Below, piece after piece: positions 1 to 64,000 of a stretch of 64,000 bases of DNA. The position numbers and the translations under genes were made by a program. The stretch comes from Minisyncoccota bacterium. GTDB lineage: Bacteria; Patescibacteriota; Minisyncoccia; JBAYJV01. The notes beneath the pieces are model-generated. The model was not told the DNA's origin and searched no databases. It saw nothing but the letters and a program-made list of their open reading frames with translations. How positions within the stretch are numbered: the first letter of the stretch is position 1; each line of letters starts with the position of its first letter. The stretch covers positions 21,179 to 85,178 of the forward strand of contig JBAYJV010000003.1 in the NCBI GenBank assembly GCA_041664925.1, written 5' to 3'.

Positions 1-278
1 GCACGAATTTTGTCCCAGATGCAAAGAAAATAAGAAAAAAATTGTCTGCGAAGTCTATTCTAGGGTAGTCGGTTATCTTCGCCCAGTTAGTCAATGGAAT
101 AAAGGCAAGCAACAAGAATTCAAAGATCGCGTAATGTATAATAAACAGCTAGTAAATTAAAAATGCAAAGTGAAAAATGCCTGCCTGCCGGTAGGCAGGT
201 AAAATATTGAAAGAATTCATTATTTTAAGTTATTAATTGTTGTTTTTCGCTTTTCGTTTTGAGTTTTTCATTTAATCC

Positions 279-974
279 ATGCGTATTGGTGGTTTTCAAA
301 AAATTTCCCTTATTGATTATCCTGAACACCTTTCTTCGATCGTCTGGACACCGACTTGCAATTTCAGGTGTCCTTTTTGTTATAACAAAGACCTAGCTTT
401 AGGTGATGCTGGTCTTTTTTCCGAAGACGAAGTTTTACAAACTCTTAAAGAAAGACAAGGTAAGATTGAAGCAGTTGTTATTACTGGCGGCGAGCCGACG
501 CTTCAAAAAGATTTAAAAGATTTTATAAAAAAAATAAAAGCGTTAAATTATTTAGTCAAACTTGATACGAATGGCACTAACCCAGAAATTATAAGAGATC
601 TTTTAGAAGAAAAATTTATTGATTATATTGCCATGGATATTAAAGCGCCTAGAGGTAAATATAAAACTTTATCGGGTATTGAAAATTCTGATATTCAAAA
701 TATTCAATCATCAATTGAAATTATAAAAAAACTAGCGCCTGACTACGAATTTCGCACAACTATCGTTCCGGATTTATTAAATAAAGACGACATTCTTTCT
801 ATTGCGGAGTGGCTTAGCGGTTCAAAGCGCTATATTCTCCAACAGTTTGCTGTTCCTGGGGAACTAATAGACAAAAACTTAGCCAAATCTAAGTCTTATC
901 CAAAAGAATTTTTTGATGATTTAAAATCAGCCATTAAAGATTATTTTACCTTTTGCGAAATTAGGGGATTTTAA
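279..974 (+). CDS. Radical SAM activating enzyme, glycyl-radical-enzyme activase family (NrdG/PflA-like)
   Basis: CNFRCPFCYN cluster (CxxxCxxC) near the N-terminus. GGEPTLQ and KLDTNGT motifs. About 230 aa, typical of anaerobic RNR or PFL activases. Confidence 0.6.
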   Translation: MRIGGFQKISLIDYPEHLSSIVWTPTCNFRCPFCYNKDLALGDAGLFSEDEVLQTLKERQGKIEAVVITGGEPTLQKDLKDFIKKIKALNYLVKLDTNGTNPEIIRDLLEEKFIDYIAMDIKAPRGKYKTLSGIENSDIQNIQSSIEIIKKLAPDYEFRTTIVPDLLNKDDILSIAEWLSGSKRYILQQFAVPGELIDKNLAKSKSYPKEFFDDLKSAIKDYFTFCEIRGF

Positions 975-1532
975 CCAATAATAATTTTATCATGTTTTAC
1001 ATAGAGATTAATTCTCTACGTTTTTTTTGTGCAAAATAACCATAAACTATTGCATTTTGTAAGATAATATGATATAATTTAAAGTGAGAAATAATTAAGC
1101 TTGCTTGTACAAGGAGGGACAATGCAACTGCTTTGTGAAGTTGCTCGAATCGTTGGCGATGTTAATGACATCAATGCGTTTAGGCAAGAAGTAGCAGAGG
1201 CACAGAAAGGAATTGAACATGGATCAATTCCCGAATGTCCCGGATGTCGTTCCAATGAACAAGTTGGGCTTGTGGGAAGGGATCACAAAACATGGTATTG
1301 TTTCGAGTGTCGTAGTGGTTTCTGAAGCGACTAAGGCGAAAGAGCAAGAAGAAAAGCAGTGGTGCGAATTGGAAGCGAGTGAACAAGAAGGGGTTTGCGA
1401 TCAATTCGCCAAAACGTGGCAGACAGATCGCAAACCCTCTTTTTTTATTCAAGGAATATTGCTTTATTGACAATTGAAAATTTAGTAGTATGATTTAACC
1501 AGATCTTTAGAAAACAGAAAAAGGAGGTAGAG

Positions 1533-1934
1533 ATGCTAAAAAATGAAAATGTGTGTATCAGCATTTCTGCTACTAGCGGTAAGTTAGAGTTTGTGGAGAT
1601 TGCGTTTAATCTATTTCCAGGTTATCCAGATGAGGGCACAACGATAACGGGTAGTCGTTTAAAGAAACTTGGTTATGCAACACCCCATGCAGAATGGTTG
1701 TTTTTGTATGTAATCGGGCTTTGCGAAAGTAGTCAAGAACCATTATTTAAAACTGTTTACATCATTGGAAGAGATAAGGTCTGGAGAATTCATTATGATA
1801 TGCATGGCACCGTTAGGTTTACCGATGGATTGAAGCTTAGCGATAAGATTCCAACCATTGGAACGCATGTGCTTCGATTTACTCCCAGTAAGCCAACTAG
1901 AAGAATTAGACAATCTAAAAAAAGGAAAACTTAA
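1533..1934 (+). CDS. hypothetical protein
   Basis: 133-aa ORF with an AGGAGG RBS 6 nt upstream. No recognisable motif. Confidence 0.3.
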   Translation: MLKNENVCISISATSGKLEFVEIAFNLFPGYPDEGTTITGSRLKKLGYATPHAEWLFLYVIGLCESSQEPLFKTVYIIGRDKVWRIHYDMHGTVRFTDGLKLSDKIPTIGTHVLRFTPSKPTRRIRQSKKRKT

Positions 1935-2111
1935 AGCGCGAACAGAAGGTTTACGTGTAAGAAACTTAAATCTCTTAGTAAAAAATCTGACAGTAAATCT
2001 GCTAGTAGAATATATGAGGAGCCCTGGGCTCCTCGTTTTTTTATCCGCAAATTTTTGTTAAAATAAGCATACCGAATTTATTTAATCACCGAATTAATCT
2101 TTAAATCTTGT

Positions 2112-2131
2112 GTAGATGTCCGACATCTACA
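2112..2131. repeat. Perfect palindrome GTAGATGTCCGACATCTAC (REP-like). Second copy at about 19031-19051
   Basis: Seen directly. Lies immediately upstream of the RAYT-like gene at 2156. Confidence 0.8.
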
Positions 2132-2155
2132 ACATTTATACGATTTAGTAAAAAT

Positions 2156-2884
2156 ATGCAAAGAAATTTTTTGGTTGATGATTATGTGCATGTTTATAAT
2201 CGTGGCATAAAAAAGATGCCAATAGTTTATAACGAAGATGACAAATGGCGCTTTTTGAAAATTTTACGTTATTTTAATAATAATTTTTCAATTCCCAATG
2301 TTTTTCGTGATCTTGAATTGTCTACTCAAGAAGAAAAATATAAAAATTTTGAATGGCTTTCGACGTGGACACCTCAAGAACATTTGGTAAAAATCATAGC
2401 CTATCATTTATCTACTAATCACTTTCATTTGCTTTTGAAAGAAATTAAAAAAGGAGGTATTAGTAAATTTATGAAAAAATTTGGCAATGCTCTTACTGGT
2501 TATATTAATACTAAATATAGTGAAACAGGGAGATTATTTCAGGGAATTTACAAAGCAAAAACAGTAGAAAATCAGAGAAGTTTGGGATATATAGATACCT
2601 ATATTCAAGTACTGAATGCTTTCGAACAGTATGAGGGTGGAATCAGAGGTGCTATGAACAATTTTGACGAAGCATTTGATTTTGCCTTAAAATATCCATT
2701 CTGTAGCCTTGGAGAGAGTTTTGGATACAGAAAGCTAAATATTATAGATCGTGATATTTTAAAAAATATGTTTCCAAGCTTAAGTATATACAAAGAGGTT
2801 GTTCGCGAAGCTTTAATTATTAGACAAAACAGAGATTTCTTAGAAAACAATAATAACTCAAATTATTTCAACATTGAGTTTTAA
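2156..2884 (+). CDS. IS200/IS605-like HuH Y1 transposase-like protein, REP-associated tyrosine transposase (RAYT)-like, copy 1
   Basis: HVYNRG N-terminal motif. HuH motif NHFHLLL. GRLFQG plus a conserved Tyr region (GYINTKY). Paralogous to the copies at 40428 and 55442. Likely start is the ATG at 2156, not the track's TTG at 2108, which lies inside the palindrome. Confidence 0.7.
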   Translation: MQRNFLVDDYVHVYNRGIKKMPIVYNEDDKWRFLKILRYFNNNFSIPNVFRDLELSTQEEKYKNFEWLSTWTPQEHLVKIIAYHLSTNHFHLLLKEIKKGGISKFMKKFGNALTGYINTKYSETGRLFQGIYKAKTVENQRSLGYIDTYIQVLNAFEQYEGGIRGAMNNFDEAFDFALKYPFCSLGESFGYRKLNIIDRDILKNMFPSLSIYKEVVREALIIRQNRDFLENNNNSNYFNIEF

Positions 2885-2964
2885 TATAGATTCGGTGTTT
2901 AGGTCTCGGTGTTTAGGTTAGACCTAAACACCAAGTTAGAGTGTGATATATATGAATCATCTAT

Positions 2965-4470
2965 ATGAATAAGCTATATCATATACCTTTTTTGTTTTGT
3001 ATTTGCCTGATTATTGGCGCGGGAGTTGGATCGTGGTTTTCTGTTATTAACCAGACTATGGTACTGACAATTTTTATTGGATCGGCGCTTTTTGCGCTTT
3101 TATTTTTTTTAAGAAAGGAACCGATTTATATTTTAGCGGGATTTAGTTTAATAGGCATTTTGCTGGGCGGATTTCTTTCAAATCAAGCCTCAATTCGTCT
3201 TGGTCAAATTCGTCAAATTGAAAATACTTCTAAACAGGTAAACGTTAAAGCTATGGTTGTCTCAGAAAAAGATGAAAGAGAAAAGTACAATAACTATATT
3301 ATTGAATCAAATAAAGAAAGAATTTTGCTTTTAACTGACAAATACAATGACTTTTCTTATGGCGACACATTGGAGATAAAAGGAGCACAAGAGGTGCCAA
3401 AAAACTTTGCTGATTTTGATTATCAAGGATATTTAGCAAAAGATGGAATTTATGCCATGATGCGCTTTCCAGAAGTAAGTCTGATTGGTCGCGACACCTC
3501 ACCGTTGGTAAACTTTTTTCGGGGATTATTCAACATCAAGGCTCAAATCAGATATAACCTTGTAAAAAATTTTCCTCAAAACGAATCCGATTTTATTCGA
3601 GCTTTAATTTTGGGTGACAAAGGAACTGTCAGTCAAGATTTGCGCACTGCTTTTTCTCGCACGGGCACTTCTCATGTCATTTCTATTTCAGGGCTTCATC
3701 TTTCAATCATGACGGTTTTTATGTTTAATATTTTTCTGGTATTGGGTTTTTGGCGCAAACATGCGACAATTGCAACGATTTTTATGCTTTTTTTGTTTTT
3801 AATCTTTATTGGACCAATTGCGCCGCTTGTTAGATCGGTTATTATGTCTATATTGTTTTTGATCTCAATGTCTTCGGGTAAAGTTTTCCGCAGTACGCGT
3901 ATAATCACTTATGCTGCCATCATTATGTTGATATTAAATCCGCTTCTTTTAAGATACGATGTTGGCTTCGAACTTTCTTATTTGGCGCTTCTTGGAATCA
4001 TGCTTTTTAAACCAATGTTTGATTATTTCCTTAAAAAACTTTCTATTCCCAAAATCATTAATGACATGATTACCACAACTTTGTCAGCGCAAATTCTCAC
4101 TCTTCCAATAATTATTTCCAATTTCAAAATTATTTCTCTTGTTGCTCCAATAGTTAATCCTTTGGTTTTATTTCTTTTTCCGGTTCTCCTTAATCTTAGT
4201 TTTTTATGGGCATTCTTATCGCTTCTTTTTAATGTTTCATTTTTAGCAATTCTTCTTTATCCGATTACCAATCTAACTTTATGGATAGTTAAATGGTTTG
4301 GCGATCTTTCTTTTTCAGCCAAGCAATTATCAAACACATCATCATTATTTTATTTTAGTATAATCTATTTATTTTTTTCTCTGGCAATTTTATTCTGGTG
4401 GAAAAATTTTTATGCTCGCAATTTAACGCCACTAGCTGAATGGCGAAAATGGAAAGACCATGAAGAATAA
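2965..4470 (+). CDS. comEC: ComEC/Rec2 competence protein, membrane channel (competence) domain
   Basis: Polytopic membrane protein with the LILGDKGTVSQDLRTAFSRTGTSHVISISGLHLSI competence-domain signature. Confidence 0.8.
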   Translation: MNKLYHIPFLFCICLIIGAGVGSWFSVINQTMVLTIFIGSALFALLFFLRKEPIYILAGFSLIGILLGGFLSNQASIRLGQIRQIENTSKQVNVKAMVVSEKDEREKYNNYIIESNKERILLLTDKYNDFSYGDTLEIKGAQEVPKNFADFDYQGYLAKDGIYAMMRFPEVSLIGRDTSPLVNFFRGLFNIKAQIRYNLVKNFPQNESDFIRALILGDKGTVSQDLRTAFSRTGTSHVISISGLHLSIMTVFMFNIFLVLGFWRKHATIATIFMLFLFLIFIGPIAPLVRSVIMSILFLISMSSGKVFRSTRIITYAAIIMLILNPLLLRYDVGFELSYLALLGIMLFKPMFDYFLKKLSIPKIINDMITTTLSAQILTLPIIISNFKIISLVAPIVNPLVLFLFPVLLNLSFLWAFLSLLFNVSFLAILLYPITNLTLWIVKWFGDLSFSAKQLSNTSSLFYFSIIYLFFSLAILFWWKNFYARNLTPLAEWRKWKDHEE

Positions 4471-5326
4471 TTCCTCAAAAATCATTCTTGTTATGGTTCT
4501 TCTGATTATCAATATTTTTGTTTGGAGAGAAATTATTCTGACTGATCGTGATTCAAATATTTTAACGATCAGATTTCTTGATGTTGGAGAGGGGGACGCA
4601 ATTCTTATTGATGATTCTTATGGTAATCAAATTTTAATTGACGGTGGAATGGGCGATAATATTTTGGAAAAACTCGACAAATATTTACCTTTTTACGACA
4701 GAACAATCGAAATGATTGTTTTGACTCACGCTGACTTTGATCATTTGGGCGGAGTTTTAAAAGCATTAGAAAGCTATAAAGTAGAGAATTTTCTTTATTC
4801 GGGCACCGTTTTAATGGGTAAGTCATATCAAGAATTTATCAATCTTCTTAATAAGGAAAAATTAGAAATAATTCCTGCCCAGATAGGACAAAGTGTTGTT
4901 TTAGGCAATGGCGCCAGTTTGAATGTTCTATATCCCGACGAAGCCGTTAATGGACTTGAAGTTGAAAATGCCAATGAGTATTCAGTTGTCACAAAGTTGA
5001 TTTTCGATGATTTTTCTTTATTATTGCCTGGCGATGCTGGCCGGCGGCTTGAGGCGCATCTTTTGAATGCTGGCCTAAATTTGAAATCAGATGTTTTGAA
5101 AGTCGGTCATCATGGCTCAAAATATTCAACCCATCCATTGTTTTTTCTTCGGATTAATCCAGAATTAGCGGTGATTTCAGTAGGGAAAAATAGCTATAGT
5201 CATCCAACCCAGGAAGTTTTAAATATTCTTAAAAATATTTTAACTCTAAGAACTGATTTGAATGGGGATGTGACGATAAAGACAGACGGTAAAAAGATGC
5301 AAATTTTAACGGAAAAGAGTCAATAA
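4460..5326 (+). CDS. ComEC C-terminal metallo-beta-lactamase-fold domain protein, separate ORF overlapping the previous gene by 11 nt
   Basis: HADFDHLGG and GDAG motifs of the MBL fold. Immediately follows and overlaps the channel-domain ORF. Confidence 0.75.
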   Translation: MKNNSSKIILVMVLLIINIFVWREIILTDRDSNILTIRFLDVGEGDAILIDDSYGNQILIDGGMGDNILEKLDKYLPFYDRTIEMIVLTHADFDHLGGVLKALESYKVENFLYSGTVLMGKSYQEFINLLNKEKLEIIPAQIGQSVVLGNGASLNVLYPDEAVNGLEVENANEYSVVTKLIFDDFSLLLPGDAGRRLEAHLLNAGLNLKSDVLKVGHHGSKYSTHPLFFLRINPELAVISVGKNSYSHPTQEVLNILKNILTLRTDLNGDVTIKTDGKKMQILTEKSQ

Positions 5327-5459
5327 GCTTAAAGCTCAAATCTTAAAGCGCAAAGCCAAAATTAAAAATTAAAAACTGATAAACTATAATTTTTAATAGT
5401 TATTAAGTTTTGAGTTGTAGTTTTGAGATTTAAACTTTGAATTTTAAGTTTTCCTTCTA

Positions 5460-5487
5460 TTGACTTTTATAAAAACTGCTATACAAT
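5460..5487 (+). promoter_or_regulatory. Sigma70-like promoter: TTGACT, 16-nt spacer, TACAAT
   Basis: Consensus-like hexamers seen directly. Drives the two small ORFs below. Confidence 0.4.
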
Positions 5488-5516
5488 ATTTATTGCAGTA
5501 GAAGGGGGAACAGGCA

Positions 5517-5597
5517 ATGAAGGAAATCTTAGGCGTACTGGCGCTCCTGCTTGTTCGAGGAGTAACAGGAATTTTGGACGATTGGAGAGTTCCATAG
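5517..5597 (+). CDS. small ORF, 26 aa (MKEILGVLALLLVRGVTGILDDWRVP), hydrophobic
   Basis: GGGGGA RBS 8 nt upstream of the ATG. Below the ORF-track size cutoff. GC-richer than its surroundings. Confidence 0.25.
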   Translation: MKEILGVLALLLVRGVTGILDDWRVP

Positions 5598-5607
5598 GAG
5601 CTGTCTC

Positions 5608-5772
5608 ATGAAGGAGAGACTAGTCGCGATAGTTGGGATAGCAATGATCGGCTTAGATCTGCTTCTTATCTACTTGTTGTTGTCTGTTGGTAGGATCTAT
5701 AGGCGAACTTATAGATTTTTTCGCCCTCCTCTTAGGAAGACGAGGGAAGCCACGGAGGCGATAACTGAGTAA
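5608..5772 (+). CDS. small ORF, 54 aa, one predicted TM helix followed by an Arg-rich tail
   Basis: AGGAG RBS 7 nt upstream. MKERLVAIVGIAMIGLDLLLIYLLLSVGRIYRRTYRFFRPPLRKTREATEAITE. Confidence 0.3.
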   Translation: MKERLVAIVGIAMIGLDLLLIYLLLSVGRIYRRTYRFFRPPLRKTREATEAITE

Positions 5773-6007
5773 ATATTCTTTCGACAGATAGCTGTCGAGA
5801 ATCCCGGTAGAAGGAGCTACTGGGATTTTTTAATTGACGAAAAGATATTTTTTGCTAAAATAGGACAAAACTGTCTTATATTTAAACTTAAAACGCAAAA
5901 TTCAAAGCGTAAAGCCACAGTTTAAAACCTAAAAACTTTTATCTAGTTTCGTTTTAAGATTTTGGTTTTGGTTTTTACTTTTAAGCTTTTAGCTTTGAGC
6001 TAATTTT

Positions 6008-6484
6008 ATGCCAACACATAAACACGAACGGACATTAATTATTATTAAACCAGATGCTTTACAGAGAAATCTTTTGGGCGAAATTATTCAAAGATTTGAG
6101 AGGAAAGGATTGAAAATCATCGGACTTAAAATGACTCGTCTAGACGATGTCCTTTTGAGCGAACATTATGCTCATCATAAGGATAAGCCATTTTTTGAAG
6201 GCATAAAGAGATATATGAAAAGCGCGCCAGTAATTATGATAGCTTTGGAAGGACTAGAGGTTGTTAAAGCGGTTCGCTTGATTACAGGCATCACAAAAGG
6301 CAGAGAAGCCGATGCCGGGACAATTAGGGGAGATTTTGCAATGAGCAGTCAATGCAATATGATCCATGCATCTGACTCAGTAGAAAATGCTGAAAAGGAA
6401 ATTTATCGTTTCTTCAATGAAGACGAACTTTTTGATTATAAAAGACTAGATTTTGATTTTATTTATGGAGAAGATGAACGCTAA
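6008..6484 (+). CDS. ndk: nucleoside diphosphate kinase
   Basis: TLIIIKPDALQRNLLGEIIQRFERKGLKIIGLKM and the NMIHASDS region are canonical NDK. Confidence 0.9.
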   Translation: MPTHKHERTLIIIKPDALQRNLLGEIIQRFERKGLKIIGLKMTRLDDVLLSEHYAHHKDKPFFEGIKRYMKSAPVIMIALEGLEVVKAVRLITGITKGREADAGTIRGDFAMSSQCNMIHASDSVENAEKEIYRFFNEDELFDYKRLDFDFIYGEDER

Positions 6485-7345
6485 GCGTTCCTAAAATTCG
6501 AATATCAAAATTCGAATTTCGAAACCCCGTAAAATTCTTGTTGAGCAAAAGCGAAACTAGAATTTAGAGAGTCCCGCGAACTTCAATATTGATTCGATAA
6601 AATATAAATGAATTCACAGGGTCTTCGCAAAAACTATCACTCGTTTATGCTCGTTAAGTTTTGCGGGACAATATTTAAACCTAAAATTCTAAACTCCAAA
6701 CAGTTTAGGATTTTTTGTTTTAATGCTCAGAATCCTTATTTATGATAGGTAGTGTTTCGTATTTCGTGCTTCGGGTTTCGAGTTTAGCGTTGCTGGGGAT
6801 AACTTTTTTGACTGATTAGCAATTTAGTTTTAAAATAGCAATGTTTAATTATAAAAGAGTTTATACACATGAGGCCATCTGATTTTATTTTAGATCCCGA
6901 TAGACTAGACGATATTATTGGTTATATATTAACTGTTTTATTGTCTCTGTGGATGCTAGCTATTTGTTCTTTTATAAAAAGCAGAAAAAAGATAGCTTTA
7001 GTATATAAGCGTATTGTTTAAAAGTAAGTAATTGTGCACAAAGGGGATTTTCCTCTTTTTTTGTTATTTAAAAATGATACAATAAAGATGACTTTGATTA
7101 TGGAGATTGCTTTGGATCTTGGATTATAGACTCAAAAGGGAGTTCTATATTATCTGTTCCTTTGGGGACAAGATTGCGAACACCCCCGCCTTCGCTAAGC
7201 CCAAAGCTTAGTATGTCTGATGATAGGACTATAATCTCGCTTTTAGCGGGTGAGAAGGCACTGGTTTTTTACCAGGAGTCCCAAAGTTTTCTCCCAATCA
7301 AAGTCAATAAAAAATCTCTCATACGAGGGATTTTTTAATTTCGCA

Positions 7346-7378
7346 AATATGTGGGAGGCTCAGCCTCCCACATATTTC
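7346..7378. repeat. Palindromic REP-like element ATATGTGGGAGGCTCAGCCTCCCACATAT, copy 1 of 7
   Basis: Perfect 29-bp palindrome. Further copies at about 29213, 30948, 44961, 46148, 55376 and 56086. Confidence 0.85.
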
Positions 7379-7407
7379 ATTTGATATTTGAATTTATTTG
7401 TTTTTAA

Positions 7408-7935
7408 CTAATCTTTCTTTGTTGCTTTGATAATTAGGAAAGCGATGATGCCTCCCATAATGGCAGTTATCAGTTGAGGCCAAGACATTATTTGTGCTAC
7501 TTTGGTCGCAACCTCTTTTTTCAAGAGGAGATTGATAACAATTGAACTTGTTACAAAAAGGAAGACAAATTTCAGGATACTGGCAAAAATCATACCTATC
7601 CAATAATTCTTTTTTCTAAATGCGCCAAAAATCATGACAAGCAAAGCATTTGACATCATAATAAACGGGACTATTGGCGCCAAGGCAGGCGATAACAATC
7701 CAAATGAAAGAGCGATTAAGCTAGGAATAAGCCCGATTATTATTGCTGATTCCCGACCAAGAATTATTGTTGATGCAAATAAGATTGCATTAATAATCGG
7801 ACCGGTAATGAATTGTTGATGAATAAGGGCAGGGAGAATTGTGGCGACAGAAAGAAAAACAGAGAAAACGATTGATTTAGCAATAACGGTTTTTGCGAGA
7901 GTTTTATCTAGGGAGATAACTTTAGTTTTGAGCAT
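7408..7935 (-). CDS. polytopic membrane protein, possibly an ECF-transporter S-component-like protein
   Basis: Five or six predicted TM helices in about 175 aa. No diagnostic motif. Confidence 0.35.
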   Translation of the reverse strand: MLKTKVISLDKTLAKTVIAKSIVFSVFLSVATILPALIHQQFITGPIINAILFASTIILGRESAIIIGLIPSLIALSFGLLSPALAPIVPFIMMSNALLVMIFGAFRKKNYWIGMIFASILKFVFLFVTSSIVINLLLKKEVATKVAQIMSWPQLITAIMGGIIAFLIIKATKKD

Positions 7936-7998
7936 GACATTAAATTAAAAATTTAAAATTAAAAGTGAAAAGTCACAGTGAAAAATTAAAAATTAAAA

Positions 7999-9729
7999 TC
8001 AACTTATAGTTTTAATTTTTCCCCTTTTTTGTCTATGGTAACTAGTATGTAAAATTGAATGCGCTAAGTGCTTATCTTTATCAAGAAATTCGGCATAGAT
8101 TTTTTTAACAATGGGATTTTCGTGGGCTCTTCTGATCTCTAGTTTATCATCAATTTCATAAAGACCATTGGCGCGCGCTAATCTGATTTCATCACTTACC
8201 GGTAGTGGCTGTCCGCCACCGCCAATACATCCTCCTCGGCAGGCCATTACTTCTATGCAGGTATATTTTTTGTCGGGATTTGATTTTAATTTTTCAACAA
8301 ATTCTTTGGCGTTTCCTAGTCCATTGATGACCGCGATTCTATATGACTGGTCGCCAATAGCTAATTTCGCTTCTTTCGTTCCTTCAAGTCCTCTAATGGA
8401 CTCAAACTCAATCTTTTCTAACTTTGTTTTTGTTAATTTTTCGTAAGTTGTTCTAAAAGCTGATTCCATGACGCCGCCAGATGCGCCATAAATTACTCCT
8501 GCGCCAGAAGGTTCACCGAAAATATTATCAATCTTTTGCGGTTTTAATTTATCAAAATTAATTTTATGTTTTTTTAAAAGACGAGCTAATTCTCTCGTGG
8601 TTAAAACATAGTCAACAGATGACATTCCTTTGATGCTCAGCTCTGATCGGGAAATTTCAAATTTTTTGGCGGTACAGGGCATGATTGAAACAACTCTAAT
8701 TTTCTTTGAATTGATTTTTTGTTGTTTTGCCCAGTAGGTTTTTATAAGACCACCCAAAATTTCTTGAGGTGACCTGACAGTCGTCAAATTAGGAATAAAT
8801 TCTGGATAATAATACTCAATGTACCTGACCCACGATGGACAGCACGACGTAAGGATTGGTAATTTTTTTCCTGACGCGATTCTTTCTACAACCTCTTTTG
8901 ATTCCTCGGCTGTTGTAAAATCTGCGCCGACAGATGTATCAAAAACATAATCAAAACCAAGTTTCTTAAGCGCAGAAACAATTTTTTCTGTTACTACTTT
9001 CCCATATTCTATGCCGAATTCTTCGCCAATACTGGTACGGATTGATGGAGCAAATTGAGCAACAACAATTTTATCTTTTTCCAGAAGAGGTCGTTCGATT
9101 TCTTCAAATTCGCCAATCGCTTCAAAAGAACCGGCAGGGCAGTGATTAATGCATTGACCGCAATAAATGCAATCAATATGTTTTTTTTCAGTTGGCAGGA
9201 TTTTCATTTCATGGCCGCGCTTGTAAATTTCTAAATAGCCAACGCCTTGATTTTTACAAACTTCAACGCAATTCCTGCAATCAATACATTTTGAACTATC
9301 GAATTCAATCACGCCATTAAAACTATAAATCGGATAATCGGTTTTTCGATCTTCAAATCGATTAATTGTTGCCTTATTTTCTTCGGCCAGTTTTAGAAGC
9401 TGGCAATTAGAAAGCCAAATGCAATCAGAACACTCTTCTTTGTGTTGAGCAAAAAGAAGTTCTAGATTGATTTTTCTGGCTTTTTTTACGCGAGGGCTGG
9501 CAGTTAGAATTTCCATACCATCTGACGCAATAGTCGAACAAGCAGGCGCTAATCTTTTTTGGCCTCGCACTTCAACTGAGCAAACCCGACAATTGGGCTT
9601 TATTTTTAAATCAGGATGATTGCAAAGCAAAGGAATATAAATGCCATTTTCTTTTGCGACCTGCGCAATCGTTTTTCCTGGGTCGGTCGCAACTTTTATA
9701 TTATTTATTTTTAATGTCAGTTTTGCCAT
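7999..9729 (-). CDS. hydA: [FeFe]-hydrogenase catalytic subunit (HydA-like) with N-terminal 2Fe-2S and 4Fe-4S ferredoxin domains
   Basis: H-cluster motifs TSCCPSW, MPCTAKK and EVMACRGGCIGGGGQP. N-terminal CxxC ferredoxin clusters. Start set at MAKLTL (9729) rather than the track's extension. Confidence 0.85.
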   Translation of the reverse strand: MAKLTLKINNIKVATDPGKTIAQVAKENGIYIPLLCNHPDLKIKPNCRVCSVEVRGQKRLAPACSTIASDGMEILTASPRVKKARKINLELLFAQHKEECSDCIWLSNCQLLKLAEENKATINRFEDRKTDYPIYSFNGVIEFDSSKCIDCRNCVEVCKNQGVGYLEIYKRGHEMKILPTEKKHIDCIYCGQCINHCPAGSFEAIGEFEEIERPLLEKDKIVVAQFAPSIRTSIGEEFGIEYGKVVTEKIVSALKKLGFDYVFDTSVGADFTTAEESKEVVERIASGKKLPILTSCCPSWVRYIEYYYPEFIPNLTTVRSPQEILGGLIKTYWAKQQKINSKKIRVVSIMPCTAKKFEISRSELSIKGMSSVDYVLTTRELARLLKKHKINFDKLKPQKIDNIFGEPSGAGVIYGASGGVMESAFRTTYEKLTKTKLEKIEFESIRGLEGTKEAKLAIGDQSYRIAVINGLGNAKEFVEKLKSNPDKKYTCIEVMACRGGCIGGGGQPLPVSDEIRLARANGLYEIDDKLEIRRAHENPIVKKIYAEFLDKDKHLAHSILHTSYHRQKRGKIKTIS

Positions 9730-10699
9730 TGATAAGTTTATTATAAAGAGAAGAGATTGAACCCCCCGCAATCATTCCCAAAGGACAAAGTGTCGTATCT
9801 TCAAGAATAGAAAAAAGATCTGTGAGAATTTTTTGATCAGGTGTCTTCTTGAAAAATTCTTCGAATAACCGATAAGTCCCTTCACGACAAGGTGTACATT
9901 TATCGCAGTTTTGATAAATAACAAATTTCAAAATCTTTTGAGCCAACAAGACAGAATTTGTAATTCTTTTATCGTAGACAACGATAGATCCAAGACCATT
10001 AACGGGCTGATCAATCTCATTTTCAAGCAAAAATTTTCCTAAAGTTCCGCCAGATTGAACAAAGAATTCATATTGAGGCAAGTTTTTAGTTTCTTTAAGG
10101 ATTTCTCTTATTGTTTGTTGGTCTTTAAGCTTAAAAACGCCTTTGTTTTTTATGTCTCCCGCGAGACAATAAAATCTTTCACCACGATATTGGTTCTTTG
10201 CAATTTGACTGACAAAATAGAAAGTTTCAACATTGTTTATTAAAGTTGGTTTTCCAAAGATTCCTTTTTCTGAAGGATAAGGCGGCTTTGGTCTTGGTTC
10301 GGGATTTTTGCCTTCAATCACTTCAAGAATTGTCGTTTCTTCGCCGGCTAAATAATGGCCAGGTTTCTCAAATGGCGCAATGGGGAGATCTTTGGCAATT
10401 TTCTTTATCTGGCTAGAATATTTTTTGTAATAATCTTTCTTTAGATAAAAATAAGCCCGAGATCCAGGAAAAGTACTTAGGGCAATTTCAATACCACAAA
10501 TAACATCTTCTAGATGGTGTTTTAAAATATAACCGTCTTTTGACAATTGAGGATCGCCTTCGGAAGCATTGCAAACAATATATTTTAAATTACCTTTCGT
10601 GGCTTTAAAAATTTCCCACTTTGAAGCAGTGGAAAAGCCAGCTCCTCCACGACCGAGCAAATTAGCATCTTTTATTTTTTTTATAATATCACTCGCCAC
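9701..10699 (-). CDS. NuoF-like NADH-binding flavoprotein, hydrogenase diaphorase subunit
   Basis: GRGGAGFSTASKWE matches the FMN site GRGGAGFPTG. C-terminal CDKCTPCREGT 4Fe-4S motif. Its 3' end overlaps the hydA start. Confidence 0.8.
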   Translation of the reverse strand: MASDIIKKIKDANLLGRGGAGFSTASKWEIFKATKGNLKYIVCNASEGDPQLSKDGYILKHHLEDVICGIEIALSTFPGSRAYFYLKKDYYKKYSSQIKKIAKDLPIAPFEKPGHYLAGEETTILEVIEGKNPEPRPKPPYPSEKGIFGKPTLINNVETFYFVSQIAKNQYRGERFYCLAGDIKNKGVFKLKDQQTIREILKETKNLPQYEFFVQSGGTLGKFLLENEIDQPVNGLGSIVVYDKRITNSVLLAQKILKFVIYQNCDKCTPCREGTYRLFEEFFKKTPDQKILTDLFSILEDTTLCPLGMIAGGSISSLYNKLINGKTDIKNK

Positions 10700-10890
10700 A
10701 AGTTTAAAGTTTAAATTTTAAAGTGAAAAGTCAAAGTTAAAAATTTAAAATTGAAACATACAGTCAAAGATTCAGAATTAAAAGTGCAAAGTCAAAATGT
10801 AAAGTTAAAAATTAAAAACAGTACAATTAAAAATTTAAAATGCAAAATTAAGAGTCAAAGTTAAAAATTCAAAATTAAGACACAAAACCA
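10700..10890. repeat. AT-rich degenerate simple-repeat array of (A)AAGTN/TTAAAA-type motifs, for example aaagtgaaaagtcaaagttaaaaatttaaaattgaaa
   Basis: Seen directly. An inverted counterpart lies at about 11265-11330 on the other side of the four-helix-bundle gene. Similar arrays occur in many intergenic spacers (about 5330-6000, 7940-8010, 12100-12160, 21850-22020, 48430-48470, 53440-53510, 63525-63700). Confidence 0.6.
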
Positions 10891-10894
10891 GAAA

Positions 10895-11263
10895 CTACTT
10901 CTTGCCCCTTAATGATAAAATACTAGAACCTAGCATATTGGATAATTCACAGGCTTCTTTAAGTAATGCTTCTACTTTCTCCTCACTTACTTTCTGACTG
11001 TCTCTCGATAACGCGAGCCAATATTTAGTTTCATTAGAGGACTTTAGGGCGTGATTGATAAAATTGGTAAAATCCTTTTTAGACGATGATGCTTGTGCCT
11101 CGATTATATTAGCTCCAATGCTTGTAGCGCTTCTTATTAATTGTCGGGCAATAATCTCTAAGGAGAAATCTTTTCGCGTGAAGGTATCTATAAATTTAAT
11201 AATTTCCAAAGAAAACTTATAAGATCTCTTAATTAGCATTTCCTTATAAGATTTGTTTTCCAT
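10895..11263 (-). CDS. four-helix-bundle protein, 23S rRNA intervening-sequence protein family
   Basis: About 120 aa, predicted all-alpha. The SATSIGANIIEA ... KYWLALSRDS pattern is typical of the family. Confidence 0.65.
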   Translation of the reverse strand: MENKSYKEMLIKRSYKFSLEIIKFIDTFTRKDFSLEIIARQLIRSATSIGANIIEAQASSSKKDFTNFINHALKSSNETKYWLALSRDSQKVSEEKVEALLKEACELSNMLGSSILSLRGKK

Positions 11264-11420
11264 AACTTTTCACTTTCAACTTTAACTTTGCAATTTTAAC
11301 TTTAAATTTTTAACTTTCTCCATTTTATCATTTTTTAGAATTTTTTGCCAAGAACATGCAATCCCATTGACAATATGGTAATTATGAGATAGGATGTAAG
11401 CAGAAATAAAGGAGGTAGTT

Positions 11421-11963
11421 ATGGATGGTTGTTGTCCAATGGGTTGCGGTCATCGTTGCGGGTCAGCATGTTGCAGTTTAGCCAGATTGTCTGAGACGCT
11501 TGATGATACAACAAAGAGGATAAAGGCTAGTATCGAAGAAAGGAGAAGAGATCATAAAGAATTTTGCAAAGGTCTCAGCTTACAAATAAAAGACTTGTTA
11601 CAGTTAAGATTTGATATAGAGGTTCCAGGAGAGTTTAAGATCAGAGTTTACGGTGTCGACTGTTCTACTAAAATCAGAATGCAGGCTGATAGCAAAAGAT
11701 GCTTGGTGTTGGTTTCTTTTGTCGGTATTTTCGATAAGAAACATGATCTAGTGAGTCTTATGATGGCACACATGAAGCGGGTAAAAGAACTTCATCGATC
11801 ATTAGGAATTTCTTGCCCCATGATAGTACCGAATTTCTTTGAGGACAGCCTTTGGCTTGAGCTTGAAGTTTCAGGATTATTTATTGGCGAGGCATTGTCA
11901 GACGAGGTATGTCGCGCTATTATCGAACAAACTCAAACATTACTTCCTGAGCGGAAGCAATAG
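11421..11963 (+). CDS. hypothetical protein with a Cys-rich N-terminus (MDGCCPMGCGHRCGSACCS)
   Basis: AGGAGGT RBS. No family recognised. Confidence 0.4.
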   Translation: MDGCCPMGCGHRCGSACCSLARLSETLDDTTKRIKASIEERRRDHKEFCKGLSLQIKDLLQLRFDIEVPGEFKIRVYGVDCSTKIRMQADSKRCLVLVSFVGIFDKKHDLVSLMMAHMKRVKELHRSLGISCPMIVPNFFEDSLWLELEVSGLFIGEALSDEVCRAIIEQTQTLLPERKQ

Positions 11964-12156
11964 ACAAGAAAAACAAAGCTCCGAGACAGCGTTCCCGGAG
12001 CATTTTTTGTTTATATTTTTGTTGATTTAGTTTTAACCTTATATTACTTAACGATTAATTCATATTCTCTAGATTTCATTTGTGTTGAACGGCATAATAA
12101 TTTTTAATTTTCAACTTTAACTTTGCACTTTTCACCTTTAATTTTAAATTTTTTAG

Positions 12157-12909
12157 TTATTTCTCCAAAAGCAACATCGATAACATAGCTACGATACCGA
12201 AAATGAAGAAAAGTAGCTGAAGAAGAGATTTTGATGTTTTAAGTTCTTTGTGAAGCTCAGGAATAAGATCGGAACCGGCAATATAAATGAAACTTCCTGC
12301 AGCAAAAGGAATAAGAAAAGTTGTCAGTCCTTTTGTGTAGTGATTTAGAAGAAGGGAGATAATTACACCCAAAAAGGCAGTTAGTGCAGTTAAGAAATTT
12401 AAAAACAACGCTTTCTTTTTTGAAAATCCGCCGTAAACCAAGACACCGAAATCGCCAATTTCTTGAGGGATTTCATGAACAATAACCGCAATTGTTGTTG
12501 TGATGCCAAGAGGAATGCTTGCTAAATAGGTGGCGCCTAAAATAAGCCCATCAATTAAATTATGAATGCTGTCGCCGACTAAACTCATTAAAGAAGCTTG
12601 GTGAATATGAGTTTTATTGATAGGCAAATGGCAGTGACGCCAATGAATAATTTTTTCTACAAAAAAAGAAAAAACAATTCCTGAGATAACAAAAAGAGAA
12701 ATATTAATACCAAAACCGTTTTCTTTGACCGCTTCGGGCAAAAGATGAATAAAGGCGCCGCCAAAAAGTCCGCCAGCTGAAAAACTGACTAAATACAGCA
12801 AAAACTTCTTTAATCTTTCTTCTCTTAGACCTATAAAAAGCACACCAATGAAAGAAATAAGACTGACAATTAAAACACTGACGAGAGAATAAAGCCAAAT
12901 AATACTCAT
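12157..12909 (-). CDS. ZIP family metal transporter (ZupT-like)
   Basis: HEIPQEIGDFGVL matches the ZIP signature HExPxExGD. Eight predicted TM helices. Confidence 0.8.
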   Translation of the reverse strand: MSIIWLYSLVSVLIVSLISFIGVLFIGLREERLKKFLLYLVSFSAGGLFGGAFIHLLPEAVKENGFGINISLFVISGIVFSFFVEKIIHWRHCHLPINKTHIHQASLMSLVGDSIHNLIDGLILGATYLASIPLGITTTIAVIVHEIPQEIGDFGVLVYGGFSKKKALFLNFLTALTAFLGVIISLLLNHYTKGLTTFLIPFAAGSFIYIAGSDLIPELHKELKTSKSLLQLLFFIFGIVAMLSMLLLEK

Positions 12910-13176
12910 GTTATTTAATAAAACAGATATTGATATTTTATCATTAAACCATTTTTAAGTCCAAAAGGCTTGTAAAAAACACGCAAACCATTGATTTTTA
13001 ATAAGTTATGTGGTATAATGTAGAAAAGAAGGTAGTTGAGTGTAGAATGAGGTAGTCCCGCACCAGAGCCCTGACACCAGAATAAATTCGGTGCATGGCA
13101 AGCAAAGCACGGTGCGGGATGTAAGAGTTTCTAAGCTCACTTCATTCGCGAAGAATCTCTAACAGAGGAGGCGACT

Positions 13177-13296
13177 ATGAAAGAGGTTTGTAACTATCAC
13201 GAGACAGTTCCAGCGGAAGTGAGGCGGGAAGTTGAAGAGAGTCTGGTTGATGAAATTGACCCGACTCGTGAAGACAACGACGATCTCGGGCTGTAA
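13177..13296 (+). CDS. small ORF, 39 aa, acidic
   Basis: GGAGG RBS 7 nt upstream. Preceded by a copy of the conserved GTAAGAG leader element. Confidence 0.3.
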   Translation: MKEVCNYHETVPAEVRREVEESLVDEIDPTREDNDDLGL

Positions 13297-13645
13297 AGAG
13301 ATCAAAAGAATGTCCGCCTTCGCTTTTGGCTACGGCGAGACTTAAGATTTCGTACTGCTCACAGGTTCGCAAACGAAATCTAAAGGAGGTAGGATAGGTC
13401 TTGGAGATTGGATTATCATCGGAGGGTTCGTTGCGTTCGTCGCATTTCTCGTGATCATGCTTCGGAGACCGAAGCTGAGAGGAGTGAGGAGTCGTCGAAC
13501 CAAGGCGGGGTAGATTACCCCGCCCTTTTTGTTTTACAAACTTATCAACTTTAAAAACCGCTCTTGTATTTATATTTTCAAGGGTTTAACATTAAAGTGT
13601 AAAATGTAATTTGTTATTTATTATAAAAAGAAAGGAATTAAAAAT

Positions 13646-14077
13646 ATGTCAATTGGCGAACCAGGAGAACCACAACCAAACGTAGAATTTGATCCGGAAA
13701 AACATGTAAAAATTCCTGAAGAGGAAGGCGGAGGTTTTGTTAAAAAAGAAGCATATGAAACACAAGAGTTAGCAAAACTTTCTGCAACTTACGCTAAAGC
13801 CCTAGAAAGACAACAAGAGATTACGGGGAAGGAAACTAATTTCCAAGATATATTACATAATGAGGCAAATAAAGAAAACAAAGAAAGTGATTTATCAGAA
13901 GAAGAGAAGCTCATAGAAAGAGTTAAGGATGGTAGAGCTAATTATCGAGACTTGCCAGAATATCAAAGGAGAAACCTTAAGGTTATACAAGTAGCCTTAG
14001 AACGAAATGCAAGATTCATTAACTTTGTTCCAGATGATATTAGGGAAAAAATAGAAAAAGGAACACAAGGATTGTAA
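13646..14077 (+). CDS. hypothetical acidic protein
   Basis: 143-aa ORF with an AAGGAA RBS. Confidence 0.4.
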   Translation: MSIGEPGEPQPNVEFDPEKHVKIPEEEGGGFVKKEAYETQELAKLSATYAKALERQQEITGKETNFQDILHNEANKENKESDLSEEEKLIERVKDGRANYRDLPEYQRRNLKVIQVALERNARFINFVPDDIREKIEKGTQGL

Positions 14078-14268
14078 AAATTTGATATTTTTCCGTTTTT
14101 AATTTTGAAAAAGCAGAAAAAACTGAAGAGAAATAATGATTTTTAATATTTATAAGAACTCTAATGTAATCCTTCAATTGCACTCAGGATATAAGGTTTC
14201 TATTTCTCGCTTATAGCTCGAAAAGAAATTCTAATAAAAGAGCGCGGAGTCTTTCCGCGCTGTTTTGT

Positions 14269-14664
14269 TTAGACCACTTTTTGGTCTTCTTTTTTGCTAT
14301 CAGGGTAGAAATTGTAGAGGATTCCTGCAATGATAAGCGAAGCAAAGAACCCACAGAAAGCAACCTTAAATACAACAACAGGAAGTCCATCATACCGACA
14401 ACTAAACCAATTAGTACCAATCATGATTATTCCAAAAATCACAAATCCAGATAAACTTACTTTCGCTCCTTTATTCTTCAAAACAGTATCAATGATACTC
14501 AGGAAGAACAATAACACATAAATTGAATTTAACGCATAGATGCCGTCAAATGACTTGTTGGGAGATCCGTTAAAAGAAATAAACCCTGCAATGAGGATGC
14601 CAACTATGAAAAAAAAAGCATTGTACTTGCAAACCACTCTAATGACTTTTCTCAAAGAACTCAC
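14269..14664 (-). CDS. hypothetical membrane protein
   Basis: Four predicted TM segments. Confidence 0.35.
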   Translation of the reverse strand: MSSLRKVIRVVCKYNAFFFIVGILIAGFISFNGSPNKSFDGIYALNSIYVLLFFLSIIDTVLKNKGAKVSLSGFVIFGIIMIGTNWFSCRYDGLPVVVFKVAFCGFFASLIIAGILYNFYPDSKKEDQKVV

Positions 14665-14899
14665 CTCCCTAGGTTAATTTAATTGTAACTCTTATAGACA
14701 AAAAATCAATATAAAACAATAAATTTGACTTATCGTCTTTTTTTAAATATGCAAGGCAATTTAAAACATTGACAAGTAATCATGTTTATGATAGAATGGG
14801 CAACGGTTGGCAAAAGATTTGCTTTTGTCAAAGTTCTTATGACAAAAGATTGGCTTTTGTCAAAGTTCTTATAAAAATAAATAGGAAAAGGGAGGAAAA

Positions 14900-16270
14900 A
14901 TGCAAGAGAAACACGAGAGGAAGCCGCATTTTGAGACAGATGGCATTCATCATGCCACTATCAGAGGACATCGGTTCCATCTGAGATTAAAGGATCCGAT
15001 CAGTGACAACTATCTTTGGATTGATGGTAAAACCTTACTTGTTATTGGTCCAAGAGATGCAAATTTTGTCCGTTATATCATTGAAGCAATGTGGAAGTTT
15101 TTAAATGGCGAAGGTGATCGGATTGAAGAAGCTGCTAATTGGATTGTTGATCAGATGAAAAAGATGTATCCCAAAGTTAATCGTCGTCGAATTCGCAAGG
15201 ATCTTGACAGGATTTTTGACACCTTAATGGCGATTGCCGAAAGCGGATGTCCGGTTGAGGTCCTAGGAGAAGATGATGTTCGCGAAGTGCGATACGATAA
15301 ATGGGTCGCGCCAGCGCGCATGGATCTTGCAGTCACTGGCCGTTGTAATCTGAATTGTGGAAAATGTTATCGAGGCGGTAGCCAGATTATTCAAGAATTA
15401 GATCTTGATGCGTGGCGTAAGGCTTATGGCATTCTTTGGAATGCTGGGGTTCACCAGATTGTTTTTACTGGTGGAGAGCCAACTCTGCGCGACGATATTG
15501 TTAAGCTAGTCAGCGAAGCAGATGAGTTTGTCACAGGGCTTGTAACTAACGGAACGAATCTTGAAGCATTAGCAGAAGAATTATTTGCAGCGAGCCTTGA
15601 TTATGTTCAAGTAACGATTGAGTCTTGGACTTCTGCGATTCATGATGCAATGACTAATACTCCTGGCTCTCATGTCAGGACGGTTGCTGGCATCAAGAAA
15701 GCGCTTGAGGTTGGTCTGAGCGTCTCAACAAACACGACGCTTACCAAACAAAGCGCAGCAGGATTTCTTGAAACTATCAGATTCTTGCATTCGCTTGGCG
15801 TAAAACATGTTGCCTGTAATAGTCTTATTTGCAGCGGGCGTGGAACTGCTTGCAAGATAGAGAATGGTCTTAGTGACCAGGAACTTGCAGGAATTCTTGA
15901 ACAAGCTTGCGAATTAGCTGATGAACTTGGAATGGAATTCCAATGGTATTCGCCGACGTGCTACACTCTTGGCGTAAATCCCATTGATCTGGGATTAGGT
16001 GTTAAGACTTGTTCAGCGGCGTCATATAATATGACGATTGAGCCAAATGGTTCTGTGCTTCCTTGCCAATCCTGGCCGGAGAGTGTCGGAAACATTCTCG
16101 TGGATGATTGGAAGAAGATCTGGGAACATCCGGTTTGCGTTCAGTTGCGCAATCATGCGATGAAAGCGCTTGGATGCGGAGGATGCGCTCACGAAACTAC
16201 TTGTGCGGGTGGGTGTCCGCTCGACAAGACACCGCGCCAAAAGACGACCAGCAAAAAGGAGTGTGCGTAG
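14900..16270 (+). CDS. Radical SAM protein with a C-terminal SPASM/twitch Cys-rich domain (peptide- or protein-modifying maturase type)
   Basis: TGRCNLNCGKCY (CxxxCxxC) and GGEPTLRDD. C-terminal clusters CNSLICSGRGTAC and CGGCAHETTCAGGC. Confidence 0.75.
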   Translation: MQEKHERKPHFETDGIHHATIRGHRFHLRLKDPISDNYLWIDGKTLLVIGPRDANFVRYIIEAMWKFLNGEGDRIEEAANWIVDQMKKMYPKVNRRRIRKDLDRIFDTLMAIAESGCPVEVLGEDDVREVRYDKWVAPARMDLAVTGRCNLNCGKCYRGGSQIIQELDLDAWRKAYGILWNAGVHQIVFTGGEPTLRDDIVKLVSEADEFVTGLVTNGTNLEALAEELFAASLDYVQVTIESWTSAIHDAMTNTPGSHVRTVAGIKKALEVGLSVSTNTTLTKQSAAGFLETIRFLHSLGVKHVACNSLICSGRGTACKIENGLSDQELAGILEQACELADELGMEFQWYSPTCYTLGVNPIDLGLGVKTCSAASYNMTIEPNGSVLPCQSWPESVGNILVDDWKKIWEHPVCVQLRNHAMKALGCGGCAHETTCAGGCPLDKTPRQKTTSKKECA

Positions 16271-16272
16271 CC

Positions 16273-17232
16273 ATGAAAAAGCTCTATCTGTTGGCAACGC
16301 TTGTTTTGCTCTGTGTCTTCGGCGCGTGCGTTTTTGCCGATGACACCGGAACCTATAAGATTATTGATTATAAAGTAACCTTAAATCCACAGATAGACGG
16401 ATCGTTTTTGCTGGGTTGTTACCAGAAATGGGAAGTAACTAGTGGCCATATCCCTTGGATTACCGTAGGACTTCCTAATAGCGGATTTAGTATCAAGAAT
16501 TCAGGACTTAATGTTAAAACCATTAAATCTGATAATTCTAGTGATTGGTCAGGAGTCAGAATTGACCTTGATAATGATTATAAGCCTGGACAAACATTCG
16601 AGGTTTCCTTTGAAGTTAGCGTCAAGCTTCTTGGTCAAACAAAGGAAGGATATCGGATTAGCTATACTCCCGGTTGGTATGATCGGGCAGTAACAGATAG
16701 GCTAACGATCGTTCTGGATTTGACCACGCTTACCAGCGATACGTCGGGCATTAAGACCAATCCACAACCAACATCAACTAATGCTTCTCAGCTTACCTGG
16801 GAAAAGACTGGTTTAACAAAAGGCGAACACTTTGCAATTACTATTGACTTGCCAAAGACAATCTTTCCTGAAGTTGATCAAAAGAATGTTCATAAAGGAT
16901 TGTCAGGCGTAGCATGGTTTTTCATCATTATTGGAATAATCGCCGGTGTTATCATTATAGCTTTCCTTATTGGTGCTATGGATGATGGCGGTTATTCCGG
17001 CGGTGGCGGCATCTTTGTTGGCGGAAGTGGTGGTGGCGGTGGAAGAAGCTCGGGTGGCGGTGGCGGGTTCGGCGGCGGAGGATTCTCCTGCGCTTGTGCC
17101 TGTGCCTGCGCTTGTGCTGGTGGCGGCGGAGCGGGTTGTTCTCGCAAAGCTGACCATACTTGTCCGCTATGCCGGGACTCTCGTCAGAAAAGGAATAGAA
17201 TCAATCTTTTTAAAAGGAAGCGCCATGAATAA
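16273..17232 (+). CDS. DUF2207-like membrane protein: signal peptide, extracellular domain, one TM helix, Gly-rich cytoplasmic tail
   Basis: Architecture and tail GGYSGGGGIFVGGSGGGGGRSSGGGGGFGGGGFSCACACACACAGGGG. The CACACACACA stretch is encoded by an in-frame (TGY GCY)5 repeat. Confidence 0.55.
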   Translation: MKKLYLLATLVLLCVFGACVFADDTGTYKIIDYKVTLNPQIDGSFLLGCYQKWEVTSGHIPWITVGLPNSGFSIKNSGLNVKTIKSDNSSDWSGVRIDLDNDYKPGQTFEVSFEVSVKLLGQTKEGYRISYTPGWYDRAVTDRLTIVLDLTTLTSDTSGIKTNPQPTSTNASQLTWEKTGLTKGEHFAITIDLPKTIFPEVDQKNVHKGLSGVAWFFIIIGIIAGVIIIAFLIGAMDDGGYSGGGGIFVGGSGGGGGRSSGGGGGFGGGGFSCACACACACAGGGGAGCSRKADHTCPLCRDSRQKRNRINLFKRKRHE

Positions 17233-17785
17233 GAAGTACGTGGTATTTCTCTTAATGGCAATCCTATTTCTGACAGCTTGTAATAGTAATCAGGGCGGTC
17301 AGGATGCTGGAAACGTATCGATTCCTGAAGGTTGTCCTCCTTTTACTCATTTAGGACAGTATTGGGTGATTGACAATGCCAATGTTCTCAATCTGAGCAC
17401 TATTGTTTATGCTGATGCGATTTTCCAGAAGCTCAAACAAGATGGTATTGCCGAGATCGTGGTTTTGATTCAGCCAGGCGTTAAAGATAGCGCTTTGCTG
17501 ACATACGCCACGCACTATGGCAGATGGTTAGGGCTTGGAAAAACCGGTCCCAGTTCTCTAGGCGGCAATAATGGTATCGTATACCTGATTGTGCCAGAAC
17601 TAGAGAGTAAGCTGACGATTGAGCCAGGAAGAGGCATGTTTAAGTTTACTATCAGTGATTTTGGCCCGATCGTGGAACGAGTCGCGATGGATTTTCTTAA
17701 CTATGGTGACTATGACGGAGGTGTCAAAACTCTAGCAGACGAAACTGATAGGGTTTTAAGAGAGATCTATAAACCAGGGAGCTAA
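17225..17785 (+). CDS. TPM-domain lipoprotein (TLP18.3/Psb32-like phosphatase fold)
   Basis: Lipobox LTAC. YWVIDNANVL-type TPM signature. Overlaps the DUF2207 stop with ATGA-type coupling. Confidence 0.5.
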   Translation: MNKKYVVFLLMAILFLTACNSNQGGQDAGNVSIPEGCPPFTHLGQYWVIDNANVLNLSTIVYADAIFQKLKQDGIAEIVVLIQPGVKDSALLTYATHYGRWLGLGKTGPSSLGGNNGIVYLIVPELESKLTIEPGRGMFKFTISDFGPIVERVAMDFLNYGDYDGGVKTLADETDRVLREIYKPGS

Positions 17786-17798
17786 AAAGGAGGCTCAA

Positions 17799-18422
17799 AT
17801 GAAGGTCGTAGGTTGGGTATTGCTTGGGTTGGTGTTTTTGGCAGGAATTATTGTTGTGGCAACTTGGAATAGTTTAAACACGAAAAATCAAGCGGTGCTT
17901 GGAGGAAAATCACTTTGTTCCTCTGCGCTTGCTAACTGTACCGAGAAGATTAAGATGGTTTGGACTGCTAATCAGCAGCAATTCGAATTCGAGAAAGAAA
18001 CTCTTCGGGTAGTAACCGAAGCGCGAAATAGTTTTGAAGCAGCGATGAAAGCGTTCAATGATGCAGCTGCCAAGAGTGGCGAGACAGATACTCAAAAACT
18101 GACTCAGTTAGCTGATGCAGCTTATAGGAGTGCTCTCGCGGTGAATGTTCAGATTGAGGCTTATCCAGAACTTCATTCATCCGAGATTACTAAAGAAAAC
18201 GCGCGAAACATGGAAGCATCGGTTGATCAGGTTAAGGCCGCATTTGACGATTGGATCGTTGCGATTCAGAGATACAATACTACACGTGGCGGTTTCTTTA
18301 CTACTATTGTAGCCAGTTTGTTTAGCGGTCGTTTCCCAGAGTCCTATGCTTACTACGAGGGTCCGGTTAACGAGCTTAATACGGACTTGCTTAATCCTCA
18401 GGCAGCAGGGGGAACTAAGTAG
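17799..18422 (+). CDS. LemA family protein
   Basis: N-terminal TM helix followed by WNSLNTKNQ. AYPEL and YNTTRGGFFTTIVASLF LemA-like motifs. Confidence 0.6.
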   Translation: MKVVGWVLLGLVFLAGIIVVATWNSLNTKNQAVLGGKSLCSSALANCTEKIKMVWTANQQQFEFEKETLRVVTEARNSFEAAMKAFNDAAAKSGETDTQKLTQLADAAYRSALAVNVQIEAYPELHSSEITKENARNMEASVDQVKAAFDDWIVAIQRYNTTRGGFFTTIVASLFSGRFPESYAYYEGPVNELNTDLLNPQAAGGTK

Positions 18423-18431
18423 CAAATCAAA

Positions 18432-18465
18432 AAGGACGCATCCAGCGTGGTGCGTCCTCTTTTTT
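18432..18465 (+). terminator. rho-independent terminator after the LemA gene
   Basis: AGGACGCA-loop-TGCGTCCT hairpin followed by a T8 run. Confidence 0.6.
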
Positions 18466-18692
18466 TATTGACAAATGATTTTGTTTCTGTTAGGGTGTTA
18501 ATAGTGTTGTTCTTCAACCCTTCAACTAAGTTTAGGGCAAGCAAGTTCAGGATGTAATCCTCCTTCGCTATCTCCTACGCTAAACCTGTCTACCGTCAGG
18601 CAGGGCTACGGAAGATCGAGGAAAGCTTCGGAAGGATCTAAGAGTTTTTAACTTTCGCAATGCTCAAGAAAAAACTCTAAGAGGAGGGCAGA

Positions 18693-18968
18693 ATGTGGTG
18701 GATTCCTTGCATTATAATCTCTGCGTGGTTGGTTGCGGGAATATTCGCCTATGCCATTAAGAAGCACACCTACAAAATCCACTATGAAAGATGTCGTCCA
18801 AGAGGACATACAAGTAAGAATGAACGCTACTGCTGTTATTGCATACCCTTTGGGTTAATAGGGTTGATTGTGGCTCTTGACTATAAACGTTATAATCTTG
18901 AACCATTCGGTCTTTGTTGGAAAATGCCAAAAGTGCTACTGGCAAATCCACAAAACAGAAGGCGCTAG
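18693..18968 (+). CDS. small membrane protein
   Basis: Two TM helices. GAGGAGGG RBS. Confidence 0.35.
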   Translation: MWWIPCIIISAWLVAGIFAYAIKKHTYKIHYERCRPRGHTSKNERYCCYCIPFGLIGLIVALDYKRYNLEPFGLCWKMPKVLLANPQNRRR

Positions 18969-19067
18969 AACGCAAGTGGAACTCGCAAAAGATCGCGAGT
19001 TCTTTTTTAATCCGCAATAAAAATAAAATGGTAGATGTCCGACATCTACACTAAAAAAAGGAGTCCC

Positions 19068-19697
19068 TTAGGACTCCTTGACTTTTGTGCCTTCTTTGGC
19101 GACTATGTTCTCTAGACGATAGGTTATCGCATTCACTACCGATAATGGAGATCCAGTATCTATGAATTGTCGAATGCGGTTTCTAGTTATATTATCAGAA
19201 ATAAGTTGACTTCCAAGAACTTTTCTTAAGATGATCCTAAGGTACACAACGCGAGACTGATCGGAAAGATTCGGCTTATTGCGAAGCTTTCTGAACTGAT
19301 CAAGGAAATAAGCAGGAAGAGTTCTGTGGATAATTGCCAGATATTCTTCTTCTTGTGTGTTTCTGGCAGTTTGGTCATCTCCCAAACCATAAAGCAATTT
19401 TCTCTTAATAGTCCTAATTTCTTTAGAAGTATAGCCATACCTTAGTATTTCATCAATTAGCGCGAGGCTAGGGTCTAGGTCAATACCATTTTCTTTTGCC
19501 CACTCTCCAAGAGTTTTATTACCATCATATCTAGCAGTAAGACCAAAATAGGGAATGGAACTTTTGGCATGAGAATCAATTCTTGCCTGTTTGATTCTTT
19601 TGATACCAGAATTTTCAAGATATTCAATCAAAACTTTTTCCCAATCATCTCTTGAATTAATCGGTCCATGCCCATTGAAATAGAACGGTAACCACAT
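19068..19697 (-). CDS. hypothetical protein
   Basis: 209-aa ORF with no recognisable family. Sits next to the tRNA/GIY-YIG insertion site. Confidence 0.4.
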   Translation of the reverse strand: MWLPFYFNGHGPINSRDDWEKVLIEYLENSGIKRIKQARIDSHAKSSIPYFGLTARYDGNKTLGEWAKENGIDLDPSLALIDEILRYGYTSKEIRTIKRKLLYGLGDDQTARNTQEEEYLAIIHRTLPAYFLDQFRKLRNKPNLSDQSRVVYLRIILRKVLGSQLISDNITRNRIRQFIDTGSPLSVVNAITYRLENIVAKEGTKVKES

Positions 19698-19905
19698 TTT
19701 GTCGCCTCCTTTGGAACTAGCCCTATTCTATATTCTTTATAAAATAATGTCAATGAAAATGGGTAGAAGCTAGAAGTTGGAAGATAGAGGTTAGAATAAT
19801 ACCATATGGCGAATACGAGATTTTTCGCTTGGTTCGACAAGCTCATCATAAATCACTCAGAATGACAGACAAAAATCGGAGGCTAAGACTCCGATTTAAC
19901 GATAT

Positions 19906-19967
19906 CGGGCTGGGGAGACTTGAACTCCCGACCTCACGGTCGCCTCAGGCGACCGCTAGTCAACTAC
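19906..19967 (-). pseudogene. Partial tRNA-like sequence. Its first 32 nt are a direct repeat of the 3' region of tRNA-Pro at 20233, and the remainder is diverged
   Basis: cgggctggggagacttgaactcccgacctcac is shared with 20233-20264. The 5' acceptor strand is missing. Confidence 0.5.
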
Positions 19968-20207
19968 ATGTTTAACATTTACATCTAGCCATTCTCTTCC
20001 CTTGCCAGATTTCAAGAATTTTTCTCTTCTAACTGCATCAATCCTTGTTTCGAATTTCTCTGTATATTCTAAAGAAAATGGTAGTTGGAATCTTATTGAT
20101 TTAGTTAATCCAAGATTATGCTCATCAATCCTTCTTTCTAAGTTGTTAGTTTGTCCGATATAGCGATAACCGTTTTTCTTACTTCTTAACACATATACAT
20201 AGTACAT
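19956..20207 (-). CDS. GIY-YIG nuclease-domain minigene
   Basis: YVYVLRSKKNGYRYIGQTNNLERRIDEHN is a classic GIY-YIG fold signature. About 84 aa. Start taken at MYYVYV, because the track's N-terminal extension overlaps the tRNA. Confidence 0.75.
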   Translation of the reverse strand: MYYVYVLRSKKNGYRYIGQTNNLERRIDEHNLGLTKSIRFQLPFSLEYTEKFETRIDAVRREKFLKSGKGREWLDVNVKHVVD

Positions 20208-20232
20208 TTTTAAGCTAAGATTATTATTTTCT

Positions 20233-20305
20233 TGTATCGGGCTGGGGAGACTTGAACTCCCGACCTCACGCACCCCATGCGCGCGCGCTAGCCAACTGCG
20301 CCACA
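20233..20305 (-). tRNA. tRNA-Pro (anticodon GGG inferred)
   Basis: The reverse complement folds as a cloverleaf: acceptor CGGGCTG/CAGCCCG, T-arm GGGAG-TTCAAGT-CTCCC, anticodon loop AUGGGGU. No encoded CCA. Confidence 0.7.
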
Positions 20306-20423
20306 GCCCGTCATTCTTATAATATATAATTATTGAACGAAAATCAATAATTTTTATTGATCCTTGACAATTTTATGGAAAAGAGTAGGATAAAGACAGC
20401 TTTAACGTTCCAAAGGAGGAACA

Positions 20424-20852
20424 ATGACAAAGAAGGAGCAACTGGTGTGGTTTGACAGTACCGGAGAGATTTCTTCTGGCGAAAAGCCTTTTCGCCGTAG
20501 AATCATCGCTATCGCTGAAGCTCGAAGTCTTTTAGGAGAGGCAATAAGGCTTCGTAAGAATTGGTCTATAGACGATCTTCCAGTTAGTGCTTGGTTGCGG
20601 GCAACACCAAGCAAAAGAAGATTTAGCATTGTCATCGGTGGTTTTAGAGGAGATCTGCGCCTTATTAGAAATGTTCGGTTAGTTAAGAAAGATATTTGCT
20701 TATATGCCCATGTACCAAGTATTGTCAAAAAAAGTTTTGGTAAATGGGAAGATGTTGCAGAATTTGAAGATGAAGACGGCAATCGTCTTTACGTTAGACT
20801 CATTTACATAGCTAAATACAGCGGAGCTAAGCCCTATATTGTTTCTGAGTAA
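20424..20852 (+). CDS. hypothetical protein
   Basis: 142-aa ORF with an AAGGAGG RBS. Terminator hairpin at about 20858-20882. Confidence 0.4.
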   Translation: MTKKEQLVWFDSTGEISSGEKPFRRRIIAIAEARSLLGEAIRLRKNWSIDDLPVSAWLRATPSKRRFSIVIGGFRGDLRLIRNVRLVKKDICLYAHVPSIVKKSFGKWEDVAEFEDEDGNRLYVRLIYIAKYSGAKPYIVSE

Positions 20853-20902
20853 AGCAAAGAGGTCCAGACGGACCTCTTTTTAATTTTATGTAATAAAAAA
20901 GA

Positions 20903-21088
20903 TTAGACTTTGCTTTTTTTGGCGATTGTTCGAAGGCAGCGCGTACAAACCTTAATTTGTTCGCCTTCAATTTGAGTTGTTTGAATATTCGCCCTTTTCC
21001 ATTTATTGGCAGTTGGGTTATTTTTTCCTCTAAGCTTCTTTCTGAGCCCACCCATCATCGAGGTTTTGTCGCAAATTTGACATCTCAT
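20903..21088 (-). CDS. rpmB: 50S ribosomal protein L28
   Basis: 61 aa with a zinc ribbon (CQICDK ... CTRCL) and a basic core. Matches bacterial L28 in length and pattern. Confidence 0.75.
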   Translation of the reverse strand: MRCQICDKTSMMGGLRKKLRGKNNPTANKWKRANIQTTQIEGEQIKVCTRCLRTIAKKSKV

Positions 21089-21179
21089 AGATATATAGAA
21101 TAAACTTATTAGTAAGAGGGTTTGTTTTGTTTACCTCAAGTTTTTCTATTTTAACTAAAAATTTATCAAATATCAATAC

Positions 21180-21800
21180 ATGACAAGTATTTTCATTGTT
21201 TTTCAGCTAATCGTTCTGATTTTTTCAGCGATTATCCATGAAATTTCTCATGGCGCAATGGCAAATCGTCTTGGCGATCCGACCGCAAAATCAATGGGAA
21301 GATTAAGTTTAAATCCCCTGAAACACCTTGAGTTTTTCGGCTCTTTTCTGGTGCCAGTAATGTTGTGGGTGCTCACTAAAGGAAGTTTTGTTTTTGGTTG
21401 GGCAAAACCAGTTCCAATTAATCCTTATAATATTCAAGATCAGAAACGTGGTCTAGCGAAAGTTGCCTTGGCGGGACCAGCATCAAATCTTATTATGGCG
21501 ATAGTTTTTGGCATGATTTTAAGATTTTTGCCTCAAACAAATCCGCAATTGATTCTTTTTGGGACATTCTTAAGCATTATAGTTCAGGTAAATATATTGT
21601 TAGCGGTTTTCAATCTTATTCCGGTTCCGCCGCTTGATGGCTCAAAAATTGTTTTTGCCTTTTTGCCAGCCAAGTATTATCAATGGGAACAGAAAATGGA
21701 GCAAAATAAATTTATTGTTTTGGCGATCGTCTTAATTTTTGCGCCCTATATTCTCTGGCCGGTGATTTCAGGAATTTATAGATTAATTATCGGGGTGTAA
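21180..21800 (+). CDS. site-2 protease family (peptidase M50) membrane metalloprotease
   Basis: HEISH (HExxH) lies in a TM helix. LNPLKHLEFFG motif. Polytopic. Confidence 0.7.
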   Translation: MTSIFIVFQLIVLIFSAIIHEISHGAMANRLGDPTAKSMGRLSLNPLKHLEFFGSFLVPVMLWVLTKGSFVFGWAKPVPINPYNIQDQKRGLAKVALAGPASNLIMAIVFGMILRFLPQTNPQLILFGTFLSIIVQVNILLAVFNLIPVPPLDGSKIVFAFLPAKYYQWEQKMEQNKFIVLAIVLIFAPYILWPVISGIYRLIIGV

Positions 21801-22019
21801 AAATTGATTATTATTCCCACCGAAGCTTGATACATAAGGGGTTTGGTGATAGAATGGAAAAAAATTAAAAGTTTAAAGTGCAAAGTGAAAAGTCAAAATT
21901 AAAAGTTCAAAATTAAACTTTAACTACTTATAATTAATATTTGGAAGTCGGACTTCCAAAGGAAGACCGACTTCCTTCAAACATTTTACATTTTTCACTT
22001 TAAATTTTAAACTTGAAAC

Positions 22020-22964
22020 ATGTTGACAATTAAAGAAATTTACAATTTAGCGATAGAGCTTGGCAGAAAGGCAGATTTTCGGTCAAAGACGGAAATTGAC
22101 GCCTTACTTAAACGCGCCAAAGAAAAATATGAAAAACTTTCTCAAAAAGAGAAAGAAGTTTTTGATAAGGAAAATTTAACCAATCCTTATGGTGACAGCA
22201 GAATTCTTTTTGGCGATACTGGAAAAAAGATAAAGAAAATCATGATGGGCATTGATATGAAAGAACCAGAGCTTTTGTTGGCTGATAAACTTGGCGATAT
22301 TGACCTTGTTATTTCTCATCATCCAGCCGGTATCGGGCTTGGCGGACTAGATGAAGTTATGGAACTTCAAGCGGATGTTTTGGAGCAATACGGTGTACCA
22401 ATTAATGTGGCTGAAGGATTAATGAGAAAAAGAATTTCCGAGGTTGCCAGGGGCGTATCGGCGTCAAACCATAATCGTTCTGTTGATTTTGCCAAATTGC
22501 TTGGGATGCCATTTATGTGTCTTCATACAACTTGCGATAATTTGGCAGCTGACTTTTTAAATAAAGAAATTAAGAAAAAGAATCCGCGCTATGTTGGTGA
22601 CTTGCTGGATTTGCTTTTTGATATTCCCGAATATAAAGAAGCAGCGAAAATCAAGGCGGGACCAAGTCTTTTTGCTGGGGCCAAAGAAAATCGCTGCGGT
22701 AAAATTGCGCTGACGGAATTAACTGGAGGTACTGAAGGTTCATCAGAAATTTACGAAAGACTAGCTCATGCGGGAATCGGAACAGTCATTGGCATGCATA
22801 TGTCAGAAAAACATACTGAAGCCGCCAAAAAAGCTCATATCAATGCGGTCATTGCTGGTCATATTTCATCAGATTCAATCGGCATTAATCTTTTCTTGGA
22901 TGTATTGGAAAAAAAGGGAATTGAAGTTGTGCCGGCATCGGGATTGACAAGGGTTAGAAGATAA
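22020..22964 (+). CDS. Nif3-like (DUF34) dinuclear-metal-centre protein, tentative
   Basis: ISHHPAG and GHISSDS motifs resemble the NIF3 family. Low certainty. Confidence 0.4.
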   Translation: MLTIKEIYNLAIELGRKADFRSKTEIDALLKRAKEKYEKLSQKEKEVFDKENLTNPYGDSRILFGDTGKKIKKIMMGIDMKEPELLLADKLGDIDLVISHHPAGIGLGGLDEVMELQADVLEQYGVPINVAEGLMRKRISEVARGVSASNHNRSVDFAKLLGMPFMCLHTTCDNLAADFLNKEIKKKNPRYVGDLLDLLFDIPEYKEAAKIKAGPSLFAGAKENRCGKIALTELTGGTEGSSEIYERLAHAGIGTVIGMHMSEKHTEAAKKAHINAVIAGHISSDSIGINLFLDVLEKKGIEVVPASGLTRVRR

Positions 22965-23122
22965 ACTTAACTAAATCCGAAATACGAAGTACGAAATACG
23001 AAACAATATCTAATTTTAAAAATTATAAATTCAAAACGGTTTTGGTCATTTGGATTTAAATATTAAAATTTGTTTCGAATTTCGAAATTCGATATTCGAA
23101 TTTTGCTTGTAATTATAAATCT

Positions 23123-24544
23123 ATGACTCGTATTTACATTAAAGATACTCCAAATCATATCGGCAAAGATATTATCCTTTGCGGGTGGGTTAGGACACGC
23201 CGCGATCATGGCAAGATTATTTTTATTGATTTATGGGATGCAACGGGCATAATTCAGTGTGTTTTAGCGCCTGATCAAGAAGAGGGTTATAAAGTCGGTC
23301 AAGGCCTCAGGGGTGAATGGGTGGTTAAATTTGAGGGTGAAGTCAAAAAGCGTCCCGACAAAATGGTCAATGACAAAATCGCAACCGGGGGCGTTGAATT
23401 TCTTGTAAAAAAAGTAGAAGTTTTCTCAGAAGCAGGTGAATTACCACTGGATATTAAAGGCGATGGAACTGATATTAAAGAAGATTTTCGCCTTAAATAT
23501 CGCTATTTGGATTTAAGGCGCGAGAGAATGCAAGAAATTATGAGAATTCGCTCAAGGGCAAAAACTTGGGTGATGAATTATCTTTCTGAAAAAGGTTTTA
23601 CTGAGATAGAAACGCCTCTCATGACAAAATCGACCCCCGAAGGCGCGCGCGACTTCATTATTCCTTCGCGATTACAAGCAGGTAAATTTTATGCTCTTCC
23701 TCAGAGTCCGCAACAATACAAACAGCTTTTGATGGTTGCGGGTATGGAAAAGTATTTTCAATTTGCCCGTGTTTTCCGCGATGAAGATTTGAGAGCGGAT
23801 AGGCTTTTTGAGCATACTCAACTTGATATTGAAATGAGCTTTGCCAGCCAAGAAGATATTTTGGGAATCATTGAACCGATGATTATTGAAATGTCAGAAA
23901 AAGTTTTTGGAAAAACCATTCAAGAAAAACCTTTTCCCAGAATCACTTATCAAGATGCGATGGAAAAATATGGCAATGACAAACCCGATATGAGAAAAGA
24001 TAAAAATAATCCTGATGTTTTGGCATTTTGCTGGGTGATTGATTTTCCCATGTTTGAAGTTTTGGAAGATGGTTCGATTGATGCGGTCCATCACCCCTTT
24101 ACAGCGATGAAAGATGAAGATTTGGCGATTTTCGACAAAATCAATCCAGAAAAAATTACAGAAGCTGACAGAAAAAACTTAATGAAGATTCGCGCTAAGC
24201 AATATGACTTGGCGTTAAACGGCATGGAAGTGATGGGCGGATCAGTCAGAACTCATGATGCGAAAATTTTGAAGAAAGTTTTTCAAATGTTAGGGCATAG
24301 CGCTGAAAATGTTGAGAAACAATTTGGTCATTTACTTGAAGCTTTCAGTTATGGCGTGCCTCCGCATGGCGGGATTGCTGCTGGTTTTGACAGAATGCTT
24401 CAAGCGATTTTAGGACAAAAAAGCATTCGCGAAACCGTTGCTTTTCCCACTTCGACTTCAGGTATAACTTCGGTCATGGACGCACCGTCGGAAGTGGACG
24501 AAAAACAGCTCAAAGAACTAGGAATCAAAGTTGTCAAAAAATAA
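23123..24544 (+). CDS. aspS: aspartyl-tRNA synthetase, short form lacking the bacterial GAD insertion
   Basis: N-terminal OB fold. QSPQQYKQLLMVAG ... FRDEDLRADRLFEHTQLDIEMSF class-II motif 2 matches AspRS (FRDEDLRADRQPEFTQID). GGSVRTHD motif 3. Confidence 0.85.
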   Translation: MTRIYIKDTPNHIGKDIILCGWVRTRRDHGKIIFIDLWDATGIIQCVLAPDQEEGYKVGQGLRGEWVVKFEGEVKKRPDKMVNDKIATGGVEFLVKKVEVFSEAGELPLDIKGDGTDIKEDFRLKYRYLDLRRERMQEIMRIRSRAKTWVMNYLSEKGFTEIETPLMTKSTPEGARDFIIPSRLQAGKFYALPQSPQQYKQLLMVAGMEKYFQFARVFRDEDLRADRLFEHTQLDIEMSFASQEDILGIIEPMIIEMSEKVFGKTIQEKPFPRITYQDAMEKYGNDKPDMRKDKNNPDVLAFCWVIDFPMFEVLEDGSIDAVHHPFTAMKDEDLAIFDKINPEKITEADRKNLMKIRAKQYDLALNGMEVMGGSVRTHDAKILKKVFQMLGHSAENVEKQFGHLLEAFSYGVPPHGGIAAGFDRMLQAILGQKSIRETVAFPTSTSGITSVMDAPSEVDEKQLKELGIKVVKK

Positions 24545-24551
24545 TAAATTA

Positions 24552-24582
24552 AAATATTTGGAAGTCTCACTTCCAAATATTT
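24552..24582. repeat. Palindrome AAATATTTGGAAGTCTCACTTCCAAATATTT. Second copy at about 28004-28034. Related GAAGTCGGACTTC-core palindromes at about 21949-21975 and 29651-29667
   Basis: Seen directly. Lies upstream of paralogous genes 1 and 3 of the MxREGEQF family. Confidence 0.75.
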
Positions 24583-24642
24583 GTTTAATGAACCTTAAAA
24601 ATATGTTTGAGGTCTCACCTCTAACATATTTCTCATATTGCT

Positions 24643-27183
24643 ATGTTTAGAGAAGGAGAACAATTTTTACATAAAAGAGACAGTCAACTGCACACTTCTG
24701 GTCCGGTGGAGCATGAAAAATATCGCAAAGAAATGGCAGGCGAGGAAACTTCACAAAAACCAGTCGACAAGATCGCTGATTGGCTGAAAGTTATTGAAAA
24801 AACTCATCTGGAACATCGGGATGATCCAAGAGTTTTAGAAAGAATCAAGGAGTATTACCACGATCAGTTTGTCATTAAACCAGAAGATGTTCCTGAGAGT
24901 TATTATGAAAATCAAAAAAGAATAGCTCGAGAACAAGGTCATGGCGATATTGAAATTCCTGAACGGATAAGAGAACAAGGAAGAGAGGTAATTATTAATG
25001 ATCAAAAATCTACTCTGGATAATTGGGTAGATTATTTTATTTCTCATGATTCTGAAAGTTTTCCAATGTGGGCAAAGTATTGGGCATTTAATGGGATGCT
25101 CAAACTCTCAACTTTTGATAAAGAAAAACATGTTTTTGGAAAACGAGATAAAAATACAGTTGCCCCTTTTCCTGATCTTAATCGCGAAGCCCTAGCCTAT
25201 GTGATTGATGCTATTATTAAGAAAGCCAAGAATGAGAACATACCAATAGCGCAAGATAATCCAGAACTTCAGAAGCTTCTTGAAGGAGCCAATTTTGGCA
25301 AGCTATATATCTATGCGATTGAAAAAGTAACTCCCACAGAAACAAATGAACTTTTAAAAACAGAAGGAGAATGGGTTAGATATCCTCAAGAATCTGACCA
25401 TATGCCATTAGTCGAATCTCTCCAGGGCTATGGTACGGGTTGGTGTACAGCTGGAGAAAACACAGCAAAGGCCCAATTAGAAAGCGGTGATTTTTATGTA
25501 TATTATTCCCACGACAAAGAAGGCAACCCAACTATTCCCAGAGCAGCGATCAGGATGGAAGGAGAAAATATTGCCGAAGTCAGAGGCATTGGTCCACAAC
25601 AAAATCTTGATCCATATATTAGCGATGTTGTTGAGAAAAAATTAGTAGAATTTCCTGACGGTCAAGCTTACAAGAAAAAAACAGCTGACATGAAACGGCT
25701 GACAGAAATTGAAAAAAGAAATCTCAAAGGAGAAGAATTAACAAAAGAAGACCTAAGGTTTTTATATCAATTGGACACAAAGATTGAAGGATTTGGCTAT
25801 GGAAAAGATCCAAGGATTGAAGAGATTTTGAAAAAAAGAGATATTAAATCCGATCTTTCTTTAGCAACAGGATATTCAAAAGAGCAAATTAGCACAACAG
25901 GACAGGAGGCTTTTCAAAACAATATTGAAATTCATTACGGCGATATTTTTATTAATGATTTTGATCTTGAAGAATTGAGTTATTCTTTTGATAAACTGAA
26001 ATTTCCAAAAATAGTAACTGGAAGCATTTCATTGTCTAATCTAAACCATTTTGATCGAGTGGAGTTTCCAGAGGAAATCAAGGGTAATCTTGGGCTTGGT
26101 GATATTGTGTTTGTGGAAGGGATAAAACTGCCTAAAATCGTAGGCGGGAATCTTGATCTTGGTAGTATTGAGTCTGCCGTTGGTCTCGAATTACCAGAAG
26201 TAATAGATGGAAACTTATATCTTGGAGGTTTAGAATCTCCAGAAGGATTGAAATTGCCAAAAAAAATAGGCGGCACTCTTTATCTTAGCGGTCTTAAGTC
26301 TGCAGAAGGATTGGAATTGCCAGAAGTAGTAGGTGGTAGTTTGATACTTTATGGTCTTGAGTCTGCCAAAGGCCTAAAATTACCCAAAACAATTGGTGGA
26401 GAATTAGATCTTAATGGTCTAGAGTCTCAAGAAGGACTAGAATTACCAGAAACAGTAAATGGCAATCTTGGACTTAATAGTCTTAAGTCTGTCAAAGGTC
26501 TTAAATTACCAAAAATAGTTAAAGGATATCTTCATCTTAGCAGTCTTGAGTCTACTAATGGTTTAGAATTACCAGAAATACTAGGCGGACTTTCTTTGGG
26601 CGGAATTGATAATGTGAAAGATTTGAAATTACCAAGAACAATGAGCGAAAACCTTAATCTTGTTGGCCTTACATCTGCAGAAGGATTAGAATTTCCAGAA
26701 ACAGTAGGTGGTACTATTTATCTTAATTCTCTTGAGTCTGCTAAGGGGTTAAAATTACCGAAAACAGTAGGCGGAGGGATTCGCCTCAATGCTCTTAAGT
26801 CTGCTGAAGGATTAGAATTACCAGAAATAGTAAACGGTGACCTTGATCTTAGAGGCCTTATTTTTCCTCAGGGATTAAAATTGCCAAGGATAATAAAAGG
26901 AGATCTTTTACTCAATGGTCTTAAGTCTGCAGAAGGATTAGAATTTCCAGAAACAGTAAATGGCGAACTTGATCTTAATGGCCTTGTGTATCCTCAGGGA
27001 TTAAAATTGCCAAGGACGATAAAAGGAAATCTTTCGCTTAATGGTCTTAAATCTGTTGAAGGATTAGAATTTCCAGAAACAGTTGGTTTGACAATTTATC
27101 TCAATGGTCTTCCACGAACTATCAGGTTTGAAGAGATAAGAAGATTAAGAAAACAATACCCTGAATTAGCTTTTCATTATTAA
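24643..27183 (+). CDS. large protein with about 25 tandem 21-residue leucine-rich-repeat-like units at its C-terminus
   Basis: Repeats LP(E/K)xVxGxLxLxGL(E/K)SxEGL(E/K) alternate between LELPE and LKLPK types. The N-terminal MFREGEQF is shared with the next two genes. Confidence 0.6.
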   Translation: MFREGEQFLHKRDSQLHTSGPVEHEKYRKEMAGEETSQKPVDKIADWLKVIEKTHLEHRDDPRVLERIKEYYHDQFVIKPEDVPESYYENQKRIAREQGHGDIEIPERIREQGREVIINDQKSTLDNWVDYFISHDSESFPMWAKYWAFNGMLKLSTFDKEKHVFGKRDKNTVAPFPDLNREALAYVIDAIIKKAKNENIPIAQDNPELQKLLEGANFGKLYIYAIEKVTPTETNELLKTEGEWVRYPQESDHMPLVESLQGYGTGWCTAGENTAKAQLESGDFYVYYSHDKEGNPTIPRAAIRMEGENIAEVRGIGPQQNLDPYISDVVEKKLVEFPDGQAYKKKTADMKRLTEIEKRNLKGEELTKEDLRFLYQLDTKIEGFGYGKDPRIEEILKKRDIKSDLSLATGYSKEQISTTGQEAFQNNIEIHYGDIFINDFDLEELSYSFDKLKFPKIVTGSISLSNLNHFDRVEFPEEIKGNLGLGDIVFVEGIKLPKIVGGNLDLGSIESAVGLELPEVIDGNLYLGGLESPEGLKLPKKIGGTLYLSGLKSAEGLELPEVVGGSLILYGLESAKGLKLPKTIGGELDLNGLESQEGLELPETVNGNLGLNSLKSVKGLKLPKIVKGYLHLSSLESTNGLELPEILGGLSLGGIDNVKDLKLPRTMSENLNLVGLTSAEGLEFPETVGGTIYLNSLESAKGLKLPKTVGGGIRLNALKSAEGLELPEIVNGDLDLRGLIFPQGLKLPRIIKGDLLLNGLKSAEGLEFPETVNGELDLNGLVYPQGLKLPRTIKGNLSLNGLKSVEGLEFPETVGLTIYLNGLPRTIRFEEIRRLRKQYPELAFHY

Positions 27184-27204
27184 ATACATAAAGGCAATAT
27201 ATCT

Positions 27205-27978
27205 ATGCTTAGAGAAGGAGAACAATTTGATCAAACAGAAACGGGCGAGTTTGTTGAACAAAAAGTTGAGGATATAGAACCTGACGCTTTTTCTTTGAGT
27301 CCTGAATCGCGACAAACATTAGAAGATTTAAAATTAAAACTACAAGATTTTCGAGATCGTTTTGTTTCGTCTGATACTCAAAAAATTCCGTTTACCGAAC
27401 CGGGCGGCGAACAAGATATTGCAAGAAAAATGACAGCGCTTCAAAAAGAAAAAATTCCACAAATATTTAAGGAAACGGATTTTGAAAGCTCTCATCTAGC
27501 TATTCATGAAACCCAAAAAGAGAAAAATTCCTGCCAATTAGCTTCTGTGAGTAATATTCTTGGAGCACTTGGCATAGAGGTCTCAGAAAAAGAGATTGCC
27601 GGAGAGATTGGCAAGAGCGGAGAATTTGCGGATATATGGCCAGACCAATTAGTTAAGTATTTAAGAGACAAAGGACTAGATGTAACTAGAATAAACGATA
27701 CCCTAGAAGCGATTGATGTGCTTATAAGGGGCGGGAAAATTGTTTTATTTCTTTTGCCTCCGAAATATCCAGTTGCACACGCTGTCGCCATTTCTGGAGT
27801 AAAAATTAATCATGGGAAAATTGAGTTTTATGTTAATGATCCCCAATACAAAAATTACGCGGAAACTCTTTCTTTGGATGACCTTGTCGATATTATAATT
27901 CCTTATTCTTTTAATAGAATTACTCTCCCTTACGCTGTATTAAAAGGGAGGCATTACCAAAATAAATCTGAAAAATAG
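27205..27978 (+). CDS. protein with the shared N-terminal MLREGEQFDQTETGEFVEQKVEDI and a C39/papain-like cysteine-peptidase-like C-terminal domain (tentative)
   Basis: Putative catalytic Cys in NSCQLASVSNILG and His in HAVAISG. The spacing resembles C39-type peptidases. Confidence 0.4.
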   Translation: MLREGEQFDQTETGEFVEQKVEDIEPDAFSLSPESRQTLEDLKLKLQDFRDRFVSSDTQKIPFTEPGGEQDIARKMTALQKEKIPQIFKETDFESSHLAIHETQKEKNSCQLASVSNILGALGIEVSEKEIAGEIGKSGEFADIWPDQLVKYLRDKGLDVTRINDTLEAIDVLIRGGKIVLFLLPPKYPVAHAVAISGVKINHGKIEFYVNDPQYKNYAETLSLDDLVDIIIPYSFNRITLPYAVLKGRHYQNKSEK

Positions 27979-28037
27979 ACTTAAGCTGATTGATATATTT
28001 TGGAAGTCTCACTTCCAAATATTTGTTTAACATATCC

Positions 28038-29189
28038 ATGCTTATAGAAGGAGAACAATTTAATCAGACAGAAACGGGCGAAATTGTTGAACAAAAAGTT
28101 GAAGATATAAGAGCTGAAGAACATTGTTTTGGAGAAGATGAGGGCGAACTTGTTTTAAATTATTTGAAAGGATACATTGAGAGACACAATACGCCTCCAT
28201 CAGAAAACGATGTCTATGCTTTTCTTTCCGGAAAACCCCTTTCTGGCGAACAAATGGGAAAGGTTTATGAAGAATGGCAGCAACAACCTACTACCACAAA
28301 ATGGGCGGAAGATTTGAAACGATTTTATGACGAAAGAGAAGAAGACGGATTATCAAAAATGACAGGATGGATTCATTTTGATACGGCTTGGACAAAAAGA
28401 GGCGAGCAGGAAAAAAGGGAAGAAACTAAATATCGTTTTTATTTCAATCCGAAAGATGAATATGTCGGTACGGTATTTCAGAATTTAATTACGCTTTTAG
28501 AAGGCGACCCAAATTTGGGATTTGGAATTAAAACACATTCTGTTTTTACGGGCGAGCTTCCGGAAGGAGAAAAAAGATTAGTGCCCGAAGAGGCTTTTAG
28601 GGCAAAGGACAGAATCGTTCTTTATGTTGAAGAAAAATCAGCTAATCAAGTTTTGGGATTATTGCGAGATTATGTAGAAAGTCACAAAGATTGGTTTAAC
28701 GAGGATGCGCTTCCTTTTTCTGCGAAAATTAAAGATAAGACTGGTGTGGAAAAATTACCTGGCATCTCAATGGCTGGAGAGCTTGATCGTGAATCCCAAG
28801 GCCGCAACCCGACCTCTTTTACGGGAATTCAGGCAAGGATTATTCAAAGAGGATTAAAAGAAATGGCGGACTTGATCGAAAATCCGGATGGACATGATCC
28901 TATTAAAGCTGATTATCTAGGAACATTCAGTCAAGATTCAGAAATCCAACAATGGGCTTTGCGAATTCAAGAGGAATATAAAAAAAGAAAAAGCGAACTT
29001 CAAGGAAGGTGGATTGATAAGGAGCGTTTGATTCACGAATGCGTTGTCGACGATCCGCAAAGCGCCAAGATTTTTCCCAAAGTTTTTCGCCATTTTTATG
29101 AAAGATTTGCTACGCTTTATGGCATTGATTTAAAAAATATCGCTTTCTATGATGAAGAAAGGCAAAAATTAATGAAGGACGTGCAATAA
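28038..29189 (+). CDS. hypothetical protein, third member of the shared N-terminus family (MLIEGEQFNQTETGEIVEQKVEDI)
   Basis: The N-terminal 24 aa and the underlying DNA are almost identical to those of 27205. The C-terminal domain is unrelated. Confidence 0.45.
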   Translation: MLIEGEQFNQTETGEIVEQKVEDIRAEEHCFGEDEGELVLNYLKGYIERHNTPPSENDVYAFLSGKPLSGEQMGKVYEEWQQQPTTTKWAEDLKRFYDEREEDGLSKMTGWIHFDTAWTKRGEQEKREETKYRFYFNPKDEYVGTVFQNLITLLEGDPNLGFGIKTHSVFTGELPEGEKRLVPEEAFRAKDRIVLYVEEKSANQVLGLLRDYVESHKDWFNEDALPFSAKIKDKTGVEKLPGISMAGELDRESQGRNPTSFTGIQARIIQRGLKEMADLIENPDGHDPIKADYLGTFSQDSEIQQWALRIQEEYKKRKSELQGRWIDKERLIHECVVDDPQSAKIFPKVFRHFYERFATLYGIDLKNIAFYDEERQKLMKDVQ

Positions 29190-29295
29190 ACTCTAAACTT
29201 TAAATAAATTGACATATGTGGGAGGCTGAGCCTCCCACATATGTCTTATTGACAATTGGTTATCTGTGTATTAATGTTGTAGTAAGGAGGGCGAT

Positions 29296-29571
29296 ATGCG
29301 TATTAAAAAGGCTAGCAAGGGATGGCGAGGCAATGTTACTCTTGATACTAGAATAAAACACGATCCTCAAGAAGACGATCCCAAATTGGGACCAATCATT
29401 AAACAAGCTTACGAAGAAGCATGTATTACAGTGTGCGGAGAGAAAAAGCCTCGAAAACTAGAGCTTGGTCAGAATCACGCTATTTGGGGAAAACAAAAAG
29501 AGATCCTGAGAGCACAAGGCATTAGTTGGAAAACTCCAGCGGAAATGACTCCAGGAACAATGATAGATTAA
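29296..29571 (+). CDS. hypothetical protein
   Basis: Promoter TTGACA ... TATTAAT. RBS AGGAGGG. Terminator hairpin at 29588-29615. Confidence 0.35.
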   Translation: MRIKKASKGWRGNVTLDTRIKHDPQEDDPKLGPIIKQAYEEACITVCGEKKPRKLELGQNHAIWGKQKEILRAQGISWKTPAEMTPGTMID

Positions 29572-29715
29572 GAATTGTTCTTTGCCCGACACAGAAGAAA
29601 GTGTCGGGTTTTTTGATAGATATTTACTTTTTATTGCAAAACACAATCTTACGAAGTCGGACTTCGTAAAATTGTTATATCTCATTGGCATTCACAAGAA
29701 AATCTAATAAAAAGC

Positions 29716-29744
29716 TTGCATTTTGGAGTGGAATGTGGTATAAT
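29716..29744 (+). promoter_or_regulatory. Cassette promoter P1: TTGCAT, 17-nt spacer, TGgTATAAT (extended -10). The same module occurs at 31089, 31648 (TTGATT), 32428 (TTGATT), 38505, 38788, 43387, 44181 and 53655
   Basis: Near-identical sequence (aaaacYcTTGCATTTTA...TGTGGTATAAT) occurs at least 9 times. The ORF track's apparent start codons at 29716, 31089 and 38505 are the TTG of the -35 box. Confidence 0.7.
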
Positions 29745-29811
29745 GAATAGTGAAAGAGAGATTAGGAGTTTCTCAGTTCAAAAACACTCAAACAAGAAGG
29801 AGAGGAAGAAG

Positions 29812-30129
29812 ATGGATCACGCGAAAGCCAGCGAAGCGATTCGTTCTTTGGTCCAAGGAAAGCCGGCGCGCTTGCAGCTCATTTTCCGAAAGGGAAAAGA
29901 CTCGATCACGGGCCTGCGACGCCTGATGGTTCGGAAGGGCGAGTGGTTCACCTACGACGACATGACCGAGATGATCATTCTCGCGGTCGTCCAGTCGAAC
30001 GATTGGGACAATGACGAGAACCGAAAGGTCGTCATTGACATCCCGGTCGTCTGCTGGGAGTTCGTCAACTGGTTCTTGCAGAGCAGCGGGATCGTGAAAG
30101 ACCTCGAGAGCATCGCGGTGGTGCACTAG
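29812..30129 (+). CDS. cassette ORF, about 105 aa (MDHAKASEAIRSL...), GC-rich, paralog of 31248
   Basis: AAGGAGAGG RBS. About 85 percent identical to 31248..31562. Terminator at 30159-30189. Confidence 0.55.
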   Translation: MDHAKASEAIRSLVQGKPARLQLIFRKGKDSITGLRRLMVRKGEWFTYDDMTEMIILAVVQSNDWDNDENRKVVIDIPVVCWEFVNWFLQSSGIVKDLESIAVVH

Positions 30130-30158
30130 GCTTGAGTCTTCACGAGTACAAGTACGGT

Positions 30159-30189
30159 GGGCGGTCAGAGGATCGCCCATCTTTTTTTT
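30159..30189 (+). terminator. Cassette terminator type 1: GGGCGGTC-AGAG-GATCGCCCATC hairpin followed by a T8 run. Repeated at about 30892, 31589 and 32377
   Basis: Four nearly identical copies lie downstream of four different cassette ORFs. Confidence 0.75.
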
Positions 30190-30369
30190 ATTATGCCTAG
30201 GTCTTGGTGTTGAGGTTAGACCTCAATAGCCACCCTAATAACCAAGTTTTGTTTATTTTGTTATTTTTAGTAAGGAGAAAAGACAAAAAAACACCAAAAA
30301 GCTTGACTTTTTAATTAAATATAGTACAATTTGTGACAGAAGTAGATAAAACCAAAGAGGAGGAAAAAC

Positions 30370-30870
30370 ATGGAAACGCGCAATGTAAGGGTACTGATTT
30401 TTGAGAAGCAAGGATGCGTGAGTGGAGTATTCGAGATCATTCCGTTTGTCTACGATTCTAGCAATACAAGTGATGAAGACCTCAAGGCTTTTGTAAGGAG
30501 ACAGGTAATCGAGACAATTCGTTCACGCGGCAGTGATTTAAGTGAAAAAGGAGAATTGGATAAAGCTCGATTCTTCCGTCCTGCTGCAGTTGAGAAGCAG
30601 AAGATTTACAGACAACTTCCATATAAAGTTGGGGATTCTTATGTTATCATTGATGCGTTTGTTTCTCGCGGTTTCAATTTCAAGCTTGATTGTCCCTGTG
30701 TTTTTGTCGAAGTTTGTCAGTCGCGAATCAATGATAATGATTTTTGGGTGAATATTTATGATGTTGACGATGCACAAGTCCCAATCTGTGTGATTCTCGT
30801 AGAAGAATATGTTTTTATTGGACCAATCTCCGATGTTGGTGACAAAGAGAAAGTTTGCGCGGGAGCGTAA
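30370..30870 (+). CDS. cassette ORF, 166 aa, hypothetical
   Basis: Own promoter TTGACT-16-TACAAT at about 30303. AGAGGAGG RBS. Type-1 terminator at 30892. Confidence 0.5.
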   Translation: METRNVRVLIFEKQGCVSGVFEIIPFVYDSSNTSDEDLKAFVRRQVIETIRSRGSDLSEKGELDKARFFRPAAVEKQKIYRQLPYKVGDSYVIIDAFVSRGFNFKLDCPCVFVEVCQSRINDNDFWVNIYDVDDAQVPICVILVEEYVFIGPISDVGDKEKVCAGA

Positions 30871-31247
30871 ATCAATCGTTAGTGAAGTTTTGATGGGCGG
30901 TCAGAGGATCGCTCATCTTTTTTTATTACATTAATTTTTAACATGACAATGTGGGAGGCTCAGCCTCCCACATATTTCTTATTTAGATGTAATCCTTCGA
31001 CTTTGCTCAGGATATATCCTTCAATAGATTCAGGACAAGAAATTTTCTATATTTCATCATAATTCAACAAGAAAATCTAATAAAAAGCTTGCATTTTGGA
31101 GTGGAATGTGGTATAATGGTTGTTAAGAAGAGAGTTGTGTATGAGTTAGTCCTTCGACTGCGTCGCGTCAAACGCGACTCCGCTCAGGATGTAAGAGCTT
31201 CTAGATTCGATAGAAGCTCATCAAGAATCTCTAACAGGAGGAAGAAG

Positions 31248-31562
31248 ATGGATCACGCGAAAGCCAGCGAAGTGCTTCGTTCTTTAGCCCAAGGAAAGCC
31301 GGCGCGTTTGCAGCTCGTTTTTCGAAAAGGAAGGGACTCGATCACGGGCCTGCGGCGCCTGATGATGCGGAAGGGCAAGTGGTTCACCTACGACTACATA
31401 ACCGAGATAATCATTCTCGCGGTTCATGAGTCGAACGATTGGGACAATGACGAGAACCGAAATGTCGTCATCAACATCCCAGTCGTCTGCGGGGAGTTCA
31501 TCGAATGGTTCTTGCAGAGCGAGATCGTGAGGGACCTCGAGAGCATCGCAGTGGTGCACTAG
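31248..31562 (+). CDS. cassette ORF, about 104 aa, paralog of 29812 (MDHAKASEVLRSL...)
   Basis: Same promoter module at 31089. The leader carries an inserted GTAAGAG-type element. Type-1 terminator. Confidence 0.55.
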   Translation: MDHAKASEVLRSLAQGKPARLQLVFRKGRDSITGLRRLMMRKGKWFTYDYITEIIILAVHESNDWDNDENRNVVINIPVVCGEFIEWFLQSEIVRDLESIAVVH

Positions 31563-31711
31563 GCTCGAGTCTTTACGAGTACAAGTACGGTGGGCGGTCA
31601 GAGGATCGCTCATCTTTTTTTAAAAATATTAAAATTACCTAAAACTCTTGATTTTTGTAGCGATGTGTGGTATAATGAGTAGTAGGAATTTGGGACTAAG
31701 AAGGAGGAAAG

Positions 31712-32356
31712 ATGACAGATCGAAGAGTTGTGCAAACGGGAAGGTACCATGGAGAGTTGTTGGATGCTTTGACTTTCGTTGAGCAACTCAACGCAGGGGG
31801 GTGGGTTGCCTCGGCGGGTATACCATGGAAGCTTCAGGAGCTTCCGGTAACCAAAGCGTCGCTTAGCGGAGAGACATTGAAGATTGAAGTTGGAGGGCAC
31901 AGTTTTGAGCTTCCGAGCGATCGCATTCTCCTTGTCGATCCTTGGACTGTCAAGGTTCTTCATACAGTCATGCGGAGACAACAGCGCAAGATGATCGACG
32001 GTGGTGGTTGGCACGAAGTGCCTGGTATAGGGGTTGCTTTTAGTGTGCGGAATCCTGCACTTGAAGAGAGTATCCGCAGGGTTCGAGATGAGAAGGCTCG
32101 ACGCGAAGAAGAAGAGCGACAGCGCCGCGAAGCTGCAGAGCACGAAGCAAAGCGCCAGGAGTTTGTCGCGCGACTCACGCAAGACTTTGTTGGCAAGAAG
32201 CTGGCAAGAATCGATGTTGTCGGCGAAGATCTCCATCTCGAGTTCGATGATGGTTCTAAGTTGTCGATCGAGCTTGCCGGTGGAGATACATATGACGCGT
32301 GGATCGATGTGAACGGAATCTCACTTCATTGTTTCAAAGCCGACACTTATCGTTGA
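31712..32356 (+). CDS. cassette ORF, 214 aa, hypothetical, GC-rich with an Arg/Glu-rich helix
   Basis: Promoter TTGATT-17-TGTGGTATAAT at 31648. AAGGAGG RBS. Type-1 terminator. Confidence 0.5.
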   Translation: MTDRRVVQTGRYHGELLDALTFVEQLNAGGWVASAGIPWKLQELPVTKASLSGETLKIEVGGHSFELPSDRILLVDPWTVKVLHTVMRRQQRKMIDGGGWHEVPGIGVAFSVRNPALEESIRRVRDEKARREEEERQRREAAEHEAKRQEFVARLTQDFVGKKLARIDVVGEDLHLEFDDGSKLSIELAGGDTYDAWIDVNGISLHCFKADTYR

Positions 32357-32456
32357 GTTTTCGCAAATCAAAGTGGTGGGCGGTCAGAGGATCGCCCATC
32401 TTTTTTATGGCAAAAACACCATTTTGCTTGATTTTTGGAGTGAGGTGTGGTATAAT

Positions 32457-32594
32457 AGGGAGTGAGAAGAGAGTTGGGATTTATGCAATACCTCTTGGCA
32501 ATGATGTGGTTGGAATGTAAAAATTCTTACTAGATCGCTGCCAAGATGGTAGCTTCCGGTGAAGTACCGGAGAATCCCGAGATGGGAGGAAACC
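32457..32594 (+). ncRNA. Long conserved 5' leader of three cassettes (GGTTGGAA, ATTCTTACTA, three hairpins, GGGAGGAAAC RBS), candidate cis-regulatory RNA. Paralogous leaders at about 44210-44337 and 54752-54861
   Basis: Blocks are conserved across three loci. Paired positions show compensatory changes (GCTGTtgaaacgACAGC versus GCTGCCaagatGGTAGC, and CCGGTggagTACCGG versus CCGGTgaagTACCGG). Confidence 0.4.
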
Positions 32595-32996
32595 GTGACG
32601 CAAAGAAAGAGTGGACAAGAGATTCTTCTCTCTAAGTCAGTCTGTTTTGCCTTGGAAATGGTACGCATCTGCCTGTGGCAAGTGCCGACGGGAGTTTATC
32701 TTCTCAATGGACCATGGATGCAGATGAATATGGCGTCCAGCCTTATGGGGAACGAAAACCATGGATGTCGGCTTGTAACATTTTCAATTCTTGTCCATCC
32801 AAACACTCGCATCAGTGCTACCTGCAATGTTCGTTGTGTGAGTGGTGAATGGAGGACGGGTACGGTCGAGATCTGGCTGCTTGATGCCGAAGGCAAAAGG
32901 CGGGATGATAAGCGCTGGAAGTTCGATTGTCGATTCAACGAGAACGGCGATGGCGGGTGGAATATCCGTTGGTTGGATCCAATCAAGAGTCAGTAG
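32595..32996 (+). CDS. cassette ORF, about 133 aa with a GTG start, distant paralog of 44338 and 54862 (the C-terminus ...WNIRWLDPIKSQ matches ...WNPKWELVPLPKKSQ)
   Basis: The GTG directly follows GGGAGGAAACC, exactly analogous to GGGAGGAAAC-ATG at 44338. Type-2 terminator at 33008. Confidence 0.45.
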   Translation: MTQRKSGQEILLSKSVCFALEMVRICLWQVPTGVYLLNGPWMQMNMASSLMGNENHGCRLVTFSILVHPNTRISATCNVRCVSGEWRTGTVEIWLLDAEGKRRDDKRWKFDCRFNENGDGGWNIRWLDPIKSQ

Positions 32997-33007
32997 GAGT
33001 AAGAAGT

Positions 33008-33047
33008 GCGGCTCGGCGACAGAGGTTGCCGGGCCGTTTTTTTTGTC
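33008..33047 (+). terminator. Cassette terminator type 2: GCGGCTCGGCGAC-AGAG-GTTGCCGGGCCG hairpin followed by T8. Copies at about 38702 and 39178
   Basis: Three near-identical copies. Confidence 0.7.
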
Positions 33048-33303
33048 TAAAAAGGCAAAAAAAGTTTTTTATTTTAGGAGAAAATTAGATATAATGGCAT
33101 ATATAATGTAATTTCAAATTTTAAAATCCAAATTACAAACACGGGATTCTTCCCCTGTACCATACGGTACAGGGTCAGAATGACCCTCCTTCGCCCATCC
33201 TTCGTTAAAACTACGGATTGGCAAGCAAGACTACGGAAGGGCGAGGCAATAATTTCTGGATTTCTGCTTTCGCAGGAATGACACAATATATATAAATAAA
33301 ATT

Positions 33304-33810
33304 ATGGAAGAAGAAAATACTTCGACAAGCTCAGTACAAGTTGCTTCGACAAGCTCAGCACAAGTTGAAAATACAGAAGATATGGGGGATATAAGAGAGA
33401 AGAGGGATACGGGAGTAGCTCTTGGACAAGACTCAGGGCAAGTGGTTGAGGAAATACAAGTTGAATCGCAAGCAGATTCATCGCAACCATCTTCGCCTGA
33501 AATTACTGAGCCGGTTTTGCCGACGGTTCAGGTTGAGGAGACGCCAGTTGTTGCGCCGACGCAAAGCGCGAATTTTGATTTGCAAGGATTGGCAGAAAAA
33601 ATGAAGGCGGCGATTTTTGGAAGACGCGAGAAAAAATTGGCGAAAATTTTAGATTATTTGAATGCGAATGGGAAAATTAAAAATGAGGAGATTAGAAAAT
33701 TAGTCAGAGTTTCCAGCGCAACCGCTACGAGATATATGAATATTTTAGAAGAAAGAAAACAAGTTGAACAAATTAGAACAAAAAGACATGCTTTTTATAA
33801 GAAAATTTGA
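33304..33810 (+). CDS. hypothetical protein with a C-terminal winged-helix-like DNA-binding region
   Basis: Acidic, low-complexity N-terminus. C-terminus LAKILDYLNANGKIKNEEIRKLVRVSSATATRYMNILEE is HTH-like. Confidence 0.4.
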   Translation: MEEENTSTSSVQVASTSSAQVENTEDMGDIREKRDTGVALGQDSGQVVEEIQVESQADSSQPSSPEITEPVLPTVQVEETPVVAPTQSANFDLQGLAEKMKAAIFGRREKKLAKILDYLNANGKIKNEEIRKLVRVSSATATRYMNILEERKQVEQIRTKRHAFYKKI

Positions 33811-34126
33811 GATAGCTCTATGGCTCACATTGCGGGTTTGAATGGAGATTTCTATGGCTCAAATGGAAGAAATGAGCCATAGGGTGAGCCATTAAAAATA
33901 TAATAGAATATAGAAGTTAGAAGATAGAGGATAGAAGATAGAATAATTACAAACATCAAACATTAAATACGGGATGACATTTTTGTCCCCGGCGAGCCGG
34001 GGCCTCATAAAACCAATGATTCTCTCGCCTTTGGCGGATCATCAGGTTTTATGGGTTGTCCTCTTGTTATCTGGGGGCGTTTACTGGTAAAATAGGAACA
34101 GGTTTGCGTTTTGTTATTTACTTGAT

Positions 34127-34624
34127 TTGTGTTTTATTAACATGGGATTTTTAGATAAGATATTTGCAATGTTTAAAAAAGAATCGCCGATCGAAGGCAG
34201 TATTGATGGCGGTCCGATTGTGACGGGTGGCAGCGCTGATGGAGCGGAAATTGTTGGCGATCAAGGCGCAGCGAAAACCGTTGATTTTCCGGAGCAACCG
34301 GTGCAGCCTGGGAAACCGGAACAATCTGAGCAGTCTGAGCAACCTGAGCAGCCGAAAGAGGATGTTGTGGATATGGCGGGAGGGGCGGTTGGTGACGAGG
34401 CAGGGGTTATTGCGGAAAAACCTGTTGAACCTGAAACGGTTGAAAAAGAAGTAGCTAGTGTTGAGGTAGAACCGTTGGAAAAAGTAGAAGAAGTTAAGCA
34501 AGCTCCGGTATCAAATCCAGCGACTTCGATCGAAGAGTTGGAAGCGAAGATTGGGACTGGCGCAGAACCAGAGATTATGGCTCAAGAGGGCGGGCCAGAG
34601 GAAATGGATAAACCGGAAGAATAA
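34127..34624 (+). CDS. acidic, Pro/Glu-rich low-complexity protein
   Basis: Repeats of PEQ, SEQ and PEQ. Predicted disordered. Confidence 0.35.
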   Translation: MCFINMGFLDKIFAMFKKESPIEGSIDGGPIVTGGSADGAEIVGDQGAAKTVDFPEQPVQPGKPEQSEQSEQPEQPKEDVVDMAGGAVGDEAGVIAEKPVEPETVEKEVASVEVEPLEKVEEVKQAPVSNPATSIEELEAKIGTGAEPEIMAQEGGPEEMDKPEE

Positions 34625-34747
34625 TTTGTTTTGTTATATTAAATTAAAAAAATGATTAAATTAAAAAAAGCCAATCATGGCGCACGACCGGCATTAAGAA
34701 AAGCCCTTAAAAAGCACAAGAGAAAATAATATTAATTAAAATATATT

Positions 34748-35209
34748 ATGCCTGAAGATAAATTAAAAACACAGGAGGGAGTTGATAAATCCAAAGATTT
34801 GGAAAGAAATGTTTTAGTAGAACCAATCGGCGAAGGAGTTGTTGTTGAAAAAGAAATTAGCCCAGAAGAAGCAAGAGAAAAAGAGAGAATAACAGAAAAA
34901 AGAAAAGAAGCGATTAGAAAAACTGTTGAGGAAAAAGAAGTTGGCGAGGAACAGAGAGAAACAATTGATGAGATAAAAAAAGAAGCGCGAAAATCGGGAA
35001 CTTGGGAGGTTTTTAATGATGACCAAATCGTAGAAAGGCTAATTTTAGCGATAAAAGATGACGATAATCGCCATAATTTAGAAAATGCTTTGCAAGCAGC
35101 AAGAGAAATGGGAGAATCTGTGTTCGATAATTTAATTGGCGAACTTGCGGGCAATGACGAAGTTTGGGAAATCTTAAAAGAAAAAGGATACATAGATTAT
35201 CCTGAATAA
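34748..35209 (+). CDS. acidic hypothetical protein
   Basis: 153-aa ORF with a Glu/Lys-rich helix. Confidence 0.35.
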   Translation: MPEDKLKTQEGVDKSKDLERNVLVEPIGEGVVVEKEISPEEAREKERITEKRKEAIRKTVEEKEVGEEQRETIDEIKKEARKSGTWEVFNDDQIVERLILAIKDDDNRHNLENALQAAREMGESVFDNLIGELAGNDEVWEILKEKGYIDYPE

Positions 35210-35224
35210 TAATTAGGTATTTTT

Positions 35225-37648
35225 ATGGAGAAATTCTTTTTTGGAGCTGTTTTTGTGATTGTTATTGGCGCTTTGTTTTTTGCTGGGCGGATTATTTTCA
35301 AAAAAAGAAAGAAGGGACACCTGGGAAATCTCTTGGGAATGTCTCTTTTTTTAATTAGGCTACCGAAAAACGAAAGAAAACTTAAAGAGGGCGAGACGAG
35401 CAGGGATTTTCGCGAAAAAATTGGTGCGATTGAACAATTTTATGCGAGTTTTTCAGGTTTGACTCGCAAGGGATGGAAAAAGTTTATTTATGGGTTACCC
35501 AGAATAACAGTTGAGATAGCTAATACAATTCAACAAGAAGAAGTCGGTTTTTATATTTCTGTGCCAAAGGGACTCGAGGCTCAAGCCAAGAAACATCTTC
35601 AGGGAATTTATCCGGAAGCTGAAATCGATCGCTGCGAAAAAGATTATAATCCATTTGTTCCTCAAGGAGAATCGGCTGGAGGGTATTTTGTTTTGAGAAA
35701 AGATATTTTATTGCCCTTGAATACTTATACAAATCTCAAAATTGATCCATTAGCGCAAATCACCAATACGCTTAGCAATATTTTTCCAGAAGAAGGAGCG
35801 GCGGTTCAACTGGTGATCAGGCCAGCTAATAATAAATGGAATGAAAAAGCCAAAGAAGCGGTCAAACAACTAGGCGAAGGCAAGAAATTTTCGGATATAA
35901 AAAAAGGCATGAATATACCTGCTGGACTTGGAAGCGAATTTAAAAAACTTGTAACCATGGAGAATAAAGATGAAGAAGAAAAGGTTCAAAGAGTTGATGA
36001 GACTACTCTGGAATTGGTAAAGAATAAATCCCAAAAAACATTATTCGAAGCAAATATTAGAATTGTAGCATCATCACAAGATAAGATGTCTGTCAAGAGA
36101 ATTCTCGATGCTTTGGTCGCAGCTTTTGGTCAATATGATTTGAATCAGGGAAATTCTTTGGAATTTATCAATCTTAAGAAAAAACCATTGAAGCAGATGT
36201 TTTATAATTTTAGTCTGCGATTTTTTGATACGAAAAAAATAGTTATTTTGAATGCGGAAGAATTGGCAAGCATTTTTCATTTATCGATTGAAAATCTTAG
36301 AACGCCAAAGATAAAAACCCTAAAAACCGCGAAGGCGCCTATACCTGTCGAACTTCCCGATGCTGGACCAGTTATTTTGGGTGAGGCAACATTTAGAGAA
36401 GAAACGAAAAAAGTTTATTTTGCGACCGATAACGATCGCCGCAGACATTTTTATATTATTGGACAAACCGGTACTGGTAAAACATCTCTCTTAAAAGAAA
36501 TGATCCGTCAAGATATTGAGGCTGGTCGGGGCGTTGGTGTGGTTGATCCTCACGGAGATTTGATTGAAGATACGCTATCGAATATTCCGCTTCATCGCCG
36601 AGACGATGTCGTTCTATTTGAACCATTTAATACGGAAAATCCAGTGGGACTAAATATGCTTGAATATGACACAGAGGAACAAAAAGATTTTGCGGTTCAG
36701 GAAATGGTTGCGATTTTCCAAAAACTTTTCCCGCCAGAAATGATCGGGCCGATGTTCGAACATTATATGAGAAATGCGATGTTGGCGCTAATGGCTGACA
36801 AAGATGATCCGGGAACGCTAGTCGAAATTCCAAGAATCTTTACCGATGATTTATACATGGAAGAACGACTAGCTAAAGTTAAAGATTTGGTAGTGAGGCA
36901 ATTCTGGGAAAAAGAATGGAAGAAAACAACAGGACAAACCAGATCTGATATGCTTGGCTATGTTGTCTCCAAAGTTGGCCGATTTGTCGAAAATGCGATG
37001 ATGCGCAACATTATTGGTCAAGCGCATTCGGGTGTCAACTTGTCCGACATCATGGACAAAGGAAAAATCTTTCTGGCGAATCTTTCCAAAGGTCAAACTG
37101 GCGAGGTTAATAGTTCTTTGCTTGGACTTATTCTTGTCAGTAAATGTCAAATGGCAGCCATGAGGCGAGGCAATATTCCGGAAGATCAAAGACGAGATTT
37201 TTACTTGTATGCCGATGAGTTTCAAAACTTTACCACCGATTCAATTCCGACGATTTTATCAGAGGCTCGCAAATATAGACTCAATCTAATTTTATCTCAT
37301 CAATTTATTGCCCAACTTCAAGACAATATCAAAGACGCGGTCTTCGGGAATGTCGGCTCAATTTTATCGTTCAGAGTTGGCGTTGAGGACGGCGAGAGAT
37401 TGGAAAAGCAATTTGAGCCGGATTTTACAAGACAAGACATCATCAATCTGCCAAACTACGAGGCGATTATAAAACTGATGATTAATGGCCAAGTCAGCTC
37501 GTCTTTCCGCATGAAAACCACTGCGCCCAAGATTGGCGACAGAGCTCAAATCCAAGCAATTAAAGATATTTCAAAATTAAAATATGGAAGAAAAAAGGAA
37601 GAAGTTGAAAAAGATATTGCCAGGAGGGCAAAGTTAGGAAGTTTATAA
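35225..37648 (+). CDS. Membrane-anchored P-loop ATPase of the TraG/TraD/VirD4-like coupling-protein or AAA_10-like type
   Basis: N-terminal TM helix. Walker A IIGQTGTGKTSLL. Walker-B-like LYADEFQNF. 807 aa. Confidence 0.5.
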   Translation: MEKFFFGAVFVIVIGALFFAGRIIFKKRKKGHLGNLLGMSLFLIRLPKNERKLKEGETSRDFREKIGAIEQFYASFSGLTRKGWKKFIYGLPRITVEIANTIQQEEVGFYISVPKGLEAQAKKHLQGIYPEAEIDRCEKDYNPFVPQGESAGGYFVLRKDILLPLNTYTNLKIDPLAQITNTLSNIFPEEGAAVQLVIRPANNKWNEKAKEAVKQLGEGKKFSDIKKGMNIPAGLGSEFKKLVTMENKDEEEKVQRVDETTLELVKNKSQKTLFEANIRIVASSQDKMSVKRILDALVAAFGQYDLNQGNSLEFINLKKKPLKQMFYNFSLRFFDTKKIVILNAEELASIFHLSIENLRTPKIKTLKTAKAPIPVELPDAGPVILGEATFREETKKVYFATDNDRRRHFYIIGQTGTGKTSLLKEMIRQDIEAGRGVGVVDPHGDLIEDTLSNIPLHRRDDVVLFEPFNTENPVGLNMLEYDTEEQKDFAVQEMVAIFQKLFPPEMIGPMFEHYMRNAMLALMADKDDPGTLVEIPRIFTDDLYMEERLAKVKDLVVRQFWEKEWKKTTGQTRSDMLGYVVSKVGRFVENAMMRNIIGQAHSGVNLSDIMDKGKIFLANLSKGQTGEVNSSLLGLILVSKCQMAAMRRGNIPEDQRRDFYLYADEFQNFTTDSIPTILSEARKYRLNLILSHQFIAQLQDNIKDAVFGNVGSILSFRVGVEDGERLEKQFEPDFTRQDIINLPNYEAIIKLMINGQVSSSFRMKTTAPKIGDRAQIQAIKDISKLKYGRKKEEVEKDIARRAKLGSL

Positions 37649-37667
37649 TAAATTTTAAAATAAAATC

Positions 37668-38177
37668 ATGCCATCACCAGAACAATTCGGATTAAGGACA
37701 ATCGAAACACAAGGAAGTTTTCATGAGGTTGAACGCGAAAGGTCATTCGGTAGTGCTGCCGAAGATCTTTTTATTGAAGCGCTAAGAAATCATCCGGCCA
37801 TTGATAAAGTTGAACATGCCTCGAGAGAAGATGATGAAGTGGGAAAAACTGACATTTTAGTTTATTTTAAAGGAGAATCAGGGCCGATAAAAGTGCAATT
37901 ATTCGCTGGAAAAAACGAAGAAATTTTAGACAAAAAAGAAACAACCTTGCCAAGGGGGGTCACCTTGGTTCATGACAAAGGAACACTATCAAGAGCGCTA
38001 AGAAGAAGCGGCGACGATTGGTCAGAAAATGGCATCAGAAATGCGGCTGCATCTTTAGGTCAGCATGAAATAAGCGAGCTCTTTGGTCAAATTCTTGATG
38101 GCATGCCAAGAAATGAAAGGGCGGCTTTATTAATGAGACTACAAGGACGGCTCACAACAAGGACATCAAAAAACTAG
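37668..38177 (+). CDS. hypothetical protein
   Basis: 169-aa ORF. A bidirectional hairpin terminator follows at about 38180-38205. Confidence 0.35.
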   Translation: MPSPEQFGLRTIETQGSFHEVERERSFGSAAEDLFIEALRNHPAIDKVEHASREDDEVGKTDILVYFKGESGPIKVQLFAGKNEEILDKKETTLPRGVTLVHDKGTLSRALRRSGDDWSENGIRNAAASLGQHEISELFGQILDGMPRNERAALLMRLQGRLTTRTSKN

Positions 38178-38205
38178 TCAGCCCTGGGTTGACTAGTTTT
38201 GTGGT

Positions 38206-38367
38206 TTATCCACCAATTTTTACTCGTAGTGCTGCGCCTCCCTTTGTATCAATTACGAAAGATCCGTCTTTTCTTTCAGAGATGCCTCTGATTTTTTCTC
38301 CATCTACAAGACTGCCATCTGTCACAATCTTACGAAGTCTTTCAATCAACTCTTCTTTGCTTGCCAT
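38206..38367 (-). CDS. small protein, 53 aa
   Basis: AAGGAGG RBS on the minus strand. Start taken at MASKEEL. Confidence 0.3.
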   Translation of the reverse strand: MASKEELIERLRKIVTDGSLVDGEKIRGISERKDGSFVIDTKGGAALRVKIGG

Positions 38368-38877
38368 TTCGTCCTCCTTGTTTTGACGAAAAGAACTTAC
38401 TATAACACTAGCATACAAACATCCCTTTGTCAATACTTATATCGATATATCGGAGGCTAAGCCTTCGATTTTTTTGTTAAAAAGAATAAAATTACCCAAA
38501 ACCCTTGCATTTTAATATTAATTGTGGTATAATAGGTAATGAAAGAAGGTTAGGGTTCAGCAACTCAAAAGTACTCAAACATCAAGCAAGAAGGAGGAAG
38601 TACGAAAGCACTAAAATGGGTTCTGATTATCGGCGGCATTGTGGGATTGATCTTCGGAGTTGGTTGCGCATTACTATGGATGGGTGTAGGCGGATAAGAA
38701 GTGCGGTCTGGCGACAGAGGTTGCCGGGCCGTTTTTTTATTAAAATCTGTCGAGGACGGTCCTAGACAGTTTTTATACCCAAAACACTTGCATTTTAGAT
38801 TAAGGTGTGGTATAATAGATAATGAAAGAAGGTTAGGGTTTTCACTCAAAAGCGCTCAAAGAAGGAGGAAGAGAGAA

Positions 38878-39171
38878 ATGATAAAGGCGACCGTTGATCT
38901 TCACGGTTTTGGTGCTAGAGGCAATAATGCAGAGATCATGGCTCAGCAGATTTTCGACGAGTTCGGCGACGATCTCAGGAAGAGTGTGATCGTGGTGCCA
39001 TGCGAATCGCAGCCTCTCAAAGAGGACATGTTCGCAGAGCCATTCGTCAGGGTCTTTGCTGACAGTCCCGAGACTGCGTCAAAGATCAAGAAAGCAATCG
39101 GGCGAGTGAATTTCAAACTCAGCGTTCAGGTGGTGTCCGCTGATTCTGAGTTCTACTCAGCGAGCGATTAG
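38878..39171 (+). CDS. cassette ORF, 97 aa, acidic (MIKATVDLHGFGARG...)
   Basis: Promoter module at 38788. AAGGAGGAAG RBS. Type-2 terminator at 39178. Confidence 0.5.
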   Translation: MIKATVDLHGFGARGNNAEIMAQQIFDEFGDDLRKSVIVVPCESQPLKEDMFAEPFVRVFADSPETASKIKKAIGRVNFKLSVQVVSADSEFYSASD

Positions 39172-39214
39172 TGGAAGTGCGGTCCGGCGACAGAGGTTGC
39201 CGGGCCGTTTTTTT

Positions 39215-39360
39215 TATTCCCCCGTCAAAAAAAGCATTTTTTTTATTCTCCCGCCAAAAAAATCTGAAGTTCTGTTTCAGATTTTTTTATTCTCCCTGCC
39301 AAAAAAGTATTTTTTTATTCTCCCGTCAAAAAAACACCAAATTATTTATAAACAAAATTA
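39215..39360. repeat. Four tandem T7-A7 tract repeats of about 33 bp (TTTTTTTATTCYCCYGYCAAAAAAA)
   Basis: Seen directly. They sit between convergent genes, and one unit carries an internal palindrome. Confidence 0.6.
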
Positions 39361-39366
39361 GTTTTT

Positions 39367-40296
39367 TTATTTTAAAAATTCTTTAACTAATTTTTCGGCC
39401 TCTAATAAATCTTCAATCCAATGGATTTCTGAATCGCGCTTGAACCAAGTAATTTGTCGTCTTGCGTACGCATGCGTGGCAAACTTTATTTTCTGAGGCA
39501 ATTCTCTCTCGTTTATTTTTCCATCCAAATATTCTATGACTTGTTTATACCCGATTCCGGAAAACGCTGGCGCAGATTTGGGATATAATTTTAATAGGTT
39601 TTCCACTTCGCTAACCAGTCCATTTTCCATCATTTCATCAACTCTTTTATCAATTCTTTTATAAAGATCTTTTCTCTCTGATTTTATAGCAATTTTTAAA
39701 ACATCAAACAATCTTTCTCCTTTTTTTTGATTTTGAGAAAAAGTTGTATTTCCTAAGAGACAAACTTCAAGGGCGCGCACCAATCGGCGCTTATTATTTT
39801 TATCAATATTTTTCAATGAGTCAGGATCAAATAGTTCCAGTTGTTTTACTAATTCCTCATTACTTTTTTCCTCCAGTTTTTTTCGTAATGCCAAATTTGG
39901 TTTGATTTTAGGAATTTCTAAATTATTAATAAGAGTATCAATATATAAACCAGTACCGCCAACTAAAAATGGCAATTTTTTTTGAGCGATAATTTTTTTT
40001 ATTTCATCAATTGCTAACGATTTAAATTCAGATGAAGAAAAAGTTTTTAGAGCATCTAAAAATTGAACGAGGTAATGGGGAATACCGCTAGAAATATAAA
40101 CATCATTTTTCCATTCGCCCTGAACCAATCCTGAACCAATGACAAAATCGCGATAAATTTGACGCGAATCAACGGAAACAATTTCTCCATCAAATTTTTT
40201 CGCCAGTTTTATCGCCAAATCCGACTTTCCCGACCCCGTCGGCCCCAAAATGGTAATTATTTTTGGCATTATTTTTTGCAACATAAATTCTAACAA
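39367..40296 (-). CDS. miaA: tRNA dimethylallyltransferase
   Basis: P-loop GPTGSGKS plus DSRQIYRDFVIGSGL. The whole length is MiaA-like. Confidence 0.85.
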   Translation of the reverse strand: MLEFMLQKIMPKIITILGPTGSGKSDLAIKLAKKFDGEIVSVDSRQIYRDFVIGSGLVQGEWKNDVYISSGIPHYLVQFLDALKTFSSSEFKSLAIDEIKKIIAQKKLPFLVGGTGLYIDTLINNLEIPKIKPNLALRKKLEEKSNEELVKQLELFDPDSLKNIDKNNKRRLVRALEVCLLGNTTFSQNQKKGERLFDVLKIAIKSERKDLYKRIDKRVDEMMENGLVSEVENLLKLYPKSAPAFSGIGYKQVIEYLDGKINERELPQKIKFATHAYARRQITWFKRDSEIHWIEDLLEAEKLVKEFLK

Positions 40297-40307
40297 TTAA
40301 AACCTTC

Positions 40308-40336
40308 AATTTATCGAAGTCCGACTTCGATAAATT
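40308..40336. repeat. Palindrome AAATTTATCGAAGTCCGACTTCGATAAATT. Inverted-identical copy at about 41165-41194 on the other side of RAYT copy 2
   Basis: Seen directly. Confidence 0.85.
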
Positions 40337-40427
40337 TTAACAAAAAACATCAAATTTTCCTATGATTTTAAATATGCTTTATGCTAAAATTAACCTTATT
40401 GTATTATTATAGTTAAATAAACTAATT

Positions 40428-41132
40428 ATGAAAAGGCCAGAATTTTTTTGTAATAAAATATATCATATTTATAACCGCGGCGTTGATAAGAGAAATATAT
40501 TTTTAGACGACATTGATAGATTTCGTTTTATTCACGATTTATTTGAATTCAATGATATTAATCCGGTATTTAATGCTGGTTATAATTTTAGAAACAAATC
40601 TATTGAAGTCGGACTTCAATATATTGATAATAAAAATAAACCGAGAAAATTATTGGTTGAGATTTTGGCTTTTTGTTTAATGCCGAATCATTTTCACTTA
40701 CTTTTGAGACAGAGAAAAGAGAATGGAATTACTGAATTTATGAGAAAATTAGGAACCGGTTATACCAATTATTTTAATCAAAAATATACAAGATCTGGCG
40801 TCTTGTTTCAGGGTAAATTTAAAGCTTTACTAATAGAAAAAGAAACTCATTTTATATATCTTCCACATTATATCCATACAAATCCACTAGACCTGACAGA
40901 TGCTAAGTGGCGACAAGATGGTATTTCAGGCTTAAATAAAATATTAAAGTTTTTAGAAGAATACCGTTGGAGCAGTTTACCCGATTATTTAAATAAGAAA
41001 AATTTTCCTTCAATTACTCAGCGTAATTTTCTTTTAGAAATTTTCGGAGGAGAGAAACAATACAAAAAAGATTTAACAGATATTATAAAAAATGGAAATT
41101 TTGAGGAAATAAAAGATTTAGTTTTTGAATAG
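40428..41132 (+). CDS. IS200/RAYT-like HuH tyrosine-transposase-like protein, copy 2
   Basis: YHIYNRG, PNHFHLLL (HuH), SGVLFQGKFKA and YIHTNPLD motifs. Confidence 0.75.
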   Translation: MKRPEFFCNKIYHIYNRGVDKRNIFLDDIDRFRFIHDLFEFNDINPVFNAGYNFRNKSIEVGLQYIDNKNKPRKLLVEILAFCLMPNHFHLLLRQRKENGITEFMRKLGTGYTNYFNQKYTRSGVLFQGKFKALLIEKETHFIYLPHYIHTNPLDLTDAKWRQDGISGLNKILKFLEEYRWSSLPDYLNKKNFPSITQRNFLLEIFGGEKQYKKDLTDIIKNGNFEEIKDLVFE

Positions 41133-41266
41133 CTCTTGAATATTTAATAACAAAGTTATTACTAAATTTATCGAAGTCCGACTTCGATAAATTAGTTTTT
41201 TTACTAGACTAGCTCATTCTTTCTTTTTTTTTGACAAAGAAATCTTATCTGGTAACATTGTTGTAT

Positions 41267-42496
41267 ATGAAAAATCTTAATAATATTTCACAAGATTTAT
41301 ATAATTTAGTCAAGAGCGAAGAAAAGCGTCAACAAGAGATGATTAGTTTGATCGCTTCGGAAAATTATGTTTCAAAAGCTGTACTTGAAGCAGCAGGTTC
41401 TGTTTTGACAAATAAATATTCTGAAGGCTATCCAGGAAGACGATATTATCCTGGTAATTTTTATATTGATAAAATTGAGGAAGTTTGCAAGGCAAAAGCT
41501 AAGGAAATTTTTGGTCTTGGCGATGATTGGCAAGTCAATGTCCAACCTTACTCTGGCGCTCCTGCCAATTTAGAAGTTTATTTTGCATTGCTTGAGCCAG
41601 GAGAAAAGATTCTATCGCTCAAGCTTTCTCATGGGGGCCACCTAAGCCATGGCCATAAAGTTAATGCCTCGTCCCATTTCTACCAGATTGTTCATTATGG
41701 CGTGAATAGCGAAGGATTAATCGATTACGACGAAGTTGAAAAATTAGCGATTGCAGAAAAACCAAAAATTATTATTTCAGGAGCTACGGCCTATAGCCGA
41801 GAAATTGATTTTAAAAGATTTGGCGAAATTGCTAAAAAAGTTGGCGCTTATCATTTGGCTGACATTTCTCATATTGCCGGATTAATTGTTGCTGGTCTTC
41901 ATCAATCGCCATTTTCTTGTGCTGACATCGTTATGACAACGACTCACAAAACTTTGCGCGGGCCAAGATCAGCAGTTATTTATTCTAAATCAGAAATCGC
42001 AGAAAAAATTGATAAGACGGTTTTCCCCGGTTTCCAGGGCGGACCCCACGAACATATTATTTTAGCTAAAGCGATTGCCTTTGAAGAAGCGCTCAAGCCC
42101 GAGTTTAAAGAATACCAAAAACAAATAATCAAAAATGCCAAAGTTCTAGCCGATGAGCTTATCGTAAAAGGATTCAAGCTTGTTTCAGGCGGCACCGACA
42201 ATCACCTAATCTTAATGGATTTAAGAGGCGTCATTGATGCGTCGGAAGCTGAAAAACTTTTGGAAGAATCAAATATTTTAGCTAATAGAAACACGATTCC
42301 TGATGATCCATCGCCTTTCAAACCATCGGGCCTGCGACTGGGAACGCCTGCCACAACAACACGAGGCATGAAAGAATCAGAAATGAAAATCATCGCTCAA
42401 TTTATCACAAAAATTTTAAAAAAGGAGGGGACACCTTTGGAAATAAAGCCTCAGGTGATTGATCTGTGTAAAAAATTCCCCATCTATGAAAATTAA
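41267..42496 (+). CDS. glyA: serine hydroxymethyltransferase
   Basis: The SHGGHLSHG and TTTHKTLRGPR (PLP lysine) motifs. The start was moved to the ATG at 41267, because the track's TTG at 41231 is the -35 TTGACA. Confidence 0.9.
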   Translation: MKNLNNISQDLYNLVKSEEKRQQEMISLIASENYVSKAVLEAAGSVLTNKYSEGYPGRRYYPGNFYIDKIEEVCKAKAKEIFGLGDDWQVNVQPYSGAPANLEVYFALLEPGEKILSLKLSHGGHLSHGHKVNASSHFYQIVHYGVNSEGLIDYDEVEKLAIAEKPKIIISGATAYSREIDFKRFGEIAKKVGAYHLADISHIAGLIVAGLHQSPFSCADIVMTTTHKTLRGPRSAVIYSKSEIAEKIDKTVFPGFQGGPHEHIILAKAIAFEEALKPEFKEYQKQIIKNAKVLADELIVKGFKLVSGGTDNHLILMDLRGVIDASEAEKLLEESNILANRNTIPDDPSPFKPSGLRLGTPATTTRGMKESEMKIIAQFITKILKKEGTPLEIKPQVIDLCKKFPIYEN

Positions 42497-43121
42497 ACTG
42501 ATTGCTTCAACTCCCAATCCGGAAAAGATCGTTTACTTGGCTGCGCGTCAAAGCAGGTATGCTGATGGAGTAGGCGATATTCCTAAAAAAGAAATCACAG
42601 ATCAAAAAGTCAAAGATTTAATAAAAAAACTTTTAGAATGGGGGCATTTCGGACCTTTTGAGCACCCTCATTTTACTTTCGTTCTCTCTGAAGTTTCCCG
42701 AGCATTCACTCATCAATTAGTCCGGCATCGAATGGCGACATACGATCAGCAATCGCTTCGTTATGTCAACAAGTCTGGTCGCAACCTCGAAACGGCATTT
42801 CCCCAGAAAATATCTAGCCAAAATAAAAAAGCAATTGAAGAATTTAATCGCCAATCAATTACGCTTTATGAAAAATTAGTCAAAGATGGCGTGCCAGCCG
42901 AAGACGCAAGATTTGTTTTGCCAATTGGCACAAAAACCGCTATCGTGATGACAATGAACGCCAGGTCAATGATGCATTTTCTAAAATTGCGCTTAGACAA
43001 ATCAGCTCAATGGGAAATTCGTGAAGGCGCAAAGGAAATTTTAAAAATAATGAAAAAAGAAATGCCGACAACCTTTGGTTGGTTCGCTAAGAATTGGGAA
43101 AAGCTAAAACTAACTCCTTAA
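42486..43121 (+). CDS. thyX: flavin-dependent thymidylate synthase
   Basis: ThyX motif RHR in FTHQLVRHRMATYDQQSLRY. Overlaps the glyA stop. Confidence 0.85.
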   Translation: MKIKLIASTPNPEKIVYLAARQSRYADGVGDIPKKEITDQKVKDLIKKLLEWGHFGPFEHPHFTFVLSEVSRAFTHQLVRHRMATYDQQSLRYVNKSGRNLETAFPQKISSQNKKAIEEFNRQSITLYEKLVKDGVPAEDARFVLPIGTKTAIVMTMNARSMMHFLKLRLDKSAQWEIREGAKEILKIMKKEMPTTFGWFAKNWEKLKLTP

Positions 43122-43475
43122 AATTTTATAATAAATCATAAAGAACTAGCAGTAATTGCTAGTTTTTTATTGAAAAAAATTCATACTTGCCCTTCCGAAG
43201 CCTTGGCGTAGGAGGGCTTGTCCGTCCGAAGTCCCGGCTCGCCGGGACGAAGGAGGGTCATTCTGACCCCGGCAAGCCGGGGGAAGAATCTCTGAATTAT
43301 AGCTTTGAATTTTAAGTTATGGTTTTCCTGCCTGCCGGTAGGCATGGGAGTTTTGCGCTTTGAATTTTGATTTTTCACTCAAACTCTTGCATTTTATGCT
43401 TAATTGTGATATAATAGGTAATGAAAGAAGAGTTAGGGTTTCGTCAAACACACAAGCGAAAGAAGGAGGAAGAGA

Positions 43476-44027
43476 ATGGAGCGTTCGGTTTTCATGAAAG
43501 ATGGCGGAAATTGGGTTTGCACAAGTGGGCCGGACGAGATGTTTGTTTCTTCTGCGGTTCGGTCGGTTTTGACAGCTTTCTCAACTTCGGCGATAAATCT
43601 TGTTCGCACTTCAGACGGCGATCTGGTGATCGAGACTGAGGGTTGGGATGTTGTTCGTCGAAACAAGGTGATTTATCGAGGAGCATATCATGGGTTTTTC
43701 GATCTACAGAATGTCGGCGAAGTTGTCGCGGAATTGAAGGAGGCTTTGTTCTCACGATCTGTTCAGATCGGTGTTCTTGAGAGCTCAGAGATCAATGATC
43801 TCGTTTTCGATTTCATATCGAGGTTTCTTGACAGCCCGGAAAACGACATCGAGAAGAAGTTCAAAGCGGTTCTCGTCGTGATCCACGGAGGCGCGAGGAC
43901 GCGAGAAGAAGTCGAGCGTCTTGTCGAGCTTGAGTGGTGGAAGCTTCTGGCTGCGGTTCAACTTGCTCGTTCGGAGCAGATGAGCGCAGTCGAAGTTCTC
44001 GACCTTCTCGAACCAGTCGCCGCTTAG
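43476..44027 (+). CDS. cassette ORF, 183 aa, paralog of 54128
   Basis: Promoter module at 43387. AAGGAGG RBS. Conserved C-terminus AVEVLDLLEPVAA. Type-3 terminator. Confidence 0.55.
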   Translation: MERSVFMKDGGNWVCTSGPDEMFVSSAVRSVLTAFSTSAINLVRTSDGDLVIETEGWDVVRRNKVIYRGAYHGFFDLQNVGEVVAELKEALFSRSVQIGVLESSEINDLVFDFISRFLDSPENDIEKKFKAVLVVIHGGARTREEVERLVELEWWKLLAAVQLARSEQMSAVEVLDLLEPVAA

Positions 44028-44061
44028 GAGAGCGGTTCGTACTGGTAGAATTGGTGGATCC

Positions 44062-44096
44062 GTCCCGGTAGAAGTTTACCGGGACGTTTTTTTTAT
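44062..44096 (+). terminator. Cassette terminator type 3: conserved GCTTAGGAGAGCGG block, then a GTCCCGGTA-GAAGTT-TACCGGGAC hairpin and a T-run. Copies at about 44829 and (variant) 54681
   Basis: Three copies. The stop codon is embedded in the conserved GCTTAGGAGAGCGG block. Confidence 0.7.
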
Positions 44097-44337
44097 TTCT
44101 GTCATTCTGAATGGTTCGACAAGCTCACCATAAATTCCACGAAGAATCTCATGTTTTACAATTGATTTTCATCAAATCCATTGCATTTTACACTTAATTG
44201 TGGTATAATAGATGATAAGAGAAGAGTTTGGGGTTTTCTTTCAATAGCGACTTGGTTGGAAATTTATTCTTACTAATTCGCTGTTGAAACGACAGCCTTC
44301 GGTGGAGTACCGGAGAAATCCCGAAACGGGAGGAAAC

Positions 44338-44784
44338 ATGTCAAAAAAGATTACACTCACGAACACAACGGCGTTGGCACTGCAGATGGCGCAGGCATGC
44401 GCTGTACGTGCGTATGGCGAGTTGGAGAATCGTTTGTTCCTGCACTCGGAATACGATCCAATGGATTTTGTCTGGCAGGATGGCAATGGTGAAAGGATTG
44501 TTGACGGATCAATATGGTTCTATCCCCAGGACAGTGTTTCCATTAACTTCAAGTGTACTCTTAACTACGAGTACAGGAAGTTCACAGAAGCAACAGTTGT
44601 GATTAGGAGATGGGAGAAAGAAGACAAGAAGTTCATTTGTACCATTGAGGCCGGTGAGTTGCGGGTAGTTGACTGCAACGCCGAAGCTAAGAAGACTGAA
44701 GAAGTACCTGTTTCTCGTGGATTCTGGCGATCACTCGCCGATTTCTTCACGAGAAAACATGGTGCGAAGAAACTCTCGGTCTAG
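44338..44784 (+). CDS. cassette ORF, 148 aa (MSKKITL...), behind the long structured leader
   Basis: The ATG directly follows GGGAGGAAAC. Type-3 terminator. Confidence 0.5.
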   Translation: MSKKITLTNTTALALQMAQACAVRAYGELENRLFLHSEYDPMDFVWQDGNGERIVDGSIWFYPQDSVSINFKCTLNYEYRKFTEATVVIRRWEKEDKKFICTIEAGELRVVDCNAEAKKTEEVPVSRGFWRSLADFFTRKHGAKKLSV

Positions 44785-45110
44785 TCACTGCTTAGGAGAG
44801 CGGTTCGTCCCGGTAGAATTGGCGGACCCGTCCCGGTAGAAGTTTACCGGGACGCTTTTTTTATTGAAATTTATGTCATTCTTGCGAAGGCAGGAATCCA
44901 GTAACAATAAACAAAAACCGTCTAGGACCGTCCCGATAAAATAAATCCTCGACAGTTTTTGACATATGTGGGAGGCTGAGCCTCCCACATATGTCAGGGA
45001 AAATGGTATTGAGGTCAAACCTCAACACTTTCTTAATCTTATTTTGCTCGTCCTGCTTGGTTCGGTGGATTCGATAAACTCACCACAAACAAGCTCACCA
45101 TAAACTCCAC

Positions 45111-45316
45111 GAAGGAACTTGTCCTGAGAGAAGTCGAAGGAACTTGTCCTGAGAGAAGTCGAAGGAACTTGTCCTGAGAGAAGTCGAAGGAACTTGTCCT
45201 GAGAGAAGTCGAAGGAACTTGTCCTGAGCGAAGTCGAAGGAACTTGTCCTGAGCGAAGTCGAAGGAACTTGTCCTGAGCGAAGTCGAAGGAACTTGTCCT
45301 GAGCGGAGTCGAAGGA
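45111..45316. repeat. Tandem array of 8 units of 25 bp (GAAGGAACTTGTCCTGAGAGAAGTC), the reverse complement of the dispersed CCTTCGACTTCKCTCAGGACAAG motif
   Basis: Seen directly. The overlapping minus-strand ORFs in the track are judged repeat artefacts. Confidence 0.8.
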
Positions 45317-45449
45317 TTGACTTTTCTCCATTAAGCATATACACTAAAATTAGTTCTTCAAAAAGTCCGCCTACGCCTTTTGGCTACGGCGAGACGTAAG
45401 AGCTTGTAAATTCGCAGGCTCATCAACAATCTCTAACGGAGGCGATACA

Positions 45450-45878
45450 ATGGCAGGAGGATCTCAGTTTGCGTTTGCGATAATATTAGGCATTTTCAGT
45501 GTTTTCTCATTTGTTGGTCATGTATTGATTCTGGGAATCGTCTTGGCAGTTTTGGCGGTTTTGATGATTATAAGGGGAATAAGAATATCGTCTGTAGTTC
45601 TTAGCGGCGATCATCCCGAAAGAAGAAAAGACGAAGTTTTTACAGGCAATGTCTATACTGACGATTTTGATGATCTTAGAGGGCTATATGGCTCAGGAGT
45701 TCGTTTCGGAGGGGTAGCCTATACTACTGACGGGGAATCGCTTGCCGGTACGCGCTTACGTCCTTGTTTCAGGACTATTGAATCTGTTGAAGCATTTGAA
45801 AAGAGACGAGCAACAGAAGAAACAGAAGCAATCATGAGAACCTTACGAGATGGTGGCGGACACGTGATTATCGCATAA
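45450..45878 (+). CDS. hypothetical membrane protein
   Basis: Two N-terminal TM helices. RBS ACGGAGG, which is part of the conserved leader. Confidence 0.4.
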   Translation: MAGGSQFAFAIILGIFSVFSFVGHVLILGIVLAVLAVLMIIRGIRISSVVLSGDHPERRKDEVFTGNVYTDDFDDLRGLYGSGVRFGGVAYTTDGESLAGTRLRPCFRTIESVEAFEKRRATEETEAIMRTLRDGGGHVIIA

Positions 45879-46391
45879 GGAGGAGGAATGGGTAAAGACA
45901 TGACTTCGCGGTTTTCAAAAAAGCGTAGTGTTTTTTCTTCCAGAGAAACAAGAGAACCGCAGTTGCCATTGCCGGCAACGCCAAGCGAAATTCGTTCTTT
46001 CAGAGAAGGGCTTAATGCGTCTTGTTAAAGACAAAGAGGACGCAATCAAAAATTGTCGATGCGATCTCCGGACAGAGAAACTTTGATTGTGAGGGCGACT
46101 AGTTAGCCGCCCTTTTTTAATTTAAATGAAAATATACAAAAAAGTGAAATATGTGGGAGGCTGAGCCTCCCACATGTGTCTGAGAAAATAGAAATGATTT
46201 TAAGTTTTGCCCTTTCGATTGATTTTTCCCGAAGAATATTATATATTAAAATTAAGTTCTTTAAAAAACAAAAGGAGATAATGTGATATACGGCGCAGTA
46301 GAAAATGCTAAACGCACAGTAGTAAAGGAAATGAGTGTAATAGGACCAATGATTCAAACAATTGCCACAAGACAATCAAAGGAGAGAAGAA

Positions 46392-46670
46392 ATGAAGCTG
46401 CTAACAAACATTTGGCGTAGGATTACGGGAAGAAATCTTCCTCAAGAATTTTATCAAGGAATCAACGTTAATTTAATCGGTACAATGCCCGACACAAGGA
46501 AAAATGATCCGAATCTTACTTCTGAGGAAATGGCATTGCGAGCTAAAGAAAATAGGGAAAAAATAGAGAGAATGTTTATTGAAAGTATGCTTAAAAGAGA
46601 AAAGATATTACATAAAACAACTTTTCATACACCATACAGTCGTGGAATAAGATATAAGGCAGCAGCATAG
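46392..46670 (+). CDS. small hypothetical protein, 92 aa
   Basis: AAGGAGAG RBS. Confidence 0.35.
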   Translation: MKLLTNIWRRITGRNLPQEFYQGINVNLIGTMPDTRKNDPNLTSEEMALRAKENREKIERMFIESMLKREKILHKTTFHTPYSRGIRYKAAA

Positions 46671-46781
46671 TTCATCCTTACTTTTAGTTTCGGCGAGACG
46701 TAAGTCCTTCGACTTCGCTCAGGACGTAAGATTTTTCATTTTTTCGTTAACACTCAAAAGCAAAATCTAACGGAGGGAGGA

Positions 46782-46976
46782 ATGGAGCTAATGAAGGTCG
46801 ATGCAAGTAAGGTTGATGTATTAAGGAAATTACCAGATAGCGTAAGAAGGGAATACGAAAAAGACCCAGAAGGATTTAGAAATAGAAGAATTACTTTAGC
46901 GAGACACAAGGATGAGAAATCTGGCAACATCAAGACGACTTGTGCGACAGTAGGCAAGAGTCGTAGAAAAACATAG
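46782..46976 (+). CDS. small hypothetical protein, 64 aa
   Basis: ACGGAGGGAGG RBS in the conserved leader. Confidence 0.3.
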   Translation: MELMKVDASKVDVLRKLPDSVRREYEKDPEGFRNRRITLARHKDEKSGNIKTTCATVGKSRRKT

Positions 46977-46991
46977 ACAAGGAGAGAGAAA

Positions 46992-47165
46992 ATGAAGAAA
47001 AAGAAAGGATTTTTGAAGTCTAGGACTCCTGGAGGAAAAGCGGCAAGACAACGAAGGCGGATGGTTAGGAAGACACTGATTGCTGGCGACAAAGAACTTA
47101 AGCCAGAGAGAGATCGAGCGATTTTTGGTGGCCCAAATCCAAGAGACATAATTGTTGATGGATAA
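46992..47165 (+). CDS. small basic protein, 57 aa
   Basis: AAGGAGAG RBS. Lys/Arg-rich. Confidence 0.25.
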   Translation: MKKKKGFLKSRTPGGKAARQRRRMVRKTLIAGDKELKPERDRAIFGGPNPRDIIVDG

Positions 47166-47173
47166 GGAGGAAA

Positions 47174-47506
47174 ATGGAAGAGAGACAAGGTGATCAGAAA
47201 GAAAGAGATTTACAGACTCGATTGGGTTCTGAATTTCAAAGAGATCCCCATGCAACTGTTGAAGGGTTTCTGAGAGGGGCTAAGGAAAGGCACGATCGTT
47301 TTCAGAGAATCTGTGATGGATTTCAAGGAATGCCAAAACCGATAAGAGATTTGCGATTTGAGACATTAGTTCATTCGGTTGCGACCATTAACCTTGATGA
47401 ACTAGAAAGAGAGATTACTGAAACTATTCAAACAGAAGAAGATAAGTTAAGAGATCAGCATCCTGACTGGCAAAGAATTCCAGTCGAAGCCCAGAGCGTT
47501 CCGTAA
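47174..47506 (+). CDS. hypothetical protein, 110 aa
   Basis: TAAGGAGG RBS. Confidence 0.35.
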   Translation: MEERQGDQKERDLQTRLGSEFQRDPHATVEGFLRGAKERHDRFQRICDGFQGMPKPIRDLRFETLVHSVATINLDELEREITETIQTEEDKLRDQHPDWQRIPVEAQSVP

Positions 47507-47724
47507 AGCGGAACGCTTTTTTTGATTTTTGATTTTTTAATGATAAGATAAGGAAAGTTCTTTGAAAATATATAATTAATATAGTCCTTCGACTGGAACT
47601 GCAAATAGCGATACCCTCCTTCTCCCGCCTGCCTGCCGGTAGGCAGGGCAAGCCGGGATACGGAAGGGTGTAAGTTTTTCTATTTTCTCTCTTATGGTTC
47701 GAAAAGAAAAACTAACAACGGAGG

Positions 47725-48390
47725 GTGAAAATGCAGACGAGATACGGTGGAATTGATGCAGTACTTTTTGATGTCAGCGGAGTCTTAATTGATGACATGA
47801 GAGCGGTTTACGAAACTAACATGAGAACGATTGAAGCTCATGGACAAAAAAGAATTACCTTTGAAGAGTGGCAAAGGATGCAGCCAATTACCTTAAAGAA
47901 ACTTCTTGAAAAACTTGGCGTTATCATGGAGCAAGAAGAAATCAATCGAGATTTTGAAAGAGTTTTTCTTGAAGTGCGTAAAGATCCAAGATTCGATCTA
48001 ACTTTGATTGACGGCGCCGTAGAAGCACTAGCCAAGCTTGAGCGTTCAGGCATTAAGCTTTTTGTGGTGAGCGCTCACGCAAAAGGTACCCTAGAACTAG
48101 AACTTGCAAGACTTGGTATTAGAAACTTTTTTGCGGATGTCATTGGCGGGACAAGTCAAGATAAAGCAACCGCAATTAAGAAATTGCTCCGATCAAATAA
48201 TTTGGATCCAAAAAGAGTTATTTTTATAGGAGATACAATTCATGATCTTATTTCAGGGAAGATTGCCGGAGTTAAAACTGCGGCAGTTTCGACGGGATAT
48301 AACACTCACGAAACATTAATTGCGCAGAATCCAACGATTTCTGTTTCTCGTTCTTTAGATGAGTTTCTCAAAGAACTTGGCATTGATTAG
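47725..48390 (+). CDS. HAD-superfamily hydrolase (phosphatase-like)
   Basis: DAVLFDVSGVL (the DxD nucleophile motif) and FIGDTIHD (motif IV). Confidence 0.7.
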   Translation: MKMQTRYGGIDAVLFDVSGVLIDDMRAVYETNMRTIEAHGQKRITFEEWQRMQPITLKKLLEKLGVIMEQEEINRDFERVFLEVRKDPRFDLTLIDGAVEALAKLERSGIKLFVVSAHAKGTLELELARLGIRNFFADVIGGTSQDKATAIKKLLRSNNLDPKRVIFIGDTIHDLISGKIAGVKTAAVSTGYNTHETLIAQNPTISVSRSLDEFLKELGID

Positions 48391-48462
48391 CAATCTACGG
48401 AATAACAAAACCCACCTAAGAGTTAGGCGGGTTTTTTAAGTTTAAAATTTAAAGTTAAAAGT

Positions 48463-50211
48463 TCAAAGTGAAGGTAGGATTTTTTCCAAAAAATCCTTAA
48501 TTTTCATTTCCCCAATATCTCCCTTGCCTCTTTCTCTGATTCTAACTGTTTTTGCGCCAACTTCCTGATCGCCAATCACGAAAATATAAGGAGTTTTTTG
48601 CATTTCTGCTTCTCTGATTTTCTTGCCAATCGTTTCGTTTCTTTCGTCGAGTTCAACTCTAATTTTTGAAGCCTTTAACTCTTTGACAATTTCTCTTCCA
48701 TAATCAAGGTGTTTATCTGATATGGGCAAAATCTTTACTTGGACAGGAGAAAGCCACATGGGAAAAGCGCCGCCGTAATTTTCAATCAAAACGCCCATGA
48801 ATCTTTCAAGCGACCCCAAAAGGGCGCGATGAACGACAAAAGGTCTTTCTTTTTCACTTTTTGCATTAATAAATGAAAGATCAAATTTTTCCGGCAAATT
48901 AAAATCAATCTGAATAGTTGATATTTGCCAGGTTCTTCCGAGTTCGTCTTTAACTTTAATATCAATCTTTGGTCCGTAAAAAACTGCTTCGCCTTCGTCG
49001 CGCTGGAATTTCCATTTTTCTTGCTCAAGTGCCTTTTCAAGAGTAGCTTCGGCGTCATTCCAACCCTCTTCGGATCCTAAGTATTTATCTTTATTTTTTG
49101 AATCACGAACACTTAATCTCACTTCGTATTCTTTGAAATCAAACTTTGTGAGAATTTCTTTAGTGAGGCGAACGACATTTATTACTTCGCTTAATAATTG
49201 ATCTTTGCCAGCACAGAAAATATGAGCATCGTCTTGAGTAAAGCCGCGAACGCGAACCAATCCATGCAAAGTGCCTGATTTTTCATAACGATAAACTGTT
49301 CCTAGTTCTGTGTAGCGGATAGGAAATTCGCGATAACTTCTCAAACTCGATTTATAAATCTTCATATGAAATGGGCAGTTCATCGGCTTGAGCTGATAGT
49401 CGCCCTTTTCTTCCTTGTCGATTTCTGCCATATGAAAAGATGGAAACATGCTGTCTTTATAAAACCCGGTGTGTCCGGAAGTTTTCCAGAGTTTTAAATT
49501 AGCAATATGAGGGGTATTTAGCAGCTGATATCCTTCTTCAAGATATCTATCCAAAACATAAGTTTCAATAATGCGTTTGAGTAGCGCTCCTTTAGGATGC
49601 CACAAAATCAGTCCCGGACCAACTTCATCATCAATATGAAAAAGATCGAGTTGTTGTCCTAAAAGACGATGATCTCTTTTCTCAATTTCTTCCTGAAGTT
49701 TTAAATAAATATCCAGTTTATCTTTTGATTCAAAAGCAACGGCATAGATTCTTTGAAGCTGGGCGTTGTTTTCGCTTCCCTTCCAGTAGGCGCCAGCAAG
49801 CTTGGTTAGTTTAAATCCTTCCGGATCAATTTCCTTAGTATTTTCTATATGAGGACCCTTGCACAGGTCGACAAAATCGCCGGTTCTATAAATAGAAACT
49901 TTCTTTTCACCCTCTTCTTTTAAATCATGAATGAGTTCCAATTTATAGGGCTCATTTTTGAAAATCTTTTCTGCTTCTGAAAAGGATTTTTCTTCTTTAA
50001 TAAAATCAAGATTTTGTTTTATGATTTTCTTCATCTCTTTTTCGATTTTCAGAAGATCAGCTTCTGTTATTTTAGAAGATAAATCAAAATCATAATAAAA
50101 GCCGTTTTCAATTGTCGGTCCGATGCCAAAAATTACTTTCGGATAAAGTTTTTTAACCGCCATTGCCATAATGTGAGATAAGCTATGGCGTATATTTTCT
50201 ATATTAGACAT
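48463..50211 (-). CDS. thrS: threonyl-tRNA synthetase, form lacking the N-terminal TGS/editing extension
   Basis: Class-II catalytic core followed by the C-terminal anticodon-binding HRALLGSLERFMGVLIE ... VKILPISDKH region. 582 aa. Confidence 0.85.
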   Translation of the reverse strand: MSNIENIRHSLSHIMAMAVKKLYPKVIFGIGPTIENGFYYDFDLSSKITEADLLKIEKEMKKIIKQNLDFIKEEKSFSEAEKIFKNEPYKLELIHDLKEEGEKKVSIYRTGDFVDLCKGPHIENTKEIDPEGFKLTKLAGAYWKGSENNAQLQRIYAVAFESKDKLDIYLKLQEEIEKRDHRLLGQQLDLFHIDDEVGPGLILWHPKGALLKRIIETYVLDRYLEEGYQLLNTPHIANLKLWKTSGHTGFYKDSMFPSFHMAEIDKEEKGDYQLKPMNCPFHMKIYKSSLRSYREFPIRYTELGTVYRYEKSGTLHGLVRVRGFTQDDAHIFCAGKDQLLSEVINVVRLTKEILTKFDFKEYEVRLSVRDSKNKDKYLGSEEGWNDAEATLEKALEQEKWKFQRDEGEAVFYGPKIDIKVKDELGRTWQISTIQIDFNLPEKFDLSFINAKSEKERPFVVHRALLGSLERFMGVLIENYGGAFPMWLSPVQVKILPISDKHLDYGREIVKELKASKIRVELDERNETIGKKIREAEMQKTPYIFVIGDQEVGAKTVRIRERGKGDIGEMKIKDFLEKILPSL

Positions 50212-50227
50212 GATGTAAATTAAAAAC

Positions 50228-53200
50228 TTATTTTAATTCTTGCACTTTTTCGCAGATCATTTTTGCGACATCACTCCTGGTGTCAATTTTACCTTCAACC
50301 AAGATAATCTTATCTTCTACCCAGATACTAGGATCTCTGCGCAACATCTTAGGAAAGACAATCACCTCTATTTTCCCGGTTAAATCTTCCAGTTCTACAA
50401 ACACCATTTGATCGCCTTTCTTTGTAACAACTCTTTTGATCGAGCTGATGATGCCGCCGATTTTCTGAGTGCTGCCATTAAACCCAAAGCTAGTATCTAT
50501 ATTATCTATCGGAAAGGTCTTTTTTTCAAGAGTTTTACGGTATTTTTCAAGAGGGTGAGATGAAACATATAACCCAAGAAGTTCTTTTTCCCAACGAAGC
50601 GTTTCTTGGCCATCGACATCTGGATATTTTTTAAGCTTAAGATTTAGGTCTTTTACATCTTGTCCTGAAAAAAGACTGGTTTGGCCATTAGCTTTATTTT
50701 TTTGATTTTCTTTAGCAATTTTAAGAATATTTTCAACGTTTCCCAAGAGCGTGCTTCTTGATTCAAAACTATCAAGAACCCCGGCTTTTATAAGGGATTC
50801 TAGTGATTTTTTATTTAAATCTTTATGATTGACTCTTTCAATAAAATCTTCGATATTTTTATACGGTCCGTCAGTTTTTCTTTCCTGAATCATAGCGTCA
50901 ATAAGATGATCGCCGACATTTTTAATAGCTGTCAGCCCGAAACGAATCTTATTAGGAGATGAGTTTTCTTTTTCCGGTTTGACGATTGTGAAGTTTTCCC
51001 ATGATTCATTAATATCTGGCGGAAGAACTTCAATCCCCATATCGCGAGTAGCATCAACCAATTTAGCAATTCGATCAATATTGGCGCTTTCCGAAGTCAT
51101 CAAAGCAGCCATAAATTCAGCCGGAAAATGAGCTTTCAAATAGGCAGTTTCGTAAGCAATATGCGCGTAGCAAGCAGCATGGGATCGGTTAAAACCATAT
51201 CTTGCAAAGGGCTTGATGAATTGCCATATCTGACGAGCAATATTTTTGTCAATGCCATTTTTGATCATCCCTTCAATCAATTTCTTTTCCTGGGCTGCAA
51301 GAAGTTTTTCAATTTTTTTACCTACCGCTTTTCTTAATTGATCTGCTTCAGTATAAGTCAATCCGCCCAATTCTTGAGCCAGCTGAATGATCTGTTCCTG
51401 ATAGACGATAATGCCATAAGTTCTCTCAAGGCCTTTTTTTAATTTAGGGTGGATGTATTCTGGCGCCTCAAGACCATGTTTTCTTCTAATAAAACTAGGA
51501 ATAAGTTCCATGGGACCAGGTCGATAAAGAGCCACCATCGCGATAATATCTTCCATTTCTGTCGGCTTAAGCTGTTTTAGATAACGCGTCATTCCTCCAG
51601 ATTCAAGCTGGAAAATGCCGATGGTTTTGCCATCGCGCAAAAGCTTAAAAGCCTTATCATCATCCAGAGGAATGTCGGAAACTTTGATGCGCTGTCCGCG
51701 AGTAGCTTTTACAATCTTAAGAGTATTTTCAATAACAGTTAAGTTTTTCAGTCCCAAAAAGTCCATTTTCAAAAGTCCTAGCGATTCAACGGCGTGCATT
51801 TCATATTGGGTAACAATAGTTTTATCACTTTGAGAGGCATACTGAAGAGGGGTGAAATTTGAAAGCGGATCTTCTGTGATGACAACGCCGCAAGCGTGAG
51901 TAGAAGCATGGCGAACCACGCCCTCAAGTTTTTTTGCATATTTAATCAGTTTTTTAGCGTTTTCATCTTTTTCACAAAGGTCTCTGAGCTCGGTAACTTC
52001 TTCAAGCGATTGTTTAAGCGAATAACCAAAGGGAATCATTTTAGCAATTTGATCGCAGAAAGAATAAGAAATTCCTAAGGCGCGACCGACATCTCGAATC
52101 GCCATACGCGATGCCATTGTTCCAAAAGTAATAATTTGTGCGACTCTATCTTGGCCATATCTTTGACGCGCATATTCAATCACCTCATCACGCCTCATGT
52201 CGGTAAAATCAATATCAATATCTGGCATGGAAATTCTGTCGGGACTCAAGAATCTTTCAAACATCAGATCGTATTCCAAAGGATTAACATCGGTAATGTT
52301 CAAAGCATAAGAAACCAAACTTCCCGCCGCGCTTCCTCTTCCTGGTCCCACAACAATTCCGTTATTCTTTGCCCAGTTAATAAAATCTTGAACAATTAAA
52401 AAATATGAAGCATAACCGGTTTTTTCAATGATTGAAAATTCATAATTGATTCTATCTTTAACGACTTTTGTGTCAGCCTCTTTTTTAAGGCGCTTCTTTA
52501 TGCCAACATCAACCAACTTTCTAAGATACAAAAGAAGATCGGTTTCTCCTTCTGGCAAATCAAACTTTGGCAAATGAATTGTTTCCAAATCAAGTTTGAC
52601 GTCGCATTTCTTCGCAATATCTTGGGTTGTTTCAATTGAAGAAGGGTAATCCTTGAAGCTCTTTGTCATTTCTTCTGGAGATTTTAATGAAAAATCGTAA
52701 TTCTTCATCGTCATTCTGTCTTCATCGTAAACCTTATTTCCCGTTTGAACTGCCACCAAAATATCTTGAGCAAGCGCATCGTCGGGATTGATATAATGCG
52801 AATCCTGAGTGGCAACAATCTGCACATCAAGTTCTTTTGCAAGCTTCGCCATCGCTTTATTGACAATTTCCTGTTCTTCAAGTCCAGGATGATGTTGAAG
52901 TTCCAAATAAAAATCGCCTTTTTTGAAGATTTCCTTCATTCGCAAAATAATCTTTTTCGCTTCATCAATTTTTCCTGAAAGGATTGTTTTGGGAATATGT
53001 CCTGAAAGACATCCTGACAGTGCAATGACGCCTTCCGAGTAATTTTCCAGCAGATCGTAATCAACGCGCGGCCTATAATAAAAACCCTCTAAATGAGCGA
53101 GGGTTGTCAGTTTTAAAAGATTTTTATAACCTTTTTCGTTTTTGGCGAGAAGCGTCAAGTGATAATTAAGCGCATCTGACTTTGATTGCTTATTTTTCAT

Positions 53201-53428
53201 ACCGCCCGGCGCAACATAAGCCTCAACGCCAATAATCGGTTTGATGTTTCGAGCCTTGGCTTTTTGATAGAACTCAATAGCGCCGTACATGACGCCATGA
53301 TCAGTCAGCGCAATTGCTTCCATTCCATCTTTTTCGCATTTATCGAGAATTTCATCAATCTTGGAAAGCCCATCAAGCAAGGAATAATGGGAGTGGACAT
53401 GCAAATGTGTAAACAAAGATTTCGCCAT
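50228..53428 (-). CDS. dnaE: DNA polymerase III alpha subunit
   Basis: N-terminal PHP domain HLHVHSHYSLLDG. 1066 aa. The whole length is polIII-alpha-like. Confidence 0.9.
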   Translation of the reverse strand: MAKSLFTHLHVHSHYSLLDGLSKIDEILDKCEKDGMEAIALTDHGVMYGAIEFYQKAKARNIKPIIGVEAYVAPGGMKNKQSKSDALNYHLTLLAKNEKGYKNLLKLTTLAHLEGFYYRPRVDYDLLENYSEGVIALSGCLSGHIPKTILSGKIDEAKKIILRMKEIFKKGDFYLELQHHPGLEEQEIVNKAMAKLAKELDVQIVATQDSHYINPDDALAQDILVAVQTGNKVYDEDRMTMKNYDFSLKSPEEMTKSFKDYPSSIETTQDIAKKCDVKLDLETIHLPKFDLPEGETDLLLYLRKLVDVGIKKRLKKEADTKVVKDRINYEFSIIEKTGYASYFLIVQDFINWAKNNGIVVGPGRGSAAGSLVSYALNITDVNPLEYDLMFERFLSPDRISMPDIDIDFTDMRRDEVIEYARQRYGQDRVAQIITFGTMASRMAIRDVGRALGISYSFCDQIAKMIPFGYSLKQSLEEVTELRDLCEKDENAKKLIKYAKKLEGVVRHASTHACGVVITEDPLSNFTPLQYASQSDKTIVTQYEMHAVESLGLLKMDFLGLKNLTVIENTLKIVKATRGQRIKVSDIPLDDDKAFKLLRDGKTIGIFQLESGGMTRYLKQLKPTEMEDIIAMVALYRPGPMELIPSFIRRKHGLEAPEYIHPKLKKGLERTYGIIVYQEQIIQLAQELGGLTYTEADQLRKAVGKKIEKLLAAQEKKLIEGMIKNGIDKNIARQIWQFIKPFARYGFNRSHAACYAHIAYETAYLKAHFPAEFMAALMTSESANIDRIAKLVDATRDMGIEVLPPDINESWENFTIVKPEKENSSPNKIRFGLTAIKNVGDHLIDAMIQERKTDGPYKNIEDFIERVNHKDLNKKSLESLIKAGVLDSFESRSTLLGNVENILKIAKENQKNKANGQTSLFSGQDVKDLNLKLKKYPDVDGQETLRWEKELLGLYVSSHPLEKYRKTLEKKTFPIDNIDTSFGFNGSTQKIGGIISSIKRVVTKKGDQMVFVELEDLTGKIEVIVFPKMLRRDPSIWVEDKIILVEGKIDTRSDVAKMICEKVQELK

Positions 53429-53738
53429 AGCCTACAGGGTTAAAAAAGTTTAAAGTTTAAAGTGAAAAGTTCAAAATTACAGTGTAAAATTTAAAATCAT
53501 AAATTCTTCCAACATTTTGCACTTTTCCATCTTCCGCCAAGGTTCTCCGACATTTTGTCGGAGGTTCTTCCTTTTAACTTTTCACTTCCTTTCTATTCTA
53601 AACTTTTTTATACTAACTTCAATTGGGGATAAGTGTCAAAATTCCACAAAACTCTTGCATTTTACACAATATTGTGCTATAATGTATAGTGAAAGAAAGG
53701 TTAGGGTTTTCGGTTTGAAAATACGCTAAGGAGGCAAA

Positions 53739-54131
53739 GTGAAAGACGGCAAAGTTGTGATTCTTGTCGTGGATGACAGTTTTCCCGACTGGAAACACGA
53801 ATGGGAACATGAGCTTCCCGATGGCGTTGAGGTCGTTTCGACTATGGAGCTTGAGGAAGGCAGGAGGCTTTTCCAGGAGCGCAAGAACGAAATCGACATC
53901 ATCGTCATTGATTATCAGGTCATCGGCGGAACGACGCCGGATCTGATTCGTGAAATCAAAGCATCGGGATTTAAGGGAGTGGTAATTGGCGTGTCTTACA
54001 CGACAATTCAACCGCTCATCGACGCTGGTTGCGATTACACTTGTGACCGCAAGTGTCTGTTCCACGATCGTGAACTTAACATCTTCGGTCACCTCGAGGA
54101 AGAAATCGCGAAAGCGAGGAGGGCGGAATGA
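53739..54131 (+). CDS. stand-alone receiver (REC/CheY-like) domain protein, GTG start
   Basis: ILVVDD acidic pocket. IIVIDYQ places a candidate phospho-Asp. Transcribed from cassette promoter module 53655. Translationally coupled (ATGA) to the next ORF. Confidence 0.5.
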   Translation: MKDGKVVILVVDDSFPDWKHEWEHELPDGVEVVSTMELEEGRRLFQERKNEIDIIVIDYQVIGGTTPDLIREIKASGFKGVVIGVSYTTIQPLIDAGCDYTCDRKCLFHDRELNIFGHLEEEIAKARRAE

Positions 54132-54670
54132 GGGTTACGTTCTTGAGGCAAAGAAAAGGTATACAGATGGAGACTGTCAGAGGAGCCGACAGTATCGGTT
54201 CCTACGATGTCGTAAGGAGAATTGTGGAACTCCTGGAAAGTTCGGCAACGAACTTGATCAGGGCGGGTAAAGACAATCTATTCCTCTACTCCTACGATAC
54301 CGTCACGGATGAACCAGTTTGTGATGTGTACCATGGATTTTTCGATAGTGATCGTAGATACTTACTCATCATTCTTCTGTATCAGGAATTGGACAGGAGA
54401 TTGAGAGATAAAAATCTCAATGGGTTTGAGGAGGGATTCGTCGGTGTTTACATGCCGGGACTTCTCGATAATCCAGAGATTAGTATCGAAACAAAGTTCA
54501 AGACGGTTGCTGCCGTTCTCTATGGCGGGGCGCGGCGACGAAGTGATGTCGAGCGTCTCATGGAGAAGGATTGGAAGGATCTCATCGCGGCGATCCGAAT
54601 CGCTCAGAGTGAGGGAATCGGCGCGGTCGAGGTTCTCAATTTCATCGAACAACAACCAGTTGCCGCTTAG
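54128..54670 (+). CDS. cassette ORF, 180 aa, paralog of 43476
   Basis: The shared C-terminus AVEVLNFIEQQPVAA matches AVEVLDLLEPVAA. Type-3-like terminator at 54681. Confidence 0.5.
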   Translation: MRVTFLRQRKGIQMETVRGADSIGSYDVVRRIVELLESSATNLIRAGKDNLFLYSYDTVTDEPVCDVYHGFFDSDRRYLLIILLYQELDRRLRDKNLNGFEEGFVGVYMPGLLDNPEISIETKFKTVAAVLYGGARRRSDVERLMEKDWKDLIAAIRIAQSEGIGAVEVLNFIEQQPVAA

Positions 54671-54861
54671 GAGAGCGGCCTGTCCCCCGGTAAACGACCG
54701 GGGGACTTTTTTATTGAAAAATATTGCATTTTATTAATTATATAGTATGATAAATTTGTTTCTTGATAGCGAATTGGTTGGAAAATATTCTTACTAATTT
54801 GCTGTCAAGACAGACAGTTATCTAGCAATCGGGCTGGATATTCCCAAGACAGGGAGGGTGT

Positions 54862-55287
54862 ATGGATTTTGTAAGTCGTGTCAATCAAAATCAGTCTAAA
54901 CATACTGCTCTTTTGGTGGCAGAACAGGCCTTTCGTCATAATTTTCCTGACGCCAAAATCATTGGAATTGATGGAGTGTTCAATTTTCTTTATATGGACG
55001 AGACGATACCACATTTGCTTGCGATTATTGATTACAGTTTTGAGACGGAAGAATGGCAGTGCCGAAAAGGAAAAAAGTATAACCAAGTTAGGATCTCTGT
55101 TAGTTTAAGAATGCATAGAGATTTTCCAACCTGGGTTCCTGTTGAAACGGTTAAAGTCATAAAGTTAGAAGAGTTTATTGAAGTCGATATCAAAACAGCT
55201 GAGTTTATTGTCAAAACAAGTCATGATGCCATGAGAGAATGGAATCCTAAGTGGGAACTTGTTCCTTTGCCGAAAAAAAGCCAATAG
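54862..55287 (+). CDS. cassette ORF, 141 aa, distant paralog of 32595 and 44338
   Basis: Third copy of the long leader. Variant promoter TTGCAT-16-TATGAT at about 54724. Hairpin terminator at about 55296-55328. Confidence 0.45.
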   Translation: MDFVSRVNQNQSKHTALLVAEQAFRHNFPDAKIIGIDGVFNFLYMDETIPHLLAIIDYSFETEEWQCRKGKKYNQVRISVSLRMHRDFPTWVPVETVKVIKLEEFIEVDIKTAEFIVKTSHDAMREWNPKWELVPLPKKSQ

Positions 55288-55441
55288 AGTTTCATTCAGG
55301 GGAGTCAGCGTGCTTCCCTGTTTTTTTGATTAAAAAAACTTATGTTATTTTATATTATTTCTATACCACTAATGAAATATGTGGGAGGCTCAGCCTCCCA
55401 CATATTTCAAATTCAAATATTAAATATGATATAATTTTAAT

Positions 55442-56125
55442 ATGAGAAAAATAGAATTCATAACATCCGATATATACTTATATCACATCTACAATCGTGG
55501 AGTAGACAAGCGAAACATTTTTTTAGAAAATGATGATTATGTTCGTTTTATTCATGATCTTTTTGAGTTTAACGATACAAGACCGGCTAGAGAATTTTCT
55601 CGTGCAAAAAATATAATTATTGATCAAGAGAAAAGAAAATTGAAAGTTGAAATTCTTGCTTTCTGTCTTATGCCAAATCATTTTCATTTATTATTAAAGC
55701 AAAAAGAAGATAGGGGAATTAAAGAATTTATGCATAAAATAGGAACTGGATATACGATGTATTTTAATAGGAAAAACAAGAGATCGGGAGTATTATTCCA
55801 GGGTAGATTTAAGGCAAAACTTATAGACAATGAACCATATTTCAAGTATATGCCCCACTATATTCATGCCAATGCGTTGGATTTATTCCAGTCTGATTGG
55901 CGTGAACAAAGCATAAAAAACATAAAACAAGCATTAGAATTTTTAAAAAAATATCGTTGGTCTAGTTGTTCAGATTATTTGGGGAAAAAGAATTTTCAAT
56001 CGGTTATATCAAAGAATTTTATTGATAGCATGTGGGGGAATTCAGAACATTATCAACAAGACCTTGAAGAATATATCAAAAATAGAGATATGTGGGAGGC
56101 TGAGCCTCCCACATATCTCGGATGA
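55442..56125 (+). CDS. IS200/RAYT-like HuH tyrosine-transposase-like protein, copy 3
   Basis: YHIYNRG, PNHFHLLL and SGVLFQGRFKA motifs. Flanked by the 29-bp GGGAGGCTCAGCCTCCC palindrome at about 55376 and about 56086, and the second copy forms the gene's 3' end. Confidence 0.75.
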   Translation: MRKIEFITSDIYLYHIYNRGVDKRNIFLENDDYVRFIHDLFEFNDTRPAREFSRAKNIIIDQEKRKLKVEILAFCLMPNHFHLLLKQKEDRGIKEFMHKIGTGYTMYFNRKNKRSGVLFQGRFKAKLIDNEPYFKYMPHYIHANALDLFQSDWREQSIKNIKQALEFLKKYRWSSCSDYLGKKNFQSVISKNFIDSMWGNSEHYQQDLEEYIKNRDMWEAEPPTYLG

Positions 56126-56206
56126 ATTCAAAACAAGTATTGAATATTTATCATTCAGAACGATTGACTTTTGAAGTTAAATAGAATAAAATATTACTAT
56201 AATTAT

Positions 56207-56253
56207 GCCCAGGTGGCGGAATTGGTAGACCTGCCGGCAGGCAGGCGCGCAAG
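56207..56253 (+). pseudogene. 5' fragment of a tRNA-Leu-like gene (acceptor GCCCAGG, D-arm), separated from its 3' part by the GIY-YIG insert
   Basis: Direct repeat of 56613-56657. Its 5' acceptor strand is complementary to the 3' end CTTGGGC at about 56701-56707. Confidence 0.4.
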
Positions 56254-56271
56254 TCTCATTAACAGAAAATT

Positions 56272-56514
56272 ATGGCAGATAAATATTGTATATATGTTAT
56301 TAAGAGTATTTCTCATAAGTACATATATGTAGGGTTAACTAATAATTACGAAAGAAGAATTAATCAACATAACAAAGGCAAGGAAAGAACGACAAGACAT
56401 TATCGTCCTTTTAAATCGGTTTTAACAGAAGAGTTTAAGACTCGAATAGAAGCGAGAAAAAGAGAAAAGTATCTTAAATCAGGTATTGGCAAGGAATATT
56501 TAAAATCAATATAA
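56272..56514 (+). CDS. GIY-YIG nuclease-domain minigene, 80 aa
   Basis: CIYVIKSISHKYIYVGLTNNYERRINQHN GIY-YIG signature. Paralog of 19956..20207. Confidence 0.75.
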   Translation: MADKYCIYVIKSISHKYIYVGLTNNYERRINQHNKGKERTTRHYRPFKSVLTEEFKTRIEARKREKYLKSGIGKEYLKSI

Positions 56515-56521
56515 TGTTTAT

Positions 56522-56605
56522 GCCGGGGTGGCGGAATTGGCAGACGCGCACGACTCAAAATCGTGTGAGATTACTCTCATGTGGGTTCGATTCCCACCTC
56601 CGGCA
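56522..56605 (+). tRNA. tRNA-Leu (anticodon CAA), with a long variable arm
   Basis: GCCGGGG acceptor, D-arm GCGGAATTGGCAGAC, anticodon loop CUCAAAA, variable arm GAGATTACTCTCAT, T-arm GTGGG-TTCGATT-CCCAC. The track ORFs at 56514 and 56528 here are artefacts. Confidence 0.75.
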
Positions 56606-56611
56606 TATTAT

Positions 56612-56707
56612 AGCGGAATTGGTAGACCTGCCTGCCGGCAGGCAGGCGCGCAGGTCTCAAAAACCTGTGAGATTACTCTCATGTGGGTTCGATTCCCACC
56701 TTGGGCA
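56612..56707 (+). pseudogene. tRNA-Leu(CAA)-like sequence that lacks the 5' acceptor strand and carries the CTGCCTGCCGGCAGGCAGG palindrome in the D-region. Disrupted second tRNA copy
   Basis: The anticodon stem-loop CAGGT-CUCAAAA-ACCTG covaries with the intact copy. The 3' end CTTGGGC pairs with the fragment at 56207. Confidence 0.45.
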
Positions 56708-56734
56708 CGAGTTTTATTTTTTTAAAGGAAAATT

Positions 56735-64000: not shown

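Follow-up and report, generated by a model that had tools for sequence, protein, structure and literature searches.

Three copies of a folded RNA motif of ~100 nt were located in the window (i.e. the whole 64,000-nt stretch of DNA analysed), each lying between the promoter and the Shine-Dalgarno (SD) sequence of a paralogous orphan gene of one family, termed B. The original prediction had placed three leaders of ~130 nt here, and all three (c1, c2 and c3) were confirmed at the positions listed below. Ahead of each leader, the preceding gene ends in an intrinsic terminator, which is followed by a sigma-70-type promoter; the transcription start sites are predicted.

32375-32400: terminator of the gene upstream of c1
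32428..32456, + strand: c1 promoter (TTGATT, 17-nt spacer, TG-extended TATAAT), with 10/12 matches plus the TG extension in a consensus scan
32457-32594, + strand: leader c1, followed by the GTG start of its B gene at 32595
32595..32996, + strand: c1 B-family gene, 133 aa, GTG start (ORF list)
44061-44086: terminator of the gene upstream of c2
44178..44209, + strand: c2 promoter (TTGCAT, 17-nt spacer, TG-extended TATAAT; TGTGGTATAAT at 44199-44209), by direct reading
44210-44337, + strand: leader c2, followed by the ATG of its B gene at 44338
44338..44784, + strand: c2 B-family gene, 148 aa (i.e. P0002, locus tag WC242_00225)
~54725-54755, + strand: c3 promoter (TTGCAT ... TATGATAAAT), weaker than those of c1 and c2
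54752-54861, + strand: leader c3, followed by the ATG of its B gene at 54862
54862..55287, + strand: c3 B-family gene, 141 aa (i.e. P0003, locus tag WC242_00160)

The public annotation of the c1 gene (i.e. P0004, 104 aa) begins too far downstream, and the N-terminus aligns with homologues including P0007. Members of the B family are orphan small proteins of 120–160 aa whose invariant residues are mainly hydrophobic or Cys. Scans of the family against Pfam, PHROG and PADLOC gave no match. The predicted structure (pLDDT 85.5) consists of one helix and a 6-stranded sheet, and comparison of this model with the PDB yielded no significant neighbour and no recognisable RNA-binding fold.

The first 30–45 nt of c1 and c2 (AGxxAxTGAxAGAAGAGTTxGGGxTTT) are a generic transcript start common to ~10 cassettes of the window and lie outside the motif, so that the shared leader is real whilst its conserved part is shorter than had been proposed. 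In c3, the first helix (P1, described below) begins almost where the transcript is predicted to start. All three B genes of the window carry the leader, which was found on none of ~8 other cassettes with the same promoter. A covariance-model search of the full 64 kb with filters off matched exactly c1, c2 and c3 (E = 1e-16 to 1e-24), the best further match on the + strand having E = 0.014. Single-sequence folds of the three leaders gave z-scores of -6.9, -3.8 and -5.6.

Two sequence blocks that had been reported as shared, GGTTGGAA and (A)TTCTTACTA, were found in c1, c2 and c3 and proved to be the two arms of a single hairpin (P1) of 21–23 bp. Two further hairpins, P2 and P3, follow in 5' to 3' order. 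In an alternative helix, H1, the 3' strand of the P1 base becomes the 5' strand and pairs with a GGUAGC-like box just downstream.

32493..32546, + strand: c1 P1, 5' arm 32493-32515 and 3' arm 32524-32546 (MFE fold, RNAalifold, pair counts)
32537..32553, + strand: c1 H1, GCUGCC 32537-32542 with GGUAGC 32548-32553 (pair counts)
32554..32572, + strand: c1 P2, UUCCGGU-gaagu-ACCGGAG
32575..32590, + strand: c1 P3 (32575-32587) and SD (GGGAGGA, 32584-32590), the anti-SD UCCC pairing with the first SD bases
44239..44289, + strand: c2 P1 (fold, RNAalifold, pair counts)
44280..44296, + strand: c2 H1, GCUGUU 44280-44285 with GACAGC 44291-44296 (pair counts)
44297..44315, + strand: c2 P2 (fold, RNAalifold, pair counts)
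44319..44334, + strand: c2 P3 (44319-44331, UCCCG-aaa-CGGGA) and SD (GGGAGGA, 44328-44334)
54761..54810, + strand: c3 P1 (fold, RNAalifold, pair counts)
54801..54818, + strand: c3 H1, GCUGUC 54801-54806 with GACAGU 54813-54818 (pair counts)
54819..54840, + strand: c3 P2, UAUCUAGC-aaucgg-GCUGGAUA (folds)
54841..54858, + strand: c3 P3 (54841-54856, UUCCC-aagaca-GGGAG) and SD (GGGAGGG, 54852-54858)

The apical half of P1 is conserved in sequence, with an invariant pyrimidine.U mismatch and G.U pairs; in c1 the apex is GGUUGGAA/UUCUUACU, containing a U.U mismatch and G.U pairs. The loop length is variable (4–18 nt), ruling out an internal promoter. An enclosing stem, CTTGGCA...TGCCAAG, had been attributed to the second copy; this stem is real as the base of P1 but belongs to the copy at 32457, and the rest of P1 had been missed. 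All three hairpins of the original prediction exist. The first, which corresponds to H1, differs between c1 (GCTGCC-aagat-GGTAGC) and c2 (GCTGT-tgaaacg-ACAGC) by changes that preserve base pairs, as does the second (CCGGT-gaag-TACCGG in c1, CGGT-ggag-TACCG in c2), and the third, CCC(G)-loop-(C)GGG, overlaps GGGAGG. However, the first hairpin cannot coexist with the base of P1 because the two share a strand.

P2 is always a hairpin of 7–9 bp, its sequence differing in every lineage and all 7 of its pairs covarying; in c3 it matches the P2 of c1 and c2 in position and is unrelated to them in sequence. By prediction and comparison, P3 is a helix of 4–7 bp whose 3' arm is formed by the first 3–5 bases of the SD, with UCCC or UCCU as the anti-SD strand. 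The first 3–4 SD bases were paired with a probability of >0.9 in five of six leaders, and the first four of the c2 SD had an unpaired probability of <=0.12. In 13 of 14 leaders, the 5' half of the SD is masked by a short hairpin. In L258, the SD is located 3' of P3 and not within it.

Relatives were collected from other metagenomes, yielding 12 distinct canonical leaders, two variant leaders and one B gene without a leader. The 15 distinct B loci of this and other genomes comprised 12 with a canonical leader, two with a variant and one, a fusion gene, with none. Every recovered leader lay upstream of a B-family gene, and the hosts were uncultivated Paceibacterota (CPR) wherever the organism could be placed. 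The motif occurs in differing genomic neighbourhoods and organisms, upstream of genes encoding B proteins that are 20–50% identical. These leaders of distant homologues on other contigs support the original proposal of a structured cis-regulatory RNA.

Unconstrained single-sequence folds produced the common layout in 14/14 leaders. In the model-fitted alignment of 12 sequences, 93.4% of 396 cells could pair and 17 of 33 pairs exhibited double changes (53 cells), as compared to 37–51% paired in slid controls; for P1, P2 and P3 these counts derive from an alignment to which the structure itself had been fitted, and the comparative set is small (12–14 sequences, ~6 lineages). The covariation score of the P1-P2-P3 alignment was 0.449 versus 0.251 in shuffles (0/500). 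P1 and P3 were also recovered by RNAalifold on an independent MAFFT alignment. In the 12-sequence consensus, invariant bases fall within the P1, H1 and P3 stems whilst loops, linkers and the P2 sequence vary. Pairs of the G.U type outnumbered A.C by 37:4 in P1, indicating that the structure sits in the sense-strand RNA. Selection on RNA structure, as originally argued, is thus supported by strong covariation over the 12 distinct leaders. The other outcome named at that time as damaging to the proposal was also absent, as the conserved blocks are not part of a conserved small ORF: leader ORFs began at different places, in different frames, and encoded unlike peptides, and in L123 the P1 loop contains a stop codon.

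H1 was examined on an alignment not fitted to it. In the 12 sequences, 98.6% of its cells paired, covariation was 0.462 versus 0.334 (0/500 shuffles) and the ratio of G.U to A.C was 12:0. Columns 61-62 of alignment A8 covaried with both of their alternative partners. Relative to the combination of full P1 and P3, every state that contains H1 was less stable by 3–14 kcal/mol; as P1 is also transcribed before H1, a switch between these helices cannot run unaided. In the two leaders L253 and L254 the P1 base is absent, yet H1, P2 and P3 are perfect. The 5' strand of P1 is additionally complementary to the anti-SD strand and loop of P3, with 83% of cells paired (22/500 shuffles); as two of the six pairs are often broken, this long-range helix is only weakly supported. 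The loops of H1 and P3 co-vary between lineages, with 36 of 40 identities, a value matched by 16 of 40,320 permutations (~4 in 10,000). Each lineage uses one 5-mer in both loops, i.e. GAAAC, (A/G)AGAU and AAGAC in the three paralogues of this genome. L254 has GUGAC in both positions despite lacking the P1 base, whereas the two loops of L253 are unlike (GAAAC versus GUGAC). Comparative sequence analysis has in this way shown conserved helices, SD overlap and alternative pairings, all as predicted structures.

The leader had been described as belonging to no known riboswitch class, and this held at any threshold: none of the 4227 models of Rfam 15 (including every riboswitch class, ROSE, fourU, the PyrR site and r-protein leaders) matched. 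A scan of the window at gathering thresholds returned two tRNAs only, and E-value scans of c1, c2 and eight homologous-leader loci gave noise only (e.g. miRNA or snoRNA models scoring well under their thresholds). In c1, c2 and c3, no intrinsic terminator was detected from the promoter to the start codon; together with leader ORFs unlike in frame and sequence, this excluded a transcription attenuator.

Our leading, though tentative, reading is that the leader is a cis-acting structured 5' element that sets the translation level of the B mRNA. During transcription, the nascent RNA would fold into P1, P2 and P3. As the 3' arm of P3 consists of the first SD bases, the default fold is expected to damp translation initiation. 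The OFF state would thus combine P3 with full P1; in a putative ON state, apical P1 and H1 would form and the P1 5' strand would bind the anti-SD, freeing the SD. Because of the greater stability of the OFF state, the P1 base must be opened by something, and the likeliest candidate triggers are a protein that recognises the conserved apical half of P1 or an endonuclease (e.g. RNase III) that cuts P1. The direction of control is an inference, as is the trigger. Several points weigh against this switch: P3 is short and may be opened by the ribosome regardless, the SD of L258 is not inside P3, the H1-containing states are uphill, the long-range helix to the anti-SD is weakly supported, the transcription start sites are predicted, and the pair counts come from a small set and a fitted alignment. 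The arrangement resembles translational riboswitch platforms and other SD-sequestering switches in being a 5' UTR element with an anti-SD hairpin, strand-sharing exclusive helices and covariation of these helices. It differs from riboswitch platforms in matching no Rfam class, in the energetic cost of the alternative state, and in having its conserved bases in helices and no pocket of conserved unpaired bases at a junction or pseudoknot in the 12-sequence consensus.

The similarity of the H1 and P3 loops within lineages, and their divergence between lineages, points to another possible but unlikely reading, in which both hairpins form an operator bound by a dimeric RNA-binding protein that blocks the SD. 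Each hairpin has a pyrimidine strand, an R-A-R-A-Y loop and a purine strand, and the two lie ~49 nt apart, spaced by P2. The binder would be B itself (i.e. autoregulation) or another lineage-specific factor, with the P1 base competing with H1 and tuning access. The paired GUGAC loops of L254 and the strict tie of the leader to B genes, regardless of neighbours or promoter type, are consistent with this model; the B structure and family scans, the largely hydrophobic or Cys invariant residues, the help that H1 needs against an intact P1 base and the unlike loops of L253 are not. CsrA/RsmA operators likewise comprise two similar hairpins to which a dimer binds, one of them covering the SD, with GGA defining the sites. 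H1 and P3 share with these their similarity, their separation by tens of nucleotides and the overlap of the 3' hairpin with the SD, but the loops of B leaders (GAGAC, GAAAC, AAGAC, AAAAC or GUGAC) lack GGA and are lineage-specific rather than universal, and a CsrA/Rsm leader was rejected. Autogenous leaders (e.g. of ribosomal proteins, the thrS operator and phage coat-protein operators) resemble the B leader in that one leader serves one gene family and in conserved helical features such as the mismatch and G.U pairs; unlike their regulators, B is not known to bind RNA, and mimicry of neither rRNA nor tRNA was identified. Somewhat less likely again is an RNA-processing or stability element, in which P1 would be a putative site for dsRNA-specific cleavage of the RNase III type and, once the 5' arm is lost, the 3' arm would refold as H1 at the new 5' end and protect the mRNA. 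The resulting H1-P2-P3 form would be the native form of L253 and L254, which have these helices without the P1 base. As expected of such a site, P1 is an imperfect double-stranded stem spanning some two helical turns; it also contains a conserved pyrimidine.U mismatch, and this model accounts for the conservation of an H1 that is thermodynamically inaccessible until the 5' arm is removed. It leaves the loop co-variation and the sequence conservation of the P1 apex unexplained. RNase III processes leader hairpins at phage T7 R1.1-type sites and in the lambda N, E. coli rnc and E. coli pnp leaders. The B leaders resemble these in that the 5' UTR of a small gene transcribed on its own has an imperfect stem of ~22 bp, interrupted by a conserved mismatch, and in a conserved second fold possible only without the 5' arm; they differ in sequence and in twin-loop co-variation, which has no known parallel in those systems, and cleavage here is hypothetical.

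A new class of metabolite or ion riboswitch, one of the mechanisms first suggested, is improbable. P1-P2 would be the aptamer and H1/P3 the expression platform; the covarying 5' UTR structure, the mutually exclusive, conserved P1 base and H1, the occlusion of the SD and the lack of any matching described class would suit such an element. However, the hairpins form a series of separate units that no multi-helix junction or pseudoknot connects, conservation is concentrated inside helices whilst the P1 loop, P2 sequence and linkers vary freely, the orphan gene under control has no link to metabolism or transport, and the distribution is very narrow. An RNA thermometer, in which P3 would melt on warming and expose the SD, is more doubtful still despite the near-universal short hairpin over the SD. 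ROSE and fourU thermometers hold the SD in a U-rich or ROSE-type imperfect stem and control heat-shock or virulence genes, whereas this SD pairs with CCC or CCU, the regulated gene is an orphan and no Rfam ROSE, fourU or cspA model matched, and both types were rejected; P1, P2 and H1 would also be unneeded, and several sources appear from sample names to be groundwater or sediment of stable temperature. The least credible reading is a DNA-level element, i.e. a palindromic operator, a MITE/REP-like repeat, an attC-like site or a remnant of duplication or gene conversion. P1 is indeed an inverted repeat, the window is rich in modular cassettes with near-identical promoters, and GTTGGAA is similar to the attC core GTTRRRY. 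This reading is already contradicted by covariation and by the strand asymmetry in P1 and H1, which favours the transcribed strand. Furthermore, the compensatory changes span 50 nt, more than an operator would occupy, the shape of P2 is retained despite a wholly different sequence, and the motif is always in the sense orientation between promoter and SD of one gene family, in varied neighbourhoods and organisms. An integron attC site carries an R''/L''-L'/R' inverted repeat with its core at the stem base, and is the 3'-terminal part of a promoterless cassette beside intI. The GTTGGAA-like block is instead apical, and the element is preceded by a promoter of its own and so forms part of a 5' UTR; attC was rejected, and no integrase-like protein was found in the ORF list or in family scans of a subset of the window proteins.

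Amongst the mechanisms considered, a translational switch driven by a protein or by RNA processing is most likely, and is more probable than one driven by a metabolite. For the B genes of these Paceibacterota, the leader probably acts as a small element controlling translation, with a narrow distribution.

The window contains three leader-bearing units (i.e. c1, c2 and c3), whose leaders lie at the following positions:

32457–32594, leader of c1
44210–44337, leader of c2
54752–54861, leader of c3

Each leader is bounded on its 5' side by the intrinsic terminator of the upstream gene and a promoter, and on its 3' side by a ribosome-binding site (SD) and start codon; no terminator was detected within any of the three. 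A scan with an improved covariance model, R2, performed with filters off, recovered exactly three leader copies in the window and none upstream of any other cassette (i.e. small independent transcription unit). The downstream genes encode paralogues of 133, 148 and 141 aa (c1, c2 and c3, respectively) that are 20–27% identical and form an orphan family, B, with no match in Pfam, PHROG or PADLOC. For the c1 gene (32595–32996), the publicly annotated protein, P0004 (104 aa), begins at an internal Met; a start at the SD-preceded GTG, position 32595, is supported by the retention in homologues of an N-terminal helix, I[FL]LSKSV.FA[IL]EMVR. Two AlphaFold models of B proteins were examined, with pLDDT values of 64 and 85.5. 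The latter consists of a sheet of six strands with a single helix packed against it, and neither has a significant PDB neighbour.

The shared blocks and three small hairpins of the original prediction were found in c1–c3 as described. Folding revealed that the main helix had been overlooked, as the blocks GGTTGGAA and TTCTTACTA, although real, are the two arms of a long hairpin, P1. The consensus order is P1 (21–23 bp), a short linker with a GGUAGC-like box, P2 (7–9 bp), (G)AAU and P3 (4–7 bp), the 3' arm of P3 being the start of the SD. The proposed 'enclosing stem' CTTGGCA/TGCCAAG does pair, but is simply the base of P1 and is found in c1. Similarly, the first small hairpin (GCTGY...RCAGC; termed H1) is real and covarying, but draws on the P1 base for one of its strands (the 3' strand of that base) and is mutually exclusive with P1. 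Compared with shuffled sequence, the leaders folded with much greater stability (z-scores: -6.9, -3.8 and -5.6). A 5' enclosing helix, GGGAUUU/AAAUCCC, in the minimum free energy (MFE) fold of c1 was not accepted as part of the motif, being confined to the lineage of the window, with mismatches in the relatives L121 and L122, and absent from c3 and all distant leaders.

Relatives were sought by DNA pattern and through the B protein. A strict leader DNA pattern had no match in GTDB species genomes and one syntenic relative, contig L121, in JGI metagenomes. A first protein search yielded only six B clusters; a full HMMER search over 1.8 billion representatives produced more distant B proteins, and a second profile search raised the set to ~20 clusters, whose contigs were retrieved. 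Covariance model R1, built from the first six leaders, placed a leader directly upstream of the start codon, with scores of 56–69 bits, in L247, L249, L251, L252, L257 and L258, contigs whose neighbouring genes differ. L247 was judged from its HisRS to be Kaiserbacteria-like Paceibacterota. Among 15 distinct B loci, 12 had distinct canonical leaders, two had a variant leader (L253; L254/L255) and one (L256) had none, the B domain of this last locus (580–1134) forming an in-frame fusion with a coiled-coil region at its N-terminal side. The motif is rare, with about 15 loci in the collections searched. A second scan of viral contigs with a P1-arm pattern, a blastn search of annotated phages and a tblastn search of plasmids gave no match, and literature searches found nothing on the motif. 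Matches of a loose pattern, GGTTGGAA..TTCTTACTA, in viral contigs were rejected as only a conserved coding stretch (YKYGWKTSYYQNTYD) unrelated to the leader. In many IMG/VR viral contigs (L001–L120), the 20-nt string GGTTGGAARACTTCTTACTA forms part of strongly conserved coding sequence, with the translation ...YKYGWKTSYYQNTYD..., and its match to the leader blocks is coincidental. Genes of a diversity-generating retroelement (reverse transcriptase RVT_1 and bAvd; L249 2613–4256) were observed 2–3 kb upstream of the leader and B gene in L249.

Selection on RNA structure, as originally proposed, was borne out by covariation over 12 collected leaders. In alignment A8, which was fitted to the model and so is biased towards it, standard pairs occupied 93.4% of 396 cells and changes on both sides occurred in 17 of 33 pairs (53 cells), with a covariation score of 0.449 as compared to 0.251 in shuffles (0/500). 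Sliding the partner columns lowered pairing to 37–51%. Two independent checks were made: a plain MAFFT alignment with RNAalifold recovered P1 (22 pairs) and P3, and unconstrained single-sequence MFE folds gave P1-P2-P3 for all 12 canonical leaders and a short hairpin-H1-P2-P3 for the two variants. P2 provides the clearest case, as its sequence differs by lineage whilst a hairpin always occupies the same position; its arms are unrelated across lineages (CUUCCGGU/ACCGGAG, UAUCUAGC/GCUGGAUA, CACUUAAGG/CCUUGAGUG, CGUUUGAGA/UCUCAAGCG and UCUUCGGC/GCCGAAGA). The basal half of P1 covaries freely and the apical half is conserved in sequence, with an invariant pyrimidine.U mismatch (U.U, n = 10; C.U, n = 2) and conserved G.U pairs. 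G.U cells exceeded A.C cells by 37:4 in P1 and 12:0 in H1, indicating a structure selected in the transcribed strand and not in the antisense strand or in double-stranded DNA. This strand asymmetry, together with the context, led to rejection of a DNA palindrome, attC site or MITE. An internal promoter in P1 (TTGGTT..TACTAA), flagged by a scan in c1 and c3, was discarded because its spacing follows the 4–18 nt loop, and a conserved small upstream ORF, which the original prediction had named as a refuting outcome, was also rejected.

H1 was paired in 71 of 72 cells and covaried (0.462 versus 0.334 in shuffles; 0/500) in an alignment made without fitting to H1. Columns 61–62 of A8 covary with their partners in P1 as well as with those in H1. 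P1 and H1 are two conserved, mutually exclusive helices with one strand in common, the 3' strand at the base of P1. In the variant leaders of L253 and L254, the P1 base is lost and only an apical-like CUGGAA...UUCCAG hairpin remains, whilst a perfect H1 (GCUACC-loop-GGUAGC), P2 and P3 are kept, indicating that an H1-containing fold is a viable form of the leader. The loops of H1 and P3 have matching five bases within a lineage that change together across lineages.

Five-base loops of H1 and P3 (leader: H1 loop; P3 loop)
c2, L121, L122: GAAAC; GAAAC
c1: AAGAU; GAGAU
c3: AAGAC; AAGAC
L123: AAGAA; AAGAC
L251: AAAAC; AAAAC
L247, L249, L252, L257, L258: GAGAC; GAGAC
L254: GUGAC; GUGAC
L253: GAAAC; GUGAC

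Across the eight distinct pairs of loops, H1 and P3 agree at 36 of 40 positions, a level reached by only 16 of 40,320 permutations. This likeness arises partly because the P1 base has, in its 5' strand, a complement to both loops. Pairing of that strand with the anti-SD strand and loop of P3 was observed in 83% of cells (22/500 shuffles), which is only suggestive of an interaction between them. The L254 leader lacks this strand; the sequence complementary to its two loops is a GUCAC immediately 3' of the SD.

These data establish a conserved sense-strand RNA structure in the 5' UTR of one gene family. P3 is predicted to partly occlude the SD, the first 3–4 SD bases being paired with a probability >0.9 in five of six leaders. 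From these features we infer, for the mechanism as a whole, a two-state switch governing access to the SD. The OFF state would comprise full P1 and P3; in the ON state, apical P1 and H1 would form, the 5' strand of P1 would bind the anti-SD and the SD would be free. In constrained folding, H1-containing states lie 3–14 kcal/mol above the OFF state and P1 is transcribed first, so a trans-acting trigger would be required. As the trigger, a metabolite fits less well than a protein or a nuclease specific for double strands that acts on P1, as the conserved nucleotides (the mismatch and G.U pairs) are in helices and not junctions, there is no multi-helix junction and the regulated gene is an orphan. 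The structured-RNA reading of the original prediction is supported, with a revised architecture and with a metabolite riboswitch given less prior weight. In the main rival to a switch, a dimeric, lineage-specific protein, possibly B itself, would bind H1 and P3 as twin sites. Twin sites would explain the occurrence of three different loop sequences in three paralogues of one genome, but the B model with a pLDDT of 85.5 resembles no solved RNA-binding fold. A more specific proposal, that leader and B are a co-evolving pair in which each paralogue reads its own H1/P3 loops and represses its own translation with the P1 base gating access, is considered rather unlikely; if true, it would constitute an autoregulatory module of a kind not described before, complete in itself and restricted to CPR bacteria. 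Alternatively, the leader could conceivably be the first riboswitch-like class confined to Paceibacterota.

The original prediction recognised no known riboswitch class in the leader, and no Rfam 15 family matched any leader at gathering or permissive thresholds. In its proposed action it resembles SD-sequestering leader switches. Tested as a transcription attenuator, leader peptide, CsrA site, attC site and ROSE or fourU thermometer, it failed in each case; an RNA thermometer had been among the original candidates. P1 has the size of an RNase III substrate, and any cleavage is putative.

The window derives from a 327-kb contig with locus tags WC242_00160, 00225 and 00290, part of a MAG assigned to 'Candidatus Paceibacterota bacterium'. 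Within the window, AT-rich housekeeping DNA (GC 0.30–0.38) is broken up by islands (GC 0.41–0.49) composed of small independent transcription units. Approximately ten of these units (at 13009, 29734, 31107, 31666, 32446, 38523, 38806, 43405, 44199 and 53673) have a near-identical promoter, TTGCATTTT-N9-TGTGGTATAAT, and most share the transcript start AGGTAATGAAAGAAGGTTAGGGTTT. Scanning of genomes with the pattern TTGCATTTT-N9-TGTGNTATAAT showed that this consensus, taken alone, is a generic strong promoter found mostly in Clostridia, many of which have it; the covariance model detected no leader in 100 searched loci with the pattern. A second leader type is common to two other cassettes (13020–13172 and 31118–31220, behind promoters 13009 and 31107), with common blocks GGATGTAAGAG[CT]TTCTA and AAGAATCTCTAACAG(A)GGAGG and lineage-specific hairpins in between; its 13009 copy had no Rfam match. 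The gene after promoter 31107 has a paralogue after promoter 29734 with a short leader instead, so leaders appear modular. Another orphan family, A (~180 aa, conserved C-terminus ...AVEVLDLLEPVAA; 43476–44027 and 54128–54670 in the window, 2986–3516 and 3785–4345 in L121), immediately precedes the B unit in c2, in c3 and in L121, and has no Pfam, PHROG or PADLOC match. An 807-aa DUF87/TrwB-type ATPase (35225–37648) matches phrog_5156 (function unknown) at 1e-91, which hints at a phage or mobile-element origin for the 29.7–39.2 kb island. Two Y1 (IS200/REP-associated-type) transposase genes are present (40428–41132 and 55442–56125), and short ORF fragments translating to 'CGRLSLPHI' recur at ~44900, 46100, 55400 and 56100, indicating a dispersed DNA repeat at island borders.

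The leader is a new cis-regulatory RNA motif, narrow in distribution, of Paceibacterota, and its structure is well supported. Many orphan leader motifs of a similar general kind are already catalogued and this one is rare, making it a solid but modest addition. To our knowledge, very little is known of gene regulation in CPR/Patescibacteria and no member has a genetic system. A leader with covariation support and a built-in alternative pairing provides a concrete, testable regulatory element for CPR and a functional handle on the orphan B family, whilst its co-varying twin loops, different in three paralogues of one genome, offer a small natural example of regulatory specificity that is kept insulated.

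Follow-up and report, generated by a model that had tools for sequence, protein, structure and literature searches.

SegB, a GIY-YIG homing endonuclease of about 220 aa with a DNA-binding domain, is not known to have a cognate palindrome. This phage enzyme is enriched beside tRNA genes and drives the tandem amplification of tRNA plus segB, and its homologues, surveyed in virus genomes, favour no tRNA isotype (PMC13096335). One paper presents stand-alone GIY-YIG proteins (Slx1-like/UPF0213) as the domain in its minimal form and reports for them neither tRNA linkage, nor partial tRNA duplication, nor a cognate palindrome (PMC1564403); the other literature searched did not yield a report of this kind either. 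We describe here a locus in which such a minimal nuclease gene, tRNA-derived sequences and a short palindrome occur together. It lies in a stretch of 64,000 nucleotides, analysed as a whole and called the window below.

In the window, a tRNA-Leu(CAA) gene, the outer tRNA or A, is present in two pieces (56207-56258 and 56613-56707), between which lie a GIY-YIG ORF (56272-56514) and an intact tRNA-Leu(CAA), named B (56522-56605; all features of this locus are on the + strand). The upstream piece starts with positions 1-23 of A, comprising the acceptor 5' strand GCCCAGG and the D arm (56207-56229, 100% match to the reconstructed A). A shortened 16-nt copy of a palindrome, CCTGCCGGCAGGCAGG, with one CCTG unit missing, follows between tRNA positions 23 and 24 (56230-56245), and then positions 24-36, ending after the second anticodon base (56246-56258). 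A short leader, TTAACAGAAAATT (56259-56271), precedes the ORF. Downstream of B, a TATTATA spacer (56606-56612) leads to a second copy of A positions 10-23, devoid of the first 9 nt (56613-56626), to the full, perfect 20-nt palindrome CCTGCCTGCCGGCAGGCAGG at the same tRNA position 23/24 (56627-56646), and to positions 24-84 (56647-56707), which include the anticodon arm CAGGT/ACCTG, the CAA anticodon, the variable arm, the T arm, CTTGGGC and the discriminator A.

The two pieces of A overlap by 27 tRNA nucleotides (positions 10-36), with the palindrome in both. They thereby contain a direct repeat, 43 nt long at 56216-56258 and 47 nt long at 56613-56659, made of 14 nt of A, the palindrome and 13 nt of A, which brackets an insert of 397 bp. 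The insert holds only the GIY-YIG ORF and the tRNA, with no tyrosine or serine recombinase gene. The repeat copies differ by one 4-nt indel within the palindrome and by one A/G substitution at 56252; the A at this position disrupts one anticodon-stem pair, which suggests decay of the upstream A copy. Promoter-like sites were found by a consensus scan upstream of the 5' piece of the outer tRNA (TTGACT-17-TAAAAT, 56164-56192, 10/12), and in the 3' end of the ORF, 6 nt before the intact tRNA (TTGGCA-18-TATAAT, 56486-56515, 11/12). Both are consensus matches only, the first of a kind whose frequency here is not above that in shuffles, the second not conserved in the related locus L086.

The sequence-only reading that pointed to this locus had described the direct repeat, the GIY-YIG ORF, the intact tRNA and the split outer tRNA, all of which are present, at coordinates that differ from its own by a few bases. 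A tRNA scanner, the check that it had proposed, bears it out on the state of the outer gene as well. ARAGORN finds the inner tRNA at 56521-56606 (Rfam RF00005, 56.5 bits), and detects nothing for the outer one when the palindrome is kept or when the first 9 nt are missing. Only upon deletion of both the insert and the 20-nt palindrome does the outer tRNA form a perfect tRNA-Leu(CAA) cloverleaf. As had been claimed, the acceptor 5' strand GCCCAGG (56207-56213) is complementary to CTTGGGC (56700-56706) on the far side of the insert. The compensatory stem differences between the outer and inner tRNAs are real as well: four stem pairs are changed on both sides each, with one D-loop base in addition, while the CAA anticodon is retained and the variable and T arms are identical over 34 nt. 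The locus is real, and the outer tRNA-Leu is a former tRNA, split and now undetectable as such.

The ORF encodes a minimal nuclease of 80 aa, restricted to the catalytic domain (PF01541, E = 5.8e-17, 62.2 bits versus a cut-off of 22.6), and no other Pfam domain with a matched stretch was found in it above cut-off. Residues Y8, Y17, R29, H33 and E65 are invariant in an alignment of 21 sequences, homologues being mostly 77-88 aa long. With 77 of 80 related ORFs free of stops and the catalytic residues invariant, the enzyme looks active. Profile matches to solved structures were to the UPF0213 proteins 1YWL (5.2e-8) and 1ZG2 (1.9e-7), and to SLX1 (7CQ2, 4e-5). Judged from these matches and from its length, the protein is of the stand-alone Slx1-like/UPF0213 minimal GIY-YIG class. 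SLX1 is labelled a structure-specific endonuclease in PDB entries; a hairpin or cruciform as the recognized structure would be in keeping with this.

A sister element is found in the same window, on the - strand, at an intact tRNA-Pro(GGG) (20237-20310, ARAGORN and Rfam). Its GIY-YIG minimal nuclease gene (19956-20207) encodes a protein of 83 aa that shares 48% identity with the Leu-type one (phmmer E = 2.3e-21); this Pro-type protein is the only one of the two to match TIGR01453, at 24.4 bits versus a cut-off of 56. Directly after the stop codon comes a palindrome, CGGTCGCC-TGA-GGCGACCG (19937-19955), and then an exact 34-nt duplicate of tRNA-Pro positions 41-74 (19905-19938, blastn 100% over 34 nt). 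This palindrome type was found in 4/4 related tRNA-Pro loci fetched, and GGTCGCC-TNA-GGCGACC in 5/5 Pro-type loci. The Leu and Pro elements of the window have a common design, and their palindromes differ.

The association with tRNA genes extends far beyond the window. Among 80 loci with an ORF homologue, taken from species-representative genomes of at least five phyla, 77 have a tRNA-Leu on the same strand within 400 nt of the ORF, downstream in 54 (median distance 14 nt) and upstream in 23 (57 nt), and the remaining 293 kb of those loci contain no further tRNA-Leu gene. In the usual form, the nuclease gene has an intact tRNA on one side and a partial duplicate of it on the other, and no whole tRNA is carried. 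Proteins 57-73% identical to that of the window come from Patescibacteria, Bacteroidota, Nitrospirota, Ignavibacteria and Gammaproteobacteria; the closest homologue (81%) is at a tRNA-Leu(TAA), in another gene neighbourhood. All five Leu anticodons serve as hosts, next to Pro (the second window copy) and Arg (one case elsewhere), and architectures and anticodons are interspersed when the nucleases are clustered. L011, L027, L049, L060, L074, L079 and L084 contain copies in tandem or nested. In species-representative genomes, the confirmed stretches number at least 557. The window locus belongs to a large family of tiny elements in tRNA genes that crosses phyla, and does not stand alone.

The sequence-only reading had further proposed that a mobile unit brings a replacement for the tRNA gene that it disrupts. 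The full form, in which a split resident tRNA encloses GIY-YIG and a second, complete tRNA that differs from it, recurs independently in two other loci, L053 (Leu) and L098 (Pro), and in part in L023. The outermost pieces of L053 and L098 pair mutually and not with the intact tRNA. A unit with its own replacement tRNA is thus a recurring outcome, and in this respect the proposal stood; it does not extend to the usual form, which has no whole tRNA to bring. An uninterrupted tRNA-Leu(CAA) locus in close relatives, to which that reading had looked for comparison, was not found. Searching metagenomes with the 219-aa protein encoded downstream yielded a single relative, which was not syntenic. The only hint of an empty site came from a protein search in which the contexts of three matches were inspected: in L093, a gene homologous to the downstream one at 69% identity is preceded by an uninterrupted tRNA-Leu(TAA). 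Phage and plasmid collections gave no family match, and in IMG/VR the family appeared in one contig only.

The palindrome had been noticed as a family dispersed in the window. Its core indeed has 12 matches there versus 0.30 expected, a number reached in none of 100 shuffles. Five of the copies are solo: CCTGCCTGCCGGTAGGCAGG (180-199, assigned to no strand) is intergenic, and others lie at 43327-43346, 47628-47647, 59462-59481 and 63565-63584, all between ORFs of at least 90 aa. A chance arrival of an unrelated repeat in the D region of the outer tRNA is not supported: CCTGCCTGCCGGCAGGCAGG adjoins the ORF in 72 of 80 loci (at most 3 edits), versus 9 matches in 305 kb of flanking DNA, and is a hallmark of the element. 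It is far better conserved than the ORF, and the full 20-nt form folds, as RNA, into a hairpin of -13.9 kcal/mol. Read in frame, it appears as LPAGRQ, PACRQA or CLPAGR in 22 of 27 over-long Leu-type gene calls. Palindromes are nested in one another in L012, L013 and L025, and the palindrome of the Arg-type locus is CCTGCCAGCCGCAGGCAGG. Since every nuclease subfamily comes with a palindrome of its own, we infer that this sequence is probably the cognate cis-site of the Slx1-like nuclease.

Where they could be mapped, the nucleotides on either side of the palindrome are direct neighbours in the tRNA (n and n+1), and the palindrome is a clean insertion in a partial tRNA copy. The position in the tRNA varies among loci. 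A test for target-site duplication found neither duplication nor loss at the palindrome in the analysed loci, which on this count are not those of a transposon or MITE. The inner tRNA piece adjoining the palindrome ranges from 5 to 42 nt in 69 palindrome-bearing tRNA copies, and a fixed staggered cut giving a constant target duplication was rejected on these lengths. In the window (14/13 nt), L053 (8/13) and L098 (11/9), the tRNA pieces are roughly symmetric around the palindrome.

We lean towards the view that the locus carries a small selfish element of the homing type, from a widespread family that would ride on tRNA homology and keep one tRNA intact. Its parts are three: a gene for a stand-alone, Slx1-like GIY-YIG nuclease some 80 residues long, sequence derived from tRNA to either side of that gene, and the GC-rich palindrome, which is strictly conserved. 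The anatomy is consistent with a spread in which the nuclease makes a break, and repair is copied from the element-bearing tRNA gene, the conserved tRNA sequence serving as the source of homology. Through the partial tRNA duplicate, or through a whole tRNA carried along, the host would never be without the tRNA, and insertion would consequently be nearly neutral. The element may in addition use the transcription of the tRNA and its processing by RNase P, and the palindrome may interrupt a direct repeat that could otherwise delete the element by recombination. In the full form of the window, the resident A would have been split by an insert that brought the nuclease gene together with the complete B, so that 14 nt of A, the palindrome and 13 nt of A stand twice, once at each junction. 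The full form would become the common one if B recombined with what is left of A downstream. Several observations fit homing poorly. An element that regenerates an intact target tRNA leaves classical homing immunity unexplained, and an 80-residue catalytic domain devoid of a DNA-binding domain would not be expected to recognize a long target. Nor does simple homing predict solo palindromes in non-tRNA intergenic DNA, or palindromes at several tRNA positions.

Integration might instead be centred on the palindrome itself. In such a scheme, which we regard as unlikely, though as second in probability to the homing-type element, the nuclease would cut the palindrome of a unit and that of a chromosomal tRNA, and host repair functions would rejoin them, making this a new kind of integrative element. 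The unit, excised or circular, would consist of GIY-YIG, tRNA, and tRNA(10-23)-palindrome-tRNA(24-36), and would integrate flanked by two palindromes. At about 400 bp, with its spare tRNA, it would move into and out of tRNA genes; solo palindromes would be footprints or landing pads, nuclease subfamilies would have co-evolved with different palindromes and isotypes (Leu, Pro, Arg), and the window would show the primary product from which the common forms derive by deletion. Palindrome-centred direct repeats of 14 + palindrome + 13 nt in the window, 8 + palindrome + 13 in L053 and 11 + palindrome + 9 in L098, bracketing the nuclease gene and a complete foreign tRNA, speak for it, as do the palindrome in both window copies, the intergenic solo copies and the conservation of the palindrome, far above that of the ORF. 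Moreover, the GIY-YIG restriction enzymes Eco29kI and Cfr42I cut short GC palindromes (PMC1952068, PMC2241918). However, a circular junction or excised form was not seen, most loci have a single palindrome, and a hydrolytic nuclease cannot rejoin DNA. The target would need a prior palindrome, so that a first insertion into a naive tRNA is unexplained, and copies could arrive at the same anatomy through gene conversion or unequal exchange.

Less probable still is a benefit to the host, by which a domesticated nuclease would be kept for tRNA gene amplification or renewal, for instance to outrun anticodon or tRNA nucleases as SegB does, or for a housekeeping role linked to tRNA; fragments and palindromes would then be by-products. 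SegB provides a precedent for tRNA amplification, the ORF is intact in 77 of 80 loci and tightly co-oriented with the tRNA, probably in one transcript, and the window locus has extra tRNA-Leu(CAA) material. Yet each locus has one functional tRNA copy, the duplicates being disabled, and no conserved partner genes were noticed beside the element in the loci inspected. The distribution is patchy over isoacceptors and neighbourhoods, and similarity across phyla together with nested arrays fits a parasite better.

Could the outer tRNA still function, the 397-bp insert and/or the palindrome being removed from the RNA, as in an intron-containing, permuted or split tRNA? The acceptor strands are still complementary, and the downstream copy retains all stems, palindrome aside, and gives a sub-threshold tRNA-clan match in a relaxed Rfam search (56629-56707, 29.8 bits versus a gathering score of 47). 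This match and the intact tRNA are all that the relaxed search returned: no group I intron or other ribozyme was found in 56100-56800, even at E <= 10, nor any ribozyme family across the window at Rfam gathering scores. Besides, the pieces overlap (10-36 duplicated) instead of forming complementary halves, the upstream copy has a stem-breaking substitution, an intact tRNA of the same anticodon lies in between, and in most related loci a short fragment alone is left. A group I intron or a split or permuted tRNA was rejected, and a functional outer tRNA is very improbable.

It is just as improbable that the palindromes are REP-like sequences spread by the neighbouring IS200/RAYT-like transposase (55442-56125), the proximity of GIY-YIG being a coincidence. 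This Y1 transposase gene is 80 bp upstream (PF01797, E = 2.5e-10; NCBIfam REP_Tyr_transpos, 45.7 bits, under its cut-off of 80), but it is flanked by a different, 35-nt palindrome of its own, and tblastn found a homologue of it in none of 83 related loci, nearly all of which have the palindrome. The link was rejected as largely refuted. Finally, a collapsed or chimeric repeat has a negligible chance and was rejected: although such short repeats break assemblies, and a Logan contig (L005) starts within the palindrome of the downstream copy, the repeat, which the sequence-only reading had allowed might be absent from another assembly, belongs to a 591-bp locus identical in two independent assemblies from different pipelines (ENA, L001; JGI, L002), and the architecture is repeated in dozens of unrelated genomes.

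If the homing-type reading is true, these elements, with an ORF of about 240 bp and a 20-bp palindrome, would be among the smallest protein-coding selfish elements in bacteria, spread over very distant phyla in the at least 557 stretches confirmed. A role and a candidate substrate would be given to at least part of the stand-alone Slx1-like/UPF0213 proteins. Annotation errors would also be explained, namely tRNA fragments beside tRNA genes and over-long "GIY-YIG" gene calls starting AELADLPAGRQA. Whole or chimeric tRNA genes could, as the arrangement suggests, pass between lineages in this way, a matter relevant to how tRNA genes evolve in reduced genomes such as those of Patescibacteria. So small a nuclease, with a defined site of 20 bp, could also have practical use. 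We found no description of such a tRNA/nuclease/palindrome arrangement in the literature searched, palindrome string included, and the family is apparently undescribed before.

Known systems share one or the other of its traits. Integrase-borne islands and prophages in tRNA genes also have a direct repeat of a tRNA part at both ends, here 56216-56258 and 56613-56659, and keep a functional tRNA. They differ from the present element, whose whole unit of about 400 bp has no tyrosine or serine recombinase, whose duplicated part may be the 5' end, the 3' end or the middle of the tRNA, and whose leftover copy bears a palindrome. In cyanobacteria and plastids, the anticodon loop of tRNA-Leu can host group I introns that carry homing endonuclease genes. 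The type of host gene and the nuclease ORF inside it are common to both cases, and the inner breakpoint in the window is also within the anticodon; here, however, Rfam finds no ribozyme, and the tRNA is kept by DNA duplication and not by RNA splicing. Split or permuted tRNA genes consist of non-overlapping halves, whereas the pieces here overlap. REP/RAYT systems and the GC clusters of yeast mitochondria are alike in their short, GC-rich, perfect palindromes in AT-rich DNA, with intergenic dispersal and nesting, but the palindrome here is linked to a GIY-YIG nuclease and not to a Y1 transposase, and is strongly concentrated in tRNA-derived sequence beside the nuclease gene.

Among GIY-YIG proteins, the modular homing endonucleases (I-TevI, Seg) have a C-terminal DNA-binding domain, attached through a linker, and about 200-250 aa, to which an ORF of 80 aa does not correspond. 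The UPF0213 proteins (EF2693, PDB 1YWL; BH0048, PDB 1ZG2) share the minimal domain architecture and are the best matches among solved structures. The free-standing SegB of T-even phages resembles the element in its gene, which lies among tRNAs and outside any intron, its tandem tRNA plus nuclease duplications and its horizontal spread. In contrast to SegB, the element described here consists of a bare 80-aa catalytic domain, is bacterial-chromosomal, with no phage or plasmid matches, and keeps to particular isotypes (Leu, Pro, Arg), its disabled tRNA copy bearing a conserved palindrome.

The sequence-only reading had described an outer tRNA-Leu(CAA), here A, split around an insert that holds a GIY-YIG gene and an intact tRNA-Leu(CAA), here B, and this description holds. 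The pieces of A occupy 56207-56258 and 56613-56707 (+ strand). Positions 1-23 of A (56207-56229) are followed by a 16-nt palindrome, CCTGCCGGCAGGCAGG (56230-56245), by positions 24-36, stopping after the second anticodon base (56246-56258), by a 13-nt leader (56259-56271) and by an 80-codon ORF with a GIY-YIG domain (56272-56514; PF01541, E = 5.8e-17). Seven nucleotides (56515-56521) separate the ORF from B (56522-56605); next come the spacer TATTATA (56606-56612), a second copy of A positions 10-23 (56613-56626), the full 20-nt perfect palindrome CCTGCCTGCCGGCAGGCAGG (56627-56646) and A positions 24-84 (56647-56707). The direct repeat noticed on both sides of the gene and complete tRNA therefore consists of 14 nt, palindrome and 13 nt, its copies differing by one CCTG unit and by one A/G at 56252, where the upstream piece has acquired a stem-breaking A. 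The repeat is real, and an assembly artefact is ruled out, as the ENA and JGI assemblies are identical at every base of the locus.

ARAGORN and Rfam detected B as the only tRNA of the locus. A was recognised solely after in silico removal of insert and palindrome, which restored a perfect tRNA-Leu(CAA) cloverleaf; no tRNA was detected when A was searched with the palindrome kept or without its first nine bases. The compensatory stem differences between the two tRNAs were also borne out: two pairs of the acceptor stem and two of the anticodon stem are changed on both sides, a further difference is one D-loop base, and the 34 nt of the variable and T arms do not differ at all, so that both A and B were shaped as working tRNAs. 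The outer pieces pair mutually and lie in unique flanking sequence, which speaks for A as the resident tRNA; counter to this, A-like fragments accompany the element in L033 (L-numbers designate related loci or contigs from other genomes).

The window locus is a member of a family, not an accident. A protein search with this tRNA-Leu-associated (Leu-type) ORF gave 725 matches at E = 1e-5 or better; among the 120 matches listed, identity to the query was 62-81%, and the hosts named include Patescibacteria, Bacteroidota and Thermodesulfovibrionales. Clustered at 50%, the family comprises 438 clusters at a threshold of E = 1e-10, and 4,894 when the threshold is relaxed to E = 1e-3. Several over-long gene calls start with AELADLPAGRQA or GWRNWQTCLPAGR, in which a tRNA D arm and, after it, the palindrome are translated. 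In larger protein sets, the translated palindrome was present in 22 of the 27 Leu-type calls that were over-long and in 21 of 99 over-long cluster representatives. At least 557 confirmed stretches exist, and we surveyed 80 loci from species-representative genomes. A same-strand tRNA-Leu lay within 400 nt of the ORF in 77 of the 80, downstream in 54 (median gap 14 nt) and upstream in 23 (median gap 57 nt), and the remaining 293 kb contained no further tRNA-Leu gene. Host anticodons were CAA (43), GAG (14), CAG (9), TAA (6) and TAG (5). The palindrome (3 edits or fewer) stood beside the ORF in 72/80 loci, with 9 matches elsewhere in 305 kb, and the ORF was stop-free in 77/80.

Elements of type a have the order tRNA positions 1 to n, palindrome, short further tRNA piece, ORF, intact tRNA. 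In type b, the intact tRNA is followed by a spacer, the ORF, a short tRNA piece, the palindrome and tRNA positions n+1 to the end, then by the original downstream flank. Insertion of the palindrome is clean, the left flank ending at position n and the right one starting at n+1; n is most commonly 22-24, which places the palindrome between the D loop and the 3' strand of the D stem, and is 14-16, 31, 39, 44 or 61-68 in other lineages. The outer tRNA part extends as far as the tRNA naturally does, and the inner part measures 5-42 nt. Tandem or nested elements were found (L011, L027, L049, L084, L060, L074, L079), and an intact tRNA is therefore open to renewed invasion. Degenerate tRNA fragments often contain additional palindromes: those of another family (CCTGTCTACCGACAGGTAGA, CCTGACTACCGTCAGGTAGT, TCTACCTACGGTAGGTAAAC) follow GTGGCG, at about position 12/13, in disabled 5' tRNA-Leu fragments of L022, L033 and L053, and the main palindrome itself holds nested ones in L012, L013 and L025. 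Separately, GC-rich inserts of about 85-160 nt without an ORF lie just after a tRNA and are followed by a duplicate of its last 15-22 nt (L011, about 2826-2950; L027, about 695-940, with two tandem repeats; L023, about 3170-3330; L099, about 1529-1700). They look like another small element targeting tRNA 3' ends in Patescibacteria.

Clustering of nuclease sequences intersperses types a and b and the five anticodons; type-a nucleases share a mean identity of 0.63 and type-b nucleases one of 0.66, and the mean across the two types is 0.62. The closest homologue among the matches listed (81%) is a type-a element at a tRNA-Leu(TAA), between tRNA-Cys and tRNA-Leu(CAG), on another Paceibacteria contig. 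In about one sixth of type-a loci (L008, L012, L021, L022, L033, L053, L064), the acceptor strand of the fragment differs from that of the adjoining intact tRNA; evidently, the element carries tRNA sequence with it as it moves. No member of the family was found in the phage and plasmid collections searched, and one was found in 2.9 million viral contigs. An unoccupied syntenic site is hinted at only in L093 (211-296), where an uninterrupted tRNA-Leu(TAA), with no GIY-YIG ORF, lies 37 nt upstream of a 69%-identical homologue of the downstream 219-aa gene.

The suggestion that a complete replacement tRNA can come with the unit is supported, as an outcome seen repeatedly, by the recurrence of this full form in L053 and L098 and of its downstream half in L023. 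In L053 (Saccharibacteria, Leu), the resident tRNA is split at 23/24, with 8 nt, palindrome and 13 nt at both junctions; the insert holds the nuclease gene and a complete tRNA-Leu(TAG) whose acceptor stem is unlike the resident's, and, as at the window locus, the second anticodon base is the last before the inner breakpoint. L098, associated with tRNA-Pro (Pro-type), has a 5' fragment with palindrome, the ORF, an intact tRNA-Pro and two 5'-truncated palindrome-bearing copies; its outermost strands, 5' CGGGGTG and 3' CATCCCG, form a pair that does not involve the intact tRNA.

The window also contains a Pro-type element (19905-20310, - strand). An intact tRNA-Pro(GGG) (20310-20237) lies directly upstream of a second GIY-YIG gene (19956-20207; 83 aa, 48% identical to Leu-type), which is followed by a differing palindrome, CGGTCGCCTGAGGCGACCG (19937-19955), and, beyond it, by an exact duplicate of the tRNA-Pro 3' part (34 nt). 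Four related loci (L096, L098, L099, L100) share its tRNA and palindrome type, so that in 5/5 Pro-type loci the tRNA is tRNA-Pro(GGG) and its partial copy contains GGTCGCC-TNA-GGCGACC. At tRNA-Arg(TCG), a relative from Flavobacteriaceae shows the type-a arrangement, and CCTGCCAGCCGCAGGCAGG lies in its D loop.

Of the 72 loci with the Leu-type 20-mer beside the ORF, about 50 have it unchanged, and the proteins of these palindrome-bearing loci have drifted to about 60-70% identity; such conservation implies sequence-specific recognition. Since the nuclease is the only conserved protein of the unit, we infer that it recognises the palindrome, which is most likely its cis-site. The dispersal of the palindrome in the window, also part of the sequence-only reading, was confirmed: the core occurs 12 times versus 0.3 expected. 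Five solo copies are intergenic (180-199, 43327-43346, 47628-47647, 59462-59481, 63565-63584). They comprise two variants, with a CCGGTAGG centre and TGTCGGCAGAC, both of which other genomes also have in tRNA fragments (L062, L074; L038), and may be footprints, landing pads or independent insertions. Those at 47628 and 59462 form the tips of longer imperfect hairpins. The one at 63565-63584 is flanked, at about 63525-63564 and 63585-63640, by short AT-rich repeats of the form AAATTCGAA (aaattcgaaattcgaagcacgaaattcgaaaca).

With moderate confidence, we favour a selfish homing-type element that recombinational repair copies from one tRNA gene to another of the same isotype, with tRNA sequence as portable homology and one intact tRNA always restored. 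When an element invades a tRNA whose stems are unlike its own, the full form would probably be the primary product. The imported tRNA and the remnant downstream of it share a direct repeat of about 60 nt, and recombination between the two could then give the common type a, and the palindrome would interrupt a direct repeat that otherwise would delete the element. Homing leaves unaccounted for the clean insertion of the palindrome, both at different tRNA positions and outside tRNAs, the tolerance of an intact target, target finding by an 80-residue domain and the making of the full form's right-hand junction. A more radical alternative, palindrome-centred cut-and-rejoin integration, fits well the palindrome-centred direct repeat of the window; we regard it as unlikely.

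An IS200/RAYT-like Y1 transposase gene (55442-56125) lies just upstream of the tRNA-Leu locus, bracketed by its own 35-nt perfect palindromes, GA(A/G)ATATGTGGGAGGCT(C/G)AGCCTCCCACATAT(T/C)TC (55374-55408 and 56085-56119); with these, and with no homologue in 83 other GIY-YIG loci, it is rejected as source of the main palindrome, and a REP/RAYT system is excluded. An integrase island is excluded because no recombinase is present, a split tRNA by the reconstruction and tRNA search of A, and a group I intron by a relaxed Rfam search. Modular homing endonucleases of the I-TevI/Seg type are defined by a DNA-binding domain; the window's protein lacks one and is therefore not classed with them. It belongs to the stand-alone Slx1-like/UPF0213 group of the GIY-YIG superfamily, its best solved relatives being 1YWL, 1ZG2 and SLX1. 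According to a 2006 phylogenomic survey, prokaryotic Slx1-like proteins represent the domain in its minimal form; the survey reports no tRNA linkage for them (PMC1564403). We found no description of this arrangement in the full-text literature, the coverage of which was incomplete, so that an earlier one is possible. The closest functional analogue of the element is phage SegB, a GIY-YIG enzyme that is enriched beside tRNA genes and drives tandem amplification of tRNA and segB (PMC13096335).
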